DNA of 64,000 nucleotides from Botryllus schlosseri (Eukaryota): positions 806,001 through 870,000 of the forward strand of contig CM119386.1 in NCBI GenBank assembly GCA_051294905.1, given 5' to 3'. Below, piece by piece: positions 1 through 64,000 of the stretch. The notes below the pieces were generated by a model. That model did no database searches. It was not told the origin of the DNA and saw only the letters and a list, made by a program, of their open reading frames with translations. The position numbers and the translations under genes were made by a program. Within the stretch, counting starts at the first letter, position 1. Each line of letters opens with the position of its first letter.

Positions 1-689
1 GCAATTTTAACCTATAAAGGCATTGCTATAAGAGAAAAAAGTATTAGATTTATGAATATGGATATAAAGAAAATACTGGCTACCCCATGAAATTATTAGG
101 TATTCCGAAAACACGATGAACAACAAATTTGGCTCATTTCCAGCCAGGACAAGCAGCGTTATTGGAGTACGATATTTTGGATTTGGGAAAATAGTGTTTA
201 CGTTGGCAAATTCTTCAAATATTTATTATAGGTATACTCACCGTAAATACTATGATTTTAAGTCTCAAATTTTGAATATCGATAACTTCGTTTCTACGGG
301 TTCAAATAGGTCAAATTCGTTGTGCCTCGTTTTGCTCGGATAATGTAACAAATTCATGGGGTAGCCAGTAACATTTAAAAATACTTTTTCTCTTGATAGC
401 AATGCCCCTATATAGGTTGGAATTGAGCAAAAATTGGTGTGCATCATTTTTTAAGTAACGTAAGAATTTCATCAAGTAGGCTAACCAGCACAATTTAATA
501 AATAAGTCATACAGTGAACACCCCTACATTATGTAGCTTTAATGTCGGAAAGTAACCATCAAAACTATAATTATCATTGATAGAAAGCAATCTATCACAT
601 CTCAAATCGAACCTTTACTAGTAATACTCTATTTGGATTCGAGCACTCGTAACGACGTGCCAAGAACTAGTCTTGGTATGAACAAAAAA

Positions 690-905
690 GAGCTTCTTGG
701 TGGTACAGAACTTCAATTTACAATTGAATAGTATATTCATATTGAAATGAACCCGACTATTTTCGGCTGACAGTCGTCAGTAACTAGTAGAGAATGATAT
801 ACAATGTTATTTTCCATTCTCTACTAGCTGCTGACGATTACCCCTGACAAGTGTCAGCCGAAAATATTCGGGTTCATTTCAATATGGATATACTATCCAA
901 TTAAA
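690..905. repeat. High-copy palindromic MITE-like family A (representative copy)
   Basis: Arm core ttgaatagtatattcatattgaaataaacccgaatattttcggctgacactcgtcaggggtaatcgtcagcaactagtagagaa and its reverse complement. About 15 copies or fragments: 690, 5315, 12558, 18295-18695, 19180, 21890, 24440-24695, 28375-28615, 35620, 36360-36665, 41305-41565, 46315, 51770, 57175, 63300. Confidence 0.8.
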
Positions 906-2539
906 ATCACTGGAGTAAAACATGGAAGTATACAGATTAGTGATTTCAAGACAAAATTGGGTTCAAGTGTAGCCAAGTATTCCTTGAAGCACATCCAAGC
1001 ATCGAAAAGTAATGAATTTTGTTATACTACATTGACTGAAGTTTGCACAATAACATACGTTGGTATCAAGTCTCAGTCATACATCGTATATACACATTAC
1101 TACATTACAGGCCACTATACAAAAACTTACTATCAACTCGAGCTGTTAGTGTCACACCAATTCATGGCATTAGTATTAAACATGAAGGAAACTTCCTCTA
1201 TATCAAGTATACATACGTGACATATTAGTACAAAAAAACATTACATCATGCAAGTATCAGACTACATAACCAAAGATACAGTAAGTCACACGAATCAGTT
1301 TGTATGTTATCACATTTTTTAGTCATTTTAATATTTAAAATACACAAAATGACTTTTTCTGTCTACATGTTAATTTTGCACACAAAATGTCAACTTGTTG
1401 ACAGGGAGGTGTGTTTACTGAAGTTTGATTACATGAAGACTGTTATAAAACCAGGCTCTGAATATGTAAATACACACCTGCTAAATGGGAATAAGGAAAC
1501 TATATTAGGGATTTTATCCAAGGCACGTTCCAGTGCCTACTGGTAGTGTTAGTGAAGAGTCTGGTATCATACTTGATTAATTGCACAGGGGGTTGTGTAA
1601 ACAATTTTCGCATCTAGCGCATGATAATATAATATCTAGATTAATGATATTACTAATAATAGGGTTAATAATATACAGAGATCGATAAATCAATTCAAAT
1701 CTAAAATATCAAACTATATCAACTAAAACTACATCGCACCAGACTACTATGTTTACCATGAGCAATGACGGTTCACCATGACGAGAATTCGCTGTTGATA
1801 CGAAAACATGATTATAGTTTATTAACAATTTCACAATTATCCAGCAATTTCCAACCATACAGTCTATGATCGTTTTCTGCAGTGTCCAGGGCGGAAGTTT
1901 TAAAAAATGCCACCAATCAGTTGTTACCGAGCTCAAAAGTTGGTTCCGTGTCACTAACCAGGCATTCTCAAGAACGTCATTGGTCGTCAATTGATTGAGA
2001 ACCATTTTCCAAATTCAAAAAGTGAAATATCTTTTGCCAAATGAGGTATTTTATAATGTAGATATAATCACTCAAGCTTCAGCCGCTTGCACAGTAGAAT
2101 TGTTAGAAAAAAAAAAATTTTCCCAAAAAATACCGTAAACTCATTGACATTGTTGAGTTGTCTACAAAAACGATTTAAAACAAATCTGACACAATTACAA
2201 CCCGTAGAAGCGAAGTTATCTGAGTTCTTCATAATAATTAAATTAAATATATCTGAAATTTGTTCTCAATCACAAATGTAAGGTGTCAATGGCTTCTCCA
2301 TTAAATAGTGTAATGAAACATCAAATTTCAAACTGAATCTGAAATCCAGAATGCATTGTTTTCAGTTGAATTCTTTTGTCATAATTACAATCCTAGTTGA
2401 GTTTGAGATTTGAAAGTTCAACTGAAAAGGTAAGCTGAAAGGCTATAGCTTGCTGATGTTGCTGGGTTTGCCTTGTGTGACCAATTTTCAGCTTATGCAT
2501 CACCCTTTGTAATGCCACCGATGTTCTGGCAACGTCATC

Positions 2540-2733
2540 TCACCGGAACGATCCATTGGTAGAACCACCGGCGGATACATCGTCGTAACGTTTCCGGCTT
2601 CCCGATTCGCCCATGTCCAAGTTTGTTTTTCCTTGGCGTTTCTTCTTGTATTGAACGAAGCATAGCACCCCGATCGCAATAATCAAGATCACAGCCAACA
2701 CACCGAGAACCACCCCCGCGATTGCACCTCCAT
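2540..2733 (-). CDS. Terminal exon: transmembrane helix plus ~37-aa cytoplasmic tail
   Basis: Acceptor TTTCTAG, phase 1. Translates (D)GGAIAGVVLGVLAVILIIAIGVLCFVQYKKKRQG...RYDDVSAGGSTNGSFR*: a 24-aa hydrophobic helix followed by a KKKR stop-transfer. TGA at 2540-2542. Confidence 0.88.
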
Positions 2734-5700
2734 CTAGAAAACACACATGTGAGACTTGAATCATGGTCACGAAAATAAAAGCTGCATATCAATGATTTAG
2801 TAACCGTTGATAATGTTTGCGTGCTCTCTTTTCTATTTTAATTCATGGTTTTCCGGAAATGCTACGGGAGAACTGCGTAGTGCGAAACAAGCCAAGCTCG
2901 GTGTAGGCTACAGATGTTTGTCATTGTCATGCTAATGAGAACGAACTTATATGAGCTTAATTTGGAATTGAAACCAGTTTCCAAATCTTTGCAAATTCAG
3001 TAATTCTAATTCAAATCTAATTTGGAAAAAAACGAGTAGCTGTAATTCCAATTGCAGTCGAATTTGGATAGGTTGAAAATTTTCTTATTGTCACCTCTAT
3101 CTTGACAGCGGCGTCCCAAGTAAAACGCAGCACAGCTGCAAGTGGGGTCTTCAGCGTCTTGTTGTCGATTGCAAGTCGCACCGTTCAAGCAATACGAGCC
3201 ACCGTCCAATTCGCATTGGTCTTCACAACTACAAAGATCATCAACAGTGCTTAGGAACGTGAATGTGCGGCTGTTAATAGCCGGTAGTAACATAGCTAGC
3301 TGGAAGAGAGAGGTTTTCAAATGTATAATGCCACTGACTATAGATACAAAACCTGGACATATTCAAATTAAATTATTGCTCAATGAGTCTTGATGCTACA
3401 CTTCTATTTATGATAGCTTCTCTTACTTTTCATCCAGTTTGCATAAGGGTTGTACAAAATAATTTTTGTTTTAAATTTTAGCGGCAATTCGATGGAATGT
3501 TAGGTTGGCTAACAAACGCTGTACACCAAATTTGGCACAGAAGTGAAGCTACATGAGTTTGAAAATTTTGAATTTATTGTAAAAAAATCTCAAATTCTAC
3601 ACCATGAAATGGTGACGTTGTCTAAAAAACAATGCGTAAAAATTCGGACTAAATTCCATCCAGCAGAAGCGAAGTTATTGAAGTTGAAAGTTTTGGATTC
3701 GAAAAATATACCATTGCAGTGGGTAATCCCACAATTATTAATGAAAAACTCGTGTAACTTTGTTTCTACGGGTTGGAATTGAGTCAAATTTATTTTCCTT
3801 CGTTTTAGAAACAGCAATTCTGTAACTAAAGCAGTCCGTAATTTGCAAAGCATCCCATCACTCAAAGAAATAAAAAGTTAACAGACAAATGCAGTAGTAC
3901 CTGACAAGGAAATTAATTCCACGATTTATATCTAGGTAACTTATATGGACACAAGGTGGGTATGTCTATGTATGTTGAAATCACATAAGAAAGCAGATTT
4001 GAAATGACTATCACATATTCCAGAGTTACAGAATCATGTTTAAATGAATATTTGTATATTGGCAATTGTGAAATTCTTCAGTAATACAAGGACCATGTAG
4101 TAATAAATCATTGTGCAACGTTCGGATGTTAAGAATAATCAAATTATTGTAATGTAGGCTACTGTACTTGTTCAAATGAGGTATTGCTAGGCAATACGAA
4201 TAAAGAACAATTATTGATTACCTTGTGCCTGGTGCAGATGAGTTGTTGTCTCTGTATGTCGCATTGCAAGAACAAGTATATCCCGGGTCTGCGTTTGTGC
4301 AGGTAGCGTACGCGTGGCAATTGTTGTCGCTCGAGTCAAGGCACTCATTAAAATCTGGTACAAATGGAAAGTAAAAACATGAATAATTGAATTCAATAAA
4401 TAAAAAATGAAAATTGAACAAAAAAAAAACCATTAAAAAGAGAGAATCTTTATTCGTCATCCGTGCAAATCAAGAACATAGAGAACAAAAAAGAAAATTG
4501 CGTGAGAGATATATGCGGGAAGCTCAATTTAACATTGTCAAAAACAAAGAACACACATCATCAAAGAAAACTGATTCAAAGAATATTATGAAAAATAGCT
4601 TGCAAGCTTTAAATCTAGTAGCATATTACATAAGTCATCTTTGCTATGAATACGATTTTTTTGATTAGTCATGTAAAATCAGTAAAAGCACACTTATCTA
4701 AAGACAGGTATCATTGCAAAAAAACTATAATTCTGTAACTAAAACAGTCTGTAATTCAAAATACATTCTACCATTTAAAGAAATAAAATGTCAACCGATG
4801 AATGTGCAGTTCATCAATTACCTGTGACACTGACAATGGATGCCGCTCTATCAGTATTATTGTTGTTAAGTGCACTCGCAATAGCAGTTGAGTCGTCATC
4901 CACAGTTGCAGGTATCCGCACATCACTAGTGCCAACGACACTGCCGCTTGTAAATGTGTAAATTTCTGACGTTATGACGGACACATCGAATGACGTTCTG
5001 AAAAGTGTGGACGTCTACAAATAGAAAGGAATTAAGAAATTGAGTTGGAACGGAGTGAAAAAGGTTTTACCGTGTTCTGAAACAGCAAAACTGTCTCCTT
5101 ATAGTAAGCGGAATTCCGATCTTCAAGGCTGGTGTTGAAAGTGATGTCTGTTCTTCTGATTACAATGGTACTGGTGAAGAAGGCTGGATAAAAACAATAC
5201 TATAGTTTAAAACAAGCAAAATGGAGGATTGCAATGAGTTTTTTGACTTAAAAGACAATGACATTTATCATTACTTCAGTAGTAGCCATTGTTACATTGA
5301 TTGATTTATGGAAGAGTATTTCAACAGATTCTTGGTGGTACAGAACTTCGACATACCATTGAATAATAAATTAATATTGAAATAAACCCGAATACTTTGG
5401 ACGTATGTTCGTCATGGGTAGTACTAGTTGCTGACGATTAACCCCGACGAGTTTCAGCCGAAATTATTTCAATGTGAATAATTTTATAACTCAAGATACC
5501 ACACGATTGCAATACAATTAGAACTTGAAGATGGCGATGCCAATTCAAGTAGTTGGTTAAAAGGATGTAATGGAAATTTGATAGTTGAAAAAATAAAAAT
5601 TATGTCTTAGAATTTCAGGGAAAAGTGGTTTGTCGCATGTGTCACAAAGCCGATCTGTTTTAGAGTAAAAAGAGTTGGTAGAAATTACGGTCTGGACATT

Positions 5701-8700
5701 TTGAGAAGATTATTGTTGAATAATGTCACATCTGACCGTTGCGACTGTAAGTTATTCATAGATTCAAATTTTGTTTCATCCAGACATGAATATAATATTA
5801 GTCTTATTGTGAATAATTCTAGCTTCATTTGGACTAGTATTTCGTACTAGGATGATTTTGATATGTATAGGCCAATAGATGTTACCTTGTATAAATAAAT
5901 GATACAAATAGCATATAAATATTCTCACTCACCCTGGCATACACCGTTGAAATTCGCTTGGAATGACGAGCATGTGACTAAAAAGAGAACATATTTACAG
6001 AGTGCAAGAAAACAAGATAATTGACTTAAAATATTGCTGTTAGTATCCAGAAATACGTCTAGCAACAGCTTATGTTAATTTTTGCGAACACCACAACCAC
6101 AGTGGTTTGAAAAGTCAGAATATGATTAAGTCTGAGATACAGAAGCGCTTTCACACTTCATATCTTACCGATCTATCTTTGCTTAGATTATCCCTGTCTG
6201 ACTCAAATTGCAATTTATATATCCAGCCATTAAACTTCATCAGTCAACAGTTCCAGTTTCCTGGATTGCATTGACCAGATTTCAGGTCAAGATTGATCAC
6301 ATTCTATAGACTCCACCTGAATCAATCTAACTGCCAACACACCAATGTTAAAATAGATTTATGTTCTAAGGAACACCCATATTTTGCTTCAAAGACAGGT
6401 GTAACAACTTTCAGTGTGTCTCTATCACATCAATCTGCAGAAGTAACAAAGTTATAAGTTATGGGCCAGTGTAGCTGCTACATTCTCTAGTGTTAGTTGC
6501 ACATCTCCAAAACTAGGATGAATTATTGGTCACAGTTCCTCATCTACATTGTGACTACTCAAAATCATGCTGCCTTTTCATTGGAATCAGATCTGGTACA
6601 TAACATTCATGATAAAAAAAACTTGATGTTTTTGTGATAGAATTGTCATAAGATTGAATTAATTCTAACAAATGAATTACTTTCAATGCCTCCGAAATAT
6701 ATTTGCAACATACTTCCTACGATAACGGAAAAGGTTTGTTCGTGTTACTGTAGGCAACATTTTAAAGACTCTGTGAGGGCACTTTCTATTAGACATGATG
6801 TTGAACAAATAAGTAAATGAGCAGAACAATGATTTTATAAGAGAAATCATAAATAAATTGGTATCAAATCATTGACTCCAATGTAAAGGCAGCAAGGATT
6901 ACCGGGATTGCTTGATGAAGACAGGACTGTCGTAGTGTGATAGCTGCTACTTGTTTTATTTTGGTTTGGTATGGTGCCAACAGTTGTTTCAATAACATGT
7001 GATGTGGTTGAATCAATTATAATGGAAGCAATAGTGTTGTGTGTAGTAATAGTTGTGTCTGATATTGTACCAGTGATCGATTCAGTAGCTGGACTTGGAG
7101 TAGCTGTATTCGATGAGCTGCCAATGGTAGATTCAGTATCTTGACCGAACGTAGTAGCTGGGACAGATGTACTACTAGGGGTAGTTTCAGTTGCTTGACC
7201 CAAAGTTGGAAACAGTTGAGATGCATTGCCTGTGGTAGATTCAGTAGCTTGACCGAACGTAGTGACTGAATTAGTTGTAGTACCAATGGTAGTTTCGATT
7301 GCATGACCTGAAGTTGGAAACAGATGAGATGCACTGCCTGTGGTGGATTCAGTAGCTTGGACAGAGGTATTATCTAGATTCGTTGTAGTATCAAGATCAG
7401 TTGTAGATTCACCAGTTTCAATTGAACCAGTTGCTGAGTCTGATGTAATACCAGCGACAGATTTTGTAGCCTGATCTGCAGTAGTAACTGGATGTGTTCT
7501 ACTACCATTTGTAGATTCAGTAGCTTGACCAGAGGTAGTAACTGAATTTGTGGTAGTATCAATCGCAGATTTGGTAGCTTCACCAGAAGTAGTAGCTGGG
7601 TTTGATGTAATACCAGCGATAAATCGAACATTATGATCTGACGTCGTACCTGGATTTGGTCCAGTACCAGCGGTAGATACAATAATAGGACCTGGAGTAG
7701 TAGCAGGGGCTGATTTACTGCTAGTGGCAAATTCAATTGCTTGATCTAAAGTAGTGGAGTGATATATTGTGGCATCAGTGGTAGCTTCAGTAGAGTTACT
7801 TGAAGTAGTAGCTGGGGCAGATGAACTACCACTAGATTGAGTAGCTTGACCTGTAGTGGAAACTGAATTTGTGGTACTACCAGTCTCAGATTCAGTAGTT
7901 TTACCAGAATTAGTTACATAGTCTGGTGTAATGTCAGTGACAGATTCTGTGGCTTGATCTGAAGTAGTAGCTGAAACCATTGTATTAGCAATAGTAGATT
8001 CAGTAGTTTCACCAACATCAGTAGCTGGATTTGATGTAATACCAGCTACAAATCGAGCATGATGATCTGATGTAGTGCTTAGATCAATTTCACTATCAAC
8101 GGTAGACTCAGTTATTGAACTCGGAGTATTAGCCGGGGCAGATATAATGCCAGTGACAGATTCAGCTGCTTGATCTGCAGTAGTAGCTAGATCTAATCTA
8201 CTACCAATGGTAGACTCAGTTGCTGGACCTCCCGTTGCAGATTCAGTAGCCTGTCCTGAAGTATTGGTCAGGTCAGATGTAATGCCAGTGGTAGAATCAG
8301 TAGCTTCACCGGTAGTAGACGGATAGGATGTGCTACCAATGGCTGATTCAGTTGCTAGACCTGAAGTAGTGGCTAAGTTTGATGTACTACCAATCACAGA
8401 TTCCGTATCTGATTCAGTATCTTGAACAGAAGTAGAAGCTAGATCCATCGTAATGTCAGTAGCCAATTCTGTAGTTTCACCTGAAGTGCTACCTTGGTTT
8501 GATGTAATATCAGCGATTAATCGAGCATGTTGGCCTGATGTAGAAGATGGGTCTGTTGTATTGCCAACGGTGAACTCAGTAATCGAACCTGGAGTACTAG
8601 CTCGGGCTGATGTAATACTAGTGACAGATTGAGTTGCTTGATCTGAATTAGTAGCTCGATGCATTTTCGTATTAGAAAGAGACTCGGTAGTTAGACCTGA

Positions 8701-11700
8701 GGGAGTAACTGTTGTGCTACCGGTGGTAGATTCAGAAGCTTGGCCTGTAGTACGTGGGACGGATGCACTACGTATGTTAGATTCAGTTGCTAGACTTGAA
8801 GAGGCAGTTGGCACAGATGTATTACCCATCCTAGATTTGTTAGCATGACCAGATGTAGTAGCTAGATCAGTTGTAGAATCAGTAGTTTGGTCTGAATTAG
8901 TAGCCGGTGTAATAACTGTGACAGATGCTGTAGCTTCACCAGAAGTAATAGCTAGATCCAATGTAGTAACAGCAGTTATCCGCACTTCATTAGTTTGACC
9001 TAAAGTAGCAACTGGGTTTGATGTGATACCAGCGATATATCTAGCATGTTGATCTGACGTAGTACGTGGATCAATTGTAGTACCAGTAGAGTCAGTTGGA
9101 CCGGGAGTAGTAGCTGGGTTTGATGTAATGCCAGTGACCGATTCAATTGCTTGACCTGCAGTAGTAGCCCGAGAAGATACATCTCCAGTTGTAGATTCAG
9201 CAGCCTGTCTCGAAGTATTAGTTAGGTCGGATGTAATGCCAATGGTAGAATCAGTTGATTTTCCCGAAGTAGTAACTGAATTTGTTATAGTGCCAATGAT
9301 AAATTCACTAGCTACACTGGTAGTAGCTGGGTGGGATGTGCCCCCAGTGGTAGATTCAGTTGTTTGATCTGCAGTAGTAACTGAATCTGTTGCAGTAACA
9401 GTGGCATATTCAGTAGTTTTGCCTGAAGTAGCAACTGGGTCAGATGTAATAATAGTGGTAGATAAAGCCGCTTGGCTGGTTGTAGCTGAGTCTGATATAT
9501 TACGCGTAGTAGATTCAGTAGCTTGACTAGATGTGGTAGCCAGATCTGTTGTAGTATCAGTGATAGATTGAATAGTTTTACCAGAATTAGTCGTTGAGTC
9601 TGATATAATTCCAGTGTCAGATTCAGTAGCTTGACCAGAAGTAGCAGTCAGATCCATGTTAGTATCAGCAGTAGATTCAATACTTTGACCTGAACTAGTA
9701 GCTGAATTTGATGTAATACCAGTGATAAATCGAGCATGTTGGCCGGACGTACTATCAAGATTTGTTCTAGTGCCAGCGGTAGACTCTGTAATTGGACCTG
9801 AAGTCGTAGCAGGGGCTGATTTAATATCAGTGACAAATTCAGTTGCTTGATCTGAAGTAGTAGCAACAGTAGTAGCTTCAGAAGTTCGACCTGAACTTGT
9901 AGCTGACTCTGCTGTAATAGCAGCTGTAGCTTGACCAGAAGTAATAGACATATCCATTGAACTATCAGCAGTTATCAGTACTTCATTAGTTTGACTTAAA
10001 GTAGTAACTGGGTTTGCTGTGATGCCAGCGATAAATCTAGCATGTTGATCTGGCGTAGTACGTGGATCAATTGTAGTACCAGTAGACTCAGTCATTGGAC
10101 CTGGAGTAGTAGCTGGGGCTGACGTAATGCCAATGACAGATTCAGTTGCTTGACCTGCAGTAGTAGCTCCAGCAGATACACCTTCAGTTGTAGATTGAGC
10201 AGCCTGCCCCGAAGTATTAGTTAGGTCGGATGTAGTGCCAGTGGTATGATGGGTAGTTTTTCCTGAAGTAGTAACTGAATTCGCTGTGGTACCAACGGTA
10301 GAATCAGTAGCTTCACTGGTAGCAACTGGGTCGAATGTGTTCCCAATGGTAGATTCAGTAGTTTTATCTATAGTAGTAACTGGGACAGATGTACTGATAA
10401 CGGCAGAGTCCGCCACTTGACCGGTTGTAGCTGAGTCTGATGTATTACCAGTGGTAGATTCAGTAGCTTGAGCAGAATTAGTCATTGAGTCTGATGTAAT
10501 GCCAGTGACATATTCCGTAGCTTGACCAGCAGCAGCAGTTCGATCCATCTTAGTATAAGCAGTAGATTCGATAGTTTGATCTGAGCTAGTAGCTTGATTT
10601 GATGTAATACCAGCAATATATCGAGCACGTTGGCCCAACGTAGTACCTAGATTTGTTCTAGCAGTAGACTCGGTAATTGGACCTGAAGTCGTAGCAGGGG
10701 CTGATTTAATATCAGTGACGGATTTTATTTCTTGACCTGATGTAGCAGATACATACATTGCAGTAGTTTGACCAGTGGTAGATTTAGCCGCTTGACCTGA
10801 CGTAGTAGCTGGATCTGTTGTAGTACCGTCGTTAAAGTCAGTAACTGGGCCTGAAGTAGTAGCCGGGGCTGAAGTGTCACCAGTGGTAGTTTCAGTATGT
10901 CGACTTAAACTAGTAGCTAGATTTGATGATGAAGTCCTAATGGTTGCAGTGACAATTTCAGTGAAGAGAATTGGTATAGTGTTCGTATAAAGTGTCTGTG
11001 ATGTTGAATTTGACAGTGCAAAGTTATTTTTTTCCGTCGTTTTCATTGTTATGTAATTAGTAAAAGCCATCACACCATCCGTTGAACTCGATACACCTGA
11101 CCAAGACATCATTCAACAGCAAATATTAACAACCTTCAACAGCAAATATTAGAAGAACTCCAAACAGTAAAGCCAGTAGAAAAATTAATATTCATCACAA
11201 TACCCCGATATATAACATATTCATTGTCAATCAGTCGTATAAATTGCCATAATTAGTCTCCCTCACACAGAAAATACAGGTCTACTTATCATATCGACAA
11301 AAGAACGCTTCAAATCTATAAGACATCATGTTCTGAAATTTGTGGTGAATGATGCGTAATCTAAATTTATAAAAACAACAAAATTCAACATTCTTACATA
11401 TCAGAGGCATGTCATCCAGAGAATTGTACTTCCCATTGAGAGAGAGTGCATGTTGTACAAAAATAAAACTAAATGTAAAATATGCAACTCGCTACCGACA
11501 CTTCAAATTGATTATTTTCTTGGATCAATCAATTTTTATACAAATCTACTGTTATAACTAGGGCTGGACAAATTCGAGTACTTGAGAGATTCTGAATTGA
11601 GTTTAAACAGTACCGTATGAATGGAAGAATATAATGGCGTTTCTACATCAGATTCAAGATGATTTGGTATTTCCACGGCCATGCCTATTTCATTGCACTT

Positions 11701-14700
11701 TGTGACAACGCTGTGGGTCGATCACAGGTATGTCATTACTAGTAACATGAAAAGCTTTGCGCTACTTGTTTCGTATGTTGCAATAAGACCAATTGGGGTT
11801 TACAGCCTTCCAAAGTGGAAAATCGTATCAAAACTTCAATTCTCGTTGCAAAATCAACTCTTAGTGCCATGGAGTGTCTCATTTCAGTACTCGAAAAAAT
11901 GAATTCTCAATACTCGACTCAAATCATTAGAATTATACCCGATTCAGACTCATACTCGAATCATTGTGAACAGCCCTTGTTATAACACTGGATGAGGCTA
12001 AGTGACATGCATGTAATCTACCTGGTGCAGTGGTGGTGGCGGTGGTAGTAGTTGATTCCGGGCTTGACTCTGTGGAGGCTGTTGATTCCGTAGGTGACTC
12101 AGACGGGGTTGAATCAGAGGGGGTTGACTCAGGAGTAGTTGTCTCAGGAGTAGTTGACTCAGGGGTGGTTGAGTCGGGGGTGTTGGACTCGGCAGTTGTC
12201 GATATAGGGGTGGTGAACTCAATTGTGGTTGATTCAGAGGTGGTAATCTCAGCCACAACAATGTTGTCGGTGGTTGTTGAATCAGGCGATGCAGTGATTT
12301 CTACTGTGGCACTCGCTGAGGTAGAGGTTGTGGGGGATGCTAGGATACAAATTATGCATTCAAAAATACGGAAATCACAAAAAAAATGATAGAATCTTTC
12401 TTCATTTTCAAGTCTACTCACTACCAATATTGCTATTCTAACTACAGCACAAATTAATCAGAATTGCCGCTATTTCAAAATTCTGTACCATATAAACTTT
12501 TGAGTATGAATTTCTTGCTAAATTACAACCATGCCATATATTACGCGTGGATTAAACCAGTATTTCAACAGATTCTTGGAGGTACAGAACTTCAATATAC
12601 AATTGAATAGTATATTGATATTAGAATAAACCCCGAACATTTTCGGCTGACTCTCGTCAGGGGTAAGTCAGCATTTAGTGGAGAATGGAAAAAAAACATT
12701 GCATGTCAACAATCGTGTTGCCAAATATGACGTCTTGGCATGCAGATTCAAATCATCCGGCTAAAAAGATTACTTTATTTTCGGGTTAATATCAATATGA
12801 ATATACGATCAAATAGTATAGTAAACCCAGTAGCGATGCAGATAACAAGGCCATGAACCAAATTATGATCAGACCAAAATGGCAGATACCATCTGATGGC
12901 CTCGTAAAATTGTTTAATTGGCAGTACGGACCTTTTGTAACCAAAATTCTAGTTCATGGTATAACTTGACGTAACATAATTACTCACTCTCGATTTATAT
13001 GCTGCATATGTGAAAAGGATCTACACAAAACATGCTTACCTACGTGTGAATTTAATATCACCATTGAATATGAATTGCTAGAGAATTTATTTTATTTCAA
13101 ACCTCTCCCTTATTTTTTGGCTGGCTACGCCACTGCACCGGCTACGCTACTGCACTAACATGAGTAACTAGCCGTAACCCGTAACTACAATTATATCAGC
13201 ATATAATATATTTGTAACATACTCAATATATAGCAACATAACTATCTGTTCTTCTTGTCTTTAAAATTCCACGAGAAATTAAAACTACATGAGTTGTCAA
13301 ACAGAGCATCAAAAGACGCTAGTTGTAATTTGATATTATGTTCCAAGCAATTCATATTGGAAGGCGTCGAAATATCCTTAGTAGAAAAAGCTAATAGTGA
13401 TAATCACACTAATTATGGCTAAGATAGCAACCGTGCAGTATTGAGCATTGAGAACGGTGAAATACCTGTCGTGGGAGTTTCAACTGTGGTAGTCGATGTT
13501 GTTGTCTCTTCAGTTGTAGTCTGGATGTCCGTTGTTGTTGTTGTTGTGGTGACCGGCCCCGTCGTTGTTGTGGTGGTGTCCAGCGTGGTTGATGCGACAA
13601 ACACTTTGTAAATAAAAAATTAACAAAATTTCAAAAATAATTTCAATTGCAATTCAATCAATAATTGACCCATCGTTCTTGAACATTGCGGAAAGAAATC
13701 GTAAAGAAAGATCCCAAATCTGCTGCGAACTTACTAATATCTTGTTAGAAAATGTGGCGGTGCTGTCATTTACGCTGATTGGCGCATTTGTCACAACAAA
13801 ACTGAACTAGTGGCAATAACAATGACATATAGAAACGCTTTCAGTGCATTGCATTATTTAATCTTTTCTCTGTTTTTGTTGTGACTATCAGTAATTTACC
13901 ACGACTGGCATTATTAAAATACCACTGTTGCATCATAATTTGCCAATTTGGTTTTCATTTGAATCTATGTTTGTATGCTCTCTCTTGATAATATGCACAA
14001 GGGTTGCTCAAAAATAATTTTTTTTCTGGATTTCGGGGATTCACTTGGCTTTGGCTCGATTAAATCTGTTCGAAAATTTTGGAATTATCAAAAAAATGGA
14101 TTTTTTTTTCAAATTTCACTCACAACGCCATGAAATCGTTGAGCTGTCTACAAAAACGATGCAAAACAAATTTGAGGCAATTCCTACCTGTGGAAGCAAA
14201 AGTGATTTGAGTTTTACATTCATAATTCTGGGATTACCCACTGTAACAACTGTCCCACCAGGGTGCCAATAATCTTCCCACGCAACCCTGCACCTAACCT
14301 CATTTACCATGACCTTAATCTTATATCGATAAAGTAGTCTGTGAAGCACATGCTTTGAGAGATCGCCAGTGTAGCGGGTGTGCTCTCGCTTCAACCACAG
14401 AGTCGTATACAGACAATTAGATACATCTAACTTTTTTCTTTCTATATTCGTTAATATATTGCAGTATGATTTGATCCTGGTAAATCTACAAGTTTCTGAC
14501 CACTGCTACTAATATTTGGCTGTTCTGTGTTATTACAGAAAGCTCCTGGGATCTGCGTGTGCGGTCAGGATTGCAAGAGTACTCAGAGCGGTCATTAGTC
14601 AGTCGACTAGTGCGTACAACCGGAACTGTAGCTGTAGCATCGACTCCAATCAAGCACTATACCAGCGTGTCTTGCAACAAGTCGTTGCAGCGACCGCTAC

Positions 14701-17700
14701 ACCCACCGTCCAGGCTATTTTTGTGAATCTAAAATTTTCAACTGAAATAACTTCATTTCTACTGGTCGGAATAGAGCAAGACTTGGTGAGCATCGTTCTT
14801 TTAGACAACTTATCAATTTCATGGGGTTGATAGTAAAACCTGAAAACATTTTTTCAAATTTTTTTCGTAATAAATTCAAATTTTTTCAACTCCTGTGCAT
14901 TCACATCTACCAGATTTTGTTCAAAAACCCACCGTACTGCAGGGATCTAAAATACAAATGAAAAAAGCAACCCAGACTCATCTACTCACCTGTAACTTGG
15001 GCAGCTGTGCTACTCAACAGGCCTTGATTCAGAGAGAAGACCGAAATGACGGTATTTGTGTCGAGCGCAAGGTCAGCAATAACGGCCGACAGAGTGGAGA
15101 TATCTGAATAAAATTTTTGTTGAGGCTTTGCAACTATACGAGAATGTGGTGAGAATCAGACGAGGTCAAAGTTGGAGTGGCAGTTTACAAGACATAACTA
15201 ATTCAAGTGCAATAGCATATACAAGGTCTGAATCAAAGTAGCTCAAAGTAAATTTTCCCAAATTTTGAAACCCATTTTGAAATTCGTAGAAAATCAAGTT
15301 TCTGTAAGATTTTCATATTTTTCGGCCATGTTTGTGTTTTTTACAATGTTTCAAAGTTAACCATGGCCGAAAGAATATGAAAACTTTCCATAAAGTTAAT
15401 TTTCTCAAAATGTGTAAAATTAGGGTCACCATATTTTGAGTTACTAAAGTTATGTTGGCGGACGAGAAAACGTGTAATTTGAAAATTTTTACGAAAAATG
15501 ATCTTGTGTTGACTAAAAAAAGGTCGTTTTTACAACTCGACTCCCGAAATACCCGCTGTACCATAAAGACGTTTATTATTGACCTATTTTTGAGTCAACC
15601 AGGCTGTTACTGTCGCCAAAATCCAGATTTTATGGCATTTATTGCGTTTTTTAGTAGTCCCTGTACAAAGGCCTGGCTGTCAAAGCTATAAAGGATGGGG
15701 AATTGCCTAAAAAGAAGGACATTTGGGCGTCCTTGAATGACATCTTCGATTTCCTGAAAAAGGACGACAAATCCTCCTAAAGAACGACGTATGGTAACCC
15801 TATGTAAAATGGACGGACCGTAGCCACTATAATTACACAGCCACGATATAGGATTAGGACTATTGCCAGAGTTTGTGGACCTCACCAATGGTAGCAGACG
15901 GTCCTGTTGGGCTGAATTGTATTTGGTAATCGGCCGGACTCCTCGCGGGTGCGGTCCAGTTGATCTTGGCCCCTCCGTAAGCGATGGAGTCGTCTGTAAC
16001 TTGCATTGCATCCACTGGAGCATCTGGTCCTGAGGAGTGAGAAATATTAGAACTTAGTATGCACGGACATAGCAGCTACTAATATGATTTAGAGATGTTG
16101 TATTCTGCGTACGTTGAAAGGTCAGCATTAGCATCTGGACCAGAGCTGAGCAAAATGATTTGAGTACTTGAATCTGACTCGAGTATTCATTCTAATGATT
16201 TGAGTTGAGTACTGAAATTATCTGCTCCTTTCCGCTAATTTATCAATGACAAGTATAGTATGAATAGTATTTTTTACTCTCTAGAAGCAACATACGATAC
16301 GGGTATTACAAAGCTATGCACCTTAGTGGAAATGAGGTATCTGTGAAATCATGATCAACCCACAGTATGGCCACAAAGTGCAATGAAATAGGTATAGTGA
16401 AAAATACCAAATTATCTTTATTATGATATAAAACAGGCATTATATTCTTTGTGGTAGTATAAAAGGTACATATTTCAACTTTCACATCATCACTCAGGCA
16501 TTCGATTTTGCCCAGCCTTAATCAGCAGATAACGAATAAAGTTCTCACATACAGAATCATTTCACTTTGTAAATTTCAACATAATCGAGGCAAAATAAAG
16601 ATAAATAAGATACTTACTAGTAAATCTTGACACGGCGTTGCTTCGAGAGCTTTCCACTTCCTTGTAAATGCAGACAGCCTCAAACGTGTAACTGGTCGCG
16701 GACTCAAGAGATGTGATTGTGCTCTAAAGACAAACGTGTTATTCATCATTACCTAACATTAATGCACAAAATAACACACATCATCATGGTAAATTATATT
16801 AAATGTTACCGCAAATAAAATAACGCGGTAAAAGAGAGCGTAAACACATTCTTCCTAACTCACAAGACAATCAGATATATCACCGCATCTCACCTGGGTT
16901 GTTGCTGCATCTGCTACATCGATAAATGATTCCGTGCCGTTTTCTGGTTTGTAGTACACTCGAACACTTGAGCAAGGCTGCGAAATTTGAGTCCAAGACA
17001 CCTAAAACAAGTTGTGTACAACTGTGTAAGTAAAATTCTATTTCTAATTTAATATGGAAATGCTGATAATCTGTACAAAATTGTCTAACTCTAGTTAAAC
17101 TCACTGTTATGATGTTGGCAAGTACGTCTGCGTCTGCAATAGCAGGCAACGATGGAGGTTTGACCGTGAAAGTGGTGGTTACATCGAATGTTGACGATAT
17201 GCTCTCCACACCCTTGTATACAGACTGCATGGAAACTGAAACAAAAAATTTAAAATCTCATAAGATAATCCACAGCAATTCATCTGATTTTCATGACTGA
17301 TTGAGTGCATTCAGAACAACGATGACATGATTATTCACTAGCACACACGAAAGTACAAGAAAAGGTCATTGCATTTTTGGTCAAAACGCGACAACTACTA
17401 AATAATGAATCGCAAATCAGCTAAGAAATCATGGAAATGTGAAATAATCAGCATGTGAAAAGGAGTTTGCCACCGCCAATACTTGAAAAACCGAGAGCTA
17501 TAAAGACAGGGTAATCGAGATTCAGAACATGAATATTTGATATGCCCTGAATTCATCTGAAATGTCTCACTTGTGTATTCCGTGTCAAAGTTGAGAGAGG
17601 TGAAATTGAACGATGTAGTGTCACCCGTCACGTTCTGCTGAGTCACAGCGACTGACGAGTCTTTGAGAGCAATCGAAACCCTGGAAAGGTTGATATTTAC

Positions 17701-20700
17701 AATATATGGATAGTTGATATTCGTAAATTACGAATAACGCTGGACACAATGATTCCGGTGCTGAAATTATATGCATACTAAGAGTAAATTTAGCGATGAG
17801 AATTATAGTTTGATACTATTTGCCACTGTGGAAGCCTTGAATAGTACAAACATATGTACAAACATATAGTACAAAGTTGTTAGTGGAAATGACATATACA
17901 TTGAAGTCGTGAACAAACCACAGCATTGTCACCGAGTGCAAGGAATCAGGTCATGTTCCAACTTTCCATATCATTCATATTGTCAAGAAATCATAAATGA
18001 GAGATATTTGAAGACTTGACTCGAAGCCTATCACTCGATTCTAAATCAATCACTTGTGCACACGATTTTGTCTAGCCCTAATTACAAAGTGATCACAGAA
18101 TAAAATCATAACAAAGCATGAAACCTGATATTGTCAACATAGATTGGTTTCGACCAAGTCACGTAGATGAAGTCATCACCCAAAGAACTTCCTGATACGG
18201 CGTTGGCTCTTGGTGGCGTAACAGCTGCAAAACATATTTTCTTTGATGCAAAAGAGCAGATTTGAAGAGGCTTATGATGGCACATAACGTCAATAGACAA
18301 TTGAATCGTATTTTCATATCGAAATAAACGAGAATATTTTTGGCTGACACTCTCAAGCGGTAATCGTCACCAACTAGTAGAGAATTGAAAAGAAACTAAT
18401 TCTATTTGTGCGAAAAATTATTGAGACTTCTTTTCGGGAGAAGCCTTGGAGTCAAGCCAAGGTACCGTAGTTTGTGCCAAGAAAAGGAGTATGGATATAA
18501 TCTATAAATAGTGAGCTTAAACTATCTGTCCGCCTGCCTCATTCGAATAAACATGCTGGTGATGTCATATTTGGTGATACGATTTTTGATGTACAATGTT
18601 CGTTTCAATTCCACATTACTCGCTGGCGATTACCCCTGACGAGTGTCAGCTAAAATACCCGGGTTTATTTCAATATCAATATATTATTCAAATGCAATCT
18701 CATATGTTTGACATGGCACAGCTCCCAAATGTATTTAACTTTACAGAATAATATTAATAAGGCTGACTTACGAACGCAGGACACATCAGTTCGATCATCT
18801 GAGCCAGATCCATCAACATAATATTGCTGGCATGAGCATTCATATGAGCCTCGTACGTTTGCGCAGTCGCTATTGGAGTCGCATACATTCGTTTCACACT
18901 CGTTTATGTCTTCACAATGCGTGGAGTTCAACTGCTTGTATCCTGAACGGCAATTTGAGGCATAGTAAATGTGCATTGATGACAGTTGAATTTTAAGTTT
19001 ACCCGGTTTGCATTGGCACTTGGCGACACCGATGTCCACATAGCACTCGGCGTTGACGCAGTCCAGAGTCAAGTTGGCAGAGCATTGTGTTATTGCAGTG
19101 CACGTACCATTGACATTCTCAAATCCAAAGAAGCATGAGCAATCGTACGAAGCTGCAATTGTGAAGAAAGTTGAATAAGAGACTATTTCAGGTTGAGAAC
19201 TTCAATATACAATTGAATAATATATTCACGTTGAAATATATGCTCGGAAACCTCCCAGGCGAGGTAATGAACGTCGAACTCTACTACCTCCGATATAAAC
19301 ATAAACACAGGCCGTTCTGATTCTTACCCACAGAGTTTGTGCAATTTTGATGGCAAGGTGACGCGAGACATTCATCAATATCTGCACAAGTCACGCCGTC
19401 TGTACCGAGGCTATAGCCTGCATCACAGCTACATGTTCTTGACCCTGAAATGATGGGAAAACCATGATTGAGGAAATATCCTACACAAAAGAAGCCATGG
19501 CTGCACGGTATAACAAAATAACCTACCGTCTGTGTTGGTGCATAGATGGCCGCAGAGTCCATTTCTGTCTTCACATTCATTGACATCGTCGCAAGAATTC
19601 GTGGTGCTGTTGTACTGATATCCATTTCGGCAAATGCAACTGTGATAAAATGCAGAAGATATAGCCAAAGTTGGACGATTAGAAGAAAATGGCGGTATTC
19701 TAATTGTAATATAATCTGTGAAATATTTTTGTTACTGTTCATTTTAATTCGGAATATAATTCAATTTCCAAGTTTTCTGCGAATTCAGTAACTCTAACGA
19801 CAACCCAATTTCTGGTGTTCTTGAAAATGCTACAGGAGAAGTATATAATGCGAAACCAGCCAAGCTTGCTGTACAGACATTTGCCGTTTTTCTTATGAGA
19901 AGTGAACTGAAATTTTGTCGCCTTTCTTATTCGAAATTTAATTGAAATTTTGATATATATTGGAATATCTAGGTAGCTTTCATTCTAATTCACGTCAAAT
20001 CTGAAAAAGTTGAAAATTCAGAATTTAATTAGATTTTCGCGCAATTTTGAATTCAGTGACTAGATTTCTAATCTAATTTGGGAAAAAAACGTGTAGCTAT
20101 CATGATAATTCTAATCATATTCGGGAAAGCTAAAAATTTTCTAATTGTCCTATTATAGTTGGAGCGTTGCCTGAAAACTTTTCAGATATGAGAAATACTG
20201 GAGAAAGCAGATGCATTCATATTGTTATATTACTCACGTATTGAATATATATATGGACCAGTACTCACGTGAAACCCGGTATTTGATTGGTGCACGAACT
20301 GTCCCCAGGACAACTATGCGAATTTGTCGCGCATTCGTCAATATCTTCACAAACGGCTGGGTCGGCGGTAGCCTGATATCCGGATATACACGGACAGCTG
20401 AAATTAAAATCATGAAATCGATACCAAAATTAAATTATTGAATATAAAGTATCCTAGCTAGAGGTGGGCCAAGTAGTGATCGTTGGTGCTTGAGTAGAAG
20501 TCAAAATAACGTCGTAAAGAACAAGTAGAACTACAATGCCACACTTTAATGACTATTTCGGTGGTTCCAGTGCCCCGAAAAGATTCTATAGTATTTTCGG
20601 AATTAGTGTGACACTAGCTTTCGATTAAGACTAGTTTTAATAATTTTCAGTGCTCGGGTCGCCAGCTATAGAGATAGTAATACATAGTCAAACGTTCTGA

Positions 20701-23700
20701 TAAGCTTACAACAGTAATTTAAGCAAACCTGTAGCTCCCATAGTTGTTGACACACGATTGCAAGCTCTCACAATTCGCAGTGCTCTCCGTGCATTCGTCG
20801 ACATCTTCACACGAGCCGCTGACATTTGTGAAGCCCGCTTTGCAATCACATCTGCACAGAAAACAATATTCTATATGCAGTTTCAGCTGTGAGATACATC
20901 AAATTTAGGGCTGTGCACAATAATTCATGTATATAAGTCGAGTCATTTGCAATTCACCACCAAGTCAAGTCAGCTAGTAGACAGCCGAGTCCAATTTTCA
21001 GTTCAATCCGTTTCAACCCACTTTTATCAACTCTGCCCGAGTGATATAGAATGTCGCGCATTCATAATATCATATTTCCTCAGTCAGTTAACAGTTTCTT
21101 AACAGTTTCTTAACAGTTCCTTAACAGTTTCTCGCCCTATTTTTCAAGCATCAGGACTGATAGACCAAATACCAATGATTTGACAACTTTACTATTCTTC
21201 GAAGTTACAATGTAATGTCGGTCTAGTCCGTCCTAGTCTCGAGTTATATGACTTGGTTTGACTCAATGAAACAATGACGCGAGCACAAGTCGAGTCAATA
21301 CAAAAATTGACTCAAGCCAAGTCGAGTCACCATAGAATCGCGACTCGGGTCGGCAATGCTAAATACATCGAACAGTATGAGAGAGTTTAACTTACTGGAA
21401 TGATCCTTGCAGATTTGCACAAGATTGAGTGGTCGCATTACACGGGTCGGTATCGCATTCATTGATATCGACGCATCCAATACTGGCATTGCCGCTGTAA
21501 CCAGTCTTACATTCGCACCTGTGAGAGATAGGTACTCACTTCAGAATTGATACTTAAATTGAAGAAGTAATGCCATACATTTCCACTCAATTACAAGTAT
21601 AAGCAGCAAATTCGAAAACATCACAAGCAGTGATATTACAAATAACTGCAAAACATATTCAGTTATCATAACCCAGTAGATATTCCACAGGCATGTTATG
21701 ATGACTATTTCACTGAAAAAAGTGACGAAAACTTGTATTGCAACCACTTTCTTTTTTTCATAATCAAAAGTGTACAAAAACTCGTTAAGCAGAAGTGGAA
21801 GTAACCTAAAAAGATAGTCAATACGGTAAACATTGATATATATAGTTCAGGGTTACATATCAAAGGAATACAAATACATGGTTGAGTAGTTAAAGAGATA
21901 CTTGGAGGTAGAGTACTTCAATACACAATTGAATAGTATACTCATATTGAAATAAACCTGAATATTTCCGACTGACACTCGTCAGGGGTAATCGTCAGCA
22001 ACTTGTTGAGAATTAAAACGAACATTGTACATCAAAAATCGTCGACTATGTATATTCAAGTCCATGGAAAATGGCGAAGCCACCAAATGTAACGGCAACC
22101 TACGTGTAGCTTCCAATTGAATTTTTACATTCGGTATTTGTTTGAGTTGTGCACGAGTCAGTAGCAACATTGCATTCATTGACGTCATTGCATGTGGTGT
22201 TGTCAGTGTCCAGCGTGTATCCAACATTGCACGAACAGATTGCTCCATTTGATTCGCTACTGCACACTTGAGAGCAGGTGTTATTCACGCAGTAGTCTGA
22301 AATGTAAAAGGTATAAATTTTTCACCTATTAGCAAACAGCTAGCAGATTGCTATAGCACTAAGCTGCCCATGAAATATGAGCAGAGTTTTCATTTATTGA
22401 CATTAAAAACGAGAATTTTTTACCTAAAAATTACTTTTGACATTAAATTTCATCGGTTATCCCATGAAATTGCTCTAAATACAAGACATCTGACTCAATT
22501 CCAACCCGTCTAAGCGAAGCTATTGGAGTCAAACATTTTGGATTTGCAAAAAATGATATTTATGGCGGGAAATTCTACTCTTAAAGCTTCGCTTCTGCGG
22601 GTGGAAATACAGCCAAATTTGCTATGCATCATTTTTAGACAAGGTAACAATTTCATCCATGGGATAGCATTTAAAATTCGTGAAACATTTTTAAAAATAT
22701 ATCTAATTTTTTTCACACTTATTTTTTTACACTGCTACATGTTGGAAGAGAGCCTAATTTGATCTACAACCTAACAATTTTACTAACCAGCCAGCTAAAT
22801 TCGAGAAAAGATTTTGTGTTTTAAGATAACCTTACAACACAGTGTTTCCGGAACTAGAAATTTCGAATTAGAATTGCCACGTGCCACGAGTATATACGTA
22901 CCGACAGCATAGCATTGACTCTCGATGAGGGTTTGCCCTTCTGGACAAGATGCATTGGCGCACGTGTATCCCGATAAGGGCGCGACATTGTCAACACAAA
23001 TACCAGTGGTGCAAGGCGAGGCGTCGCATTCGTTTCTGTCATCTTCGCACTTGACACCGGAATATGCATCGGTGCAGCTGCATCCGTAGATCTGAATATA
23101 AACGATAGGTTTGATTTTTTGATTGTCTCGACAGAAGCGACTAGAAATAAGGAGAATGAGAATAAGGCCCGATCCACAAGAGCAGATTCAAACGTAAGTT
23201 CAAAAATCATTCAAATATTGGATTCAACCAGCACTTAATATTAAATCTTACACTTTATAGCACCAAAATGACTTAAAACTGTCATCTCCATATCCAAATC
23301 TTTACATTATGTCTGAAAGCCAACTAATGAGTAAGTAAAATGTGTCTATTTAGGCTGTTTCATGCCTAGAAAAAGCTACCTAATGACTAAAAATAAAAAC
23401 GTGATTACTTTCACAGTACCCCTCACCAACTCATTACCAAAAGACAATCAAGTTTCGTAGTTTCTTGATGATTTATTTCAATCTTGCCCTTTCACGGACA
23501 CAATGTTTAAGAAACGTTGACTTGAACAGTTTGGTATGGTACATATTTCGCAGGCACAAGGAAAACGATACCACTTACACGCCATGCGAATAGTCTGGAG
23601 CATGGCTATCTATAGCGCAAATGCATGGCAAACAAAATTAAGGGATATATCGAGCTTAAATCAAGCGATAATCACTGTTGACCAACTCACAAAGTATCAA

Positions 23701-26700
23701 AGATAACTCGGTTAAATAGCTAACCAAGTCATCACAGTTTTTCGATACACTGATACATTTTACTTAAATATAACACAAATAGATTTCTTACCTCAAACGA
23801 ATTTGAATCAGCGGCAACCAAAGGCTGTCTGTTGAAACTACAGCTTCCGTTATTACTGCAATCGCAGAGTTTTACAAGAACTCCAAGCTCGGTAGTGAGA
23901 CCGTCAGCAGTGGCCATGAATATGACGGACAAACTCGTGTTGTCAGTCGGTGTCCATGTGAAGATTCCGGCTGAAATTTAGAATTCATTCAAGTTGCAGT
24001 TATGATATGAACACGTAGATGAGGACTAACCAACTATTATATCACAGGTCCAGTTACAATAGCTTGATATTTTATTAGGTCGGTTGTAACTTACATGAAA
24101 TAATTGACAGTCGCAGGAATGCAATTCGGTATAACTATATACTAAATCCGGTAAATCGATATTACCAATAGAAATAAGCGAAATGCATTTATTGTTCTGT
24201 TAGTCAATCCTAGTAGAAAGATTGGCAATATTTATTCCACTTGGTTATGGTATAATATACAAGAAAATATTGAGTCTAAGGTTCGAATTGAACACTGTAA
24301 AGGTCCACATTCGGACCGCGCCACCAGTTGAATAGCTCTGACGTGGATGATGAATCATTTTGAACATGAACAACAGCTATACATAACCTGATTCACCATC
24401 TTTAACATAACTGTAAGTTTTTATATGAATAATATTAGCGCGGAGGTACAAACTTTCAATATAGAATCGATTAATATGTAATGATATTGAAATAAACGTG
24501 AATATTTTCGGCAGCAACTGGTACGGATTTCAATGTGTATCAGCAGTCGTACGATTTATGCAAGTGAAATCATATTTGGTGATACGATTCTTTATACATA
24601 ATGTTCTCTTGCAATCCCAATTAGCTGCTAGCGATACCCCTAAAAAGTCCTAGCCAAAAATATTCAGGTTTATTTCAATATGAATACACTATTCAATTGA
24701 ATGATAGCATATTGATTGTGTTCCTAAGGTAGCGTAGCAAGTAGAAACCCTGGCTCAACTGACTTGCAGGATCGATGGTGACATCTGTGCTGTTAGCCAC
24801 TGTTCCACCCAAGCTGTACGTGATGCCTGACGTGCTGTTTGCCTCAATTGTGAACGTGAATGATTCGCCGACTTGCACTTCAATTTCTGTGATGTTAGTC
24901 ACCCATGCTGGCGGTCTCGTACCTGAAACAGTGAAGGGGTGAAATTATTTCTTATCTCACGCAGTCTTTGTTACCTTCAACAACAGATATTATAATTTTA
25001 TGTCTTACAAAAAGTTAATCTATTTGATTGGAGATAAATCTATGCCTAATATGATAATTGTATTTTCCTGCATTTACTATCCTGGAATATAAACACAAGC
25101 AATTAATACACTGCTTGTATATTGGTACTGTTGAGTTCAATAATGTGCACCAAGACTTGTCATATTATGCAGATCCACATACAATTATGAAAAAAGTTTT
25201 TATCTCTTAAACTAGAGCTAATCAGCAATTTTAACAAACTTTTTTTGGATTAAGCGTTCAAAAAAGCGTAACTATCAATAAATCAACTATTTCTTATCGA
25301 AAGCAAACAACTTTTAAAAAAATTCTGGAACAGTTGATCGAAGTAAAACCTATGATAGATGGAAAAATAAGCATTAGTGGGTTATGAATACATTCTTACA
25401 ATCATTATCACCGATTAATTACATGAAGTAGAACATTTTACTTCTCATCTGTAAAGAATCAGATGTTATAAACATTGCAAGTACAGCCATTGAGAGTCAT
25501 ACTTAATGCGTCCTGCTGAGTGACAACTTGTTGTTCAGTCGCAACGACTTGAGACGCTTGAGCCGAGTCGTTTGTCAACAGGAAGGTACGGAGACACGTC
25601 AGGCTGTAGCCGCTTGAGCTCTGCAAGAGAGGAGATTTTAGTCTTCAACTGTCAGAGTATTACTATCTTTCTAGGAAGATTTCGGTGATGTGAAAAATTT
25701 CTGACAAATCGAGGTCTGTGATTGGGTATTTTTGATCATGCGTCATTTTCGTCAACAGCTTCATGTTGTCACAGCAGAAAAAATTTCAAAATCACCCGTT
25801 TTCCCGTCCGGTAGTGCAGCTTTTAAAACTTTTAAAAAGTGCCCTCTTTTACAATCTCAAAATATGGTAACCCTACTTCTACTGCAGTAGAAAGTTATGA
25901 CAGAATTCTACTTCTACTTGAGCAGAAAGGAAGGTACCTTTGACCATCTCTGTTCATTATCATTCACAAATTTTTTTTCTATCATTCAGCAGCATTTACT
26001 TCCGGTTAGCAGTTTGATGATAAAACAGATTGAGGCAGTTTAAGATGATAATTTACAAAGCCTTACATTACACAACGTTCTCGCTTGGTCCAGCATTGCG
26101 TTGGATGACTCGTTCAGAAGTTGCGGAAGGTATATCGGCGTGAAGGTTTGATTGTTATACGTCGTCCAAGACTCTCCTGCGTCGTAGTTAAAGAGACTCT
26201 CATTTTCATAAACGATCCCTGTGAAGAAATTTGTTCATCAATGCTAGGCATACTGATATTATATGTTATTATAATACAATACTGTATACTGCGCTCAAAA
26301 CAATCAGTTGTGACAGTTTCAAGTAATAAACTTCATTCTCACATGACGATCCAAAATCGAATACGCTTTCTTCCAAGACGGTTCCGTCGCTCACAAACTC
26401 ATTCATTCTCTGCTGGTATTCGCTGACGGCCGGGTCGAAAGAACTGAACTGCAGGCTGTCAAAAGCCAACACATCTCCGGAACGAAGCTCGAAATCGTTG
26501 GTAGCGTTGTCGTCGTAAAATCCTGTAGAGATTGCGATTATGCCATGAACATCCAAAAACAAAATGAAAGATTTAGATTTCGGTAAGAAAGAGTGATCAA
26601 ACTAATCAGCATTACCACTGAAGCGGAAGTGGAAGAATTCCTGTAAGACTCTGGTTAATTTCGAGTAAAGGTAGCGTATTCCAAAACATGTAAAATCTAC

Positions 26701-29700
26701 TTGAAGTGCAAGTAATGAGACGCATGAAAAATATTCAAGTTACTATGGTCTAAGCTCCATATTTTTTTAGCAACTCCGCGACTAATACAATATGAGTAAT
26801 AACATGACAAACCGGTACAATATTTGAAAATATATTCAGCAGTTACTGCCGTGGCTATTTCATGCGGTTCATATCATGACGGTTTCTATCATAAATCTGT
26901 TGCAAACTTGGATCAGAGCTACTTTCCAAAATCCTAAGTGTAAAATGAAGTATTATTTTCGTATAGTAGTGAAAGTTGTCTCAAACTTGAGTAAGCAGTG
27001 CAAGTAGATCAAACCTACTTGAGTACTTTGAAAAAGTTAGATCATCGGAAATGTTGAAAGTTTCATAGTCATAACCACTTGAATAATTAGTATAACCCTA
27101 CTAGCAGTTCTTACTGACCACCTCTTATAAAAAATATTTTTAAGCTGTTTGGTTCATATTACCGTACAATCCTTTTGCCTTTCCAATTTGAGAAGTTGAC
27201 GATGATACCAGAGGTACCAGTGTCTTCGGAGAGGCCCTGATGTCCAGTTGATAGTCCTGGCCGATCATGAGCAGGACGCCGTCGTTTTTACTTCGGAGTG
27301 AAGAGATTACGATGCTTCCAAAAGTTAAGTCTAAAGTATAAGTTGAATTCGGTTGCTATTAGGGCTAAACGCAATGATTCAAGCAGGATTGTAATTAACC
27401 TTGGTCATGGGAAATGACTTGACTCAAGGCAATTTGTGTATTGACTAAATTTGCACAAGTCACATGACTCGAGACTCGGACGGCCCAGACAGGCATTTTA
27501 TGATTCTGAAGAATAGTATGTTACCACACTATTGGTATTTCGTCTATCAGTACTGGTGTTTGTAAATTAGGACCAGAAACTTTTGAAAGTGGAAAATTTA
27601 CTATATTATCAATGCGGGGCATTCGATATCATCCGGAGCTGTAAAAAAATGAGTCGCACACAGGGTTTCAACTCAAAACTGAACATTCAACCAGCTGACT
27701 CGGACTGGAACGTTTGAACCCTGACTTGAACTCGGACTTGACTCGGTGAATTGAAAATGACTCAACTTAACCCGAGTCAAAACTATATAAGTAGCATTGA
27801 CGTCTGACTCGGGACCTTGTGACTTGGTTACAACCAAGGATTTGAGTACTGAAATCCCAGTAAAGTAAGCTATCAAGCAAATCAGTCAATTGGTAGTTAT
27901 GTACCAGAAATGAAACGGATTACCTCTTTGTGACAGCAACGTTGCGTTCTCAATTCGGCTTCCGTTAACCAAGATGGTCATGTTTCTGATATCGGCATCA
28001 CTCTGTCCGTACGCATGTTGTATCTCAACCGTGGTTGGGCTGCCTAAAACAGATCGAACAGAATGATCAAAACAACTCCATAACTACGCTAAACAACAAG
28101 GGTAGTTGGCGCAGTGGTTATATCCACTATCATGGCACTTGAGGTACCTGGTTCGATTCTTGGCAGGAGACCATTTTGAGGCATCAGAGGTTCACATTTA
28201 CATATATAGAGCAGCCGTTCAGAGTTTATATGCTAAGAAAACGATGTGTTATTGTGCTCGGTAATGATAGAAAAAAAACTAAAAGGATAGATTTTATTTT
28301 TAAAAATCAATCATGATTCATGATTTGCGACAAGCCCGAAGTAATAAGACCTAACCAGAATTCTGCCAAAATATTATATTTTTGTATTGATGTTGAAATT
28401 AGCCCGAATAGTTTCGGCTGACAATCATCAGGGGTTATTGTCAGCAACTGGTAGCTAATTGGAAAGAACATTGTATATCAACAATCGTATCATAATGAGT
28501 TTAAGCGACGTCATATTTGATGAAACGATTGTTGATATGCTTACAATTACCCCTGACGAGTGTCAGCCGAAAAAATATTCGGGATTTATTTCAATATGAA
28601 TATACTTTTCAACCTAATTTTTTCATCTGAATAAATATATCTATGAAATAAACAATTGCTATTATGTAAGAGAATATACATCGATAGCGATACGTATTTT
28701 TGTAGAGTGTCTACTGTCTATATACAATGTAAATACCAGCATATGTAATATGATAAAAGCACGAAACTCACTTGATCCAAAATCACGAATGGCCATTCCT
28801 CTCAGTACAGACCCTCGAATAAGATTATTATCGACATCCGTGGATTGAACGAGTCTTCCCTAAAATAAATGAATGCCAGTCACATGCATGACCGAAGAAG
28901 GTATAAAACCAGCACAAAAATCAGCAAGCATAAATGTATGGATAATGACAATACTTGGATCGATATGGAGTCGGTCTTTATCAGATGGTATTCTCCAACC
29001 GCCGAGAACGAGTAACTGTTGCCGTCCCATGTTTGGAAAGTAGGATCCCCAATTGTAGCTAAAAAAGTGAAAGGTTTTTTGTTACTGACATCATCTGTAT
29101 ATCAATAATTCTAAAAATCACGATCGTCACTACTTAGTATTTCAAAGTTTATGATTCATATCTCATGACTAGGGCGATTTTTTTGACCTACTAACGGAAG
29201 ATTTTGCTCTAAAAAATCAAAATTTTCGCACATAGTGTTAAAATTGTACTACTAATCTTCATTTTTGGTTGGAACTGTATGTCCTTACGCAATAATTTGG
29301 CCGGAAAACATGTTTTTGGCCTAAAAACTGACCAACTAGTATTTTAACGAAATCTGGTCCTATGAAGAATTCCAGTAGTTACATCACATATTATAGTAGA
29401 AATAATTTAAATTTGTTGTAGTACAACGAAAGATCTACATCACAATTATTCATCATGCACTTCTTCATGAAAGAACCATGCAATGCCCACGCAGCCTTGC
29501 TTCAGTTAGCATATTGCGGTGACCAATGACCATAACACTATGTAAACCTATTTGTTTCATTTGACCGTTCATGATTCACAGGGAGCAGACAATGGACCTT
29601 CTTCAAAGGTAGGCCTATAAACTAGGCTACAAGCTGTAAAATGTCAAATGAAAAGTTCAACGACAGTGCAAAATCTACAATACAAACAAAATGCAGAGGT

Positions 29701-32700
29701 CAAATTTTTTTTGAATGTTTAAACAATTTTGACCTAACACTACAATTTTGACAAAATTTGACATGTAAAAAAACCACCCTACTCATGACAGATGGTGAAA
29801 TCGACAAAAATGTAGTAATTGAAGGTTTGAAGCTATGCAGCGTATACATGATAATGAGAAAACAACATTACAATGTTGTAAAATAAACTTACAACAGACA
29901 ATAACCACTGTTACAGAGATGGTGGTGATAGTTCCTCTGAGTATTTGGGTGAATCCAAAGGAGAACCCCGATTGGTATCCGAGTGACGTTGTGGACGGTC
30001 TTTTCTCTTTGTACAAGTCACAAAGCTCTCGCGTTTGGCAACAGATATCGCGAACCTTGACATCCTCGTCTAGAAAGAGTAGAGATTGCGTTATCAGCAT
30101 AGTCTAGCACGGAAAGATGCCAAGGCTGTGATTGGCATAGTTTCCAGTTTAAATGCTGTGAACATGTTAGGAAATGAAGGTATTTGCAATTGAAGATACA
30201 GCACCATTCATTCCGTTTAAGCGGAGAAGGTCCAGATACTGGTAAGGAAATGTTAGGATCCTATCATTTCAAAAGCAAGGTGAAACCTACTCTGATGTTC
30301 ATTTCTATGCAAGAAAAAGAACAGCACAATGCCGATAAAATCAATTCAGGAACATTGGTCCGTGTCATAATTGAGTCGAAGGTAGCCAAAGTACCTTGCA
30401 TTGTTACTCAATTATATGTAGAAGGAAAATGTGATAGGAGTGGGCACATTGATTGATGTGCAAAGGGCCAAACAATGCAAAGATCAAGCATTGATACGAG
30501 ATAATATTTCAATTAGTAACGTGTCTCGATAGCCCCATTATCTATTCCTTAGCCGCTGAAAAGCATTGTGCGCAGATCATGATTAAAAATGAAATGAAAC
30601 TATCGATTTTTTATTAATAATGATATTGTTATATTTGTATTTCGTTAATACAACATTAATTGTTTTGTGTTAGCTATGCCCGTCGCCTATGTTAGAGAGA
30701 AAAGCGTTGTAATGATGTTAAGTTTGAAAAACGTGATTGCTAAACGACAGGCCAATTTCTCTCTATGGTACATTCTTGCGGCCGCCGGCCACTGACTTAT
30801 CACACACTTTCACAATACTATTTTCATACTATAACAAGTTTTGGTGTAGCAGCACATCACACAGACTACTGGATAAAGTATGGTGAAGAATAATATTAAA
30901 TTTAACTCCACTTACCAATGAAACTTTGCGCGGTCAATGCGCTCGAAAAGACATCGGTGTGGTATCTTACAAGCTGACCACCGGAAAGGAAATCGATGTT
31001 GTTGAAGCCGTTTTCAAGCAGAGTCTAAATGTAATTAGAAATTCCAATATGAACATAATGTCATCAAAATTAGAGTCAAACCGGTATCGGTATCGGTCGT
31101 TAGAGGTAAAAAATAATTGGCAATATTTTTGATGGCACAAAATGGTAGTAGGCATTAAGAGAACTATAATCTGGGACTCCTGGCTGAAAATATTGATGTA
31201 TTTCTAATTGCTTACAGAAGTCCAGATGCAGCCTTTCTAGTTTATTTCAGGCCCAAGCATAGCAATGGACAAAGGGGTGTTCAAAAATGACCTTTCTTCT
31301 CAAATTGTACTGGCTACTTGATAAAATTGTTAGGTTACCTAATCTAAGCCTACACACCAAATTTGGTTCAATTCCAGCGAGTAGCCGCATTGCTACCGGA
31401 GAAGAAAATTTCGATTAATTATATAAAAATAGATAAATAAAAAATTCAGAATTTTCTTATCACCCCATGAAAGTGTTAGGTTGTCTATAGAAACGATGTT
31501 CACCAAATTTGGTTCAATTTCACCCAGTGGAAGCAGAGTTATTGCCATCGAAAAATTTGGATTTGAATAAAACAGTATTTACCTATAATAAATAATTGGC
31601 TACCGTAAATACTATTTTATTGATAATCCAAATTTTTCGATGGCAATAACTCCGCTGCCGCTGGTTAGAATTGAACCAAACTTGGTGAAAATCGTTTCTA
31701 TAGACAGCCTAACACTTTGATGGGGTGAAATTTATACATTTATTTCTTTTTGAATAATAAATAGAAACTTTCTTCTCCTGTAGCAATGCGGCTACTGGCT
31801 GGAATTGAACCAAATTTGTTGTCTAGGCTTGAATTAGGTAACCTAACAATTTTATCAGGTAGCCAGTACAATTTCGGAAAAAAAGTCATTTTTGAACATC
31901 CCTAATGGACATAAAGCTAATTAGACGAATGTTCTGAAGCTTCAGAAATGCGCCTGAAGCTAGATGCAATATCTTTTTATATCGACCGCATAAATACGAT
32001 AAAGGCGCTTGGTATCAGATTAATCGAAATTTGCTCAAAAATTTCAGGTTAAGGCTGTAAATTAAACGTACATCGCAGCAAATAGTAACCATACGATAAC
32101 TTACTCCGTACGGGCCATAACAGCAAATAGCTCCAGACCCATCAGCAGCCGGATACGATTTTTGGAAGCAGTTTCCACCTGAGGTAGGAAAAATTTACGT
32201 CAGTTGGAAATTCAGATCCGACAAACCGTTCGATAATATACCGGCAAAATTCACAGCCGCTGACAGCTCCGTGAAATCAAACTCGAATATAAACCCGTAA
32301 ACGGCGCTCAAGGGGCGAGGATTGTAATCAAAATCAACGGTCAGCAGGTTATAGGTTGGCGGGCAGATCTGGAAAAAGACAAGAATTAAATTTACAAGAC
32401 AGACTAGACCACAGATTAAAGGAATGTCTCAGCGAAATGGTAATCACTAATCAGTAAGACGATTTTTTTTACCTAAAAAAGGGGTAGATTTTGAGCTTAA
32501 AAATCAATATTTTCACATTTTTTTACCTTAAAAATCTTAATTTTGACCAAATATGACCTAACGTATGCAAATTAGGTGTTTTCCCACATCATATTAGAAT
32601 TTTACTGCTCATCTTCATTTCTGGTTGGAAATGTCTGTCCTTATGAAGTAGTTTGGACTGAAAAAAAACTTATTTTGCTTCAAGAAACTGCCAAATTTTT

Positions 32701-35700
32701 ACATGAAAGAACTTTATTTTAACATTACGCATTATCGTAGAAATAATTTTAAAAAATTTGTAGTACAACAAAAGATACTTTCCCACATTCTCGGGTAAAA
32801 ATTGTCTGTCCTTACTAAGTAGCTTGCCAAGAACGGAGAAAGAACGTTCAATAGCAGCAGCTGTTTGCTGACAACACTCAAGTTGTGCGTACACTGCCGG
32901 TGACAAACCGTGTTGCTTCTTGACATAAGAACCATGTAATGCCCACGCAGTCTTTCTTCAGTTAGGATATTGCAGTACGTTGAGCATAACACCATGTCAA
33001 CCTATTTGTTTCGTTTGAATGTTTATGATTCACAATGAGCCGACAATGGGCCGTCTACAACGGTAGGCCTATAAACTAGGTTACAAGCTGTAAAATGTCA
33101 AATGATAAGTTCACCGACAGTGCAACCATCTACGATACAAACGAAATGCAGGTTGCAAAAAAGTTTTAACTTTGTAAAAAAATTTGACATTTTTTGACCT
33201 AATTTTGACTTTTTTGACATGTCAAAAAAATTCGCCCTACTAATCAGCGATATCACTGTTAGGTCATCGAGTCAGCTGGTGATGTTGTACAGTGGGGTTG
33301 TTTCAAAATATTTTTTTTTCAGATTCCGGAAATTGATTGATTAAATTGTTAGGTTGCCTGAAAAACGTTGTACACCAAATTTGGCCCGATTCCAACAGGT
33401 AGATGTAAACGCACAGTTTCAAATTTTAGAATTTATTATAGAATTTTTTTTTCAAATTATACGGTCAACCCCATGAAATTGCCGAGTTGTCTACAAAGAA
33501 GATGCAAAAACCAGATTTAACATATTTCCAAGTTGTTTGAGTTTTTCATTCATAATTCTTGGATTACCCACAGTCCAGGCTATCTTTGCGAATCCAAAAT
33601 TTTCAACTGCAGCAACTACGCTTCTACCGATTAGGATTGAGCAAAAATTGGTAAGCATCATTCTTTTAGACAACGTAACAATACGATGTGGTTGACGGTA
33701 AAATTTTTAATTTTTATTTTCAATAAATTCAAAATATTCAATCCTCGGAATTCGTTTAAAAGAACCTACAGCACCTGAATACAAAATATCTTAGTTGATA
33801 AGATAATATTCATTTGTAAGTAGCAAACAAATTCAGTAGGCCTGTATTATTAGGTGCGATTGTGCATTCATAACCAACCGGACTAGCTTCCAAAATGGGT
33901 TGTTGTTCGGCCCACTGTCTGCAGTAGAGATCCACGTTCATTCCCTGGCCTGTCAGGTTACCGAGCATATATCCGAATACTCCGAGCTTGCCTGAAAAAT
34001 TAACGACCATTACTGTAAAATCTTGAAATAACAACAGCTAAAATGGCCCAAACTGGGTCCAGTGATTTCAGAATGAGTTAGCATGTCAGCAACGAAATAT
34101 CCACAAGGGTTACTTGGAAATTTCGATAAACTTGTAAAATATAGTTCTAGTTCTAGTTGCAGATTTTGAAAAGTGAGTAGTAGTAGTTCTAGTTCCTAGT
34201 TTTGAAAATGAGTGGTTCTAGTTCTAGTTGCAGATTTTGGAAAGTGAACAGCTCTAGTTCTAGTTCTAGTTAGGCATTTTGAAAAGTGATTAGTTCGAAT
34301 TTTAGTTGCACATTTTGAAATGTCAGTAGTTGTAGTTGCGAGTTGAAAAAAGAGTAGTTCTAGTTCTATCTCTAGTTGCACATTTTGAAATGTGAGTAGT
34401 TCTAGTTGTAGTTGCGAGTTTTGAAAATCCAGCAGTCTGTGCAAGTCTGGCTAAACTTGCCTGCGTTGGTGAAGTTGTCAGGGCGCATTGGGTCATCAAT
34501 GGCAATGCTAGATTGCTTCTCGAATGTCGAAGTCCAGCCCATCAAGGGCTCGAAATTGGGCAAGCGAATTCCGTGTTGCGCCTGCATTCCTTCCAGTTCG
34601 AACAGGAAGAAAGCGTATGTCACAGAACCGTCGGTCGTGAGCACCAGTTGGAATGTGTCATCCTGAAAAACATATGAAGACATCACTATTTTTCGTCATT
34701 TTTGTTAGTTAACCTAAATTTTCAAGAACTACAAACTAATTACAGCAAAATGCTTGTAATCTAATTTTAATCTAATTTGTGAAGTATTTTGCTCCAATTC
34801 TATTTCTATTTCGAACCTAATTTGTGAGATGTATTTATGTTCCAATCTAATTTCTGGATTTCCTGAAAATGCCACAGGTGAACTGTACTGTGTGAAACGA
34901 GCCAATCATGCCGTGTACAGACATTTGCTGTTATTATGCTTATGAGAATGGTCTCTGATTTGACATAAACTGAGCTTCATTCAATGTTCAATTTGCGAAT
35001 TCTGTAATTCTAATTCTAAATTGGGAAAAAAATGAGTAGCTATAATTCTGATTGTTATATAACTTGGGAAAATATGTATTTATTTGTCTGATTCTAGTGT
35101 AATTTGGAAAAAAAAACTGTGTAGTAATAACTCTAATTCTAATCATATTTGGAAAAGCTGGAAATTTTCTGTGTAAGACGGACGGCCATGTCTACGCTTT
35201 GACGACTATGTTACATCTAGCCTCGCATCTTTACCATGCTCATCAGCATATCACATTTTACGGAATTGCATTTTTATGTATGTTATCCTTTGACAAATAA
35301 AGATTCTCTCTCCCTCTCTCTTTAATTTGATGCCCATCGTAATTGCGACTTCACAATACCTGTGACGTAGGTCTGGCTTGGAACGTTACTTTCGCCACCA
35401 TGTTCTCCCAAGTAATCGTGATAGCTTCGACGGCTGAGTAGTCTCCGTTGCCCATGTAAGTCGCGACCAACTGGTTGATTTCATCGATCCGCTTCCGCTG
35501 ATAGAAACCTTGAAATAAATCACATTAATATTGACGTTGGGTTAAGCGTAAACGAATTATATCTTTAATTAAAATTTATTAGGGAGGTTCGGTCATTGTG
35601 ATAAAAAAAAACACAAAAAAGAATATACAGTCCAAAATATTCGGGTTGATTTCAATATGAATATATTATTCACTTCAATATACGAGATTAGAAATGGAAT

Positions 35701-38700
35701 AGCTTTTTGTATATTTATGTTCTCATGCAGATATCGAGACTGATTGAAATTCTCAATTACATATTTGTGCTTGAATTGGATAGAAATCAAAACATGCTGC
35801 TCTCGAAGCACTGGAATATATGCAAAGATTGGATAAAGCAACTGTGCATCAGCAACAGTGTGAAAGGAACAAGTCCATTAAAACATGATTTTCACAAAAA
35901 TCGAAACGATGATAATTAATATTTACTGGAAATCAGTTTGACTTGTGCTGGGAGAGTCGTTTGTGTCTCTAGAGATCCAGCGAAACCATGAGACTCGCTC
36001 AGCAAACCTTGGGTTAAGAAATACTGGACTAGAAGTACATAAAATATTTACCTCCTGTGCTGAGAGCATACTGATAGTGAATCCTTGTTTGGTCGGCAGT
36101 GAGGGCGTAGTCAGCATAGAAAGGTGATATTACTGCATGATCCACGCCAGACGATGTTGACAGTTGGTAGAATTTACCGGAACGCAGGAAGCTGTACAGT
36201 CTAGGCTCGTAGACGTCTCCTCTTTCGAGCACGATCGCGCCGTTGAACAGTATGTAGAATCTGGTAACATCGATTTGCAAGTCATTGAAGTGTCTCGGAG
36301 GTACAGAGCTTCTACATCTAATTGCATCATATATTCATATCGAGATAATGCAAACTATTTTTGGGTGAAGCTCGCCAAGGGGTAATCGTCAGCGACTGGT
36401 AGAGATTGCATAAGTACATTGTACATCTGTTGATATGTTCTTTAATATACATTCTTTTAAACAGACTCAGCAACAGAACAGAAATATTCAATTGAATAGT
36501 ATATTGATATTGAAATAACCCAAATATTTTCTGCTGACATTCGTCAGGAGTTATCGTCAGCACCTAGTAGAGAATTCAAAAGAACTTTTGTATATCTGCT
36601 GAGGAGTGTCAGTCGAAAATATTAGTGTTTATTTCAATATGAATTATTATTCGATTGTACACTCTTGTCTTTGACAATTCTTGAGATAGGATGAGTTGAT
36701 TTTAAATAGGCAAAATCAGACAAAAATTGCACTATGATGTTCATTTGCCTTTCTTGGACCCTTTCAAACTAGTACGCGGACCACAGTTTAAGAAGCACTC
36801 GCCTATAAACTGCTTAAACCAGCCAACACATCTCATTAGTACCTTTACGTACCAAACTATCGCCTTACTACCGTAAGCACCGAATTTTGCAAGTTGACAA
36901 ACTGTATCGCTTCGAAGTATCAAAAGTCATTCACAAATATTTTTCCAATAGCTCGCTTCCTGTGTTTGATGACTTTTTCATGCCTGCTAAAAATGTCCAC
37001 TCCCACTACACGAGATCTTCGTCTAAAGGAAATATCTACTTACCCCCACCCAATAGCAACCTAACCAAGAGATCTATTGACTACTCCGTACCTATCATCT
37101 GGAATGCATTACCACCACATATCCGTGAATTGCCTTATAATAGATTCAAAAAAGCCCTGTTTGACCACCTCTTGTCGTTACACTAACACTGTTGCCCTAC
37201 CTCGCCCAGACATTGCTTCATTGATCATTTGCTACCATCGTTTAATTTTTTAATTTTATTTTATTAACTACCGTAACATTTTTTACAGCCAGACCGTTTA
37301 GAGTCAAGTGTACATGTTTGATGCTGGTGTGATCAGACTAGATGACCTTCACGGTCTTATCGATCATTCCTATCTAATACCGAATACTGTGCATGCATAT
37401 TTTCTGTACCACCACCACTGCCGTGTGTTATTTATTTTGGTTGGATGAAAATAAAGACTCTCTCTCTCTCTCTAAGAGACTCCTGCAGATACCAAACATT
37501 AATATACAACGCATCTCCAGCATACGTAACTAAGGAGTTTGAATAGGTAAGAAATTAAAGGGAAATGAGTTTAGGCACGATACCTGTCATACGATCTTCC
37601 TCCGAACACAAAATCTGTGTCAAACGTCACATAGTCTACTAGCTGCGATGGATTTGCAGAGTTGGAAGGAGTGTATTCATATCCGGGCGGAGAGTTGTAA
37701 TCAAGCAGGATGGTTTCTGTTCACACAAAATCAAACCCACGTATCAAACATTGATGCAAAATATTTAATACCAAATCTCCAGTATCATACCGATGCACGT
37801 ATTTCCATCATCTGACAGGTAGTAGCCTTGTTGACACGTACAAATGTACCCGGGTTCTCTGTTAACGCACAATGAACCTGACGCGGGACAAGCGTCAGCA
37901 TTTTGACACTCGTTGATGTCCTGTGAAGTAAATTGCATCACATAAGACACGGGTTCAACAATTTTTTTACATCAAAAATTAGTCGCCTTCCACAGTGGAG
38001 AATAGTATCGTAAATATAACTCTCGTTGATAAATTAACTCTGGCAAAGGAGCGTATAATTTCAGAACTCGAAAAAATCATATCTTACTACTCGACTCGAA
38101 TCATTTCAATCAGTACTTGATTCAGATTCGAGTACATAAATCATTGCGCCAACCCGACTCTAGATAAAAAAGTAACTTATTGCTGTAATAGCATATTTAG
38201 TCAATTTTATTTTTGTTATAGTGGCGTAGACTTAGCGATATATGTATTTTCAAATTCTTTCATGGTCTCTTAGGGAGCAATGGCTCGGAGGTTCGAAACC
38301 CCTGTTATAAATCATTACGTATCTCGTGATGTCATCATGTGGATCATACCGTGCAGTTTTGAGAGCCGCTGTATCCATCATAGCATTCACAGTAGTATCC
38401 ATTTTGTGCGTCATTGACGCAGTATCCATTTTCACACTCTGCGGTGGAGCAATCTTTTTCTGTACAATATCAAACAATATAGATAGACTTGACCCAATGT
38501 GACCATGCCGGTGCTGTCCCAGCAAACTCAACATCACGATATTAAAATAGACAGGAAGGAGTTAATCTCCAAAATAATAGAAATGATATATACGGTCATA
38601 TGTACGGCTATGTTCAATAATATGTATAACGATTAATTTGAATTTCATATGTAGGCCTACATTGCATAGATATATCCGAAACATGCGTATTGCATATGTA

Positions 38701-41700
38701 TATATGACTTGGCAAATCTCTGCTATTAAAGATTTAAATTTATCCTTACGTGTCAAACAACGAGGTCCCGAGAATCCTTCATCGCAGGCGCACATTACAT
38801 GTCCAATATTATCTGTCGAACAAAGTCCCCGGCCATTGCATGTTGCATTGGAGCACTGTTCCACCACGCAGCATTTTCTGGACGTAATATATGCTGTAGT
38901 AGCTTTGTAATGATAGGTATCACACGATTTTACTCACGGAGACAACGCCGATTGCACATAACCAGTGCGGCAAGCACATGACTGTACAACATCATTGTTT
39001 TCAATTTGAATCGAACATATCTAGAAAGAAATGAAATTTTGATAAACTGTATTCATAATGAATTTCAATGCTCTCTTAACATGAATAAACCACATACCCA
39101 AAGCTATATGAATCAGACATGTGTCGTACAAACTACCGATCTAATTAGTAGACAGTCAACTAACTAGTGTCTTTTTTAAAATAGTTCTAGTTCTAGCTCT
39201 AGTTGCGTATTTTGAAAAGTGACTAGTGAATCTATTCAGTTATGTTATGTGAGTTACTTTTGGAATTTGAAAGGTCTTTAGTCATAGTTTTAGTTGCTAG
39301 TTTTGAAAACTGAGTAGTTTTAGTTCTAGTTGCAGTCGCACACTTTGAAAATCCAATAGTTTGTACCAGTCTGGTATCAAATATCCTTATTCTTTAAAGA
39401 GTCTGCTGAAACTTCAATTTGGCCAAGAAATTCGTGCGAAAATTACCTGCTGGCATCCATATTCAGAACACGAAGGCGTGCTTGCAACACAGACATCAAG
39501 CTGTGCCGATTGGTCGAATCCATCATTACAACGACATCGCTTCGACAAAGTCGCGTCAAGATAGCACACAGAGTCGGAGTTGCAGTATAGCTGATCGTCG
39601 CATGGATTCGTTGCTGGAATCGAAAATAATGCAATGTTATTTTAGAAAGATTGGTCATTCTTTGTGGTAGGATAAAATTATATGTATCGAGTTTCCACAT
39701 CATTTATACCGTTATGTTGTCATAATGAGTGGCTCTCAAATACTCCACTCGAAGCCTAATACTCGATACACAATCAAATCACTCAGGTTTTGGTTTTGAC
39801 GAGCCATATTTATGAGGAACAACTTACGTTGGCACGATACACCGTCTTGTGAAAGTGAGAAACCATCTTCACAGCTACAGGTGAAGCCGTCTCTTGTGTT
39901 GGCGCACGTGTGAGAGCAATTGTGTTCTCCATGATTGCAGTGATCGAATACTGAAAATAAAATGATAGTACTCATTAACACAGACAGCCATGGGTTGAAA
40001 CATTGTTTAAAATGTGTAGCGTATGAAGAAATGAACCAGTTGGAGACTTAGAGCTATGATGTTTGAAGCAGAGTTGAAATAGAAACTAGCTTTTCGAAAT
40101 TAGACTGGAATTATAATTTTAGCAACACAGATTTTTTCCGAATTAGATTAAAATTACAATTACTGAATTTGCATGAACTTCGAAAATGAATTAAATTCCG
40201 AATTAGAAAGAAATACAACAAAAACTAGATTAGAATTAGATTTAGGCATTTTGCTCTTATTAGTCTAACTAGTCCAATACATTTTTCTAGAATTGTTTAG
40301 TTTCTAAAGTCTGGTTTGAAGACTTACCACAGTCAGTGCGTGGTGCCGCATTTCCAATGTCCGTATAGCCGCAATCGCATTCACAAATGTAACTGCCAAA
40401 AACGTTCATGCACTCTGCATTGGCGCCACATAGCCCTTCAGTTTCGCATTCATTGACATCTAATGCAATAAAATATCAAGTCAGTATGTGTTCCTTCAAA
40501 CCAACAAGCTAAAGCCCGGGTAGGTTCAAAGATTTGATTGAGCTAGAATTATATAGAGACTTCTTACACACCCAATGTCTTTAATCAACACACTGACACA
40601 TCTAGTTTATGGTTAAGAATAAATGCAAGCTGCTAATGCGACAAAAGTCAGTATACCAATATACTACATAGATTTACGCTACACATAGCATACATATATC
40701 ATGCAAAAATGAATGATCTCCAGAAATCATAAACTAAAATCATTGGATGAACTCGATGACGATAAGAGACAATACTATCAAAATTTAATATATAAATTAG
40801 GTAATTTGAAAAAATTATAAAAATTGCACCATGCTAGCAAAAATGTCTGTTAGTTGGCACGCGAAATAACTGTAAACATATTTTAAATAAATAACAATAA
40901 CATGTATAAATGGCTAGCCCTTATTCTGCTTTTGAATACCTTAAGCATCACCTGATATTTAAACACCCATTACTAGGTGGGCATGCAGCTATAAAATCGT
41001 TTTGACATGAGTCGGTTTGATTTTGTACAAACACTCTAGATTAGATGAATTACCATCGCTAGTAACCAACAACAGAGCATTGCTCAATGGACAATTTTAA
41101 CAATGCAGCAAGCTGCGTTAACTACAAATATTGCTTAACTAACACAAAATTCAAGCACTATACAACAAATCCAACTGGATCATCTATTATTTCAAGAGAC
41201 CCATTGAAATATGCCACGTCTGCAGCTACCAACTACAGAGTACGCAGGGCAACTAAAATCATTGCAATATCTTTCAGCATCAGATACCTTGACGCACAAT
41301 TGCATAATTAAATGAACCCGAATATTTTCGGCTGACACTAATAATTATTTTTCATCACTGTGCATTGGAGTGGACTTTAATCAAGTTTGTTGAGCTTAAA
41401 CTCTCAGTTTGCTTCGATTATTTATATTACCATTGATGTGACGTCGTATTTCGAGGTACGATTGTCAATAAACAATGCTCTATACAATACTCTACTAGTT
41501 GCGGGTCATCAACTGTGACGAGTGTCAGCCAAATGTATTCGGGTTTATTTCAATATGACTATGTTATATTTTATCCAGAAGCTTCACACATCCAAGATCG
41601 TCATCAAATACCTAGATATCTGACAAAAATTTTTGCTTCATTAGCGTTTGATTTGTTAAGCCGCATACAAACCAATTCCTGCCACTACTGCGTCATGCTC

Positions 41701-44700
41701 AGCAAATATATGATATGTAAAGCAACCTTGACAAAATCCTGACGTTTGTACGAGACCGGAATCGCATTCGCAGCTAAACGAGCCGGGCGTGTTCCTGCAG
41801 GTTGATCCCTGCGGGCATTGAGCACTTTGCGTTGCGCATTCGTCAATTTCGTGACAGGTTCCGTTCGTAAACCAGTATCCTTGATCGCAATCGCACGCAT
41901 AACTTTCCCCTAAAATTTGACATAAGCCGCTCTGTCCGCAGTTATCAGGGTTGCACGGTGATATGAGATCGCAATTCTGCCCGATTCGCCCCTCTTTGCA
42001 TTGACAAATATACTGGCCTCCTGGGATATTGATGCAATCCTCATTCGCTTGACAAGGCACGCTAGAACACGAGTCGAAAATGCAGTCGATACCATCACCG
42101 ATGTAATTTGTGTCGCATGCGCAGGAGTAACTGCCCACAGAGCTCGTGCAAACCGCATTTTGATTGCAAGGAAGTGAGAGGCATAGATCAATCTCAAAGC
42201 ATCCTTGCAGTCCGCCAGTATATCCTTGCGGACATGTACACTTGATCTGCCCGTTTTCAACGCTGCACGTTGCATTTACGCCGCAAGGATTATTATCGCA
42301 AGGCTGTACTTCTATGCAATCTCCATTTTGTCCTGCGATATATCCTTGCAGACAGGTGCATTCGTATGATCCAACTGCGTTGATGCAATTCGAGTTTGAT
42401 CCACAGGTACCGTTAAAGGCACATTCGTCTCTATCTATACATGCGTTTTCAGCTTGATCATTCACAAATCCTTCTTTACAGCGGCATACATAGCTTCCGA
42501 TTGTGTTGAAGCATGTTTCATTTTCACTGCAGATGTCAGAAATCTCCTGGCATTCATCGATGTCAAAGCAAGTAGTTCCAATAAGACGGAATCCAGAGTC
42601 ACAATTACATTCGTAGCTGCCATCTGTGTTGTTGCAAGAAGCGTTATCTTGACAAGGAGAGTCGAGGCATTCATTGACGTCAACACAAGAATCAATTCCA
42701 TTTCCAGAGAAACCTTGTTGGCAGCTGCAATACGTGATTTCATTGCTTACAAAGCAATCTGCTTCAGGCAGACACGGGTTAGCAACTTGGCACGGGTCGA
42801 CAGGAATACAAAATCCGTTAATCTCTCTGTAAGCTCCGTCACAAACGCATTGATACGACCCAGGTTGGTTTTCACATCTGTAATTTCCGTCGCATGGTGC
42901 TGACAAGCATTCATTGATATCCACGCATATATCTGTGTTATTACTAGGTTGGTATCCGTCAATACATTGGCACGTATAACTACCAGCATTGTCAACACAT
43001 ACTGCAAAATTTCCGCATATGCCTTCAGTAGCGCATTCATTAATGTTTCGACAGTTTTCACCTGTATAACCAGCATCGCATACACACTCATACGATCCGA
43101 ATTTTTCGTTGCAATCAGCATTTAGCGGGCATGGATTATTGTCACATTCCGGTATATCGATACATGTGTTATTTGTATATTGCAATCCCGCTGCACATTG
43201 GCAAGTACTAGAATTTCCAGAGGCTACGCATTGAGACAGCTGAGGGCAAGTGGTGCTAGCGCATGGATCAACACTCGTGCACACTTCACCATTACCAAAG
43301 AATCCTTGATCGCAGATACATTCAGATCCTCCGTAAGTGTTGTAACATCGCGCGTTATCGCTGCACAGCGCTGGTCTGATTACCACTGTTCTGCCCTGGT
43401 AGGTCACGTTACACTCATTTCCACACGATTCTCTTGATATAGAAACGTTGTCCCACGAGATAGTATTCAGGATCAGGTTAACGGCATTTTGACCTGCACA
43501 CTCATTGAAGTCTACGCATGAAGTAATGCCGTCTCCTAATAAGCCGCTTTGACACTGACATTGACGAATTTCAGGTCCATTGCTGTCACGTCTTACAAAT
43601 ACGCATTCTGCCCCATTATCCAAGCATACATCGTTTCCGCAAAGTGCTGTAAAGAAAAGAAAAAGTTGTAACATGAAACTATCAGCTTTGGGAATCAGTT
43701 AATTGGTGATGTAACGGTGAAATCTGTACAGAGCAATTGTGTTTCAATCTTCGAAAACGCGATCCAGGTGTTATTTTGCAGGTTTTTCACATTAAATCTT
43801 GATGGCAAGACTGGCAAAAATAAAAAATAAAATTGGTTCGGCGTCGGCAAGGTCAAACTTGATATATTTTTGTCAAAAAATTTTGATGACTTGGATGACA
43901 TGAGACTCAACTGAGAGTCACTATGTTTGTCTTGATAATGATTGAATGTTGGTTGAATACAGATCAGCGTCCTAGAAAGATACTAAATTGCAGTGTTTGG
44001 GATGTATTTTATTATAAATGAAATTAGAGGCAATGAAACTAATCAGTATTGGAGATGACTATTTTAACCACCTTGGCGCTCTGCATTACCGAGAGAGCAT
44101 GGAGCAGTGATGCAAGACTTAGAAATCCTTACAAGGATATTTCTGCACCTTCCTTGTCCAGCGCCATATGCATATCACGCACTCATGGTATACATATGTA
44201 CAGATCGTGTGTCTGTATACCATGAGTTGATGTCATACCGCAAAAAAAATTGAAGACAAAAATATACAACGTTCTATTCTACTTTTAAAGCTAACCACCC
44301 ATTTATTTATTTATCTTACTTACTAAAGCTACGAGAATTATTACCTTTGCATGTGTTGGCGACATATATGAATCCAGCTTCACATTGGCAAAAGAACGCC
44401 CCATCTGTGTTCTCACATGTAGATGTTGGGCCGCACACAGCATTCTGCCCGGCACACTCATCAATATCTTCGCATGTGCCGTTCGTGAATTCATATCCTT
44501 GCGCACAATCGCAGGCGTAAGTCTCTCCCTGTATTTGACAAACTCCGTTCTGTCCACAGTTGTCTGGGTTGCACGGTGTGATCGGATCGCAATTCTGTCC
44601 GAACCTGCCTTCCTTGCACTGGCAGACGAACTGACCTTGGAAAGTTAAGCAATCTTCATTCTGTCCGCAAGGATCGGTGGTGCACCAGTCGAAATCACAG

Positions 44701-47700
44701 GTAATTCCGTCTCCGGTATAGTTTGTGTTGCATGTGCAGAAGTAGCTGCCAACCGTGTTGGTACAGACGGCATTGTTACGATCGCACGGGAAGGTAAAGC
44801 ATTCGTTGATATCAAAGCAGTCTTGGAAACCGCCCGCAAACCCTTCAGGGCAAGTACATATGGTCTGTCCGTTCTCAACACTGCATGTTGCATTTGCACC
44901 GCACGGATTATTATCACAAGGTTGTACTTCAATGCAATCTCCATTTTGTCCTGCGGTATATCCTTGCAAACATGTGCATTGATACGAACCGGGTGTGTTT
45001 ATGCAGTTAGAGTTTGCTCCACATGTACCATTGAATGCACATTCATCCTTATCTATGCAAGCATTAAGGATTTGATCATGCACGAATCCTTCTTTACAAT
45101 TGCACACAAAGCTTCCGAGCGCGTTGAGGCATGTTTCGTTTACACTGCAAGTATCAGTAGATTCTTGGCATTCGTTGATGTCAAAACAAGCTGTTCCTAA
45201 CAGACGGAATCCAGAATTGCAGTTACATTCGTAGCTACCATCTGTGTTGACACAAGACGCGTCATTTTGACACGGTGAGTTTAGGCATTCGTTAATGTCG
45301 AAACAGGAATCAATTCCATTTCCAAGGTAACCTTGTGGGCAGCTGCAGTACGTAATCTCGTTGCTTACAAAGCAATCCGCTTCGGGGAGACACGGGTTAG
45401 CAACTTGGCACGGATCAACTGGAATACAGAATCCATTAATCTCTCTGTAAGCTCCGTCACAAATGCATTGATACGATCCAGGTTGGTTTTCGCATCTGTA
45501 ATTTCCGTCACATGGTGAAGATGAGCATTCGTCGATATCTTCGCATATACTGGCATTGTTGCTAGGTTGATACCCGGAGATACATTGGCACGTGTAACTC
45601 CCAACAGTGTCCAGGCATGTCGCAAAATTACCGCATATTCCTTGCGTCGCGCATTCATTCGTGTTTAAGCAGTTTTCACCTGAATAGCCCTCCTGGCAAC
45701 GACACACATATGAGCCGAATGTGTCGACGCAATCAGCATTTTGTTGGCACGGATTATTGTCACATTCCAGAATGTCGATGCATGAATTGTTTTGATATTG
45801 CAATCCAGAAGCACATTTGCACGTTGCCAGCCCGTCTGTTTGATCGCAGAAGGCTAGTTGCGGACAGGTTATGTTTTCACAAGGATCAACTTGAGCACAA
45901 ATTTCACCATTGCCAAAGAATCCGTTATCGCATACGCATTCAAACCCTCCGTAAGTGTTGTAGCAACGTGCGTCGCTATCACACTGTGATGGTCTGACAA
46001 GCGCTGTTCTTCCGTTATATGTTACGTTACATTCACTTCCACATAATTGCCGGGTGACAGACACGTTTTCCCACGAAATAGACTCCAATACAATGTTGAC
46101 GGTAGTTTGACCGGTGCATTCGTTGAAGTCAGTGCACCATGTCACGCCATCTCCAACTGTACCACGTTGGCATTCGCACGCTCGTATTCCCACACCGTTT
46201 TGATCAATTCCTTTCAGCACACATTCAGCACTGTTTGCGAGACAGATGTCGTTTCCACAAAGCTCTGAAATAGGAAATGAAATTTAATGGTACTAATTCC
46301 TTGTATATATGATAAGAATTGAATAATATATTCCTATTGAAGTAATAGAGGTAATCGCGAGCGACTAGCAGAGAATTAGAAAGATCAAGTTCAATTTTAT
46401 ATTGACGTTGTGTACTACAATAGTCCCCAGAATCCGGCAAAAAGTTATTTTTGAACAACACTTAAGACCACCTCTGGACTTACTTCCCCACATTTTATGA
46501 AAGGATTACCCCAATTATTGCATAGCCAATTTGAAAAGTGATGACGTCTTGAAATAGGATGGAAAGTTTTAATCAAATCGACAGCTCAAACCTACCTTTG
46601 CAAGATCCATCCATTTCAGCGAAACCGAGATTGCATCTGCATGAGAACGAGCCTTGCGTATTCTCACAGTTAGAGTTTGGCGGGCACACAGCATCTTGTC
46701 CACTACATTCGTCGATATCTTCGCAGGTTCCATCGGTAAACCAATATCCTTGGTCACAATCGCAAGTGTATGACGTTCCTTCTATACGACAAATGCCGTT
46801 GAGTCCGCAATTATCTGGATTGCACGGAGTGATCGGGGCGCAATTATCTCCAATCCGTCCCTCTTTGCATTGACAGGTGTATTGTCCATTTGCCATATTG
46901 ATGCAGTCTTCGTTTGCTGTACACGGGCTGCTCGAACATGAGTCAAAGTCGCATGTCTCCCCATTTCCGATAAAGTTTTCGTTACATGCGCAGAAGTAAC
47001 TGCCGATTGTATTTGTGCAGTTAGCGTTTATATCACACGGAAAATCACGGCACTCGTTGATATCTGTGCATTCTTGGACGCCACCGCTGTATCCATCGGG
47101 ACAAGTACACCTGATTTGACCATTTTCAACGGAACATGTAGCGGTTGCACTGCATGGGTTTCCGTCGCATGGTAATACCTCTATACAGCCTCCATTTCCG
47201 TCATCTCTGTAATCTTGTGAGCATGTGCATTGGTATGACCCAGGTGTGTTATCACATTCCGCGTTAGCTCCACAAGTGCCGTTAAAAGCGCATTCGTTCC
47301 TATCGACGCAATCGTTTTGACTTTGACTTGTGACATATCCGTCTTTGCAGTTGCATGTAAAGCTTCCGATTGTGTTTAAGCAGTATTGTGTTGTAGTGCA
47401 ATCGTGGGAGCCCGTTTCGCACTCATTGATATCATTACATTCACCTCCAAATGAGAAAAATCCGGGATTACATTCGCACGTAAAACTGCCAGGTATATTT
47501 GTACAGTCAGCATTATTTGGACATGGTGATGAACTACATTCATCCACATCGGTACACGAATCTTTTCCGTTACCAGTAAATCCAGTAGGGCATATGCAGA
47601 ATGTATCATTGTGTGACACAACACATTCAGCTTGCTGTAAGCAAGGATTCACATCACGGCACGCATCGACTGGCACACAATCTTGATTGATTTCCCTGAA

Positions 47701-50700
47701 TATACCATCGCACACGCATTGATAACTGCCAGGTTCATTTTGACATCTGTAGTTTCCTGAACATGGGGACAACAACTGACATTCATCGATATCTTCACAT
47801 ATATCGGCATTTCCACTTGAAAAATACCCGTCCAAACATTGACATCTGTAACTTCCCGCAGTGTCTTGGCATCTTGCAAATTGTCCGCATATGTCGAAGT
47901 CTACACATTCGTCGATATTTTCGCAATTTTCCCCGGCAAAACCTCGATCGCAAGTGCAAAGATACGAGCCATACGTTTCGGTACAGTTGGAATTATCAGG
48001 ACACGGACTGGTTTGACATTCTTGTACGTCAACGCATGCACCGTTAAAATACCGTAGTCCTGGCGCACATTCACAAGTCGATACTCCTTGGTTTACGACA
48101 CAGATTGCGAATTGAGGACAGGTAATGTCTTGGCATGGATCCACAATGGAGCATATTTCGCCATCACCAAAGAAGCCTTCTTCGCATACGCATTCAGACC
48201 CTCCGAATGTATTGTAACAACGTGCGTTGTCACTGCATCTTGCCGGTGTGATTAACGCTGTTCTTCCGTTATACGTTATTATGCATTCGTTTCCGCATGA
48301 TTCTCTCGATATTGTGACATTTTCCCATGAAATGGATTCAAGCACAAAGTTGTTAGTGTTTCCACCGGTACATTCATTGAAGTCTAAGCACCATGTAACA
48401 CCGTCTCCAACAACACCATCAATGCATTGGCATCTATGAATCTGTTTTCCGTCGTTGTCATATCCTTGCGATACGCATTCAGCCACGTTGGCAAGACATC
48501 TGTCATCTCCGCATAGTTCTTTTAAAAACACAATTTTCAATATGAAGATTCATAGTTTCACGGATATCATGAATGAAAACTGACAACATTCATATACCAT
48601 TTGCACACCGAAGTGATTTGAAAATGAAAAGCAGTTGAATGGTAATGATGTGACAAAATTAAGACATAGCAAGATTGTAAGTGGTGCAAAATGTTATAAC
48701 GCATTATCAAGTTATTACTTGTAAACAGATGCGTGATCAAAAATGTTATTAGGTATTAAGAGCACAACTAAGGCCTACTGGTCAATCCAAGCAATAAAAC
48801 TATGTAGAAATCTCACAAACACATTTTAGTACGCTCACCATGTAATGATATTTTATCAATAAATAATTATTACTGGTTAATCCACACTGTAAAACTATGT
48901 AATCGGTAAAAAAGATGTTCAATGAAATCCCACAGACTGATTTTAGTACTCACACCAAGTTACATGTATTATAATAATATGATTATTAATAGTATTAACT
49001 GAAGACAGGAAAGCATCAAGTACAGTGCAGTGTGCACAATGCAAACATCTAAATTAACCACTGATCAAGCTGGAATATCCACGATAACCTACCAAAGTTG
49101 CACACCCAAAACTTGGCTTCAAGTATACCAGGGTCGATGTGTATTTACATCACACACAATTAAGGCAACTGGCACACACAAGGAATAGTACTCGCACAGT
49201 CAAGCGGTTACAAGAATTTTCAATTCCCCACATGAGAATTCTTTTGATTCTCCAACCATGGAATACAGTATTGGCAATGTTCTCAAACATACCCATCCAA
49301 AAGTGACATCATTAATATATTTACCTAAATATATATTACACGGTATAGACTGGGAGACCCGATATAACCGAAATCTTCAAGGCCGGAGTCATTCAAGTAT
49401 ATTTGGCGGTAATAATAATAATAATCAATTTCTTCCCTCATTGAAGTAGCAGAGCAAAAAGTGAGGAACCAAAACAAAATTAAACAAAGCAGAACAATAC
49501 TAATGAAGGAAAGAAAACTTGACAGGTTAAATAATTTATTACTTGAAGATCTTGTGTCAAATGCATAGCTGGTCAGTATGGAAGCGCTTCTAGTGCTTAC
49601 AAGAGTGCACCCAAGAATTTTGTTTCCTTCAGGCAAGCTACACCCTTTCCATTTATCAAGCAACATTTGCAACACTCACAAATACGAAATACCATTCATC
49701 CGCTCACACTCACAACATTACTCCCAAACAGCCATCAACAATAAGATAACCGTAATAGGAGACTCACCTGTGCAAACCCCGTCTACCTCTCTGAAACCAG
49801 GACTGCATTCACAGAAGTACGAGCCATCTGTGTTTCGGCAGGTTGCTCCAGGACCACACACCGCATTCTGTCCGTTGCATTCATTGATATCGCTGCATGT
49901 ACCGTTCGTGAACCAATAGCCTTGCTCGCAGTCGCACGCATAAGTTGTTCCCAATATCTGGCATATTCCGTTTGGCTCGCAAAAATTTGGGTTGCAAGGT
50001 GTGATAGTGTCGCAGTTATCTCCGTACCGTCCTGTCTTACATTGACACCTGTGCTGTCCGCCTATGATGTTGAAACAGTCTTCATTCTGTGTGCATGGGT
50101 TGGTTGAACAGGAATTGAAATCGCAGTTAAATCCGTCCCCGCTGTAGTTTTCTCTGCATGTGCAAGTGTATGTACCAGGAGAATTAACGCAATCGGCGTT
50201 GACATCACAGGGGAAGTTGAGACATTCGTTGATATCTGTACATTCTTGTATACCCCCTGTATATCCTTCACTGCATGTACACTTAGTCTGGCCGTTTTCC
50301 ACAGTGCATGTCGCGTCTGCGCTACAAGGATCATTATCGCATGGTAAAACTTCCACACAGATTCCATTATCATTTTCTTTGAAGCCATCCTTACAGCTAC
50401 ACCCGAAATTTCCAACCGTATTGGTACACAGCGAATTCTCCCCACAGACACCAAACACAGCGCATTCGTCTGTATCAATGCAGTCTTTACGGTCGTTGCT
50501 GTATTCAAATCCTGCTTTGCAGTTGCAGAGAAAGCTTCCGGGTGTGTTTAAACATGTTTGGTTTGAAGAGCAATCGTCAATACGCCTTTCGCACTCAGGT
50601 ATATCTCTGCATTGTCCTTGAATGAGTTCATATCCGGTATTGCATTCACAAGAGTAACTTCCATCCGTGTTTGTACACTGTGAGTTTTGTGGGCATGGAG

Positions 50701-53700
50701 AAGTTTGTAAGCATTCGTTGATATCAGTGCAATTGTCTCTTCCGTTGCCAGTATAACCCTCAGGACACAGACACACTGCGTCATCGTCAGCAACCACGCA
50801 TTCCGCTTCTTGAAGACATACTTCTGCGTCGTCACACGGTTGTACTTTTACACATTGATCGTCAATCATACGGAATTCACCGTCGCATATACATTCGTAG
50901 CTGCCTGGATTGTTTTCACATCTGTAATTCACACCACATACTGGAGACGTGCATTCATTGATATCTTCACACTGATTTCCGATTTTGCGGTATCCCGAGT
51001 TACATTCGCATATGTAACTTCCTTCCGTGTCCTTGCAAGTCGCATCATTTCCGCAAATTGTCGGGTTCAAACATTCATTTATGTTTACGCAGTCATCACC
51101 AAAGTATCCTTCAAGGCAGGCGCAACGGAACGAGCCGAATATTTCATCGCATTTCGCATTGGCTGGACAAGGATTGGTTTTGCATTCTTCAACGTCGATG
51201 CATGTGTTGTTGGAGTATCGCAGTCCGTTTGCGCATTCACAAATCGCAGATCCTCCCGTCCTTACGCATTGAGAAAGGTCTGGACAAGTTATCGCACTGC
51301 AAGGGTCGGTTTCAGTACATATTTCTCCATCCCCGTAGAATCCACTGATGCATGAGCATTCATATCCACCGTACTCGTTCAAGCATATCGCGTTATCACT
51401 GCAGTTTGCCGTTCTGACGGCAGCTGTTTGTCCGTTGTAAGTGATATTGCATTCACTGCCACACATTTCTCTTGACATGGAGACGTTTTCCGATGAGACA
51501 GTGTCCAGCACCAAGTTCAGCATGTTGAGACCGGAGCATTCGTTAAAATCAATGCACCAGTTAACACCGTCACCGATGGTGCCGTCCAGACAGTGACAGC
51601 TTTCGATTTTCTCTGCTTTCATATCATCGTATACAGAAATGCACTCAGCTTTGCTTGCTAGGCAGATGTCTTCACCACACAGTTCTGTAATGATACATGC
51701 GCTGTTGGTAATCAGAAGCATATTCTCAATGTATTCTAACACGAATTTGTAAAGCCTCAATGCTGTTAGTATATAATTAGGCAGTATGTTCATATTGAAA
51801 TAAACAGGAATAATCGTGAGCATGCTCTTAATATGATGTGTGGCATGATTACAGAGGCTTTTGAAGTAGTTGACAGTGATACTTGGTCAAAATAAATGTA
51901 ACGCCCAAATATTCTAGTCGATTTCAAGTGGAAGTACTGATTTCCGAGACATATCAAAATTTCTTCAATTGGAAGTAGCGCAAAACCTAATAAATACTAT
52001 GAAAAAGTAGAAATACTTCATTACTGACCACGTCTGGCCACTAAGGAGGTTCAAAAGGAACAGAACATTTTTAGTTTAAGGTAATAAAGACACCAAATGT
52101 TATGAAACTTTACAGTGATCCATTGATCCATCACTGACTTGTCGCTTTAACTTATTTCAATTAGTATTATTATTTCGATTTCAGTTACATATTGTAATCC
52201 TCTCAATGCAAGGAATTCCCGATACTTGGAGAGTGGAAAAAATGGTGGTGATGGTGATGATAAAGCATATTATATTGCTTGCACCAGACACTAACAAGCT
52301 CATTCGTTCTTTGAATCTAGATATACCTTTACAGAATCCATCCACATCACGGGAACCTTCAGGACAGTCACAAAAGAACGATCCTTCCGTGTTGAAGCAT
52401 TCATGATCGGACACGTTGCATTGTACAAACTTGCACTCGTCAATATCTGAGTTGATTTAAGAGTCAAATTCAATTCGATAATCAAAAACTGCAGTATGGC
52501 ACTTACCCTCGCATTCGAAAGTGATATCGCTGTATTGAAAGCCATCTGAGCAGTTCAAGGTCTAAACATGAAACGTTTACGTATCATTGAACTTGGTAGT
52601 AACTTGTAACTGTAAAGAATTGACCCAAAACTCTCCTTTTAATTCTAAACTAATTCCTGGTTTTCCTGAAAATGCTACTGGAGAGCTGCATAGTGCGAAA
52701 CGAGCCAAGTTCGCTGGGCAGACATTTCCCATTCTCGTGCTTATTTAAATAGATTCTGATTTCTTATGGAGTGAACTTGATTTTTGTTGTATTTCTTCCT
52801 AATTCGGAATTGAATTCAATTTCCAAGGTTTTCAGAATTATATAGTTCTAATTCTATTCTAATTTAGAAAATACTGTGTGGCTATGAAGCTAATTCTAAT
52901 CCAATTTCAAAACTTGAGCGTTTTAGTTGTCCAAATGTGATATTTATTTCTATACATCTTGTTTTGCTTTGTGTATCACTGAGTAAAAGCGATACAATTT
53001 ATATCTACCATCAGACACATAGGTTTGAATTCAGACTTACGCGGTTGGAGTCGGGAGCCACAGGTGGCGGTGGCGGTATGATAGTTGGCGGAGGAGGCGG
53101 GGGACAGATTGTCGGCTTGGTTTCATTGATTTCAAATGTTGGTGGTGGCGGCGGAAGCACTGGTGGTGGCGGTGGCACCGGAATCGTGCCGTTCTGAATA
53201 TACGGGTTACAAACACATTACAATGTATTTAAAATTGCCTAGGTCCTAGGTCATTGCACAGCAGCTCTAATTAGATGTGATACCAGCATGTGTAAAGTTT
53301 GTTAAATACCAATACTGAAAAACACTTGCACAATACCTACGGTTAGACAAACATATTATAATCCATAAGACTGCAAACTAATGACTTGAATTTTGACAAA
53401 TTGAATTATTTTCAGCGAATTACACAAGTAGGTTTTGTCTACCCGCACTACTTTCTCATGTTGTTAAGCTACTACTTCCACGGCTACTTGATTATTTTTT
53501 TTAGGCAAAACTAGGCCTACAACACATACTTTTTACTTACTTTGAAAGTACTAATTCTGCTTGAACTCAAGTAAAAATTTTAGATGTTGCTCACAAACCA
53601 GGGATCACCAACACGCAGCACGCATGCAGCCAGTGGCCTGATTTTAGATCTTCGGAGAACACTTAGTAAAGCATTCATAAATGCTGAAATTGATTTCAGC

Positions 53701-56700
53701 TTCAAAATATTGTTGCTGTGCTCAAGATCACTATTCCTCGCTAGCTGATTCGGCTTCTAAATCTAGGGAATTAGCTGATATGAATGGGCAATTGGGCATA
53801 TTGCCTTGACATATAATGTAATAGAGTCCCAAGAGCGAGGCACTTAGAAAACGACTTGATACTTCCCCACAAGATCAAGATTTACGAAGAGGCTAGTTTT
53901 CCAGCAACATTTCTAGCTAAACCCAATATCGTTCTTTAGTCTCTGAAAAGGGTTGTCAGGTATCATGTGCAGCTCATAGTTCAGACTAGAATGAAAGTGA
54001 CATAGCCTACCTGAGTAACAACAATAAGTATTCCGGCCCCCTCAAATTATTTTGATATTATTTACCACTTGTTTTTTCATATAGTGATGAGCTGGTACTA
54101 GATCAATTAGATCGGAGATTCTGTGCATAATGTGGTAAATTAGAGGCCTGGGACACTTACCTCATCCACAACAATGAAAGGAGGAGGAGGAAGCACAGGT
54201 GGCGGTGGTGGAGCAACTGAAATGGAAATTACAAAAGTATATATATATCGGTGTAGGCTACATACTGTTGAAGACGCATGCCGTCTGTAATATATATAAT
54301 CTGCGATTACTTAGGCGAGAATTATTGTTGCCATATTGTAGAAAGAGAAAATAGCTATCAAGCTTATAAAATGAAAATATCTCATCGGTGACAAGTGATG
54401 GATGATGTCACATTTGTGCATGGGTCGTTGAACTTGGTGGCTCGTATCAATTGAGTAAATTTATTACCTGCACTTCCGTCTTCTGTGAAGAATGGTGGAA
54501 TGGGAGGAAGCACCGGTGGTGGTGGAGGAGTAACTAAAATAAATATTCATGCTGATCTTGTTGGCATAGCTCATGGAGGATATCGTTATTGATATATATT
54601 AGGGTATAGCTTGACTAAAATCCGATACATGTTAGGACAATGTCAAAGGAATACCCTTGGTTTGATTTCTGCTAGCATAATTGATATCTACATAGTAAGC
54701 CACAATATATCCTTGGATTGATCCATCGCTATGAGCATAGTGCACGAAAAAATATAATAAATCATGTTGCATCACGTTTCTATTTCAGAGTTATAACCAA
54801 GCCCTATGGTTCCGAGTCACAAGTCAATTTGCCACATGTCAAACTTGAAGTGAATCAAGACTCGACCCATGAAGTACCAGTGTATATTGAGATGTAAACA
54901 CACATATATATGTCAAAATCTCTGGTTCAAAAACTCCTTACTCTCAACTTACAACTGGTTCAAGTCTACAAAATTCAAAGTCACCATATTGATTTATCAG
55001 GCAATTGAAATCTAAACTTTGTCATGGGTAGGTGATAAAAGATGACAAGTTTTACACCATCTTTTGTAAGACACCTGTATGTATCTATACAAAACCGTTA
55101 CCTGAAGATCCGTCTTCTGTGAAGAATGGTGGAATAGGGGGAAGCATTGGCGGTGGCGGTGGAGTAACTGTGAAATATTCAAATTAATGGTTATCTGATA
55201 GCCATAGACATGGATTCTGAGAGAAGAAATGCCGAGTTCGGGGTAACAATTTAAATCGTGGTAGCATTACAGCAAAATTTGGGAAGCCGCTGATTATAAA
55301 AGAGTAATCCCTTTCGACCAGCCCTATTCAACAAGACCCTACGGCCCTACAGTTGGCGAAATGTATTCAATATCTTATGACTAGAGAGAAGATCACTTTT
55401 GATGAAAATAAGACATAAATGAGGATGAAAATCAATAATAACGACACCGTGGTTTCACAAGCACAAAATCTTTAAAAATAAAGACAAGTCTTATAAGGAG
55501 AGTATGGAAACCATGTCTCTGCAATAAAGGGTGCACTTAACATTCAAGTTGACCAGAAGATCTATGGCAAACTCCAATTTAACGCCGATTCAATAATTCA
55601 AACTTTTATCACAATGCATTCTGAAATCACTCTGAACTATTCCAAAGATTCAAGTTAAATCATGTACAAATGCGCAATCAATGAATATGGTTTATCAATG
55701 CCTTTTTTCAACTCTCCTAATATATTAAGAACAGAAGTAAATGGAAATGATAATTAACAAAACAATAGATACCTGCATCGGTTTCCTCAAAGAGAGGAGG
55801 GAAAGGAGGGACCATCGGAGGAGGCGGAGGCGTTTCCACTGAAATATGTATATTGCATGATTTAGAACAATCACACAGTGTAAAACCAATTACCCCCGTA
55901 GACATGAAATTATTGAAAATGAGTGAATGACGTTGAAATCTGGAATGCCAGCTGCAAATTAATTTTAGGATGCATTCTGATGATGCTGACATATATTCAG
56001 CAGCAGTCGAGATATTGATGAAGGGTGAACACAAACAAACTCCTGTATGTACTCTGTGTGAACCATTAATCGACAGACAGATATACAAAAAGAAAACATC
56101 ACAAGCAGTTGTACAGCAACAATGAAACTGAAAAGACCATGTTCAATCCTGATATCAAATCAGAATGAGACTAGAATCTTTGCTTCGTTCAGGTAGATTT
56201 CATGAACACAACATTATATTTATCCGACGAATAGCATCCAAAAACGGATCAGATCAAAATCAACCAAATACAGAAATGATAAAAAAGATAGTCACAAAGC
56301 TACTTCTTACTTCCTGCATCAAATTCTTCCAGTATAGGAGGAAGAGGTGGTAGCATCGGTGGTGGAGGAGGTTTTCCAGCTAGGACAAAATTCATATCTC
56401 TTAAATGCCCTAAAGAATATGTTTTGGACCACAGCATGGTGATGATATGCCGGCAATGGAGTCCTTGTACAAAGATGTCAAGAAATATCATATCAAGAAT
56501 TTCAACGAAGATGCCATGATATTCTTCAGCAAACATTTTGTAACACAGCAAGTGTGTCATGGAAATCTGAAGATTCAGTTCCACTTATCACCAAATTAAG
56601 AGTTGCTCATAGTCCATGTGACATTGAAGACGTAAAGATGTAGCATGATAATAGTCTCAGTGTAATGTTCATGATACCTTCATCCTGAAATTCCTCCAAC

Positions 56701-59700
56701 ATTGGAGGTAACGGTGGCAACATCGGAGGAGGTGGTGGGGTCCCATCTACAAAAATATTTGAAAAAAAATGGAGACCTGATGGATCATGTAATCAATTAG
56801 ATTGAATGCCCCTTTCAACTCAGTCTACAGAATCATTATGACGCAAAGCAATAACTCCATATTGTTAATTTATTTACTAAAAACTTATCGACTGACTCTC
56901 ATCAGCAGCTAACGTAATAATACGGCGAGTCAAAATCGAAACTAGCGGCCAGTGACAGTGAATTTTCCATAGTTTCTCATGGTCATTCTCTTTTTCATTT
57001 GAAACTCCAGGAATCTACAAAAATGCCTATAACAATTCTCTGTCGCCGAAAGGAACACTTGGAACCCTACACTCTTAGAATATTTCATAATGTTCAGTTT
57101 TGTTATTTTCGGCTATTTATAACCGAATATGTATGTAACGATTATTGTGTACCACTGCACGACACTATCCAGTAGTAGTCAGTTATTGAATTGAATAGTA
57201 TATTCAGATTGAAATAAACCCGAATATTTTCGGCTGACACTTATCAGGGGTAATTGTCAGCAAATATAAGATAATTGAAACGGAGATTGTATGCCACACT
57301 TGTTCGTTATTGATATCATTTTGTCACAAAGACAAAATATTTTGTACATTTCAAATCTAATTCACTGTAATGACGTTTCCTAGTGATGAGAGTCAGTCAA
57401 AGCGCTCTTAATGAATAAATTAACAATACGAAGGTATTATTTTGCATAATTCTGAAGATATGTACCCAAAATAGCATGTTTGGAATTATTTATGCAATAC
57501 CTTCGTATTCTACTTCCACCAACATGGGAGGCAGAGGTGGTAACATTGGAGGAGGTGGTGGAGTCTCATCTATAAAATAATTTTGAGAAAAATGGATAGC
57601 AGCAGAGATCTTGACGGCCTTCGAGTTGGGTGTCCTTTAAACTCCGTCTATATCAGTGGTTCCCAACCTTTTTCGACTCATCGCCCCCTTTTGAAGCTCC
57701 ACACCGATCATCGCCCCCAAATATTGGGAACCGGAAAACAGCACTTCATCAGTCCCCCGAAAAAACGTTGATCTTTGGCCCCATAAGGTGATAAACCAAA
57801 CCACAGACCCCCCTCAGCCAGTTGGCTTTTTGTCGCTACATATCAGCTATACCCTATTTCGTGTACTGTTTGGTGAGTCACCGTATTTTGCCTAAACAGG
57901 TGAAGCGCGACAAATTTATATAATTCATGTTTGAATCGGTCAATATGGTCGATGTGGTATGTGGATTTGACCTCCTATATCTGCTATGTCAGAAGATATG
58001 GAACCAAACTAAATGACGCACATGATTTCATATTGGTATTTCTTTACTGGCAAATAACTTCTTCCTTGCGGGATGGCATTTGTCCTGTAGGGTTAAGGTC
58101 GCCAGGTGAGGGACATTCGACGCCAGCCATTGAGGCGCCTATGGACAAATAAACATATATGTATATCTATCGAAGTTTTGGGTCAGCACAGGGGCATTCC
58201 TTTTCGGCCAAGGTGTTCTCGATGCTGACCGTTCTGGCACACTTCTCGGAGTCGCATGTTACATGGCCTCTAACTTCATATCTTGGTACGTCGTGGCGCA
58301 GTATTGGCTAACGCCGAAGTCTCATATTACCACAAATCCTGCGTATTTTTGTTGGATGAGGCGGACCCCAACATCAAGATACATGAAAATATTAAATCGC
58401 GCCCAGCGCGAAATTTTTTTGAAAAAGTCGCATGAATTTCTAAAAAATTACTCTATCATTCATGTTAATTCACGAAATAATTTTGGGCTTTTTTCGATTT
58501 CGGGCCCCCCAGCCCTAATTAGGGGGTTCGGGGTGCGGTAATTACGGTCCCGACTCCAATATAGCCGATTTACCGCGCCATCGCCCCCCTATCGCCCCCT
58601 TCGTTGTTTTCGTCCCCTTGGTCTGTTTTCGCCCCCTTCGTTATTTTCGCACCCATAGACAGCCAAATCGCCCCCTGGGGGGCGATATCGCCCACGTTGG
58701 GAACCACTGGTCTATATGATCATTATTTCTGGAATACCTTCATATTCTAATTCCTCCAACATAGGAGGCAGTGGTGGCAACATCGGTGGAGGTGGTGGGG
58801 TCCCATCTACAAAAAAAAATTCGAAAAAAAAGGACTGCATAGAGATCTTCTGAATCATAGAAATGATTCTTATCAAATCATCATGGTTGCAATACCTTCG
58901 TACAGTAATTCCTCTAGCATGGGAGGAAGCGGAGGCAGCATTGGAGGTGGAGGCAGAGTTTCGACTGGAATGATATCACAAAATTCTTAGTATTGCAGGA
59001 AATCATGCGGCCACATGAAAAAATTGACGTGGAGCAAATTCTACTGTAAGAATTCTGCAAAAGTGCCGCCGATCAAGCTCGTACTGAAGTGAAGGGTGTC
59101 AGAGATTGACAAATAGTCCGAAAAGACGGATTCTTCAGTCTTCATTGGAAAAGGATAGCAGCAATAAGTCCCATCATAGCAAAGCAGCAAACATAACATT
59201 CTAGTAATCAAAGACGGAGAATACCAGTATACTCATTATTTCAGAGTATTATCACTGGAAAAGCAGTGAGAATATGTTCTCCGTAAAGGAAGAACTACAT
59301 TAATTAATCCATGAGATATTCCATGCAACACTCAAAAGCTGTAGATCGGAATCAAGTTCAAAACTTGATCGCATTAAACCCACTCAATTGCTGAATGCAG
59401 TAAGAAGAATCTCATTGAGATTTGAATGCTCCACAACTAAATGTCGTGATTCAACAAAACTCAGAGTTCCACTTGGCATTATATGTGAAATTGGAGAAAA
59501 GAAGCTTGTGAACAAATTATTTTGCGACAACAAAATCTAAAGAATTCGCTATAAGAATTGGTTCATCATAGCAATGTATCTCCAAGATGAGTAGGTTTCC
59601 AGTAACCTCAATCATCTCAAGACCCCGGAACCTTGGCAGCAGTTTTCATGGAGTGAAGAGATCAGGGTCGAGTAAATTTTGAGCAACAGCTAGGGAATTT

Positions 59701-62700
59701 CACGGATAAGCTTGCAGTTATTCGTTTCAACTCCGAAGAAAGAGTCAGAAGCAAAGAAGTCTTCTATCTCTCCATTGCATGAAAATATTCAACTACAGCG
59801 GCGATAGACAGCTTGAGTCAAGAGTAGGCACCACATTAGCCACTGACTCTAAGAATGACTGTACCGTCGCGAGCATCCAAGTGTCACTACTCAGCCTTGG
59901 CACAAGACGTATTCCAGCGAAATTGCTACATGCAACTAACTCGTTACCTACTATACATTACCTTCTTCCACATCCTCTCCTATCATAATCGGAGGAGGAG
60001 GTGGGATTGTGGGGGGAGGTGGTATATAGTCTGAAAATTTCGTTAACTATGGATATCGATATATTTCAATTAGAGACCATCAGCATTCTGCACGCCGGAG
60101 TATCGCCAGCCACTGATACCAGACATGGACAACTACATAATATTAGTTGTGTATATAGACCAATAATAATGAAATGTTGGTAATCTAATTAATTTGCAAA
60201 ATGTTTCTATGCTCTAATTGTAATTCTAGTACATTTTCCATTTGAATAATGCGAAACAGGCCAAGCTTAGAGTACAAGTATTTGTTTTTCTCATGCTTAC
60301 GAGGATGAGCTCCAATTTTATATGAACTGGACCTGATTTTTGGTGTACCTCTTTGTAATTCGGAATTTAGTTCAATATCCAAGTGTTTGCTTTTCAGTAA
60401 ATCTAATTTGAAACCAAAATTCTAATTCCAATCTAATTTGGAAAATATTTTCTAGTTGTCCAGCAAACCAAAAAGGTGGCCGAGTCCACGAGGCTTGAAA
60501 GTCAAATGTTATTTATAAATTTATTTACCTTGGTGTCGAAACGATTAATTAAAATAGTAGGCTCATCATCTAGTTGTTAGATATGTTCCTAAATTACCAT
60601 CTGTTATCTCTTCCATCGGAGGTGGCGGTGGTGGTGTCGGTGGTGGTGGTGGAGTTGTACCTGGGTAATTTCAAGATGGAATAAGTTTACTGAGTTTTAA
60701 AAAGTTTTACATATTACTTTTGATGTCAAAATTCATCATGATTACAAGCATATATGTATCAAAACATGCACACGCGTTACTGCACACAAAACAAACAATG
60801 TATGATTCTCAGCATCCATAGTAGTATGTACTATGTTCCATGTGACGGTCTGCAATCTTTGACCAGAAGATGAAAGTTAAGCATGAAATGTATGTTAGTT
60901 ACCTTCAATCAATTCCTCAGACTCAAACAGCAATGGAGGAGGCACCGGCGGTGGTGGTGGGACGAAATCAGCTGGACCATGCAAACAAATGTTATTCAAA
61001 ATCCATGCAGTAACAAAAATTCAGGTACGGTAGGGTTATTTTCAGACACTTCAAACGCAAGCTCCTCAGTGACATTTCTGGTTCTAGACAATCCGTCCAT
61101 CAAATATTTAACAATTTTATATCTCAATTGCAAAATGCAAGATGTTGGACACTTATTAGAAAAATGCAACATCAAATGTTAAATGGATATAGAAATTTGG
61201 AATGTTTTTCTGCTTTGCGTTGTAATATAGAGTCCATCTGTAAATGCTGCACTTTTCTACAATTTGTGTAATACAAGTCGAATGTGAAAGAATTTTAGTA
61301 CAACATTCCTTAAATTTTGCGAAATTTGACAGAAATCAGCATCGCTTTCAAGAGAAACTGAACAATCAAAATCAAATAATTTGGCTTTAGCAAGGCATAG
61401 CTTCACAGAAACTTCAATAGAACCATGTATAATATGTGTACGTACGTACATGCATACATTTGTCGTAATTACATTTTGGGTTGAGAACCATATTCTCGGC
61501 TAATTTCACTTTGTTCGGTAAAGCGTGTTTTATCTTGCAGTAGAATGGCAAGTTGGCATATCATATGGTAAAATGCGATCAATCTACTTGGTAGGGTAAA
61601 TGGTTTGTTACCTTCCGACATTTCTTCGAACTCGAATGGTGGAGGTGGGACCATTGGAGGAGGCGGAATCACAGTAACTGAATATGATTGGTTAGTTAGC
61701 CACAAGCATGCATGGATGAAAGAATGAACATTCCGCAAGTGCACAACACAACACATATTAATAATCTATCGAACAATTGACTGGCCAATTATGGACTTAT
61801 AAATTGGGCTAGGCACAATGATTTGAGTACGAGAGTCTGAGTCGCGTGTATCAATTCGAATTATTCACATCCAGTAGCGACAGATGATTTTTTATTACTG
61901 AAGTTACATCATCATCATCCATTAACAATAATACCACATAAAAACCACACCTACAATAATAGTGACAAATTTCAGATATCACAACTTTAAACTGATAAAG
62001 ATTTGCCAGGATACGGAAATTGTAATACGTAGGAACATAAATACCTTCTTCCAACTCCATGATGTCAAAAGGAGGTGGTGGTGGAATTGGTGGCGGAGGA
62101 ATGAGCGATTCTAAGAGCGTCAACAGGAATTTCATTGACAAATTTGGCAAATATTACAATTCTAGCACGATTTTAGCACCTCTTACTCTGATTCTGTAGT
62201 TTGATACCGTAGTTCTTACTCAAACTGACATAGTTTGACATTTATGAACGTACATTGGGGTTTTCCGCAAATTTACAGTACGGACAAATCTTGCAGAGTT
62301 TATTCAGTCGGAGTCAACACACCAAATAAACCAGTTTATTCTAAAACACATCATTCTTGAATATCGCCAATCATATTTGTTAGTAGAAGTTATCGAACAA
62401 CCATTCACGGTAATTGTCACGTTCATGTTAGAAAGCGTGATTTGTCAAATCCGTTATTTGACAAATATTTCTATTGTGTCTATATATAGATAGTTATATC
62501 TATATACGTATATAGTTTTTCTGTATAATTATAATTACATATGCAGTTATCTCACCTTCCTCTTCCATCTCTTCATATGGGGGTGGCGGTGGGACCATTG
62601 GCGGAGGGGGTACGGTCGATGCTGAAACATTATTATTTGTTTCAAAGAATTGACCATCGTTCATCAAATTTAGCCTCATACTTCACTACAAACAGGCAAA

Positions 62701-63613
62701 TTCTAGACTGGGACAGCTAGTTAATAATTATAGCGAAATGCTGGTAACCTAAATCTAATTTAATTTGTGGAATGTTTATGTCTTCAAATTTTAATTCTAA
62801 TCTAACTCTGGTTTTCTTATGAAGCTAGCCATGTTTGGTGTACAGGCATTTGTCGTAGTTATGCTTATGAGGATGAACTCTTGATTTGATATGAACTAAG
62901 CTTGCTTTTTGTAAAGTTTCTTTTTACTTCCGAATTTCATTCCTTTTCCGAGTCTTTGTGAATTCAGAAATACTAATTCCAATTTTATTTCAAAAACAAC
63001 TCTGTAGCTATAACTCCAATTTGGTGAAGCTTAAAACTATCTAGCTATCTAACTCTGCTAAGTTCACTGCTAAACAAGGTAATGAAACATAGTTACTTTC
63101 ATCCTCTGGTGGTGGTGGAGGCGTAATCGGTGGTGGCGGAACCACTGTTGTGGCTGAAATTAATATGTTCTTTCAATATCAAGCTCAAATATGATTTTCT
63201 GCTACTACATCAAGTGCTTATGACTTCACCAGCCAAGGCTGTGTCAACATAAGGAGTTTGTGTACCTTTTAAAAATAGTACATTGAACGCTCTCTTATTC
63301 AAAATTTCATGCTGGTGACGTCATATTTTGTGATATGATCGTTGATATACAATGCTATCTCCAATTCTCTACTAGTTGCTGACGATTACCCTTGACGAGT
63401 GTCAGCCTAAAATATTTGGGTTCATTTCAATATGGATGTACTAGGCAATTTTTAATTACAACAAAGTAGGTCACAGAATAATTTGAAAAGGAATTTGCCC
63501 CAAGACTACAAAACATGGTTTAGTAGTATCATGATATAAATGCTCACCGTTCTTTTCCTCTCCCGGGGGAGGAGGTGTAGGCGGCGGCGGTGGCGGAACC
63601 GTGATATTGGTCA
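2540..63613 (-). CDS. Giant multi-exon type I membrane mucin-like protein (polyPro repeats - ~80 EGF - NIDO - AMOP - VWD - FN3x3 - PTS mucin - SEA - EGF - TM); 5' end outside window
   Basis: About 74 exons bounded by AG/GT (one inferred GC donor), with compatible phases at each junction I traced. Domain motifs are recognisable in the spliced translation. Summed exon length is about 20 kb (~6,700 aa). Confidence 0.85.
2815..3092. repeat. Interspersed repeat family B (TTCTAA/AATTAG-rich, 250-450 bp; representative copy)
   Basis: Core gaaaatgctac.ggagaactg..tagtgcgaaacgagccaag...gtacagacatttg. Copies at ~2815, 19745, 34725, 52620, 60185 and 62700 share one orientation; the copy at ~40030 is inverted. 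Confidence 0.72.
3095..4354 (-). CDS. Two juxtamembrane EGF exons (4222-4354 cbEGF; ~3095-3270 EGF)
   Basis: DFNECLDSSDNNCHAYATCTNADPGYTCSC and CELDGGSYCLNGATC...CSCAAFYLGRRC. The second exon's acceptor is uncertain (3270 or ~3250, both phase 2). Confidence 0.8.
4822..5977 (-). CDS. Cys hairpin exon (5933-5977) and SEA domain exons (5071-5183, 4822-5014)
   Basis: TCSSFQANFNGVCQ, then FFTSTIVIRRTDITFNTSLEDRNSAYYKETVLLFQNT / TSTLFRTSFDVSVITSEIYTFTSGSVVGTSDV. This matches the SEA pattern F..L.D..S..Y and the GSVV motif. Phases 1-1, 1-0, 0-1. Confidence 0.8.
6903..11096 (-). CDS. 4,194-bp Thr/Ser-rich mucin (PTS) exon, 1,398 codons
   Basis: Lies within the 1421-aa ORF 6847-11112. Acceptor TGGTCAG at 11097-11098 and donor CCCG/GTAATC at 6902, both phase 1. 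Degenerate ~17-aa repeats of the type TSxPATTSGQATES. Confidence 0.88.
11559..11978. mobile_element. hAT-type MITE (420 bp) with GACTCGA(G/A)T subterminal motifs
   Basis: TIR TAGGGCTG...CAGCCCTT and perfect 8-bp TSD GTTATAAC (11551-11558, 11979-11986). Related decayed copies at ~16100-16400, 17830-18080, 20906-21360, 27360-27880, 38060-38160, 54800-54880 and 63770-64000. Confidence 0.8.
12022..13603 (-). CDS. Two small Thr-rich mucin exons (13466-13603, 12022-12339)
   Basis: FVASTTLDTTTTTTGPVTTTTTTTD... and SPTTSTSASATVE...STTPESTTPETTTPES. Both phase 1-1, with lengths divisible by 3 (138 and 318). Confidence 0.8.
14242..14701. mobile_element. Solo LTR (460 bp) nested in a non-autonomous DNA element
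   Basis: Termini TGTAAC...GCTACA, 5-bp TSD CCCAC at 14237-14241 and 14702-14706. Removing it restores ggattacccac-(c/a)gtccaggctat, as in the uninterrupted copy near 33560. Confidence 0.8.
14990..18224 (-). CDS. Three fibronectin type III domains in 7 exons (18125-18224, 17571-17680, ~17105-17235, 16894-16977, 16618-16723, 15886-16029, 14990-15103)
   Basis: FN3 motifs FIYVTWSKP / SLNFDTEYTISMQSVY; ITSLESATSYTFEAVC; AKINWTAP..DYQIQF / DLALDTNTVISVFSLN. Phases consistent. Confidence 0.78.
15421..15802. mobile_element. hAT-type MITE (382 bp)
   Basis: TIR TAGGGTCACCATA...TATGGTAACCCTA and perfect 8-bp TSD TGTAAAAT (15413-15420, 15803-15810). The same right terminus recurs at ~25860-25875. Confidence 0.82.
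18772..23091 (-). CDS. Tandem (cb)EGF block, 9 exons (22902-23091, 22104-22296, 21396-21518, 20729-20851, 20269-20397, 19527-19639, 19328-19444, 19003-19152, 18772-18942)
   Basis: Repeated D(I/V)(N/D)EC...C.N..GS(Y/F).C.C..G(Y/F) consensus, with canonical splice sites in compatible phases. Confidence 0.88.
21083..21132. repeat. Short 11-bp tandem repeat (ttaacagtttc)x4
   Basis: Directly visible in the sequence. Confidence 0.7.
23792..24922 (-). CDS. Ig/cadherin-like linker between VWD and EGF block (24764-24922, 23792-23970)
   Basis: PPAWVTNITEIEVQVGESFTFTIEA...IDPATGIFTWTPTDN...VIFMATADG...VKLCDCSNNGSC, which resembles the region after VWD in invertebrate NIDO-AMOP-VWD-EGF mucin-like proteins. 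Confidence 0.7.
25503..29058 (-). CDS. von Willebrand factor type D domain and C-terminal extension, 7 exons (28955-29058, 28772-28859, 27924-28043, 27163-27330, 26343-26522, 26067-26218, 25503-25620)
   Basis: IGDPTFQTWDGNSYSFSAVGEYHLI, KGLYGFYDDNATNDF, FGSSWIVYENESLFNY...FTPIY: MUC4/SUSD2/mesh-type VWD motifs. Confidence 0.85.
28100..28175 (+). mobile_element. tRNA-derived SINE head or tRNA pseudogene
   Basis: A-box TGGCGCAGTGG (28107-28117) and B-box GGTTCGATTCT (28150-28160) at tRNA spacing. The acceptor and anticodon stems do not pair well. Confidence 0.55.
29170..29781. mobile_element. Non-autonomous hAT element (612 bp)
   Basis: TAGGGCGATTTT...CACCCTA termini, 8-bp TSD CTCATGAC. Internally colinear with 32455-33239. 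Confidence 0.82.
29893..32368 (-). CDS. AMOP domain, 4 exons (~32242-32368, 32105-32178, 30916-31024, 29893-30069)
   Basis: C..W...EASP-ICPPT, CFQKS...GAICCYG, GGQLVRYH, DICCQTRELCDLYKEKRPS follow the AMOP cysteine pattern. The donor at 32242 is inferred from phase and intron length. Confidence 0.8.
31272..31904. mobile_element. Foldback MITE (~630 bp, arms ~290 bp)
   Basis: 31272-~31562 is the reverse complement of ~31625-31904, flanked by the direct repeat (A)ATGGACA. Related partial copies at ~215-450, 2030-2290, 3455-3800, 14010-14900, 22360-22820 and 33290-33750. Confidence 0.8.
32455..33239 (-). mobile_element. hAT deletion derivative (785 bp) retaining the transposase C-terminal dimerisation segment
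   Basis: Decayed left TIR, right TIR AAAAATTCGCCCTA, 8-bp TSD CTAATCAG. Minus ORF 32670-32906 reads ...TAAAIERSFSVLGKLLSKDRQFLPENV, matching the hAT C-terminal ERxFS motif. Confidence 0.82.
33879..37716 (-). CDS. NIDO domain region, 5 exons (37584-37716, 36052-36260, 35360-35508, 34461-34662, 33879-33991)
   Basis: FVFGGRSYDRFYILFNGAIVL, ISPFYAD, ITITWENM, DTFQLVLTTDGSVTYAFFLF, NAGKLGVFGY: nidogen G1/NIDO consensus. Confidence 0.85.
34141..34430. repeat. Minisatellite, ~35-45-bp units (tagttctagttctagttgca.attttgaaaagtgag)
   Basis: About 7 degenerate tandem units, with a second shorter array at ~39175-39355. Confidence 0.75.
36740..37473 (+). mobile_element. 5'-truncated CR1/L2-clade LINE 3' end
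   Basis: ORF 36887-37186 (HSHYTRSSSKGNIYLP...SIDYSVPIIWNALPPHIRE...FKKALFDHLL) matches the CR1/L2 ORF2 C-terminus. It is followed by a 3' UTR, AATAAA and a (CT)n tail. A similar tail occurs at ~35295-35325. Confidence 0.78.
37791..40459 (-). CDS. EGF block, 7 exons (40328-40459, 39828-39950, 39447-39613, 38938-39020, 38750-38877, 38350-38459, 37791-37920)
   Basis: For example DVNECETEGLCGANAECMNVFGSYICEC and DINECQNADACPASGSLCVNREPGYICTC. Phases chain correctly. Confidence 0.85.
41727..43646 (-). CDS. Giant EGF exon D (1,920 bp, 15 EGF modules)
   Basis: Within ORF 41656-43674. Acceptor CTTTACAG, donor CAAG/GTTGCT, phase 1-1. Confidence 0.9.
44345..46264 (-). CDS. Giant EGF exon C (1,920 bp, 15 EGF modules)
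   Basis: ORF 44316-46220 extended upstream to acceptor TATTTCAG. Donor AAAG/GTAATA, phase 1-1. Confidence 0.9.
46596..48518 (-). CDS. Giant EGF exon B (1,923 bp, 15 EGF modules)
   Basis: Within ORF 46573-48540. Acceptor TTTTAAAAG, donor AAAG/GTAGGT, phase 1-1. Confidence 0.9.
49768..51684 (-). CDS. Giant EGF exon A (1,917 bp, 15 EGF modules)
   Basis: Within ORF 49718-51823. Acceptor CATTACAG, donor ACAG/GTGAGT, phase 1-1. Confidence 0.9.
52327..52561 (-). CDS. Linker exon (52507-52561) and cbEGF exon (52327-52446)
   Basis: TLNCSDGFQYSDITFECE / DIDECKFVQCNVSDHECFNTEGSFFCDCPEGSRDVDGFCK. Phases 0-1 and 1-1 connect the polyPro exons to exon A. Confidence 0.78.
53041..63613 (-). CDS. Array of 18 polyproline/acidic micro-exons
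   Basis: 63548-63613, 63097-63153, 62556-62621, 62045-62110, 61612-61677, 60903-60971, 60598-60660, 59962-60030, 58896-58964, 58738-58806, 57501-57569, 56678-56746, 56311-56379, 55773-55838, 55102-55167 and 54468-54533 are all phase 1-1 and 57-69 bp. 54161-54216 is phase 1-0 and 53041-53193 is phase 0-0 (double unit). All are AG/GT bounded, for example DGTPPPPPMLPPLPPMLEEFQDE. Confidence 0.82.
57654..58709. mobile_element. hAT (Charlie/Buster-like) non-autonomous element (1,056 bp)
   Basis: 14-bp perfect TIR CAGTGGTTCCCAAC/GTTGGGAACCACTG, 8-bp TSD GTCTATAT, clustered ATCGCCCCC subterminal repeats at both ends. A lone similar TIR occurs at 63682. Confidence 0.9.
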
Positions 63614-64000
63614 CTGGAGAAATAACTGCATGTTGAATGTGATCTATCATTTGCATAAAACAGGATAGTCTACAATAGGTTCAGTGGTTCTAAACCTTTT
63701 TAGCTTGGGAAGAGTAAGATTTCGGCAAAAATTTTACCGGTCAGTAAACCTTCGTACATCAAAATCAGAATTCTAATGACTCGGGTGATGAGTCAAAACG
63801 AATCGGACTCGATTCGCAATTTTTAGTTGACTCGAGTCATTTACTTAAGAACGGAATGTGTCTCGACTTGACTCAATTTGTGAACAGTCAACACGTTGCT
63901 CCCTAATTTGAACTCGAACTTGACTAGATGGTGAATTGAAAATGATTCGACTAGATGAAATAAAATTGACTTGAGACTTGAAACCTTGTGGCTTGGTTAC

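What the first reader, a model, noticed from the sequence alone, without database searches (positions are those of the whole stretch)
2540..63613. Chimeric ~6,700+ aa transmembrane mucin uniting the MUC4-type (NIDO-AMOP-VWD) and SEA-type cassettes, with about 80 EGFs, FN3s and a polyproline N-terminal region
Seen: one phase-consistent exon chain with this domain order. Established: vertebrate transmembrane mucins use either PTS-SEA(-EGF)-TM (MUC1/3/12/13/16/17) or PTS-NIDO-AMOP-VWD-EGF-TM (MUC4, which lacks SEA). Here both cassettes sit in series, and the PTS lies after VWD, next to SEA. Inference: an undescribed giant surface glycoprotein, possibly for adhesion, tunic or epidermal coat, or recognition. 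I do not recognise this architecture but could not search databases.
Basis: partly seen in the sequence, partly recalled or inferred. Interest (0 to 1): 0.85.

Follow-up and report, generated by a model that had tools for sequence, protein, structure and literature searches.

The report
Giant sea-squirt MUC4-like membrane mucin
This is a real, very large sea-squirt gene for a membrane-anchored mucin-like protein, but its "hybrid" build (MUC4-type block plus SEA domain) is the usual build of MUC4 relatives in invertebrates, so it is a new member of a family that is in the databases but barely studied.

Summary
My own exon-chain search on the minus strand gives 71 exons and about 6,800 aa with no stop.

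The domain order is as described:
- polyproline micro-exons
- about 60 EGFs in four 1.92-kb exons, then more EGFs
- NIDO-AMOP-VWD, then an Ig-like domain
- about 10 EGFs
- 3 FN3
- about 1,570 aa of PTS
- SEA (GSVV)
- 2 EGFs, TM, and a 37-aa tail

The interpretation "undescribed chimera" is not supported.
- Styela clava RefSeq LOC120328603 (4,273 aa, 35 isoforms) is colinear with the window gene (38.8% identity over about 2,000 aa) and contains every module in one gene.
- Of 53 non-bird relatives carrying the NIDO-VWD block (echinoderms, a hemichordate, amphioxus, tunicates, Trichoplax, molluscs and cnidarians), 45 have a SEA domain C-terminal to the block. None of 14 bird mucin-4 proteins does.
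- A 2022 paper already reports SEA in cnidarian mucin4-like proteins.

Corrections and additions:
- The polyproline region is probably internal, and the 5' end lies outside the window.
- The VWD cleavage motif is GDPT instead of GDPH.
- The juxtamembrane EGF is of the EGFR-ligand type.
- The large PTS next to SEA is uncommon in the family.

Other notes of this scan on the same window cover the giant exons and the micro-exons.

The parts
53041..63613 (-). Array of polyproline micro-exons. There are 14 exons of 56-69 nt, all but the last (54216-54161, phase 1-0) in phase 1-1, plus one 153-nt exon in the best chain. Two further phase 1-1 candidates lie at 60971-60903 and 58964-58896. Each encodes a PPPPP-x-PP-x-PP unit followed by an acidic tail.
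   Evidence: Styela isoforms differ almost only inside the homologous polyproline region.
52327..52561 (-). Two exons (52561-52507, 52446-52327) encoding one EGF that links the polyproline array to the giant exons.
41727..51684 (-). Four tandem paralogous exons of about 1.92 kb (51684-49768, 48518-46596, 46264-44345, 43646-41727). Each is phase 1-1, has about 92 Cys and encodes about 15 EGF/cbEGF.
   Evidence: Pfam EGF_CA/EGF_3 E 1e-54 to 1e-61. (repeat families D4, D14, D17).
37584..40459 (-). Eight exons encoding further EGF-like domains before NIDO.
33879..36311 (-). NIDO domain exons (36311-36052, 35508-35360, 34662-34457, the doubtful 34112-34054, and the start of 33991-33879).
   Evidence: Pfam NIDO E 6e-6. 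Aligns to Styela NIDO, which scores E 4e-20.
29893..33991 (-). AMOP-like region (exons 33991-33879, 32368-32227, 32178-32105, 31024-30916, 30069-29893) with eight cysteines at the family's conserved positions and the CC..LC.LY..RP motif.
   Evidence: alignment. Pfam AMOP scores 20.3 bits in Styela and 23.7 bits in chicken MUC4, both under the 25-bit cut-off.
26343..29094 (-). VWD domain exons (29094-28955, 28859-28772, 28043-27924, 27330-27163, 26522-26343). The cleavage motif reads GDPT instead of GDPH.
   Evidence: Pfam VWD E 3e-4 on the first exon. Styela VWD E 2.4e-9. Motif count.
23792..26218 (-). Linker matching the family's MUC4-type C8-3 region, then an Ig-like domain (exons 26218-26067, 25620-25503, 24922-24749, 23970-23792).
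   Evidence: Aligned with Styela, Patiria and chicken MUC4. C8-3_MUC4 and He_PIG/Big_9 are seen in relatives.
18772..23091 (-). About 10 EGF/cbEGF domains in 8 exons.
14990..18224 (-). Three FN3 domains in 7 exons.
   Evidence: Colinear at 32.6% identity with Styela 3447-3711. That Styela stretch hits fibronectin FN3 chains at E 3e-11.
6903..13603 (-). PTS (mucin) domain of about 1,570 aa in exons 13603-13466, 12339-11956 and 11096-6903. The large exon is a degenerate 54-nt (18-aa) tandem array.
   Evidence: composition; D1: 30 copies.
4822..5977 (-). SEA domain (exons 5977-5933, 5183-5071, 5014-4822) with the G|SVV autoproteolysis motif.
   Evidence: Family SEA profile 39.4 bits, E 9e-12. Pfam SEA E 0.02 on one exon. 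The Styela orthologue's model matches MUC16 and TMPRSS SEA structures.
3095..4354 (-). Two juxtamembrane EGFs (4354-4222 is a cbEGF; 3270-3095 is of the EGFR-ligand type, CX7CX5CX10CXCX8C with GRRC).
   Evidence: In one search the top PDB hits are EGF, TGF-alpha, epigen, Spitz, amphiregulin and neuregulin, from E 5e-5.
2540..2733 (-). Transmembrane helix (GAIAGVVLGVLAVILIIAIGVLCFV), a 37-aa cytoplasmic tail, and the TGA stop at 2542-2540.

Best explanation
The window holds most of one ascidian gene for a type-I membrane glycoprotein of at least about 6,800 aa. It belongs to the MUC4-like (NIDO-AMOP-VWD) family in that family's invertebrate form, which keeps a membrane-proximal SEA domain.

Shown here: the exon chain, the domain order, orthology to Styela clava LOC120328603, and the family-wide pairing of the MUC4 block with SEA.

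Inferred mechanism:
- The protein folds in the ER and its SEA domain cleaves itself at G|SVV. The huge ectodomain then stays attached non-covalently to an EGF-EGF-TM stub and can be shed under force, as in vertebrate SEA mucins.
- The O-glycosylated PTS of about 1,570 aa and about 80 EGFs (about 41 with the calcium-binding consensus) form a long, stiff stalk. This stalk holds the NIDO-AMOP-VWD adhesion block, and whatever lies upstream of the window, far from the cell surface.
- The phase 1-1 polyproline micro-exons act as cassette exons that tune stalk length.
- The VWD Asp-Pro self-cleavage site is degraded (GDPT), so SEA is probably the only built-in cleavage point.
- The EGFR-ligand-type EGF left on the stub may signal.
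For: - One stop-free, phase-consistent chain of 71 exons.
- A colinear tblastn chain of 39 HSPs to Styela P0002 from 39948 to 3102.
- One BLASTP HSP of 2,141 columns at 38.8% identity, 1,283 bits, plus the C-terminus at 34%.
- P0002 is one RefSeq locus with 35 isoforms. It contains a signal peptide, EGFs, a polyproline region, NIDO, AMOP, VWD, Ig, EGFs, FN3, PTS, SEA, EGFs and a TM.
- The window's NIDO-to-Ig block aligns end to end with dozens of relatives at E 1e-40 to 1e-55, and with chicken mucin-4 at E 3e-20.
- SEA is supported by a family profile, a fold match and the GSVV motif.
- 45 of 53 non-bird relatives have SEA after the block.
- In the tree, the window and Styela group at 100/100.
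- Styela isoform differences lie almost only in the polyproline region.
- GDPT occurs only in the two ascidians, against GDPH in 65 of 67 proteins.
- The juxtamembrane EGF hits only EGFR ligands at the top of the PDB list.
Against: - There are no transcript data for this species.
- The homology bonus in my gene finder means the model is not fully independent of Styela.
- Three junctions are uncertain, and the 5' end is missing.
- AMOP is below Pfam's cut-off, here and in true MUC4.
- Pfam alone does not call SEA or FN3 in the Styela C-terminus.
- The SEA fold model is only moderately confident (pLDDT 73), and it is of the orthologue, not of the window protein.
- Cleavage, glycosylation, shedding, alternative splicing in this species and any EGFR signalling are all inferred.
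Confidence: 0.8

Rival explanations
1. The chain is two or more adjacent same-strand genes, for example a polyproline/EGF matrix protein followed by a separate NIDO-to-TM mucin, joined only on paper.
For: There is no RNA evidence for this species. In Styela the order of the EGF arrays and the polyproline region differs from the window, so the region has been rearranged during evolution. No signal peptide is seen in the window.
Against: - Every junction is phase-compatible.
- No terminal exon or start with a signal peptide lies between the modules.
- The introns between the predicted exons are at most about 1.5 kb.
- Styela RefSeq joins all modules in 35 isoforms of one locus.
Confidence: 0.07
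2. It is one gene, but it works mainly as an adhesion or junction and matrix-organising protein (like other NIDO-AMOP-VWD proteins such as Drosophila Mesh or SUSD2, recalled from memory), or as a membrane-bound EGFR pro-ligand. It is not mainly a barrier mucin, and the PTS is just a spacer.
For: - Most relatives have little or no PTS after the block: only 5 of 53 have more than 100 aa.
- About 80 EGFs and 3 FN3 are typical of adhesion and matrix proteins.
- The last EGF is of the EGFR-ligand type.
- Coral MUC4-like proteins are skeletal matrix components, as cited in PMC9080433.
Against: A PTS of about 1,570 aa built from 18-aa repeats next to a cleavable SEA is the defining cassette of membrane mucins. 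The two roles do not exclude each other.
Confidence: 0.25
3. It is a decaying or unexpressed gene copy.
For: None beyond the lack of expression data.
Against: About 20 kb of coding sequence has no stop. Cysteine patterns, GSVV and splice sites are conserved.
Confidence: 0.03

Closest known systems
Styela clava LOC120328603 (XP_077970402.1 and 34 other isoforms), annotated 'uncharacterized protein'
   Same: It is the orthologue. It is colinear from the EGF arrays through NIDO-AMOP-VWD-Ig, EGFs, 3 FN3, PTS, SEA (GSVI), 2 EGFs and the TM. Both have a polyproline repeat block and GDPT in the VWD.
   Different: - It is 4,273 aa against at least 6,800 aa.
- Its PTS is about 300 aa against about 1,570 aa.
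- Styela places two EGF arrays and an extra SEA-like domain upstream of the polyproline block, whereas the window has four 15-EGF exons downstream of it.
- Its cytoplasmic tail is unrelated.
Invertebrate 'mucin-like / mucin-4-like' proteins: echinoderm, hemichordate, amphioxus, Clavelina and Trichoplax RefSeq models, and the cnidarian mucin4-like proteins of PMC9080433
   Same: They share the NIDO-AMOP-VWD-C8-3-Ig block followed by EGFs and a membrane-proximal SEA-EGF-TM. Identity to the window's block is about 24-27% over about 770-890 aa.
   Different: - Most lack a large PTS next to SEA.
- They keep GDPH.
- Their N-terminal parts differ (CUB, LDLa, SMB, HYR and others).
- BLAST finds no polyproline module in them.
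Vertebrate MUC4
   Same: The NIDO-AMOP-VWD-C8-3 block is homologous (E 3e-20 to chicken mucin-4), followed by EGFs and a TM.
   Different: - MUC4 has no SEA (0 of 14 bird sequences).
- Its PTS lies N-terminal to NIDO.
- It is cleaved at GDPH, which here reads GDPT.
- It has few EGFs and no FN3.
Vertebrate SEA-type membrane mucins (MUC1, MUC3/12/13/17, MUC16)
   Same: They share the PTS-SEA-EGF-TM arrangement, the G|SVV(V) motif and a short cytoplasmic tail. The SEA fold matches MUC16 SEA structures.
   Different: They have no NIDO-AMOP-VWD block, EGF arrays or FN3. Orthology of the SEA cassette to any of them was not tested.

Membership tests
MUC4-type (NIDO-AMOP-VWD) membrane mucin family | NIDO domain | tested here: met
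   Pfam NIDO scores 26.9 and 26.2 bits (cut-off 25) on window exon 34662-34457. The window block, NIDO included, aligns end to end with relatives, whose NIDO domains score E 4e-20 to 7e-36 in Pfam.
MUC4-type (NIDO-AMOP-VWD) membrane mucin family | AMOP domain with eight conserved cysteines between NIDO and VWD | tested here: inconclusive
   Eight cysteines and the CC..LC.LY..RP motif align with Styela, Patiria and chicken MUC4. Pfam AMOP scores 20.3 bits in Styela and 23.7 bits in chicken MUC4, both below the 25-bit cut-off. Window exons alone give no hit.
MUC4-type (NIDO-AMOP-VWD) membrane mucin family | VWD domain after AMOP | tested here: met
   The window's first VWD exon scores E 3e-4 to 5e-4, just under the cut-off because it is only a piece. 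The orthologue's full VWD scores E 2.4e-9. The whole block scores E 1e-40 to 1e-55 against relatives.
MUC4-type (NIDO-AMOP-VWD) membrane mucin family | GDPH autocatalytic cleavage motif in the VWD | tested here: not met
   The window has GDPT, as does Styela. The other 65 of 67 family proteins have GDPH.
MUC4-type (NIDO-AMOP-VWD) membrane mucin family | Vertebrate MUC4 layout: PTS N-terminal to NIDO and no SEA | tested here: not met
   The PTS lies after FN3 and a SEA is present. The region upstream of the window is unknown.
SEA-type membrane mucins | SEA domain next to the membrane with a G|SVV(V) motif | tested here: met
   Family SEA profile scores 39.4 bits, E 9e-12, against shuffles at 8.8 bits or less. 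GSVV lies in exon 5014-4822. The orthologue's model matches SEA structures 1ivz, 7sa9 and 2e7v. Actual cleavage cannot be tested with these tools.
SEA-type membrane mucins | Long PTS tandem-repeat domain directly N-terminal to SEA | tested here: met
   About 1,570 aa with 35-60% Ser+Thr and almost no Cys. A degenerate 54-nt repeat has at least 30 copies.
SEA-type membrane mucins | EGF domain(s), a single TM and a cytoplasmic tail after SEA | tested here: met
SEA-type membrane mucins | Orthology of the cassette to a vertebrate SEA mucin | not tested
   No vertebrate SEA-mucin sequences were fetched.
Invertebrate MUC4-like proteins with SEA (RefSeq 'mucin-like', 'mucin-4-like', 'uncharacterized') | NIDO-to-Ig block followed, after EGFs, by a C-terminal SEA-EGF-TM in one polypeptide | tested here: met
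   Model residues 3344-4157 form the block and 6542-6630 the SEA. The window groups with Styela at 100/100 support.

The most novel reading that the evidence does not exclude
The ascidian gene, with PTS-SEA-EGF-TM directly behind a MUC4 block in the sister group of vertebrates, preserves the layout of a single ancestral membrane mucin. Both vertebrate classes would then derive from it by domain loss: MUC4 by losing SEA and moving its PTS, and the MUC3/12/13/17-type mucins by losing the NIDO-AMOP-VWD part. In that case the loss of the GDPH histidine in ascidians and the loss of SEA in vertebrates would be alternative ways of keeping just one self-cleavage module.
Probability: 0.15. Interest if true: 0.6.

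Novelty: new member of a known kind. Interest (0 to 1): 0.33.

Why it matters
- It shows that tunicates, the closest relatives of vertebrates, keep a SEA domain in their MUC4-family gene. With the amphioxus, ambulacrarian and placozoan data, this places the loss of SEA from MUC4 on the vertebrate stem. It supports the published hypothesis that MUC4 once had a SEA.
- It provides a natural protein in which the two self-cleavage modules of membrane mucins (VWD GDPH and SEA GSVV) can be compared, since one of them is degraded here.
- It illustrates extreme modular growth: four duplicated 15-EGF exons and cassette polyproline micro-exons.
- It is not a new kind of protein. The family is widespread in RefSeq but unnamed and functionally unstudied.

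Tried and rejected
- Pfam on single exons mostly fails because domains are split. AMOP, FN3, most VWD exons and the second SEA exon gave nothing.
- The exhaustive search with the NIDO exon found only three proteins. One of them, a TPR/NTPase protein, was a false lead.
- The word-based search with the Styela block found only itself and one Patiria protein.
- A 4-seed SEA profile with default HMMER filters missed the window and Styela. It needed --max on the excised segment.
- phmmer of the Styela SEA region against the PDB found only EGFs.
- The look-up of the Styela locus DNA failed for two isoforms, so intron positions could not be compared.
- My first gene-finder runs either missed exons or over-predicted 199 tiny exons. 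They were fixed with a higher intron penalty.
- No better GT-AG alternative was found for the doubtful junctions at 29893/29094 and around 34112-34054.
- I did not type spliced protein sequences into any tool. The window's AMOP, FN3 and SEA were therefore tested only in scripts or through the orthologue.


Full report
**What is in the window**

The sequence is AT-rich (about 38% GC), has no N runs, and carries long open frames on the minus strand:
- four of 655-722 codons with about 92 cysteines each
- one of 1,421 codons that is rich in Thr and Ser

Earlier notes of this scan call the genome sea-squirt-like. This fits my best homologue, which comes from Styela clava.

**Gene model**

I wrote a splice-aware dynamic-programming exon-chain finder. 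It uses:
- a 3-periodic second-order Markov coding score
- GT/AG position matrices re-estimated over iterations
- a check for stops in split codons
- a modest bonus where a colinear Styela HSP lies in frame

After rough runs it gave a chain of 71 exons and 6,807 aa with no stop. The chain runs from an acceptor at 63613 to 2544, and the frame continues to TGA at 2542-2540.

The first giant exon most likely starts at 51684, in register with its three paralogues, rather than at my 51735.

Weak points are:
- a 59-nt exon at 34112-34054
- the donor at 29893, which leaves an insertion of about 25 aa relative to all relatives
- a possible 60-nt intron inside 19199-18772
- two polyproline exons that were left out

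The length is therefore about 6,750-6,900 aa within the window.

**Domains**

| Module | Evidence |
|---|---|
| EGF arrays | Pfam calls EGF_CA/EGF_3 at E 1e-54 to 1e-61 on each giant exon |
| NIDO | Above the Pfam cut-off on exon 34662-34457 |
| VWD | The start is called on exon 29094-28955 |
| Smaller EGF exons | Called by Pfam |
| SEA | Weak Pfam hit (E 0.02) on one SEA exon |
| EGF count | 83 CxC signatures, about 80 EGFs; about 41 have the calcium-binding consensus |
| PTS | About 1,570 aa; its main exon is a degenerate 54-nt (18-aa) tandem array |

Other domains are split across small exons and escape single-exon searches.

**Orthologue**

An exhaustive search with the NIDO exon found Styela clava XP_077970402.1, 'uncharacterized protein LOC120328603 isoform X9' (4,273 aa). 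Its cluster holds 35 isoforms of that one locus.

Sensitive tblastn gives a strictly colinear chain of 39 HSPs from window 39948 to 3102, touching nearly every predicted exon. The spliced model aligns to it in:
- one HSP of 2,141 columns (38.8% identity, 1,283 bits), covering the last EGFs, NIDO, AMOP, VWD, Ig, EGFs and FN3
- a second HSP over SEA-EGF-EGF-TM (34% identity)

The Styela protein contains these modules in order:
- a signal peptide
- EGF arrays
- a SEA-like insert
- more EGFs
- a 400-aa polyproline repeat block
- EGFs
- NIDO (E 4e-20)
- AMOP (E 6.5e-4, nearly full length)
- VWD (E 2.4e-9)
- an Ig-like domain
- EGFs
- three FN3 (E 3e-11 to fibronectin chains)
- PTS
- SEA with GSVI
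- two EGFs
- a TM and a tail

This is the best available evidence for one gene here.

In Styela the polyproline block is internal. In the window the first exon begins at an acceptor and no signal peptide is seen. The 5' end is therefore almost certainly beyond position 64000.

**SEA**

- I built a profile from family SEA segments, seeded with four Pfam-detected SEA domains (24-40 bits; three of them above Pfam's 26.4-bit cut-off). It scores the window's spliced SEA segment at 39.4 bits (E 9e-12), against at most 8.8 bits for 400 shuffles. The alignment runs through F..GSVV.
- An AlphaFold model of the Styela SEA region (pLDDT 73) has a beta-alpha-beta-beta-alpha order. Its best PDB matches are SEA domains of a MUC16 homologue, MUC16, TMPRSS6 and a transmembrane protease.
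- Language-model features point the same way.

**The family**

Searching with the homologous block of a Patiria protein returned 95 proteins. Of the sequences I kept, 67 (counting the window model and the Styela protein, which I added) carry the NIDO-to-Ig block.
- By my profile, 45 of the 53 non-bird ones have a SEA domain C-terminal to the block. The non-bird set spans sea stars, urchins, a sea cucumber, a hemichordate, amphioxus, the tunicates Styela and Clavelina, Trichoplax, molluscs and cnidarians; the two cnidarian rows and some mollusc rows lacked SEA.
- None of 14 bird mucin-4 proteins does.
- Pfam's precomputed PF01390 labels agree for about 20 of them.

The window's block aligns with these proteins at E 1e-40 to 1e-55, and with chicken mucin-4 at E 3e-20.

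AMOP is below Pfam's cut-off even in chicken MUC4. Its weakness here therefore says little.

A maximum-likelihood tree of the block groups the window with Styela (100/100) and then with Clavelina (88/95, long branches). Otherwise it follows phyla, and the deep nodes are weak.

PMC9080433 already reports SEA in sea-anemone mucin4-like proteins. It cites the idea that MUC4 lost an ancestral SEA. I found no paper on the tunicate gene.

**What is particular to this gene**

- A large PTS directly before SEA is uncommon in the family. By a crude composition test, only 5 of 53 non-bird proteins have more than 100 aa of PTS after the block, and the window's is by far the longest.
- The VWD self-cleavage motif is GDPT in the window and in Styela, but GDPH in the other 65 proteins.
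- The last EGF before the membrane has the CX7CX5CX10CXCX8C spacing with GRRC. Its top PDB matches are only EGFR ligands: EGF, TGF-alpha, epigen, Spitz, amphiregulin and neuregulin, from E 5e-5 (the same holds for Styela).
- The polyproline units are encoded by 56-69-nt exons, all but the last in phase 1-1. The Styela isoforms differ almost only inside their polyproline region, as expected for cassette exons.

**Mechanism**

This part is inferred. I take the protein to be a membrane-tethered, SEA-cleaved giant mucin-like protein.
- A glycosylated PTS and a calcium-stiffened EGF rod, of variable length through the polyproline cassettes, hold a NIDO-AMOP-VWD adhesion block far from the cell.
- SEA is the force-sensitive release point.
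- An EGFR-ligand-like EGF stays on the membrane stub.

The tissue and the biological role are unknown.

**Verdict**

The claim of an undescribed chimera does not hold. The gene is a very large new member of a widespread but unstudied invertebrate MUC4-like family with SEA.

Noticed in passing
window 28955-29094 (-): The VWD self-cleavage motif reads GDPT in this gene and in its Styela orthologue. The other 65 of 67 family proteins have GDPH.
   Followed up: partly
window 3095-3270 (-): The juxtamembrane EGF has the EGFR-ligand cysteine spacing and GRRC. Its top PDB matches are EGF, TGF-alpha, epigen, Spitz, amphiregulin and neuregulin rather than matrix EGFs.
   Followed up: partly
Styela P0002 residues 1285-1585 (homologous to window 53041-63613): Five Styela RefSeq isoforms compared with X9 differ almost only by blocks inside the polyproline region. 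This suggests the phase 1-1 micro-exons are alternatively spliced cassettes.
   Followed up: partly
window 60903-60971 and 58896-58964 (-): Two further polyproline exons in phase 1-1 with weaker acceptors were left out of the best chain. A further polyproline open frame at about 61854-62153 has no good splice sites by my matrices.
   Followed up: partly
window 32673-32957 (-), inside the intron between AMOP exons: An open frame with a weak hAT-transposase dimerisation-domain match (E 0.0095, below cut-off), probably a decayed hAT fragment. A 145-nt repeat pair at 29527-29671 and 32981-33125 lies nearby.
   Followed up: partly
window 795-902, 18587-18694, 21927-22029, 28373-28475, 36489-36591, 41466-41573, 57189-57291, 63343-63450: A dispersed repeat family of about 100 nt occurs in both orientations in introns (families D10, D13, D15, D16 and inverted pairs I2-I14). 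It is SINE- or MITE-like. A second family (D8) lies at 236-394, 14701-14859, 31600-31758 and 33566-33724.
   Followed up: no
window 31273-31903: Nested inverted repeats in an intron: 166-nt arms at 89% complementarity and 104-nt arms at 90%. This may be a MITE or a hairpin-forming insertion.
   Followed up: no
Styela P0002 residues 559-700: The Styela orthologue has a SEA-like segment (Pfam SEA E 5e-4) between its first two EGF arrays. No counterpart was seen between the window's giant exons.
   Followed up: no
window 6903-11096 (-): The PTS exon is built from a degenerate 54-nt (18-aa) unit, with at least 30 copies at 60-85% identity and spacings in multiples of 54.
   Followed up: partly

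Follow-up and report, generated by a model that had tools for sequence, protein, structure and literature searches.

Four consecutively spliced 15-EGF exons in a probable MUC4-like mucin gene of Botryllus schlosseri

The window analysed here is the whole 64,000-nucleotide stretch of the Botryllus schlosseri assembly, and its minus strand carries four large exons, designated blocks A to D in the order in which they are transcribed. Each block encodes 15 EGF modules without an internal intron. The blocks, the introns between them and the nearest exons on either side are as follows.

52327..52446, minus strand: upstream flanking exon with one EGF module, 120 bp, phase 1-1
49768..51684, minus strand: block A exon, 1917 bp, phase 1-1, 638 amino acids, 15 EGF modules, 92 Cys
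48519..49767, minus strand: intron A-B, 1249 bp, GT..AG
46596..48518, minus strand: block B exon, 1923 bp, phase 1-1, 640 amino acids, 15 EGF modules, 92 Cys
46265..46595, minus strand: intron B-C, 331 bp, GT..AG, spliced out in RNA
44345..46264, minus strand: block C exon, 1920 bp, phase 1-1, 639 amino acids, 15 EGF modules, 92 Cys
43647..44344, minus strand: intron C-D, 698 bp, GT..AG, spliced out in RNA, with a dispersed repeat at about 44100-44260
41727..43646, minus strand: block D exon, 1920 bp, phase 1-1, 639 amino acids, 15 EGF modules, 92 Cys
40328..40459, minus strand: downstream flanking exon with one calcium-binding EGF (cbEGF) module, 132 bp, phase 1-1

The exon and intron lengths had been proposed in an earlier reading made from the letters of the DNA (the sequence-only reading) and are exact, with a total span of 9958 bp. 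An AG acceptor and a GT donor border all four blocks. Each exon has a single open frame that begins after two bases and leaves one base over, which bears out the proposed phase 1-1 arrangement. The first codon base left at the donor is a G in all four cases. Donor strength differs between blocks, that of block D (GTTGCT) being weak. The neighbouring EGF modules are encoded one per exon (120, 132, 123 and 144 bp), all in phase 1-1. Thus, the description of the gene's other EGF exons as small (83-193 bp) holds for these neighbours of 120-144 bp, which are the exons that the check covered. The dispersed repeat in intron C-D has copies throughout the genome, and an Rfam search of positions 40400-52500 gave no match.

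Downstream of the blocks and on the same strand are several features that suggest the identity of the host gene.

34405-34695, minus strand: exon piece matching NIDO (PF06119), 26.9 bits, cut-off 25
73-amino-acid exon piece, minus strand: candidate VWD fragment (PF00094), 21.8 bits with the cut-off at 22.9, covering profile positions 4-41
6850-11112, minus strand: Ser/Thr-rich open frame of 1421 amino acids
2543-2788, minus strand: hydrophobic, membrane-spanning segment with a basic tail after it

Before the membrane anchor there is a weak SEA-like piece. Among the candidate exon pieces that separate NIDO from VWD, none gave a Pfam match to AMOP, in a scan whose sensitivity is low because only single exon pieces were used. 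The combination of domains indicates that the block exons probably encode part of the extracellular region of a giant MUC4-like transmembrane mucin. Based on shared strand and domain logic, the entire 64-kb minus-strand series would form one transcript.

The domain content of the blocks is remarkably uniform. The 92 Cys residues of each block correspond to 15 modules of six Cys each, plus two extra Cys that lie within a 44-residue loop in module 2. Module lengths are almost equal from block to block, and non-Cys identity is 45-68% at matching module positions versus 11-40% at differing positions. Since identity at matching positions exceeds that elsewhere, the one-to-one alignment of modules in the same order, as the sequence-only reading had it, is real. 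Pfam matches to EGF_CA, EGF_3 and cEGF have E values from 1e-26 to 1e-62; for block A the values are 3.5e-62 (EGF_3), 6.8e-62 (EGF_CA), 6.7e-36 (EGF) and 1.5e-30 (cEGF), and block D is similar. Of the 15 module positions, nine belong to the calcium-binding type and the other six do not. The consensus D/N-x-D/N-E/Q-C is present at these nine positions in most blocks and has been lost in module 12 of D, module 4 of both C and D, and module 9 of A. The modules also carry an Asn/Asp hydroxylation-type motif. Modelling of modules 1-3 with AlphaFold2 from an alignment of five rows gave a poor result (a mean pLDDT of 47, with residues 33-125 below 50).

The blocks are 56-71% identical, the closest pair being C and D (71% at the amino acid level), and their matches to one another in the genome (E values of 0 to 2.9e-236) are far beyond chance. 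Synonymous differences among the A, B and C pairs are saturated (pS of about 0.80), and C and D are separated by a dS of about 2 with a dN/dS of about 0.10. All 92 Cys are retained in every block, with no stop codons. Introns A-B, B-C and C-D share no similarity when compared, and none was seen among the intron flanks of the blocks. Judged from the saturated synonymous sites, the dissimilar introns and the low dN/dS of C and D, the block duplications are ancient. The RNA contigs contain 20 synonymous and 19 non-synonymous 'other letters', which we rejected as a measure of polymorphism because transcripts of block D can map onto block C at the 90% threshold.

There is only one outside relative among the sequences found. 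This sequence, P0005, is a 666-amino-acid read-through open reading frame with identical exon borders and the same 15 modules. The proposal to look for introns inside the block in relatives is thus answered for P0005, which lacks an internal intron. The tail of block B was used to look for a neighbouring 235-amino-acid open reading frame on the same contig, and nothing was found. In a tree of the four blocks and P0005, C and D are sisters (support 100/99), whereas the tree does not separate A, B and P0005 and thus gives no age for the block duplications relative to the divergence of that species. The protein search results include neither the protein itself nor full-length orthologues. The top outside matches are multi-EGF proteins of about 40% identity, one of them named LTBP1, and the 44-residue loop with its two extra Cys is found in 0 of the 149 other best-scoring proteins.

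RNA shows the block exons to be transcribed and joined in sequence, with A followed by B, C and D. The evidence comes from assembled RNA contigs, which report presence only and from which rare isoforms are dropped. The B-C joint (46264/46596, 'skips 331', CT..AC on the plus strand) is found in runs X15, X1 and X17, and the C-D joint (43646/44345, 'skips 698') in runs X15 and X1. These joints take up the entire local contig depth (94.1/94.1, 24/24 and 75.2/75.2). The A-B junction is present in a contig of one run, X1, with 28 of 29 bases matching. In runs X15, X1 and X17, exons are covered far more deeply than introns; for example, contig depth is 24-220 in block B, whereas bins of intron A-B that lie outside repeats have about 0-7. 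The words of block A are present at 0.77-0.86 in the same three runs. A raw-read run (X23, about 6% sampled) has 0 reads on the block exons, and all 1333 of its reads fall on the dispersed repeat of intron C-D.

Several other joints in the contigs were considered and set aside. A joint from 44476 to 47779 is non-canonical (TG..TG), out of frame and has a side of only 22 nt; it resembles a crossing between paralogues during assembly. Likewise, loose ends with matches in exon A (50727) and exon D (43255-43284), together with a 'goes back' joint, look like paralogous-EGF crossings rather than isoforms.

These observations are best explained if the four blocks are old tandem duplicates of one 15-EGF exon that had no introns before the copying began, and if they have been kept by selection and are included together. 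We consider this account likely to be correct, and with it the view that inclusion of all four blocks is the default isoform. The copied unit would have been an exon together with an intron. C and D would have split last, A and B would be older, and purifying selection would have retained all copies.

The origin of the ancestral 15-EGF exon is a separate matter. The sequence-only reading proposed that an intron-stripped or retro-copied block was duplicated in tandem. Tandem duplication of an intronless unit is upheld by the one-to-one match of the modules and by the fact that none of the 14 internal module borders carries an intron in any of the four copies. Nothing specific supports retro-copying. 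The same reading called intronless blocks anomalous, and this does not hold, because the genome contains other uninterrupted EGF arrays in open frames of 1267-4001 amino acids and the EGF-like repeats of tenascin all lie on one exon (PMC1578592). These many intronless cbEGF arrays could have been donors if the ancestral exon was a retro-copied or otherwise intronless array of another gene that was inserted into a phase-1 intron, and such an event would agree with the one-domain-per-exon layout retained by the flanking EGF modules. However, apart from the blocks themselves, the genome offers no match better than 44% over 359 amino acids, which is ordinary for Cys-rich EGF arrays. Neither the 44-residue loop nor the order of the 15 modules recurs in any of these matches, so a parent of the same module order was not found. 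In addition, the block borders fall exactly at canonical EGF phase-1 positions, as predicted by intron loss in place. We therefore regard insertion from another gene as unlikely. No hallmarks of a retro-copy came to notice, although traces such as a poly(A) remnant or a target-site duplication are not expected to survive, because dS is saturated.

A different possibility concerns the use of the blocks rather than their origin. Because each of the four exons is a multiple of 3 in length and has phase 1 at both borders, any subset of blocks can be spliced in frame, as had been claimed. The blocks might accordingly be cassette exons that are skipped variously by tissue or stage to give in-frame isoforms with 0-60 extra EGF modules, and hence a stalk of varying length or binding specificity. 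The shared donor base G means that every combination also leaves module borders intact, the donors are unequal in strength (that of block D being weak), and minor isoforms can escape assembled contigs. On the other hand, three RNA runs, each from a different study, contain no B-to-D skip joint, and the full local depth lies on the B-C and C-D joints there. No skip joint was accepted elsewhere, although the 6-kb stretch examined gives a full view for B to D only; skips from the exon A donor or involving the flanking exons would show up only as loose ends, of which a minority were listed. The lone other skip-type joint is the out-of-frame 44476 to 47779 joint described above. Moreover, EGF exons are as a rule symmetric in phase 1-1, and the small exons that flank the blocks, which look constitutive, are no exception. 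The in-frame potential thus stands and skipping itself was not seen, and we find the cassette arrangement doubtful. Fully independent use of the blocks by tissue or stage, by which a giant surface mucin could have as many as 16 in-frame isoforms, is in our estimation quite improbable. If cassette use did occur, stalk length would change in steps of 15 EGF modules, and which diverged copy is displayed, with its own glycosylated 44-residue loop, would differ.

Mutually exclusive use of one block per mRNA, as in Dscam-type clusters, was also suggested and has the tandem, nearly equal-sized paralogous exons in its favour, but it has virtually no chance of being correct and in its strict form is ruled out by the neighbour junctions, because A-B, B-C and C-D are directly joined in RNA contigs, introns of 331-1249 bp impose no steric block and have no common elements fit for docking or selector sites, the splice sites are all GT-AG, and joint inclusion preserves the reading frame.

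Overall, the pattern looks like ordinary exon duplication and not like a splicing switch. The four blocks contribute 60 EGF modules in all, or about 2,560 residues, to the protein. These modules may form a long, partly calcium-stiffened and N-glycosylated stalk or interaction platform, which would be located between the NIDO/VWD core and an N-terminal region of micro-exons that is rich in proline. Rods of cbEGF modules measure roughly 2.5-3 nm per module, and by these figures the extended stalk could reach the order of 150 nm.

The locus is a clean and datable example of the lengthening of an extracellular protein, wherein an intronless multi-domain exon has been copied three times and all copies retained under selection. 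It bears on thinking about intron loss in EGF arrays, and gene annotation in this genome gains from the RNA support for the 1.9-kb exons and for their borders. No new mechanism is opened: taken strictly, the idea of a splicing switch is contradicted, and its looser form, for which the B-to-D joint was fully covered, is unsupported.

Among known systems, MUC4 and the MUC4-like proteins (NIDO-AMOP-VWD mucins, including the 'mucin-like protein' of corals) resemble this locus, where a NIDO piece, a VWD fragment just below its cut-off, EGF modules, a Ser/Thr-rich exon of great length and a putative C-terminal anchor all lie on one strand. MUC4 is described as uniting NIDO, AMOP, vWD and EGF domains with a membrane anchor (PMC5354666, PMC4671926). 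In contrast, AMOP was not detected in the exon pieces scanned here, the Ser/Thr-rich region follows NIDO/VWD, a weak SEA-like piece lies before the anchor, and there are 60 EGF modules in the four blocks alone whereas MUC4 has few.

Dscam-type clusters likewise consist of tandem paralogous exons of the same size and phase. The blocks differ in that they are spliced to their neighbours, share no intronic elements and are 1.9 kb long rather than about 0.1-0.3 kb. Tenascin offers a closer parallel in gene structure, as its whole EGF-like array lies on a single exon while its other domains are split domain by domain (PMC1578592). There is one such exon in tenascin, without tandem duplication, and there are four here; moreover, the present gene encodes a mucin-like membrane protein in which no heptad or fibrinogen-related parts were seen. 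The repeats of tenascin are of the short tenascin type and are not known to carry a calcium-binding consensus.

Finally, the arrays of fibrillin, Notch and LTBP type, with one EGF module per exon, share with the blocks the calcium-binding consensus, the Asn/Asp hydroxylation-type motif and phase 1 borders. They differ from the arrangement described here, in which a loop of 44 residues within module 2 supplies two additional Cys, 14 consecutive module borders are intronless, and a 15-module unit is itself repeated four times as a super-repeat.

The four exons that each encode 15 EGF modules (blocks A to D, lettered in transcript order) are translated, spliced consecutively and selectively maintained, as our results show. 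They are arranged as follows:

49768-51684, minus strand, block A exon, 1917 bp
46596-48518, minus strand, block B exon, 1923 bp
44345-46264, minus strand, block C exon, 1920 bp
41727-43646, minus strand, block D exon, 1920 bp

The introns A-B, B-C and C-D are 1249, 331 and 698 bp long, and exons and introns sum to exactly 9958 bases. AG is present at all four acceptors and GT at all four donors, and each exon holds one open frame preceded by two bases and followed by one, which corresponds to phase 1-1. These borders and frames agree with the sizes and phase proposed in a sequence-only reading. The translated blocks are 638-640 amino acids long with 92 cysteines apiece, and their pairwise identity is 56-71%, C and D being the closest pair. 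They are the only full-length copies in the animal's own 495.5-Mb genome (E 0 to 2.9e-236); the best match after them has 44% identity over only 359 residues.

When the translations are cut after each sixth cysteine, with two extra cysteines permitted in module 2, there are 15 modules per block, whose lengths are near-equal across A-D. The Pfam domain types found are EGF_3, EGF_CA, EGF and cEGF (E 1e-26 to 1e-62). A calcium-binding EGF start is present at nine module positions (2, 4, 5, 6, 8, 9, 10, 12 and 15), most with a hydroxylation-type motif, and is absent from six (1, 3, 7, 11, 13 and 14). Non-cysteine identity between blocks is 45-68% at the same module position versus 11-40% at different positions. 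Thus, the modules match one-to-one, as had been proposed, and the 15-module unit predates block copying. Tandem duplication of this unit is supported by the collinear modules of all four copies.

Module 2 of every block contains a 44-residue loop between Cys1 and Cys2 of the calcium-binding EGF (~45984-46115 in block C, for example). The loop carries two extra cysteines and N-glycosylation sequons, which most copies retain, and AlphaFold2 gives no usable model for it (pLDDT ~31-39). Elsewhere, the calcium-binding start consensus is lost in single copies, namely in module 12 of D, module 4 of C and D, and module 9 of A; D module 12 has F-E-I-D-L-C in place of the D-I-N-E-C of the other blocks. 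These losses hint that calcium binding may have diverged between blocks.

Contigs assembled from three RNA runs of three studies (X15, X1 and X17) were placed on 43600-49599. Their depth is 20-270 on exons, compared with ~0-7 for introns A-B and C-D outside repeat bins and ~2-14 for intron B-C. Splicing out of the 331-bp intron (joint 46264/46596) is seen in all three runs at full local depth, and splicing out of the 698-bp intron (joint 43646/44345) in two; both joints have GT..AG ends on the minus strand. In a loose end of X1 at 48520, 28 of 29 bases agree with the 3' end of block A, and there is no match to the end of the small upstream one-EGF exon (52327-52446, minus strand). Junction A-B is therefore seen in a single run, B-C in all three and C-D in two of them, and 77-86% of the words sampled from exon A are present in these runs.

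These junctions contradict mutually exclusive splicing, which had been named as one use that symmetric exons would allow. Cassette skipping was named on the same grounds; none is observed, and we consider it improbable. There is no B-to-D joint in the contigs of the three runs over 43600-49599, a 6-kb stretch in which B to D is the one skip fully covered, and such contigs show presence rather than absence. Because phase 1-1 symmetry is ordinary for EGF exons, the in-frame property alone is no evidence of regulated skipping. Other odd joints and loose ends were rejected as isoforms. They are either non-canonical or map to the corresponding site in a paralogous block, a pattern that assembly of such similar EGF sequences would be expected to produce.

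Intron C-D includes a short dispersed repeat at 44100-44260, for which Rfam has no family. A first look gives at least 1875 candidate copies genome-wide, and the 40 that were scored are 83-88% identical. RNA contig depth spikes there to 250-1480, and the raw-read run X23 places all its reads on this repeat and none on the block exons. In intron A-B, contig depth is 25-112 at 49200-49599 and contigs have loose ends at 49317 and 49391; the source is probably a further repeat or else a separate small transcript.

Protein searches yield a single outside relative that covers the whole block. When 1.84 billion representative proteins were searched exhaustively and without a profile, 20,726 matched, and among the best 150 only P0005, a 666-amino-acid read-through ORF with 55-58% identity to each block, combines whole-block coverage with the 44-residue loop; the other 149 lack this loop. 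A word-indexed search of 5.8 billion proteins again finds P0005 as the sole relative. This ORF was called on a contig (4258 bp) from run SRR25569784. It enters the block from intron-like sequence and leaves it at the other end, and the codons at the two borders fit splice sites (AG acceptor, GT donor) at positions homologous to those of A-D. Introns inside the block, a feature that the sequence-only reading would have sought in orthologues, do not occur in P0005, which is uninterrupted as in A-D. The fixed intronless block is thus shared by at least one distant relative.

The four blocks are old duplicates kept intact. Synonymous differences among A, B and C/D are saturated (pS ~0.80; pN 0.25-0.30), and the C-D pair has dS ~2 and dN/dS ~0.10. 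No similarity beyond chance links the five introns that flank or separate the blocks. The blocks are not assembly duplicates. In a tree of A-D and P0005, C and D are sisters (support 100/99), and A, B and P0005 form a star without resolved branching. At codons 240-310 of C and D (~45335-45545 and ~42717-42927), DNA identity is 86-93% versus ~72% overall. Where C and D have the same residue there, they also use the same codon in 75% of cases, compared with 44-54% in the outer flanks. Both values are a mild sign of a later gene-conversion tract between these two youngest copies.

The intronless state had been called anomalous. This holds within the gene, whose neighbouring EGFs each have an exon of their own (120, 132, 123 and 144 bp, phase 1-1 throughout), but not within the genome, where open frames that match EGF without interruption extend for 1267, 1710, 1740, 2066, 3302, 3344 and 4001 amino acids at other loci. 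Long uninterrupted calcium-binding EGF arrays with near-identical 40-residue units are located as follows (L005, L007-L010):

G000:C10:3.14 Mb
G000:C10:2.35 Mb
G000:C10:17.86 and 18.04 Mb
G000:C9:7.46 and 7.81 Mb

Pieces examined from such loci are solid calcium-binding EGF arrays; one of 4095 bp, for instance, stays open over its full length and encodes 200 cysteines. Intronless EGF arrays thus recur in this genome. The retro-copy origin proposed earlier is unsupported. Since the genome contains no donor with the same module order and the block borders fall on canonical EGF phase-1 positions, intron loss in place is more economical than retro-copy insertion, with the data compatible with either. 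An ancestral 15-EGF exon probably lost its introns, or never had any, before duplication. Three exon-plus-intron duplications would then have followed, with C/D last.

Proline-rich micro-exons lie upstream of the blocks, and further one-EGF exons are found on the same strand within 2543-37720. Other features of this region are:

34405-34695, minus strand, NIDO piece (26.9 bits, cut-off 25)
28883-29101, minus strand, start of a VWD domain (21.8 bits, cut-off 22.9)
6850-11112, minus strand, 1421-amino-acid Ser/Thr-rich open frame
5035-5199, minus strand, weak SEA-like piece
2543-2788, minus strand, hydrophobic segment with basic tail (membrane anchor)

AMOP has no Pfam match on the candidate exon pieces between NIDO and VWD, which were scanned singly and hence with low sensitivity. 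A two-EGF open piece is located on the same strand 2.5 kb past the right edge of the window (G000:C16:872538-872996; L011:2538-2996, minus strand), and the start of the gene is therefore probably beyond the window. Blocks A-D together would add 60 EGF modules to the ectodomain, perhaps as an extended, partly calcium-stiffened and glycosylated stalk or binding platform. The one-EGF exons, NIDO piece, VWD start, Ser/Thr-rich frame, SEA-like piece and anchor suggest, if we infer a single transcript across the series, that the gene is best read as a giant MUC4-like transmembrane mucin.

What the first reader, a model, noticed from the sequence alone, without database searches (positions are those of the whole stretch)
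43366..51535. Novel 44-residue Cys-containing loop between C1 and C2 of a cbEGF, conserved in all four giant exons
Seen at 51404-51535, 48238-48369, 45984-46115 and 43366-43497: DFNEC-[x9-L(D/E/N)(S/T)(I/V)S(W/S)(E/D)NV(S/T)xxRxxCGxECx(I/V)TYxGxTxxxxxxx]-CSDNAxCxNxxGGxECxC. Established: cbEGF C1-C2 spacing is normally only a few residues. The loop keeps its exact length, a CGxEC pair, an N-glycosylation sequon and an alternating hydrophobic pattern. Inference: a folded beta-rich mini-domain grafted onto the EGF, and a candidate ligand-binding site.
Basis: partly seen in the sequence, partly recalled or inferred. Interest (0 to 1): 0.75.

Follow-up and report, generated by a model that had tools for sequence, protein, structure and literature searches.

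The report
Conserved 44-residue insert in EGF domain
One calcium-binding EGF domain in each of four repeated giant exons of a large, expressed extracellular-matrix gene carries a conserved 44-residue insert with two extra cysteines; it is real and restricted to this lineage, but it is an extreme case of a known kind of loop expansion, and neither its fold nor its function is established.

Summary
On the minus strand, four tandem exons (1917-1923 nt, all phase 1-1) each encode 15 EGF domains with 92 Cys. The second EGF of each is a DFNEC-type calcium-binding EGF.

Contigs that behave as cDNA splice the exons in series and keep the insert. The insert evolves under purifying selection like the neighbouring EGFs (pN 0.21-0.27, pS 0.56-0.82). 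Its composition is of the ordered type, and it has an invariant N-V-S/T sequon and NG and (E/D)N turn motifs.

AlphaFold2 drew two beta hairpins in the second of two runs (only the second hairpin in the first), but at pLDDT 23-39, so the fold is not shown.

The insert has no Pfam, PDB or Atlas match. Among 1.84 billion proteins, only one unnamed 666-aa ORF from a public read assembly carries it. The 495-Mb genome holds only these four copies.

Long C1-C2 loops are rare but not unique: about 2% of 1,254 sampled cbEGFs have 15-28 residues there.

Verdict: a lineage-restricted, extreme, Cys-bearing variant of a known kind of loop expansion. Ligand binding is untested. The scan had already noted the four exons (s1-300887).

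The parts
49768..51684 (-). Giant exon A (1917 nt, phase 1-1, 15 EGF domains, 92 Cys)
   Evidence: Open frame. AG acceptor and GT donor. Its 3' end is joined to exon B in RNA contigs, seen as a loose end at 48520 that matches the end of exon A in 26 of 27 letters.
46596..48518 (-). Giant exon B (1923 nt, phase 1-1, 15 EGF domains)
   Evidence: The joint 46264/46596, bounded by GT..AG on the minus strand, is seen in contigs of three runs.
44345..46264 (-). Giant exon C (1920 nt, phase 1-1, 15 EGF domains)
   Evidence: Joints 46264/46596 and 43646/44345.
41727..43646 (-). Giant exon D (1920 nt, phase 1-1, 15 EGF domains)
   Evidence: Joint 43646/44345 in a contig of run X5.
51317..51550 (-). Insert-bearing cbEGF of exon A (DFNEC to C6, 78 aa, 8 Cys)
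   Evidence: Translation. Pfam EGF_3 37.2 bits and EGF_CA 27.6 bits, aligned from C2 onward only.
48151..48384 (-). Insert-bearing cbEGF of exon B
   Evidence: alignment.
45897..46130 (-). Insert-bearing cbEGF of exon C
   Evidence: alignment.
43279..43512 (-). Insert-bearing cbEGF of exon D
   Evidence: Pfam EGF_3 36.4 bits from C2 onward; EGF_CA 22.7 bits, below its cut-off of 27.
51404..51535 (-). 44-residue insert, copy A (CGSEC at 51449-51463; NVS sequon at 51479-51487)
48238..48369 (-). 44-residue insert, copy B (CGNEC at 48283-48297; NVT sequon at 48313-48321)
   Evidence: Covered without a break by RNA contigs of runs X5, X6 and X10.
45984..46115 (-). 44-residue insert, copy C (CGSEC at 46029-46043; NVS sequon at 46059-46067)
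   Evidence: Covered without a break by RNA contigs of runs X5 and X6.
43366..43497 (-). 44-residue insert, copy D (CGNEC at 43411-43425; NVS sequon at 43441-43449)
   Evidence: Depth 16.5 in X5 over 43300-43499.

Best explanation
The four intervals encode a lineage-restricted 44-residue insertion in the C1-C2 loop of the second EGF domain of each 15-EGF module. That domain is a calcium-binding-type EGF. The modules belong to one large secreted multi-EGF protein, and the four exons are spliced in series.

Shown: the insert is translated sequence kept in mature RNA. It predates the duplication of the four exons. It has been held at exactly 44 residues under purifying selection as strong as on the EGF domains around it.

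Inferred: it forms a small N-glycosylated beta structure of two hairpins. Hairpin 1 turns at the (E/D)-N of the invariant N-V-S/T sequon. Hairpin 2 turns at N/Q-G within TYxG. The structure is tied by one extra disulfide, either within CGxEC or by re-pairing with C1 and C3. The C1-C2 loop leaves the EGF right after the DxNE calcium ligands, so the insert would sit as a lateral knob beside the calcium site at the junction with the preceding EGF.

On this reading it is either a brace for that junction or one of four periodic glycosylated surface features along the rod. A specific ligand is not indicated by any data.
For: - Anatomy and exact coordinates. Each exon has 92 Cys (15 x 6 + 2), and the other EGFs have C1-C2 spacings of 4-6.
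- Splice sites are AG/GT with phase 1-1.
- Contigs of runs X5, X6 and X10 have near-zero depth in most of the introns and show GT..AG joints at 43646/44345 and 46264/46596. A loose end links exon A to exon B. The contigs run unbroken through the inserts.
- Selection: in the insert pN is 0.21-0.27 against pS 0.56-0.82; in the rest of the exon pN is 0.16-0.30. Outside the Cys columns, 26% of insert columns are invariant against 28% in the rest of the exon.
- An outside homologue, P0001, has the same 15-EGF layout and the full 44-residue insert, scoring 89 bits in a single stretch.
- Composition lies on the folded side of the charge-hydropathy plot, with a low TOP-IDP mean.
- AlphaFold2 draws strands at the CNVTY/RTxxI hairpin in both runs and at the xLxxISW/VSxxR hairpin in the second run.
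- The insert is not a degenerate EGF: hhalign probability 0.8%.
Against: - AlphaFold2 confidence over the insert is very low in both runs (block means of pLDDT 23-39). A flexible loop therefore cannot be excluded.
- The disulfide pairing is not determined.
- Only five sequences exist, so covariation cannot be used.
- The aromatic residue of the cbEGF consensus (two residues before C4) is present in only 2 of 5 copies, so calcium binding is itself assumed from the motif.
- No data bear on any binding partner.
- The runs used as RNA evidence are not labelled as RNA. Their cDNA nature is inferred from low intron depth and canonical joints.
Confidence: 0.55

Rival explanations
1. The insert is a flexible, glycosylated surface loop without a defined fold. 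It would resemble the long disordered C1-C2 loop of the complement C1r EGF module or the protease-sensitive inserts of short fibulins, serving as a spacer or glycan carrier.
For: AlphaFold2 gives pLDDT 23-39 over the insert in two runs. Other organisms' long C1-C2 loops are rich in N-glycan sequons and look unstructured.
Against: - There are no indels in five sequences whose synonymous sites are saturated.
- 13 of 44 columns are invariant across the five sequences, including two Cys, Y, T and G.
- Hydrophobic residues alternate, and the composition is of the ordered type.
- The same AlphaFold2 runs also gave pLDDT below 50 to the ordinary six-Cys EGF before it, so low confidence reflects the shallow alignment.
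Confidence: 0.2
2. The domain is re-wired rather than simply expanded. The second insert cysteine would take over the role of C1 and pair with C3. The DFNEC cysteine would pair with the first insert cysteine, closing a separate 24-residue N-terminal loop. The result would be an 8-Cys EGF variant with a new disulfide map.
For: Pfam EGF models align only from C2 onward. A CxxxC pair is an uncommon geometry for an internal disulfide (own knowledge). The spacing from the second insert Cys to C2 is 15 residues, within the range of long C1-C2 loops seen elsewhere.
Against: The DxNE calcium ligands are normally held against the C3-C4 hairpin by the C1-C3 disulfide (established knowledge of cbEGF structure). 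The DFNEC motif and the Asn after C3 are invariant in all five sequences, which fits a canonical calcium site. No data decide between the two pairings.
Confidence: 0.2
3. The 132 nt are not part of the mature protein: a small intron or exitron, or an annotation artefact of reading through.
For: None found. The idea was raised only because 132 is a multiple of 3.
Against: Contigs with spliced introns run unbroken through the inserts of exons B and C, and none of the joints listed lies at an insert boundary. The pattern of protein-level conservation, with pN far below pS, also argues against it.
Confidence: 0.02

Closest known systems
Canonical calcium-binding EGF domain (Pfam PF07645 EGF_CA and PF12947 EGF_3; fibrillin, Notch and NELL type)
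   Same: It has the D-x-N-E-C start, the C2-C6 core with C4-x-C5, an Asn two residues after C3, and a GF/Y-x-G-x-G tail. The best solved relatives are NELL2 EGF domains, aligned from C2 to C6.
   Different: It has 44 residues and two extra Cys between C1 and C2. The usual spacing is 4-8, seen in 94% of 1,254 sampled domains. Pfam models cannot bridge the insert.
Modified N-terminal cbEGF of the short fibulins (fibulin-3, -4, -5)
   Same: A cbEGF that tolerates a long lineage-specific sequence insertion inside the domain (PMC12527114, PMC2778585).
   Different: The fibulin insert lies between C4 and C5. It is proline-rich, lacks Cys, and is protease-sensitive (PMC12527114, PMC2778585). The insert here lies between C1 and C2, carries Cys, and has beta-type composition. 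There is no sequence similarity.
cbEGFs with long C1-C2 loops: the complement C1r EGF module (own knowledge, not checked here) and unannotated proteins P0024, P0038, P0104, P0065, P0016 and P0120
   Same: The same loop is expanded. Several of these loops carry N-glycan sequons and an aromatic residue. P0120 has two extra Cys in a 23-residue loop.
   Different: Those loops are 15-28 residues long, and none matches the insert profile: only P0001 did among 1.84 billion proteins. This insert is the longest seen and is strictly conserved in length.
Laminin-type EGF (LE) domain split by the laminin IV (L4) domain (own knowledge)
   Same: A precedent for a folded module grafted into a loop of an EGF-like domain, and for 8-Cys EGF variants.
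   Different: It is a different EGF subtype. The graft is a full globular domain of about 200 residues at a different loop, and it is not homologous to this insert.

Membership tests
Calcium-binding EGF (PF07645 / cbEGF consensus) | N-terminal D/N-x-D/N-E/Q-x-C1 motif | tested here: met
   DFNEC is invariant in the four copies and in P0001.
Calcium-binding EGF (PF07645 / cbEGF consensus) | EGF core C2-C6 recognised by curated profiles above their cut-offs | tested here: met
   EGF_3 scores 36.4 and 37.2 bits (cut-off 28.5). EGF_CA scores 27.6 bits for copy A (cut-off 27) but 22.7 for copy D. Alignments start at C2.
Calcium-binding EGF (PF07645 / cbEGF consensus) | Asn/Asp after C3 and an aromatic residue two before C4 (C-x-D/N-x4-F/Y-x-C) | tested here: inconclusive
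   The Asn is invariant. The aromatic position reads S, F, S, Y, S in D, C, B, A and P0001. A Tyr or Phe four residues after C3 is present in all five.
Calcium-binding EGF (PF07645 / cbEGF consensus) | Short C1-C2 loop (4-8 residues) | tested here: not met
   The loop has 44 residues with 2 Cys. The background is 4-8 residues in 94% of 1,254 domains and 4-7 in 81 other domains of this genome.
Calcium-binding EGF (PF07645 / cbEGF consensus) | Disulfides C1-C3, C2-C4 and C5-C6, and bound calcium | not testable with these tools
   This needs disulfide mapping, a structure, or a calcium titration.
Any curated domain family for the insert itself (Pfam-A) | Profile match to the 51-residue segment DFNEC-insert-C | tested here: not met
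   No Pfam family at E up to 10. PDB profile search has best E 0.69. No usable Atlas hit.
Bacterial MBG-type adhesin repeat (lead from the hits P0002-P0005) | Significant single-repeat similarity to the insert | tested here: not met
   Each stretch scores 4-12 bits, with per-stretch E-values of 1e4-1e6 for the library. The low whole-protein E-values come from 10-16 near-identical repeats.

The most novel reading that the evidence does not exclude
The 44 residues form an autonomous, disulfide-stapled, four-stranded beta mini-domain of a fold not yet described, grafted into the C1-C2 loop of a cbEGF. Repeated once per 15-EGF module, it would give a giant matrix protein (said in earlier scan notes to be from a sea squirt) four periodic, glycosylated binding or self-assembly sites.
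Probability: 0.2. Interest if true: 0.5.

Novelty: new variant of a known kind. Interest (0 to 1): 0.3.

Why it matters
EGF domains are among the most common extracellular modules. Their inter-cysteine loops are where specificity is built in: glycosylation sites, RGD loops and fibulin inserts all sit there. A 44-residue insert with two Cys that is kept under selection in the C1-C2 loop, next to the calcium site, would extend what this scaffold is known to tolerate. If it is folded, it would add a small new disulfide-rich element. At present it is known from one gene in one genome plus one unnamed contig, with no functional data. Its value is therefore as a curiosity for EGF structural biology and for annotating this giant matrix gene, not as an answer to an open question.

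Tried and rejected
- Plus-strand reading of the coordinates gives stops; the feature is on the minus strand.
- Word-indexed homologue search with the insert region of exon D found no candidate.
- With the 165-aa alignment, the only hit was a generic cbEGF fragment, P0006, with a 13-residue loop. I considered it as an intermediate form. The own genome has no close copy of it, only generic EGF matches at 43-61% identity, so I dropped it.
- With the full-exon alignment, only P0001 is close (58% identity). The next hits are generic EGF arrays at about 35% or less.
- A metagenome contig scan with the insert profile found no relative.
- The bacterial MBG-type repeat proteins P0002-P0005 from the 1.84-billion-protein search are repeat-multiplied chance matches.
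- The insert as a degenerate EGF remnant: hhalign probability 0.8%.
- The insert as an intron or exitron is contradicted by the RNA contigs.
- Two AlphaFold2 runs had mean pLDDT of about 50 and 23-39 over the insert. This was too low for a meaningful fold search, so none was run.
- Atlas feature searches returned only generic EGF clusters, or nothing.
- Literature searches found no cbEGF with a structured C1-C2 insertion, no paper on this gene, and no paper naming run SRR25569784.
- The organism was not verified. Earlier scan notes call it a sea squirt.
Full report
**Observation**

On the minus strand they lie in four long open frames.

Splice-site inspection gives four exons:
- A: 51684-49768
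- B: 48518-46596
- C: 46264-44345
- D: 43646-41727

Their lengths are 1917, 1923, 1920 and 1920 nt. Each is bounded by AG and GT, and all are phase 1-1.

Each exon encodes 15 EGF domains with 92 Cys, which is 15 x 6 + 2. The two surplus Cys lie in the second EGF. After an invariant DFNEC come exactly 44 residues, including CG(N/S)EC, and then a normal C2-C6 core.

**Is it unusual?**

- Within these exons, the other 14 EGFs have C1-C2 spacings of 4-6.
- In the window plus ten other EGF-rich loci of the same genome, 81 other distinct cbEGFs have spacings of 4-7, and only these four have 44.
- In 1,254 cbEGFs from 119 EGF-array proteins of other organisms, 94% have 4-8 residues.
- About 2% of those have 15-28 residues. 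Several of these loops are rich in N-glycan sequons, and one (P0120) has two extra Cys in a 23-residue loop. A single 41-residue case in a fish fibrillin model does not look like a real domain.

So the premise that the loop is normally short is right, but long C1-C2 loops are a recurring rarity. This one is the longest seen and the most strictly conserved.

**Is it expressed and part of the protein?**

Contig sets of three public runs (X5, X6, X10) are not labelled as RNA. They have depth on the exons and near-zero depth in most of the introns. They contain joints 43646/44345 and 46264/46596, with GT..AG on the minus strand.

A loose end at 48520 matches the 3' end of exon A in 26 of 27 letters. 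Thus A, B, C and D are spliced in series.

Contigs run unbroken through the inserts of exons B and C, and depth covers the insert of exon D. None of the joints listed lies at an insert boundary. One bulk RNA run read as raw reads (X23) had almost no coverage, so expression depends on the sample.

**Selection**

Synonymous sites between the four exons are saturated (pS about 0.8), so the duplications are old.

In the insert, pN is 0.21-0.27 against pS 0.56-0.82. This is the same range as the rest of the exon, where pN is 0.16-0.30.

Outside the Cys columns, 26% of insert columns are invariant across five sequences, against 28% in the rest of the exon. The insert has no indel in any sequence, but indels are rare throughout the exon, so exact length is not a special signal.

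**Relatives**

- A profile of the segment found only the four copies in the 495-Mb genome.
- Against 1.84 billion representative proteins, it found one true relative, P0001. This is a 666-aa ORF on a 4.3-kb contig assembled from run SRR25569784. It scores 89 bits in one full-length stretch.
- P0001 has the same 15-EGF layout and a 44-residue insert with the Cys pair, both sequons, W, TY and NG.
- P0001 is 56-58% identical to all four exons, and its place in the tree is unresolved. C and D are sisters.
- I could not determine its organism.
- The other four hits are bacterial adhesin-type repeat proteins. Their low E-values come from 10-16 repeats each scoring 4-12 bits, so they are chance matches multiplied.
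- Word-indexed searches, a metagenome scan, Pfam, PDB sequences and the Atlas gave nothing for the insert.
- The insert is not a decayed EGF (hhalign probability 0.8%).

**Structure**

Two AlphaFold2 runs with five-sequence alignments gave mean pLDDT of about 50, and 23-39 over the insert. In the first run, the ordinary six-Cys EGF just before it was equally poor. This points to a shallow alignment rather than demonstrated disorder.

Both models draw a hairpin at CN(V/I)TY / (R/Q)Txx(I/V), turning at N/Q-G. The second model also draws a hairpin at xLxx(I/V)SW / VSxxR, turning at (E/D)-N, where the invariant sequon lies.

Composition is on the folded side of the charge-hydropathy plot, and the mean TOP-IDP score is 0.01-0.08 against a threshold of 0.542.

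I regard a two-hairpin, glycosylated, disulfide-tied unit as the most likely form, at roughly even odds. It is not shown. The disulfide map is open: an internal CGxEC bond, or re-pairing with C1 and C3.

**How it would work (inference from established cbEGF structure)**

The C1-C2 loop leaves the domain directly after the DxNE calcium ligands. An insert there would project sideways at the junction with the preceding EGF, once per 15-EGF module, so four times along the rod. A role as a junction brace or as a periodic glycosylated surface feature is plausible. Nothing here points to a specific ligand.

**Comparison with known cases**

- The core is a member of the EGF/cbEGF families by motif and by Pfam score, but it fails the short-loop feature.
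- Short fibulins carry an insert in a cbEGF, but between C4 and C5. That insert is proline-rich and protease-sensitive (PMC12527114, PMC2778585).
- The long C1-C2 loop of the C1r EGF module and the laminin LE domain split by an L4 domain are precedents from my own knowledge, not checked here.

**Context**

Earlier notes of this scan had already recorded the four exons (s1-300887) and an array of Pro-rich micro-exons upstream (s1-300930). Those notes describe the genome as a sea squirt's, which I did not verify.

Downstream on the same strand lie small EGF exons, a NIDO-domain exon (27 bits) and a 1,421-aa Ser/Thr-rich open frame. Whether all of these belong to one gene was not tested.

**Verdict**

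The feature is real, expressed, constrained and lineage-restricted, and it is an extreme, Cys-bearing variant of a known kind of EGF loop expansion. Its fold and function are open. Interest is modest.

Noticed in passing
window 34402-34686 (-); also 39736-39981, 38562-38867, 37765-37950, 22100-22288, 19284-19742, 18665-19072 (-): A NIDO (nidogen-like) domain exon (PF06119, 27 bits) and several single-EGF exons lie downstream of the four giant exons on the same strand. They may belong to the same gene.
   Followed up: partly
window 6847-11112 (-) and 11933-12427 (-): A 1,421-aa open frame of degenerate Ser/Thr-rich repeats (mucin-like), plus a second S/T/P-rich ORF, lie further downstream on the same strand.
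   Followed up: no
window 44100-44299 (intron between exons D and C): Very high depth in the contig sets that behave as cDNA (347 in X5, 202 in X6), and raw RNA reads with loose ends at 44149. This suggests a repeat or a separately transcribed element inside the intron.
   Followed up: no
window 44476 / 47779: One X6 contig joins exon C to exon B across 3,302 nt with non-canonical ends (TG..TG) and only 22 letters on one side. It is probably an assembly chimera between paralogous exons rather than splicing.
   Followed up: no
window 51560-51684, 48394-48518, 46140-46264, 43522-43646 (-): first EGF of each exon: Each giant exon starts with an atypical six-Cys EGF that has a 14-residue C3-C4 loop. 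AlphaFold2 also modelled it poorly. Together with the insert-bearing EGF, it makes the head of each module distinct from the other 13 EGFs.
   Followed up: partly
G000:C10 near 3,142,760-3,149,986 and G000:C9 near 7,468,832 (loci L013, L014, L006): Other EGF-rich open frames of 4,001 and 3,302 codons without a stop exist elsewhere in this genome. Giant EGF exons are therefore not unique to this gene.
   Followed up: no
window 44921-45416 (exon C): RNA contigs from different samples differ from the assembly at up to 20 of 496 positions (about 4%). This indicates high polymorphism, or collapsed paralogues, in this exon.
   Followed up: no
proteins P0024, P0038, P0104, P0065, P0016, P0120: Unannotated EGF-array proteins from other organisms have cbEGFs with C1-C2 loops of 20-28 residues. 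Many are rich in N-glycan sequons. In P0038 a 20-21-residue loop recurs in four successive modules. They are unrelated in sequence to this insert.
   Followed up: partly

What the first reader, a model, noticed from the sequence alone, without database searches (positions are those of the whole stretch)
53041..63613. Array of 18 micro-exons, each encoding one PPPPP-x-PP-x-PP-acidic unit
Seen: 16 symmetric 57-69-bp exons plus two phase-converting exons that splice in frame into the EGF region. N-glycosylation sequons (NIT, NGT, NET, NRT) within or beside the units argue for an extracellular location. Established: such sequences form polyproline-II rods; extracellular ones (extensin, minicollagen) are hydroxylated, while cytoplasmic Pro-plus-acidic repeats (FH1, ActA) bind EVH1/profilin/SH3 domains. 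Inference: a one-exon-one-repeat, length-tunable rod with Ca-binding acidic joints. These exons are absent from, or only partly covered by, the ORF track and would probably be missed by annotation.
Basis: partly seen in the sequence, partly recalled or inferred. Interest (0 to 1): 0.72.

Follow-up and report, generated by a model that had tools for sequence, protein, structure and literature searches.

The report
Spliced polyproline micro-exon array, extracellular
A run of 18 tiny exons, each coding one proline-rich unit, is real, is spliced in series into a giant EGF- and mucin-type membrane protein, and probably acts as an outside-the-cell spacer whose length is set by exon skipping.

Summary
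On the minus strand, 53041-63613 holds 18 exons with 19 polyproline units. Sixteen are phase 1-1 exons of 57-69 bp. A 56-bp exon (phase 1 to 0) and a 153-bp exon (0 to 0, two units) follow. All have AG/GT borders and join into one open frame of 424 aa: 42% Pro, net charge -63.

RNA contigs from three studies show nine exact GT..AG joints. These link the ten 3'-most exons to each other, to exon 52507-52561 and to the cbEGF exons. One contig skips one unit.

The host gene spans more than 86 kb and is collinear with Styela clava LOC120328603. That protein has a signal peptide, about 30 cbEGFs, NIDO, a mucin region and one transmembrane helix. It carries about 19 units at the same position. Nearly all differences among 15 of its RefSeq isoforms are whole units present or absent.

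So the array is extracellular, one exon per repeat, and length-variable by cassette splicing. The rod shape, Ca binding and hydroxylation remain untested, and acidity is much weaker in Styela. I class it as an extracellular counterpart of titin's PEVK design in an uncharacterised gene.

The parts
63548..63613 (-). Array exon 1, 66 bp, phase 1-1: TNITVPPPPPPTPPPPGEEKN (NIT sequon; NAT forms at the join to exon 2)
   Evidence: AG/GT borders and frame. Matches the first unit of the Styela array by tblastn. No RNA laid here.
63097..63153 (-). Array exon 2, 57 bp, phase 1-1: ATTVVPPPPITPPPPPEDE
   Evidence: AG/GT borders and frame. No RNA laid here.
62556..62621 (-). Array exon 3, 66 bp, phase 1-1: TSTVPPPPMVPPPPPYEEMEEE
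   Evidence: No RNA laid here.
62045..62110 (-). Array exon 4, 66 bp, phase 1-1: ESLIPPPPIPPPPPFDIMELEE
   Evidence: No RNA laid here.
61612..61677 (-). Array exon 5, 66 bp, phase 1-1: VTVIPPPPMVPPPPFEFEEMSE
   Evidence: No RNA laid here.
60903..60971 (-). Array exon 6, 69 bp, phase 1-1: ADFVPPPPPVPPPLLFESEELIE
   Evidence: No RNA laid here.
60598..60660 (-). Array exon 7, 63 bp, phase 1-1: GTTPPPPPTPPPPPPMEEITD
   Evidence: No RNA laid here.
59962..60030 (-). Array exon 8, 69 bp, phase 1-1: DYIPPPPTIPPPPPIMIGEDVEE
   Evidence: No RNA laid here.
58896..58964 (-). Array exon 9, 69 bp, phase 1-1: VETLPPPPMLPPLPPMLEELLYE
   Evidence: No RNA laid here.
58738..58806 (-). Array exon 10, 69 bp, phase 1-1: DGTPPPPPMLPPLPPMLEELEYE
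   Evidence: No RNA laid here.
57501..57569 (-). Array exon 11, 69 bp, phase 1-1: DETPPPPPMLPPLPPMLVEVEYE
   Evidence: The 3' border is fixed by RNA joint 56379>57501 in run X2, the form that skips exon 12. Borders and frame.
56678..56746 (-). Array exon 12, 69 bp, phase 1-1: DGTPPPPPMLPPLPPMLEEFQDE. Skipped in one RNA contig.
   Evidence: RNA joint 56379>56678 in X1. It is bypassed by joint 56379>57501 in X2.
56311..56379 (-). Array exon 13, 69 bp, phase 1-1: AGKPPPPPMLPPLPPILEEFDAG
   Evidence: RNA joints 55838>56311 and 56379>56678.
55773..55838 (-). Array exon 14, 66 bp, phase 1-1: METPPPPPMVPPFPPLFEETDA
   Evidence: RNA joints 55167>55773 (X1, X6) and 55838>56311 (X1).
55102..55167 (-). 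Array exon 15, 66 bp, phase 1-1: VTPPPPPMLPPIPPFFTEDGSS
   Evidence: RNA joints 54533>55102 (X1, X2, X6) and 55167>55773.
54468..54533 (-). Array exon 16, 66 bp, phase 1-1: VTPPPPPVLPPIPPFFTEDGSA
   Evidence: RNA joints 54216>54468 (X1, X2) and 54533>55102.
54161..54216 (-). Array exon 17, 56 bp, phase 1 to 0: VAPPPPPVLPPPPFIVVDE
   Evidence: RNA joints 53193>54161 (three studies) and 54216>54468.
53041..53193 (-). Array exon 18, 153 bp, phase 0 to 0, two units with NGT and NET sequons and one Cys
   Evidence: RNA joints 52561>53041 and 53193>54161 in X1, X2 and X6. 62% identical to Styela residues 1645-1684.
52507..52561 (-). Connector exon, 55 bp, phase 0 to 1: TLNCSDGFQYSDITFECE (two Cys; the NRT sequon forms at the join)
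   Evidence: RNA joints 52446>52507 and 52561>53041 in three studies.
52327..52446 (-). cbEGF exon, 120 bp, phase 1-1. It leads on to the first giant 15-EGF exon (49767-51684).
   Evidence: Pfam EGF_CA, 3e-07. RNA joint 52446>52507, and loose ends at 52327 that read into the giant exon.

Best explanation
The array is an internal, extracellular, proline-rich spacer of a giant type-I membrane protein. That protein has many calcium-binding EGF domains, NIDO and VWD-like modules, a mucin domain, one transmembrane helix and a short tail.

Each 57-69-bp exon codes one unit. A unit has two short polyproline blocks split by one or two hydrophobic residues (typically PPPPP-M-L-PP-L-PP), followed by a hydrophobic-acidic tail.

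All 16 small exons are phase 1-1, and each ends in G or A. Any subset can therefore be skipped without a frameshift or a stop codon. Cassette splicing thus sets how many units, of about 2-7 nm each, separate the distal EGF/SEA part from the membrane-proximal part.

Shown: the exons, their serial splicing into the EGF region, the extracellular context, conservation in a second ascidian, and unit-wise isoform variation.

Inferred: that the polyproline blocks adopt stiff polyproline-II segments; that the Thr/Ser-Pro starts and the terminal sequons are glycosylated; and that spacer length matters for adhesion or matrix anchoring.
For: - Exon anatomy and one continuous frame.
- Nine exact CT..AC (GT..AG on the minus strand) joints, in contigs from three separate studies. 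One 5,088-nt contig runs on beyond the laid stretch towards the giant EGF exons.
- One contig joins 56379 to 57501 and so skips exon 56678-56746. The ends of the two exons share no 30-mer, so a de Bruijn chimera is unlikely.
- No possible skip creates a stop codon.
- Flanking exons are EGF_CA. NIDO and VWD fragments, a 1,421-aa exon with 41% Ser+Thr, and a transmembrane segment lie downstream.
- tblastn shows the gene collinear with Styela clava XP_077970402.1 from residue 73 to 4194, with the array at the same place.
- Among 15 Styela isoforms, all length differences but one are whole units of 20-23 aa or multiples of them, up to 279 aa.
- Selection: among the central exons, synonymous codon differences match or outnumber non-synonymous ones in all ten pairs, while intron flanks are at background identity.
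- All four RNA-versus-genome differences in array exons are synonymous.
- AlphaFold gives no helix or strand across the Styela array, while the adjoining EGFs fold.
Against: - No RNA was laid on the eight 5' exons (58738-63613), and the join to upstream exons is only inferred.
- The runs are labelled 'RNA?' by guess, although intron-less joints can hardly come from DNA.
- Skipping in this genome rests on one low-depth contig (depth 4.4, 28 nt on the short side). It could instead be an allele that lacks the exon.
- The Styela isoforms are Gnomon models. Near-identical units could cause some false junctions.
- Stiffness, glycosylation and any role of length are untested.
- Acidity and the Tyr context are not conserved between the two species.
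Confidence: 0.65

Rival explanations
1. The array is an entropic spring, not a stiff spacer. In this reading it is an extracellular counterpart of titin's PEVK segment, extending under load and recoiling, with splicing setting its compliance.
For: It shares the PEVK gene design: one short symmetric exon per Pro/Glu-rich repeat, with cassette splicing. AlphaFold predicts a disordered chain. The host is a very long membrane-anchored EGF protein, of a kind that bears tension in other animals (own knowledge of Dumpy and MUA-3).
Against: Runs of 4-7 consecutive Pro are stiffer than PEVK sequence. No force data exist. This rival overlaps the best explanation and differs only in mechanics.
Confidence: 0.2
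2. The array is a multivalent docking site. In this reading the conserved PPPP-M-hydrophobic-PP core is a ligand for an extracellular partner, such as a matrix or tunic component or a lectin-like receptor, and splicing sets the valency.
For: Met plus a hydrophobic residue between two Pro blocks is kept in most units of both species, although the tails have diverged.
Against: No partner is known. The motif could be kept only to break long Pro runs.
Confidence: 0.1
3. The array is neutral filler. In this reading it is a tandemly duplicated linker under little constraint, and its splice variation is noise.
For: Central units are far more alike within a species than between species, which fits recent duplication or homogenisation. 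The tails evolve fast.
Against: About 19 units are kept at the same position in two distant ascidians. Every frame and splice site is intact. Synonymous changes match or exceed non-synonymous ones, and introns have fully diverged.
Confidence: 0.04
4. The array is a cytoplasmic FH1/ActA-type ligand for profilin, EVH1 or SH3 domains.
For: The PPPPPxLPP motifs resemble FH1 and EVH1 ligands (own knowledge).
Against: The exons are spliced between cbEGF exons on one RNA. They lie N-terminal to the only transmembrane helix. No FH2 domain is present.
Confidence: 0.01

Closest known systems
Titin PEVK region
   Same: One short symmetric exon per Pro- and Glu-rich repeat. The repeats sit in a long tandem array, exon skipping sets the segment length, and the structure is polyproline-II/coil rather than a fold.
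   Different: PEVK is intracellular (sarcomere) and Lys-rich, and it lacks runs of 4-7 Pro. Here K+R is 1% and P+E+V+K is about 60%. There is no sequence homology, and the host here is an extracellular EGF/mucin protein.
Styela clava LOC120328603 (XP_077970402.1 and at least 34 other isoforms), uncharacterised
   Same: It is the collinear orthologue. It has a signal peptide, cbEGFs, about 19 Pro units at the same position, NIDO, a mucin region and a transmembrane helix. Its isoforms differ by whole units. The terminal units and the flanking sequons correspond to those here.
   Different: Its units read xTISPPPMFPPPPPFGLDD and are much less acidic. The best match to the 15-EGF module lies before the array in Styela, whereas here four giant copies follow the array.
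Plant extensins and other hydroxyproline-rich glycoproteins
   Same: Extracellular repeats of Ser/Thr followed by Pro4-5, thought to form polyproline-II rods.
   Different: Extensins are basic, have YxY cross-link motifs, usually lack introns, and depend on plant prolyl hydroxylases and arabinosylation. None of this was shown or found here (there is no YxY).
Drosophila Dumpy and C. elegans MUA-3/MUP-4
   Same: Giant membrane-anchored proteins of EGF arrays that link an epithelium to an outer matrix. Dumpy also has a spliced Pro-rich repeat region. The top EGF hit is named 'mua-3-like'.
   Different: Their accessory domains differ (DPY, ZP, LDLa, VWA). Their Pro-rich parts are long repeats, not one micro-exon per unit.
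MUC4-type transmembrane mucins
   Same: NIDO, a VWD-like module, EGF, a Ser/Thr-rich giant exon, and a single transmembrane helix.
   Different: Pfam found no AMOP domain. There are dozens of cbEGFs, and MUC4 has no polyproline array.
Formin FH1, ActA and zyxin proline motifs
   Same: Similar local motif (PPPPPxLPP).
   Different: Those are cytoplasmic. This array is extracellular by topology.

Membership tests
PEVK-type spliced spring (by design, not homology) | One short exon per repeat, with symmetric phases | tested here: met
   16 phase 1-1 exons of 57-69 bp.
PEVK-type spliced spring (by design, not homology) | Differential exon inclusion changes the segment length | tested here: met
   Unit-wise isoforms in the Styela orthologue. 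One skip contig here. The evidence in this genome is thin.
PEVK-type spliced spring (by design, not homology) | At least about 70% P+E+V+K, with Lys-rich PPAK repeats, in a sarcomeric protein | tested here: not met
   P+E+V+K is about 60% and K is 0.7%. The protein is extracellular.
Formin FH1 / EVH1-ligand region | Cytoplasmic location next to an FH2 or other cytoskeletal domain | tested here: not met
   Spliced between cbEGF exons and N-terminal to the only transmembrane helix.
Extensin-like hydroxyproline-rich glycoprotein | Repeated Ser-Pro(3-5) motif | tested here: inconclusive
   [ST]PPP occurs 10 times in 19 units here, all as Thr. It occurs 6 times in Styela, mostly as Ser.
Extensin-like hydroxyproline-rich glycoprotein | YxY cross-link motifs and a basic character | tested here: not met
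   No YxY. Net charge is -63.
Extensin-like hydroxyproline-rich glycoprotein | Hydroxyproline and O-glycans on the Pro/Ser blocks | not testable with these tools
   Needs mass spectrometry of the native protein.
Mucin PTS domain | Ser+Thr above about 25-40%, usually in one large exon | tested here: not met
   Ser+Thr is 8.7% in the array. The gene's true PTS exon is 6850-11112, with 41% Ser+Thr.
Collagen / minicollagen | Gly-X-Y triplets | tested here: not met
   Gly is 2.4%, with no triplet period.
MUC4-like transmembrane mucin (host gene) | NIDO, AMOP and VWD, then EGF and a transmembrane helix, plus a PTS domain | tested here: inconclusive
   NIDO is met (window 9.5e-06; Styela 3.7e-19). 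VWD scores just under the cutoff (21.8 against 22.9 bits). AMOP was not found. EGF, the transmembrane helix and the PTS domain are present.

The most novel reading that the evidence does not exclude
The array could be an animal counterpart of plant extensins. In this reading it consists of glycosylated, perhaps hydroxylated, polyproline rods on a membrane-anchored protein. These rods would tie the ascidian epidermis to its cellulose-containing tunic, and up to 2^16 in-frame splice combinations would set reach or valency. That would be a convergent cell-wall protein solution in the only animals that make cellulose.
Probability: 0.06. Interest if true: 0.85.

Novelty: new variant of a known kind. 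Interest (0 to 1): 0.55.

Why it matters
Spacers whose length is set by splicing, with one exon per repeat, are textbook for titin inside muscle cells. A polyproline version on the outside of the cell, inside a giant EGF/mucin adhesion protein, appears not to have been described. Two literature searches and an accession search found nothing on this gene.

The array offers a simple, testable system. It has 16 interchangeable in-frame cassettes, conserved between two ascidians, with dozens of modelled isoforms. It could show how cells tune the reach or mechanics of a surface protein. It also shows that micro-exon arrays of this kind can be recovered from RNA-guided annotation.

Tried and rejected
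- Word-based protein searches used the Styela array (residues 1270-1720) and its NIDO-VWD part (2150-2900). Both returned only the query itself. The length window and low complexity limit these searches, so a blank says little about other tunicates.
- An exact look-up of the Styela protein's genomic locus found nothing. Its exon structure could therefore be inferred only from the isoform blocks.
- Among the 150 best matches to a giant EGF exon, only the Styela protein carries a Pro array.
- The one other genomic match to the PPPPM[L]PP pattern, on contig C1, is an unrelated Pro-rich coding stretch and not an array.
- No tRNA or Rfam family lies in 52000-64000.
- TGCATG and other splicing-factor motifs are not enriched beside the exons.
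- AlphaFold on the Styela array gave no fold: mean pLDDT was 54, and 40-55 across the array.
- Tyrosine sulfation looked attractive, with five Tyr in acidic contexts here. The contexts are not conserved in Styela, so I dropped it as a core feature.
- A second read-laying run for 57500-63650 was not possible because the cap is one call.

Full report
**Observation.** A six-frame scan for P(3+)-x(1-3)-P(2+) found 19 units. All are on the minus strand and all lie between 53062 and 63596. None occur elsewhere in the window or in the 30 kb fetched upstream of it.

Each unit lies in a short open stretch with a pyrimidine tract plus AG on one side and a GT donor on the other. This gives 16 phase 1-1 exons of 57-69 bp, from 63548-63613 down to 54468-54533. 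They are followed by a 56-bp exon (54161-54216, phase 1 to 0) and a 153-bp exon with two units (53041-53193, phase 0 to 0). Next come the 55-bp connector 52507-52561 (phase 0 to 1) and a 120-bp cbEGF exon (52327-52446).

Joined together, these read as one frame. The array itself is 424 aa: 41.7% Pro, 67 Asp+Glu against 4 Lys+Arg, and one Cys. The only change is that 18 exons carry 19 units.

The strict coding pattern for PPPPM[L]PP occurs seven times in the 495-Mb genome. Six of these are in the array, and the reversed control gives none. The seventh is an unrelated Pro-rich coding stretch.

**RNA evidence.** One read-laying run was allowed, on 52150-58100, using contigs from three studies plus one raw-read run. 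The contigs show exact intron removals with CT..AC ends, which are GT..AG on the minus strand:
- 52446>52507
- 52561>53041
- 53193>54161
- 54216>54468
- 54533>55102
- 55167>55773
- 55838>56311
- 56379>56678

The first three joints appear in all three studies. One 5,088-nt contig carries exons 54161-54216 and 53041-53193 and the cbEGF exon, then runs on beyond the laid stretch. Loose ends at 52327 read the start of the first giant EGF exon.

One X2 contig joins 56379 directly to 57501 and so omits exon 56678-56746. The relevant exon ends differ too much for an assembly chimera. However, the depth is low, and an allele without the exon cannot be excluded.

The raw-read run gave no coverage of the exons in the 6% of it that was sampled. 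They rest on splice sites, on frame, and on the equal unit count in the orthologue.

**The gene.** Beyond them are more EGF exons, NIDO and VWD fragments, and a 1,421-aa open exon with 41% Ser+Thr. A last EGF pair and a transmembrane segment with a basic stop-transfer sequence at 2543-2788 complete the gene. Upstream, cbEGF exons continue to at least 86 kb in extended window coordinates.

An exhaustive HMMER search with a giant exon returned mostly generic multi-EGF proteins. One of them, XP_077970402.1 of the ascidian Styela clava (LOC120328603, uncharacterised, 4,273 aa), carries a Pro array. Its layout, from N- to C-terminus, is:
- signal peptide
- cbEGFs and a SEA-like stretch
- more cbEGFs
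- about 19 Pro units at residues 1285-1686
- cbEGFs
- NIDO
- a VWD-like part
- more cbEGFs
- a Ser/Thr-rich region
- EGF
- one transmembrane helix and a short tail

tblastn places its residues 73-4194 collinearly along the minus strand, from 86131 to 3102. The array falls at the same position. The array is therefore internal and extracellular. The organism of the window is not given. That the only clear orthologue is an ascidian suggests the window is from a tunicate.

**Splicing as a length switch.** Fifteen of the 35 Styela isoforms in the cluster were aligned. Every length difference except one 9-aa block falls in residues 1285-1606 and removes whole units. The removed blocks are 20, 21 or 22 aa, or multiples of units up to 279 aa. 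The block borders have the same register as the exons here: a few residues before the first Pro run, through the tail. They are 60-66 nt in size.

In this genome every small exon ends in G or A. No combination of skips can therefore make a stop codon. These are Gnomon models, and some near-identical units could mislead read mapping. Several of the skipped units, however, are unique in sequence.

**Evolution and constraint.** Exons are up to 87% identical to each other, while their intron flanks are at background identity. Among the five central exons, synonymous codon differences match or exceed non-synonymous ones in all ten pairs. All four differences between RNA contigs and the genome inside array exons are synonymous.

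Central units resemble each other far more than any Styela unit (0.73-0.95 against 0.42-0.52). The terminal units match about equally well across species, and the last unit matches the last Styela unit best. This points to an old array with lineage-specific turnover in its middle.

Features conserved between the species:
- two Pro blocks split by Met plus a hydrophobic residue
- a hydrophobic start to the tail
- the period of about 20-23 residues
- N-glycosylation sequons only at the two ends

Features not conserved:
- the strong acidity (-63 against -21)
- the acidic context around Tyr

**Mechanism.** From established knowledge, runs of four or more Pro favour the polyproline-II helix, at about 0.3 nm per residue. 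Thr or Ser before Pro is a preferred site for mucin-type O-glycosylation.

AlphaFold predicts no helix or strand and low confidence over the Styela array, while the next EGFs fold. This fits an extended, non-globular segment but cannot tell a rod from a coil.

The best reading is a semi-rigid, probably glycosylated spacer whose unit number is chosen by cassette splicing. It sits between distal and proximal modules of a very long membrane-anchored adhesion or matrix protein. A softer, spring-like behaviour is the main rival. A docking role for the conserved PPPP-M-hydrophobic-PP core is possible. A cytoplasmic FH1-like role is excluded by topology. Calcium binding by the tails and prolyl hydroxylation are untested, and the weak conservation of acidity speaks against the first being essential.

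**Comparison and novelty.** By gene design the closest known case is titin's PEVK region, but that is intracellular, Lys-rich and unrelated in sequence. Extensins share the extracellular Ser/Thr-Pro4 theme but fail the YxY and charge tests. Mucin PTS and collagen definitions are not met.

The host gene resembles MUC4 (NIDO, VWD-like, EGF, transmembrane helix, PTS) and, in spirit, Dumpy and MUA-3. No AMOP domain was found. No paper on the Styela gene or on such an array turned up.

I class it as a new variant of a known kind: an extracellular, polyproline, one-exon-per-unit cassette spacer. The claim that annotation would miss it does not hold in general, since RefSeq models capture the Styela array.

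**Limits.**
- Eight exons lack RNA support.
- Alternative splicing in this genome rests on one contig.
- The first exons and the signal peptide of this gene were not located.
- The expressing tissue is unknown.
- All physical properties are inferred.

Noticed in passing
L003:2041-2103 (window-extended 66041-66103), minus strand: Candidate extra 63-bp phase 1-1 micro-exon, ITTPVPVTTTPESVTETASN, with AG/GT borders, 2.4 kb upstream of the array. Joined to exon 63548-63613 it would create an NVT sequon next to NIT. This mirrors 'TTPTTNVTIV' before the Styela array. No RNA evidence.
   Followed up: partly
window 41659-51886 compared with P0029 residues 708-1284: The four giant 15-EGF exons follow the Pro array here. 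Their best match in the Styela orthologue lies before its array. This suggests the module moved or expanded independently.
   Followed up: no
window 63227-63450: Interspersed repeat of about 220 bp with more than 50 copies at about 90% identity across the genome. Copies often occur as close inverted pairs, which is MITE-like.
   Followed up: no
window 57125-57323 and 57654-58100 (introns of the array): RNA contig depth runs into the thousands, with many loose ends at 57654 and 57718. This is a common repeat (it begins CAGTGGTTCCCAAC; a related copy lies near 58700) that is transcribed from many loci, not part of this gene's exons.
   Followed up: partly
L004/L005, window-extended 89772-91604, minus strand: 611-aa open frame resembling a transposase-derived zinc-finger protein. 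It starts ...KKRKYVNSYIEYGFICV...CVLCDKVL...HLQNVH. It lies upstream of, or inside an early intron of, the giant gene.
   Followed up: no
window 53125, 53161, 55136, 57535: Differences between the RNA contigs and the genome inside array exons are all synonymous (N>N and three P>P). They are probably alleles.
   Followed up: yes
window 53792 and 53543-53940: Intron between exons 17 and 18 shows moderate contig depth in X2 and a 1-nt deletion variant. This is probably another repeat or retained intron sequence.
   Followed up: no
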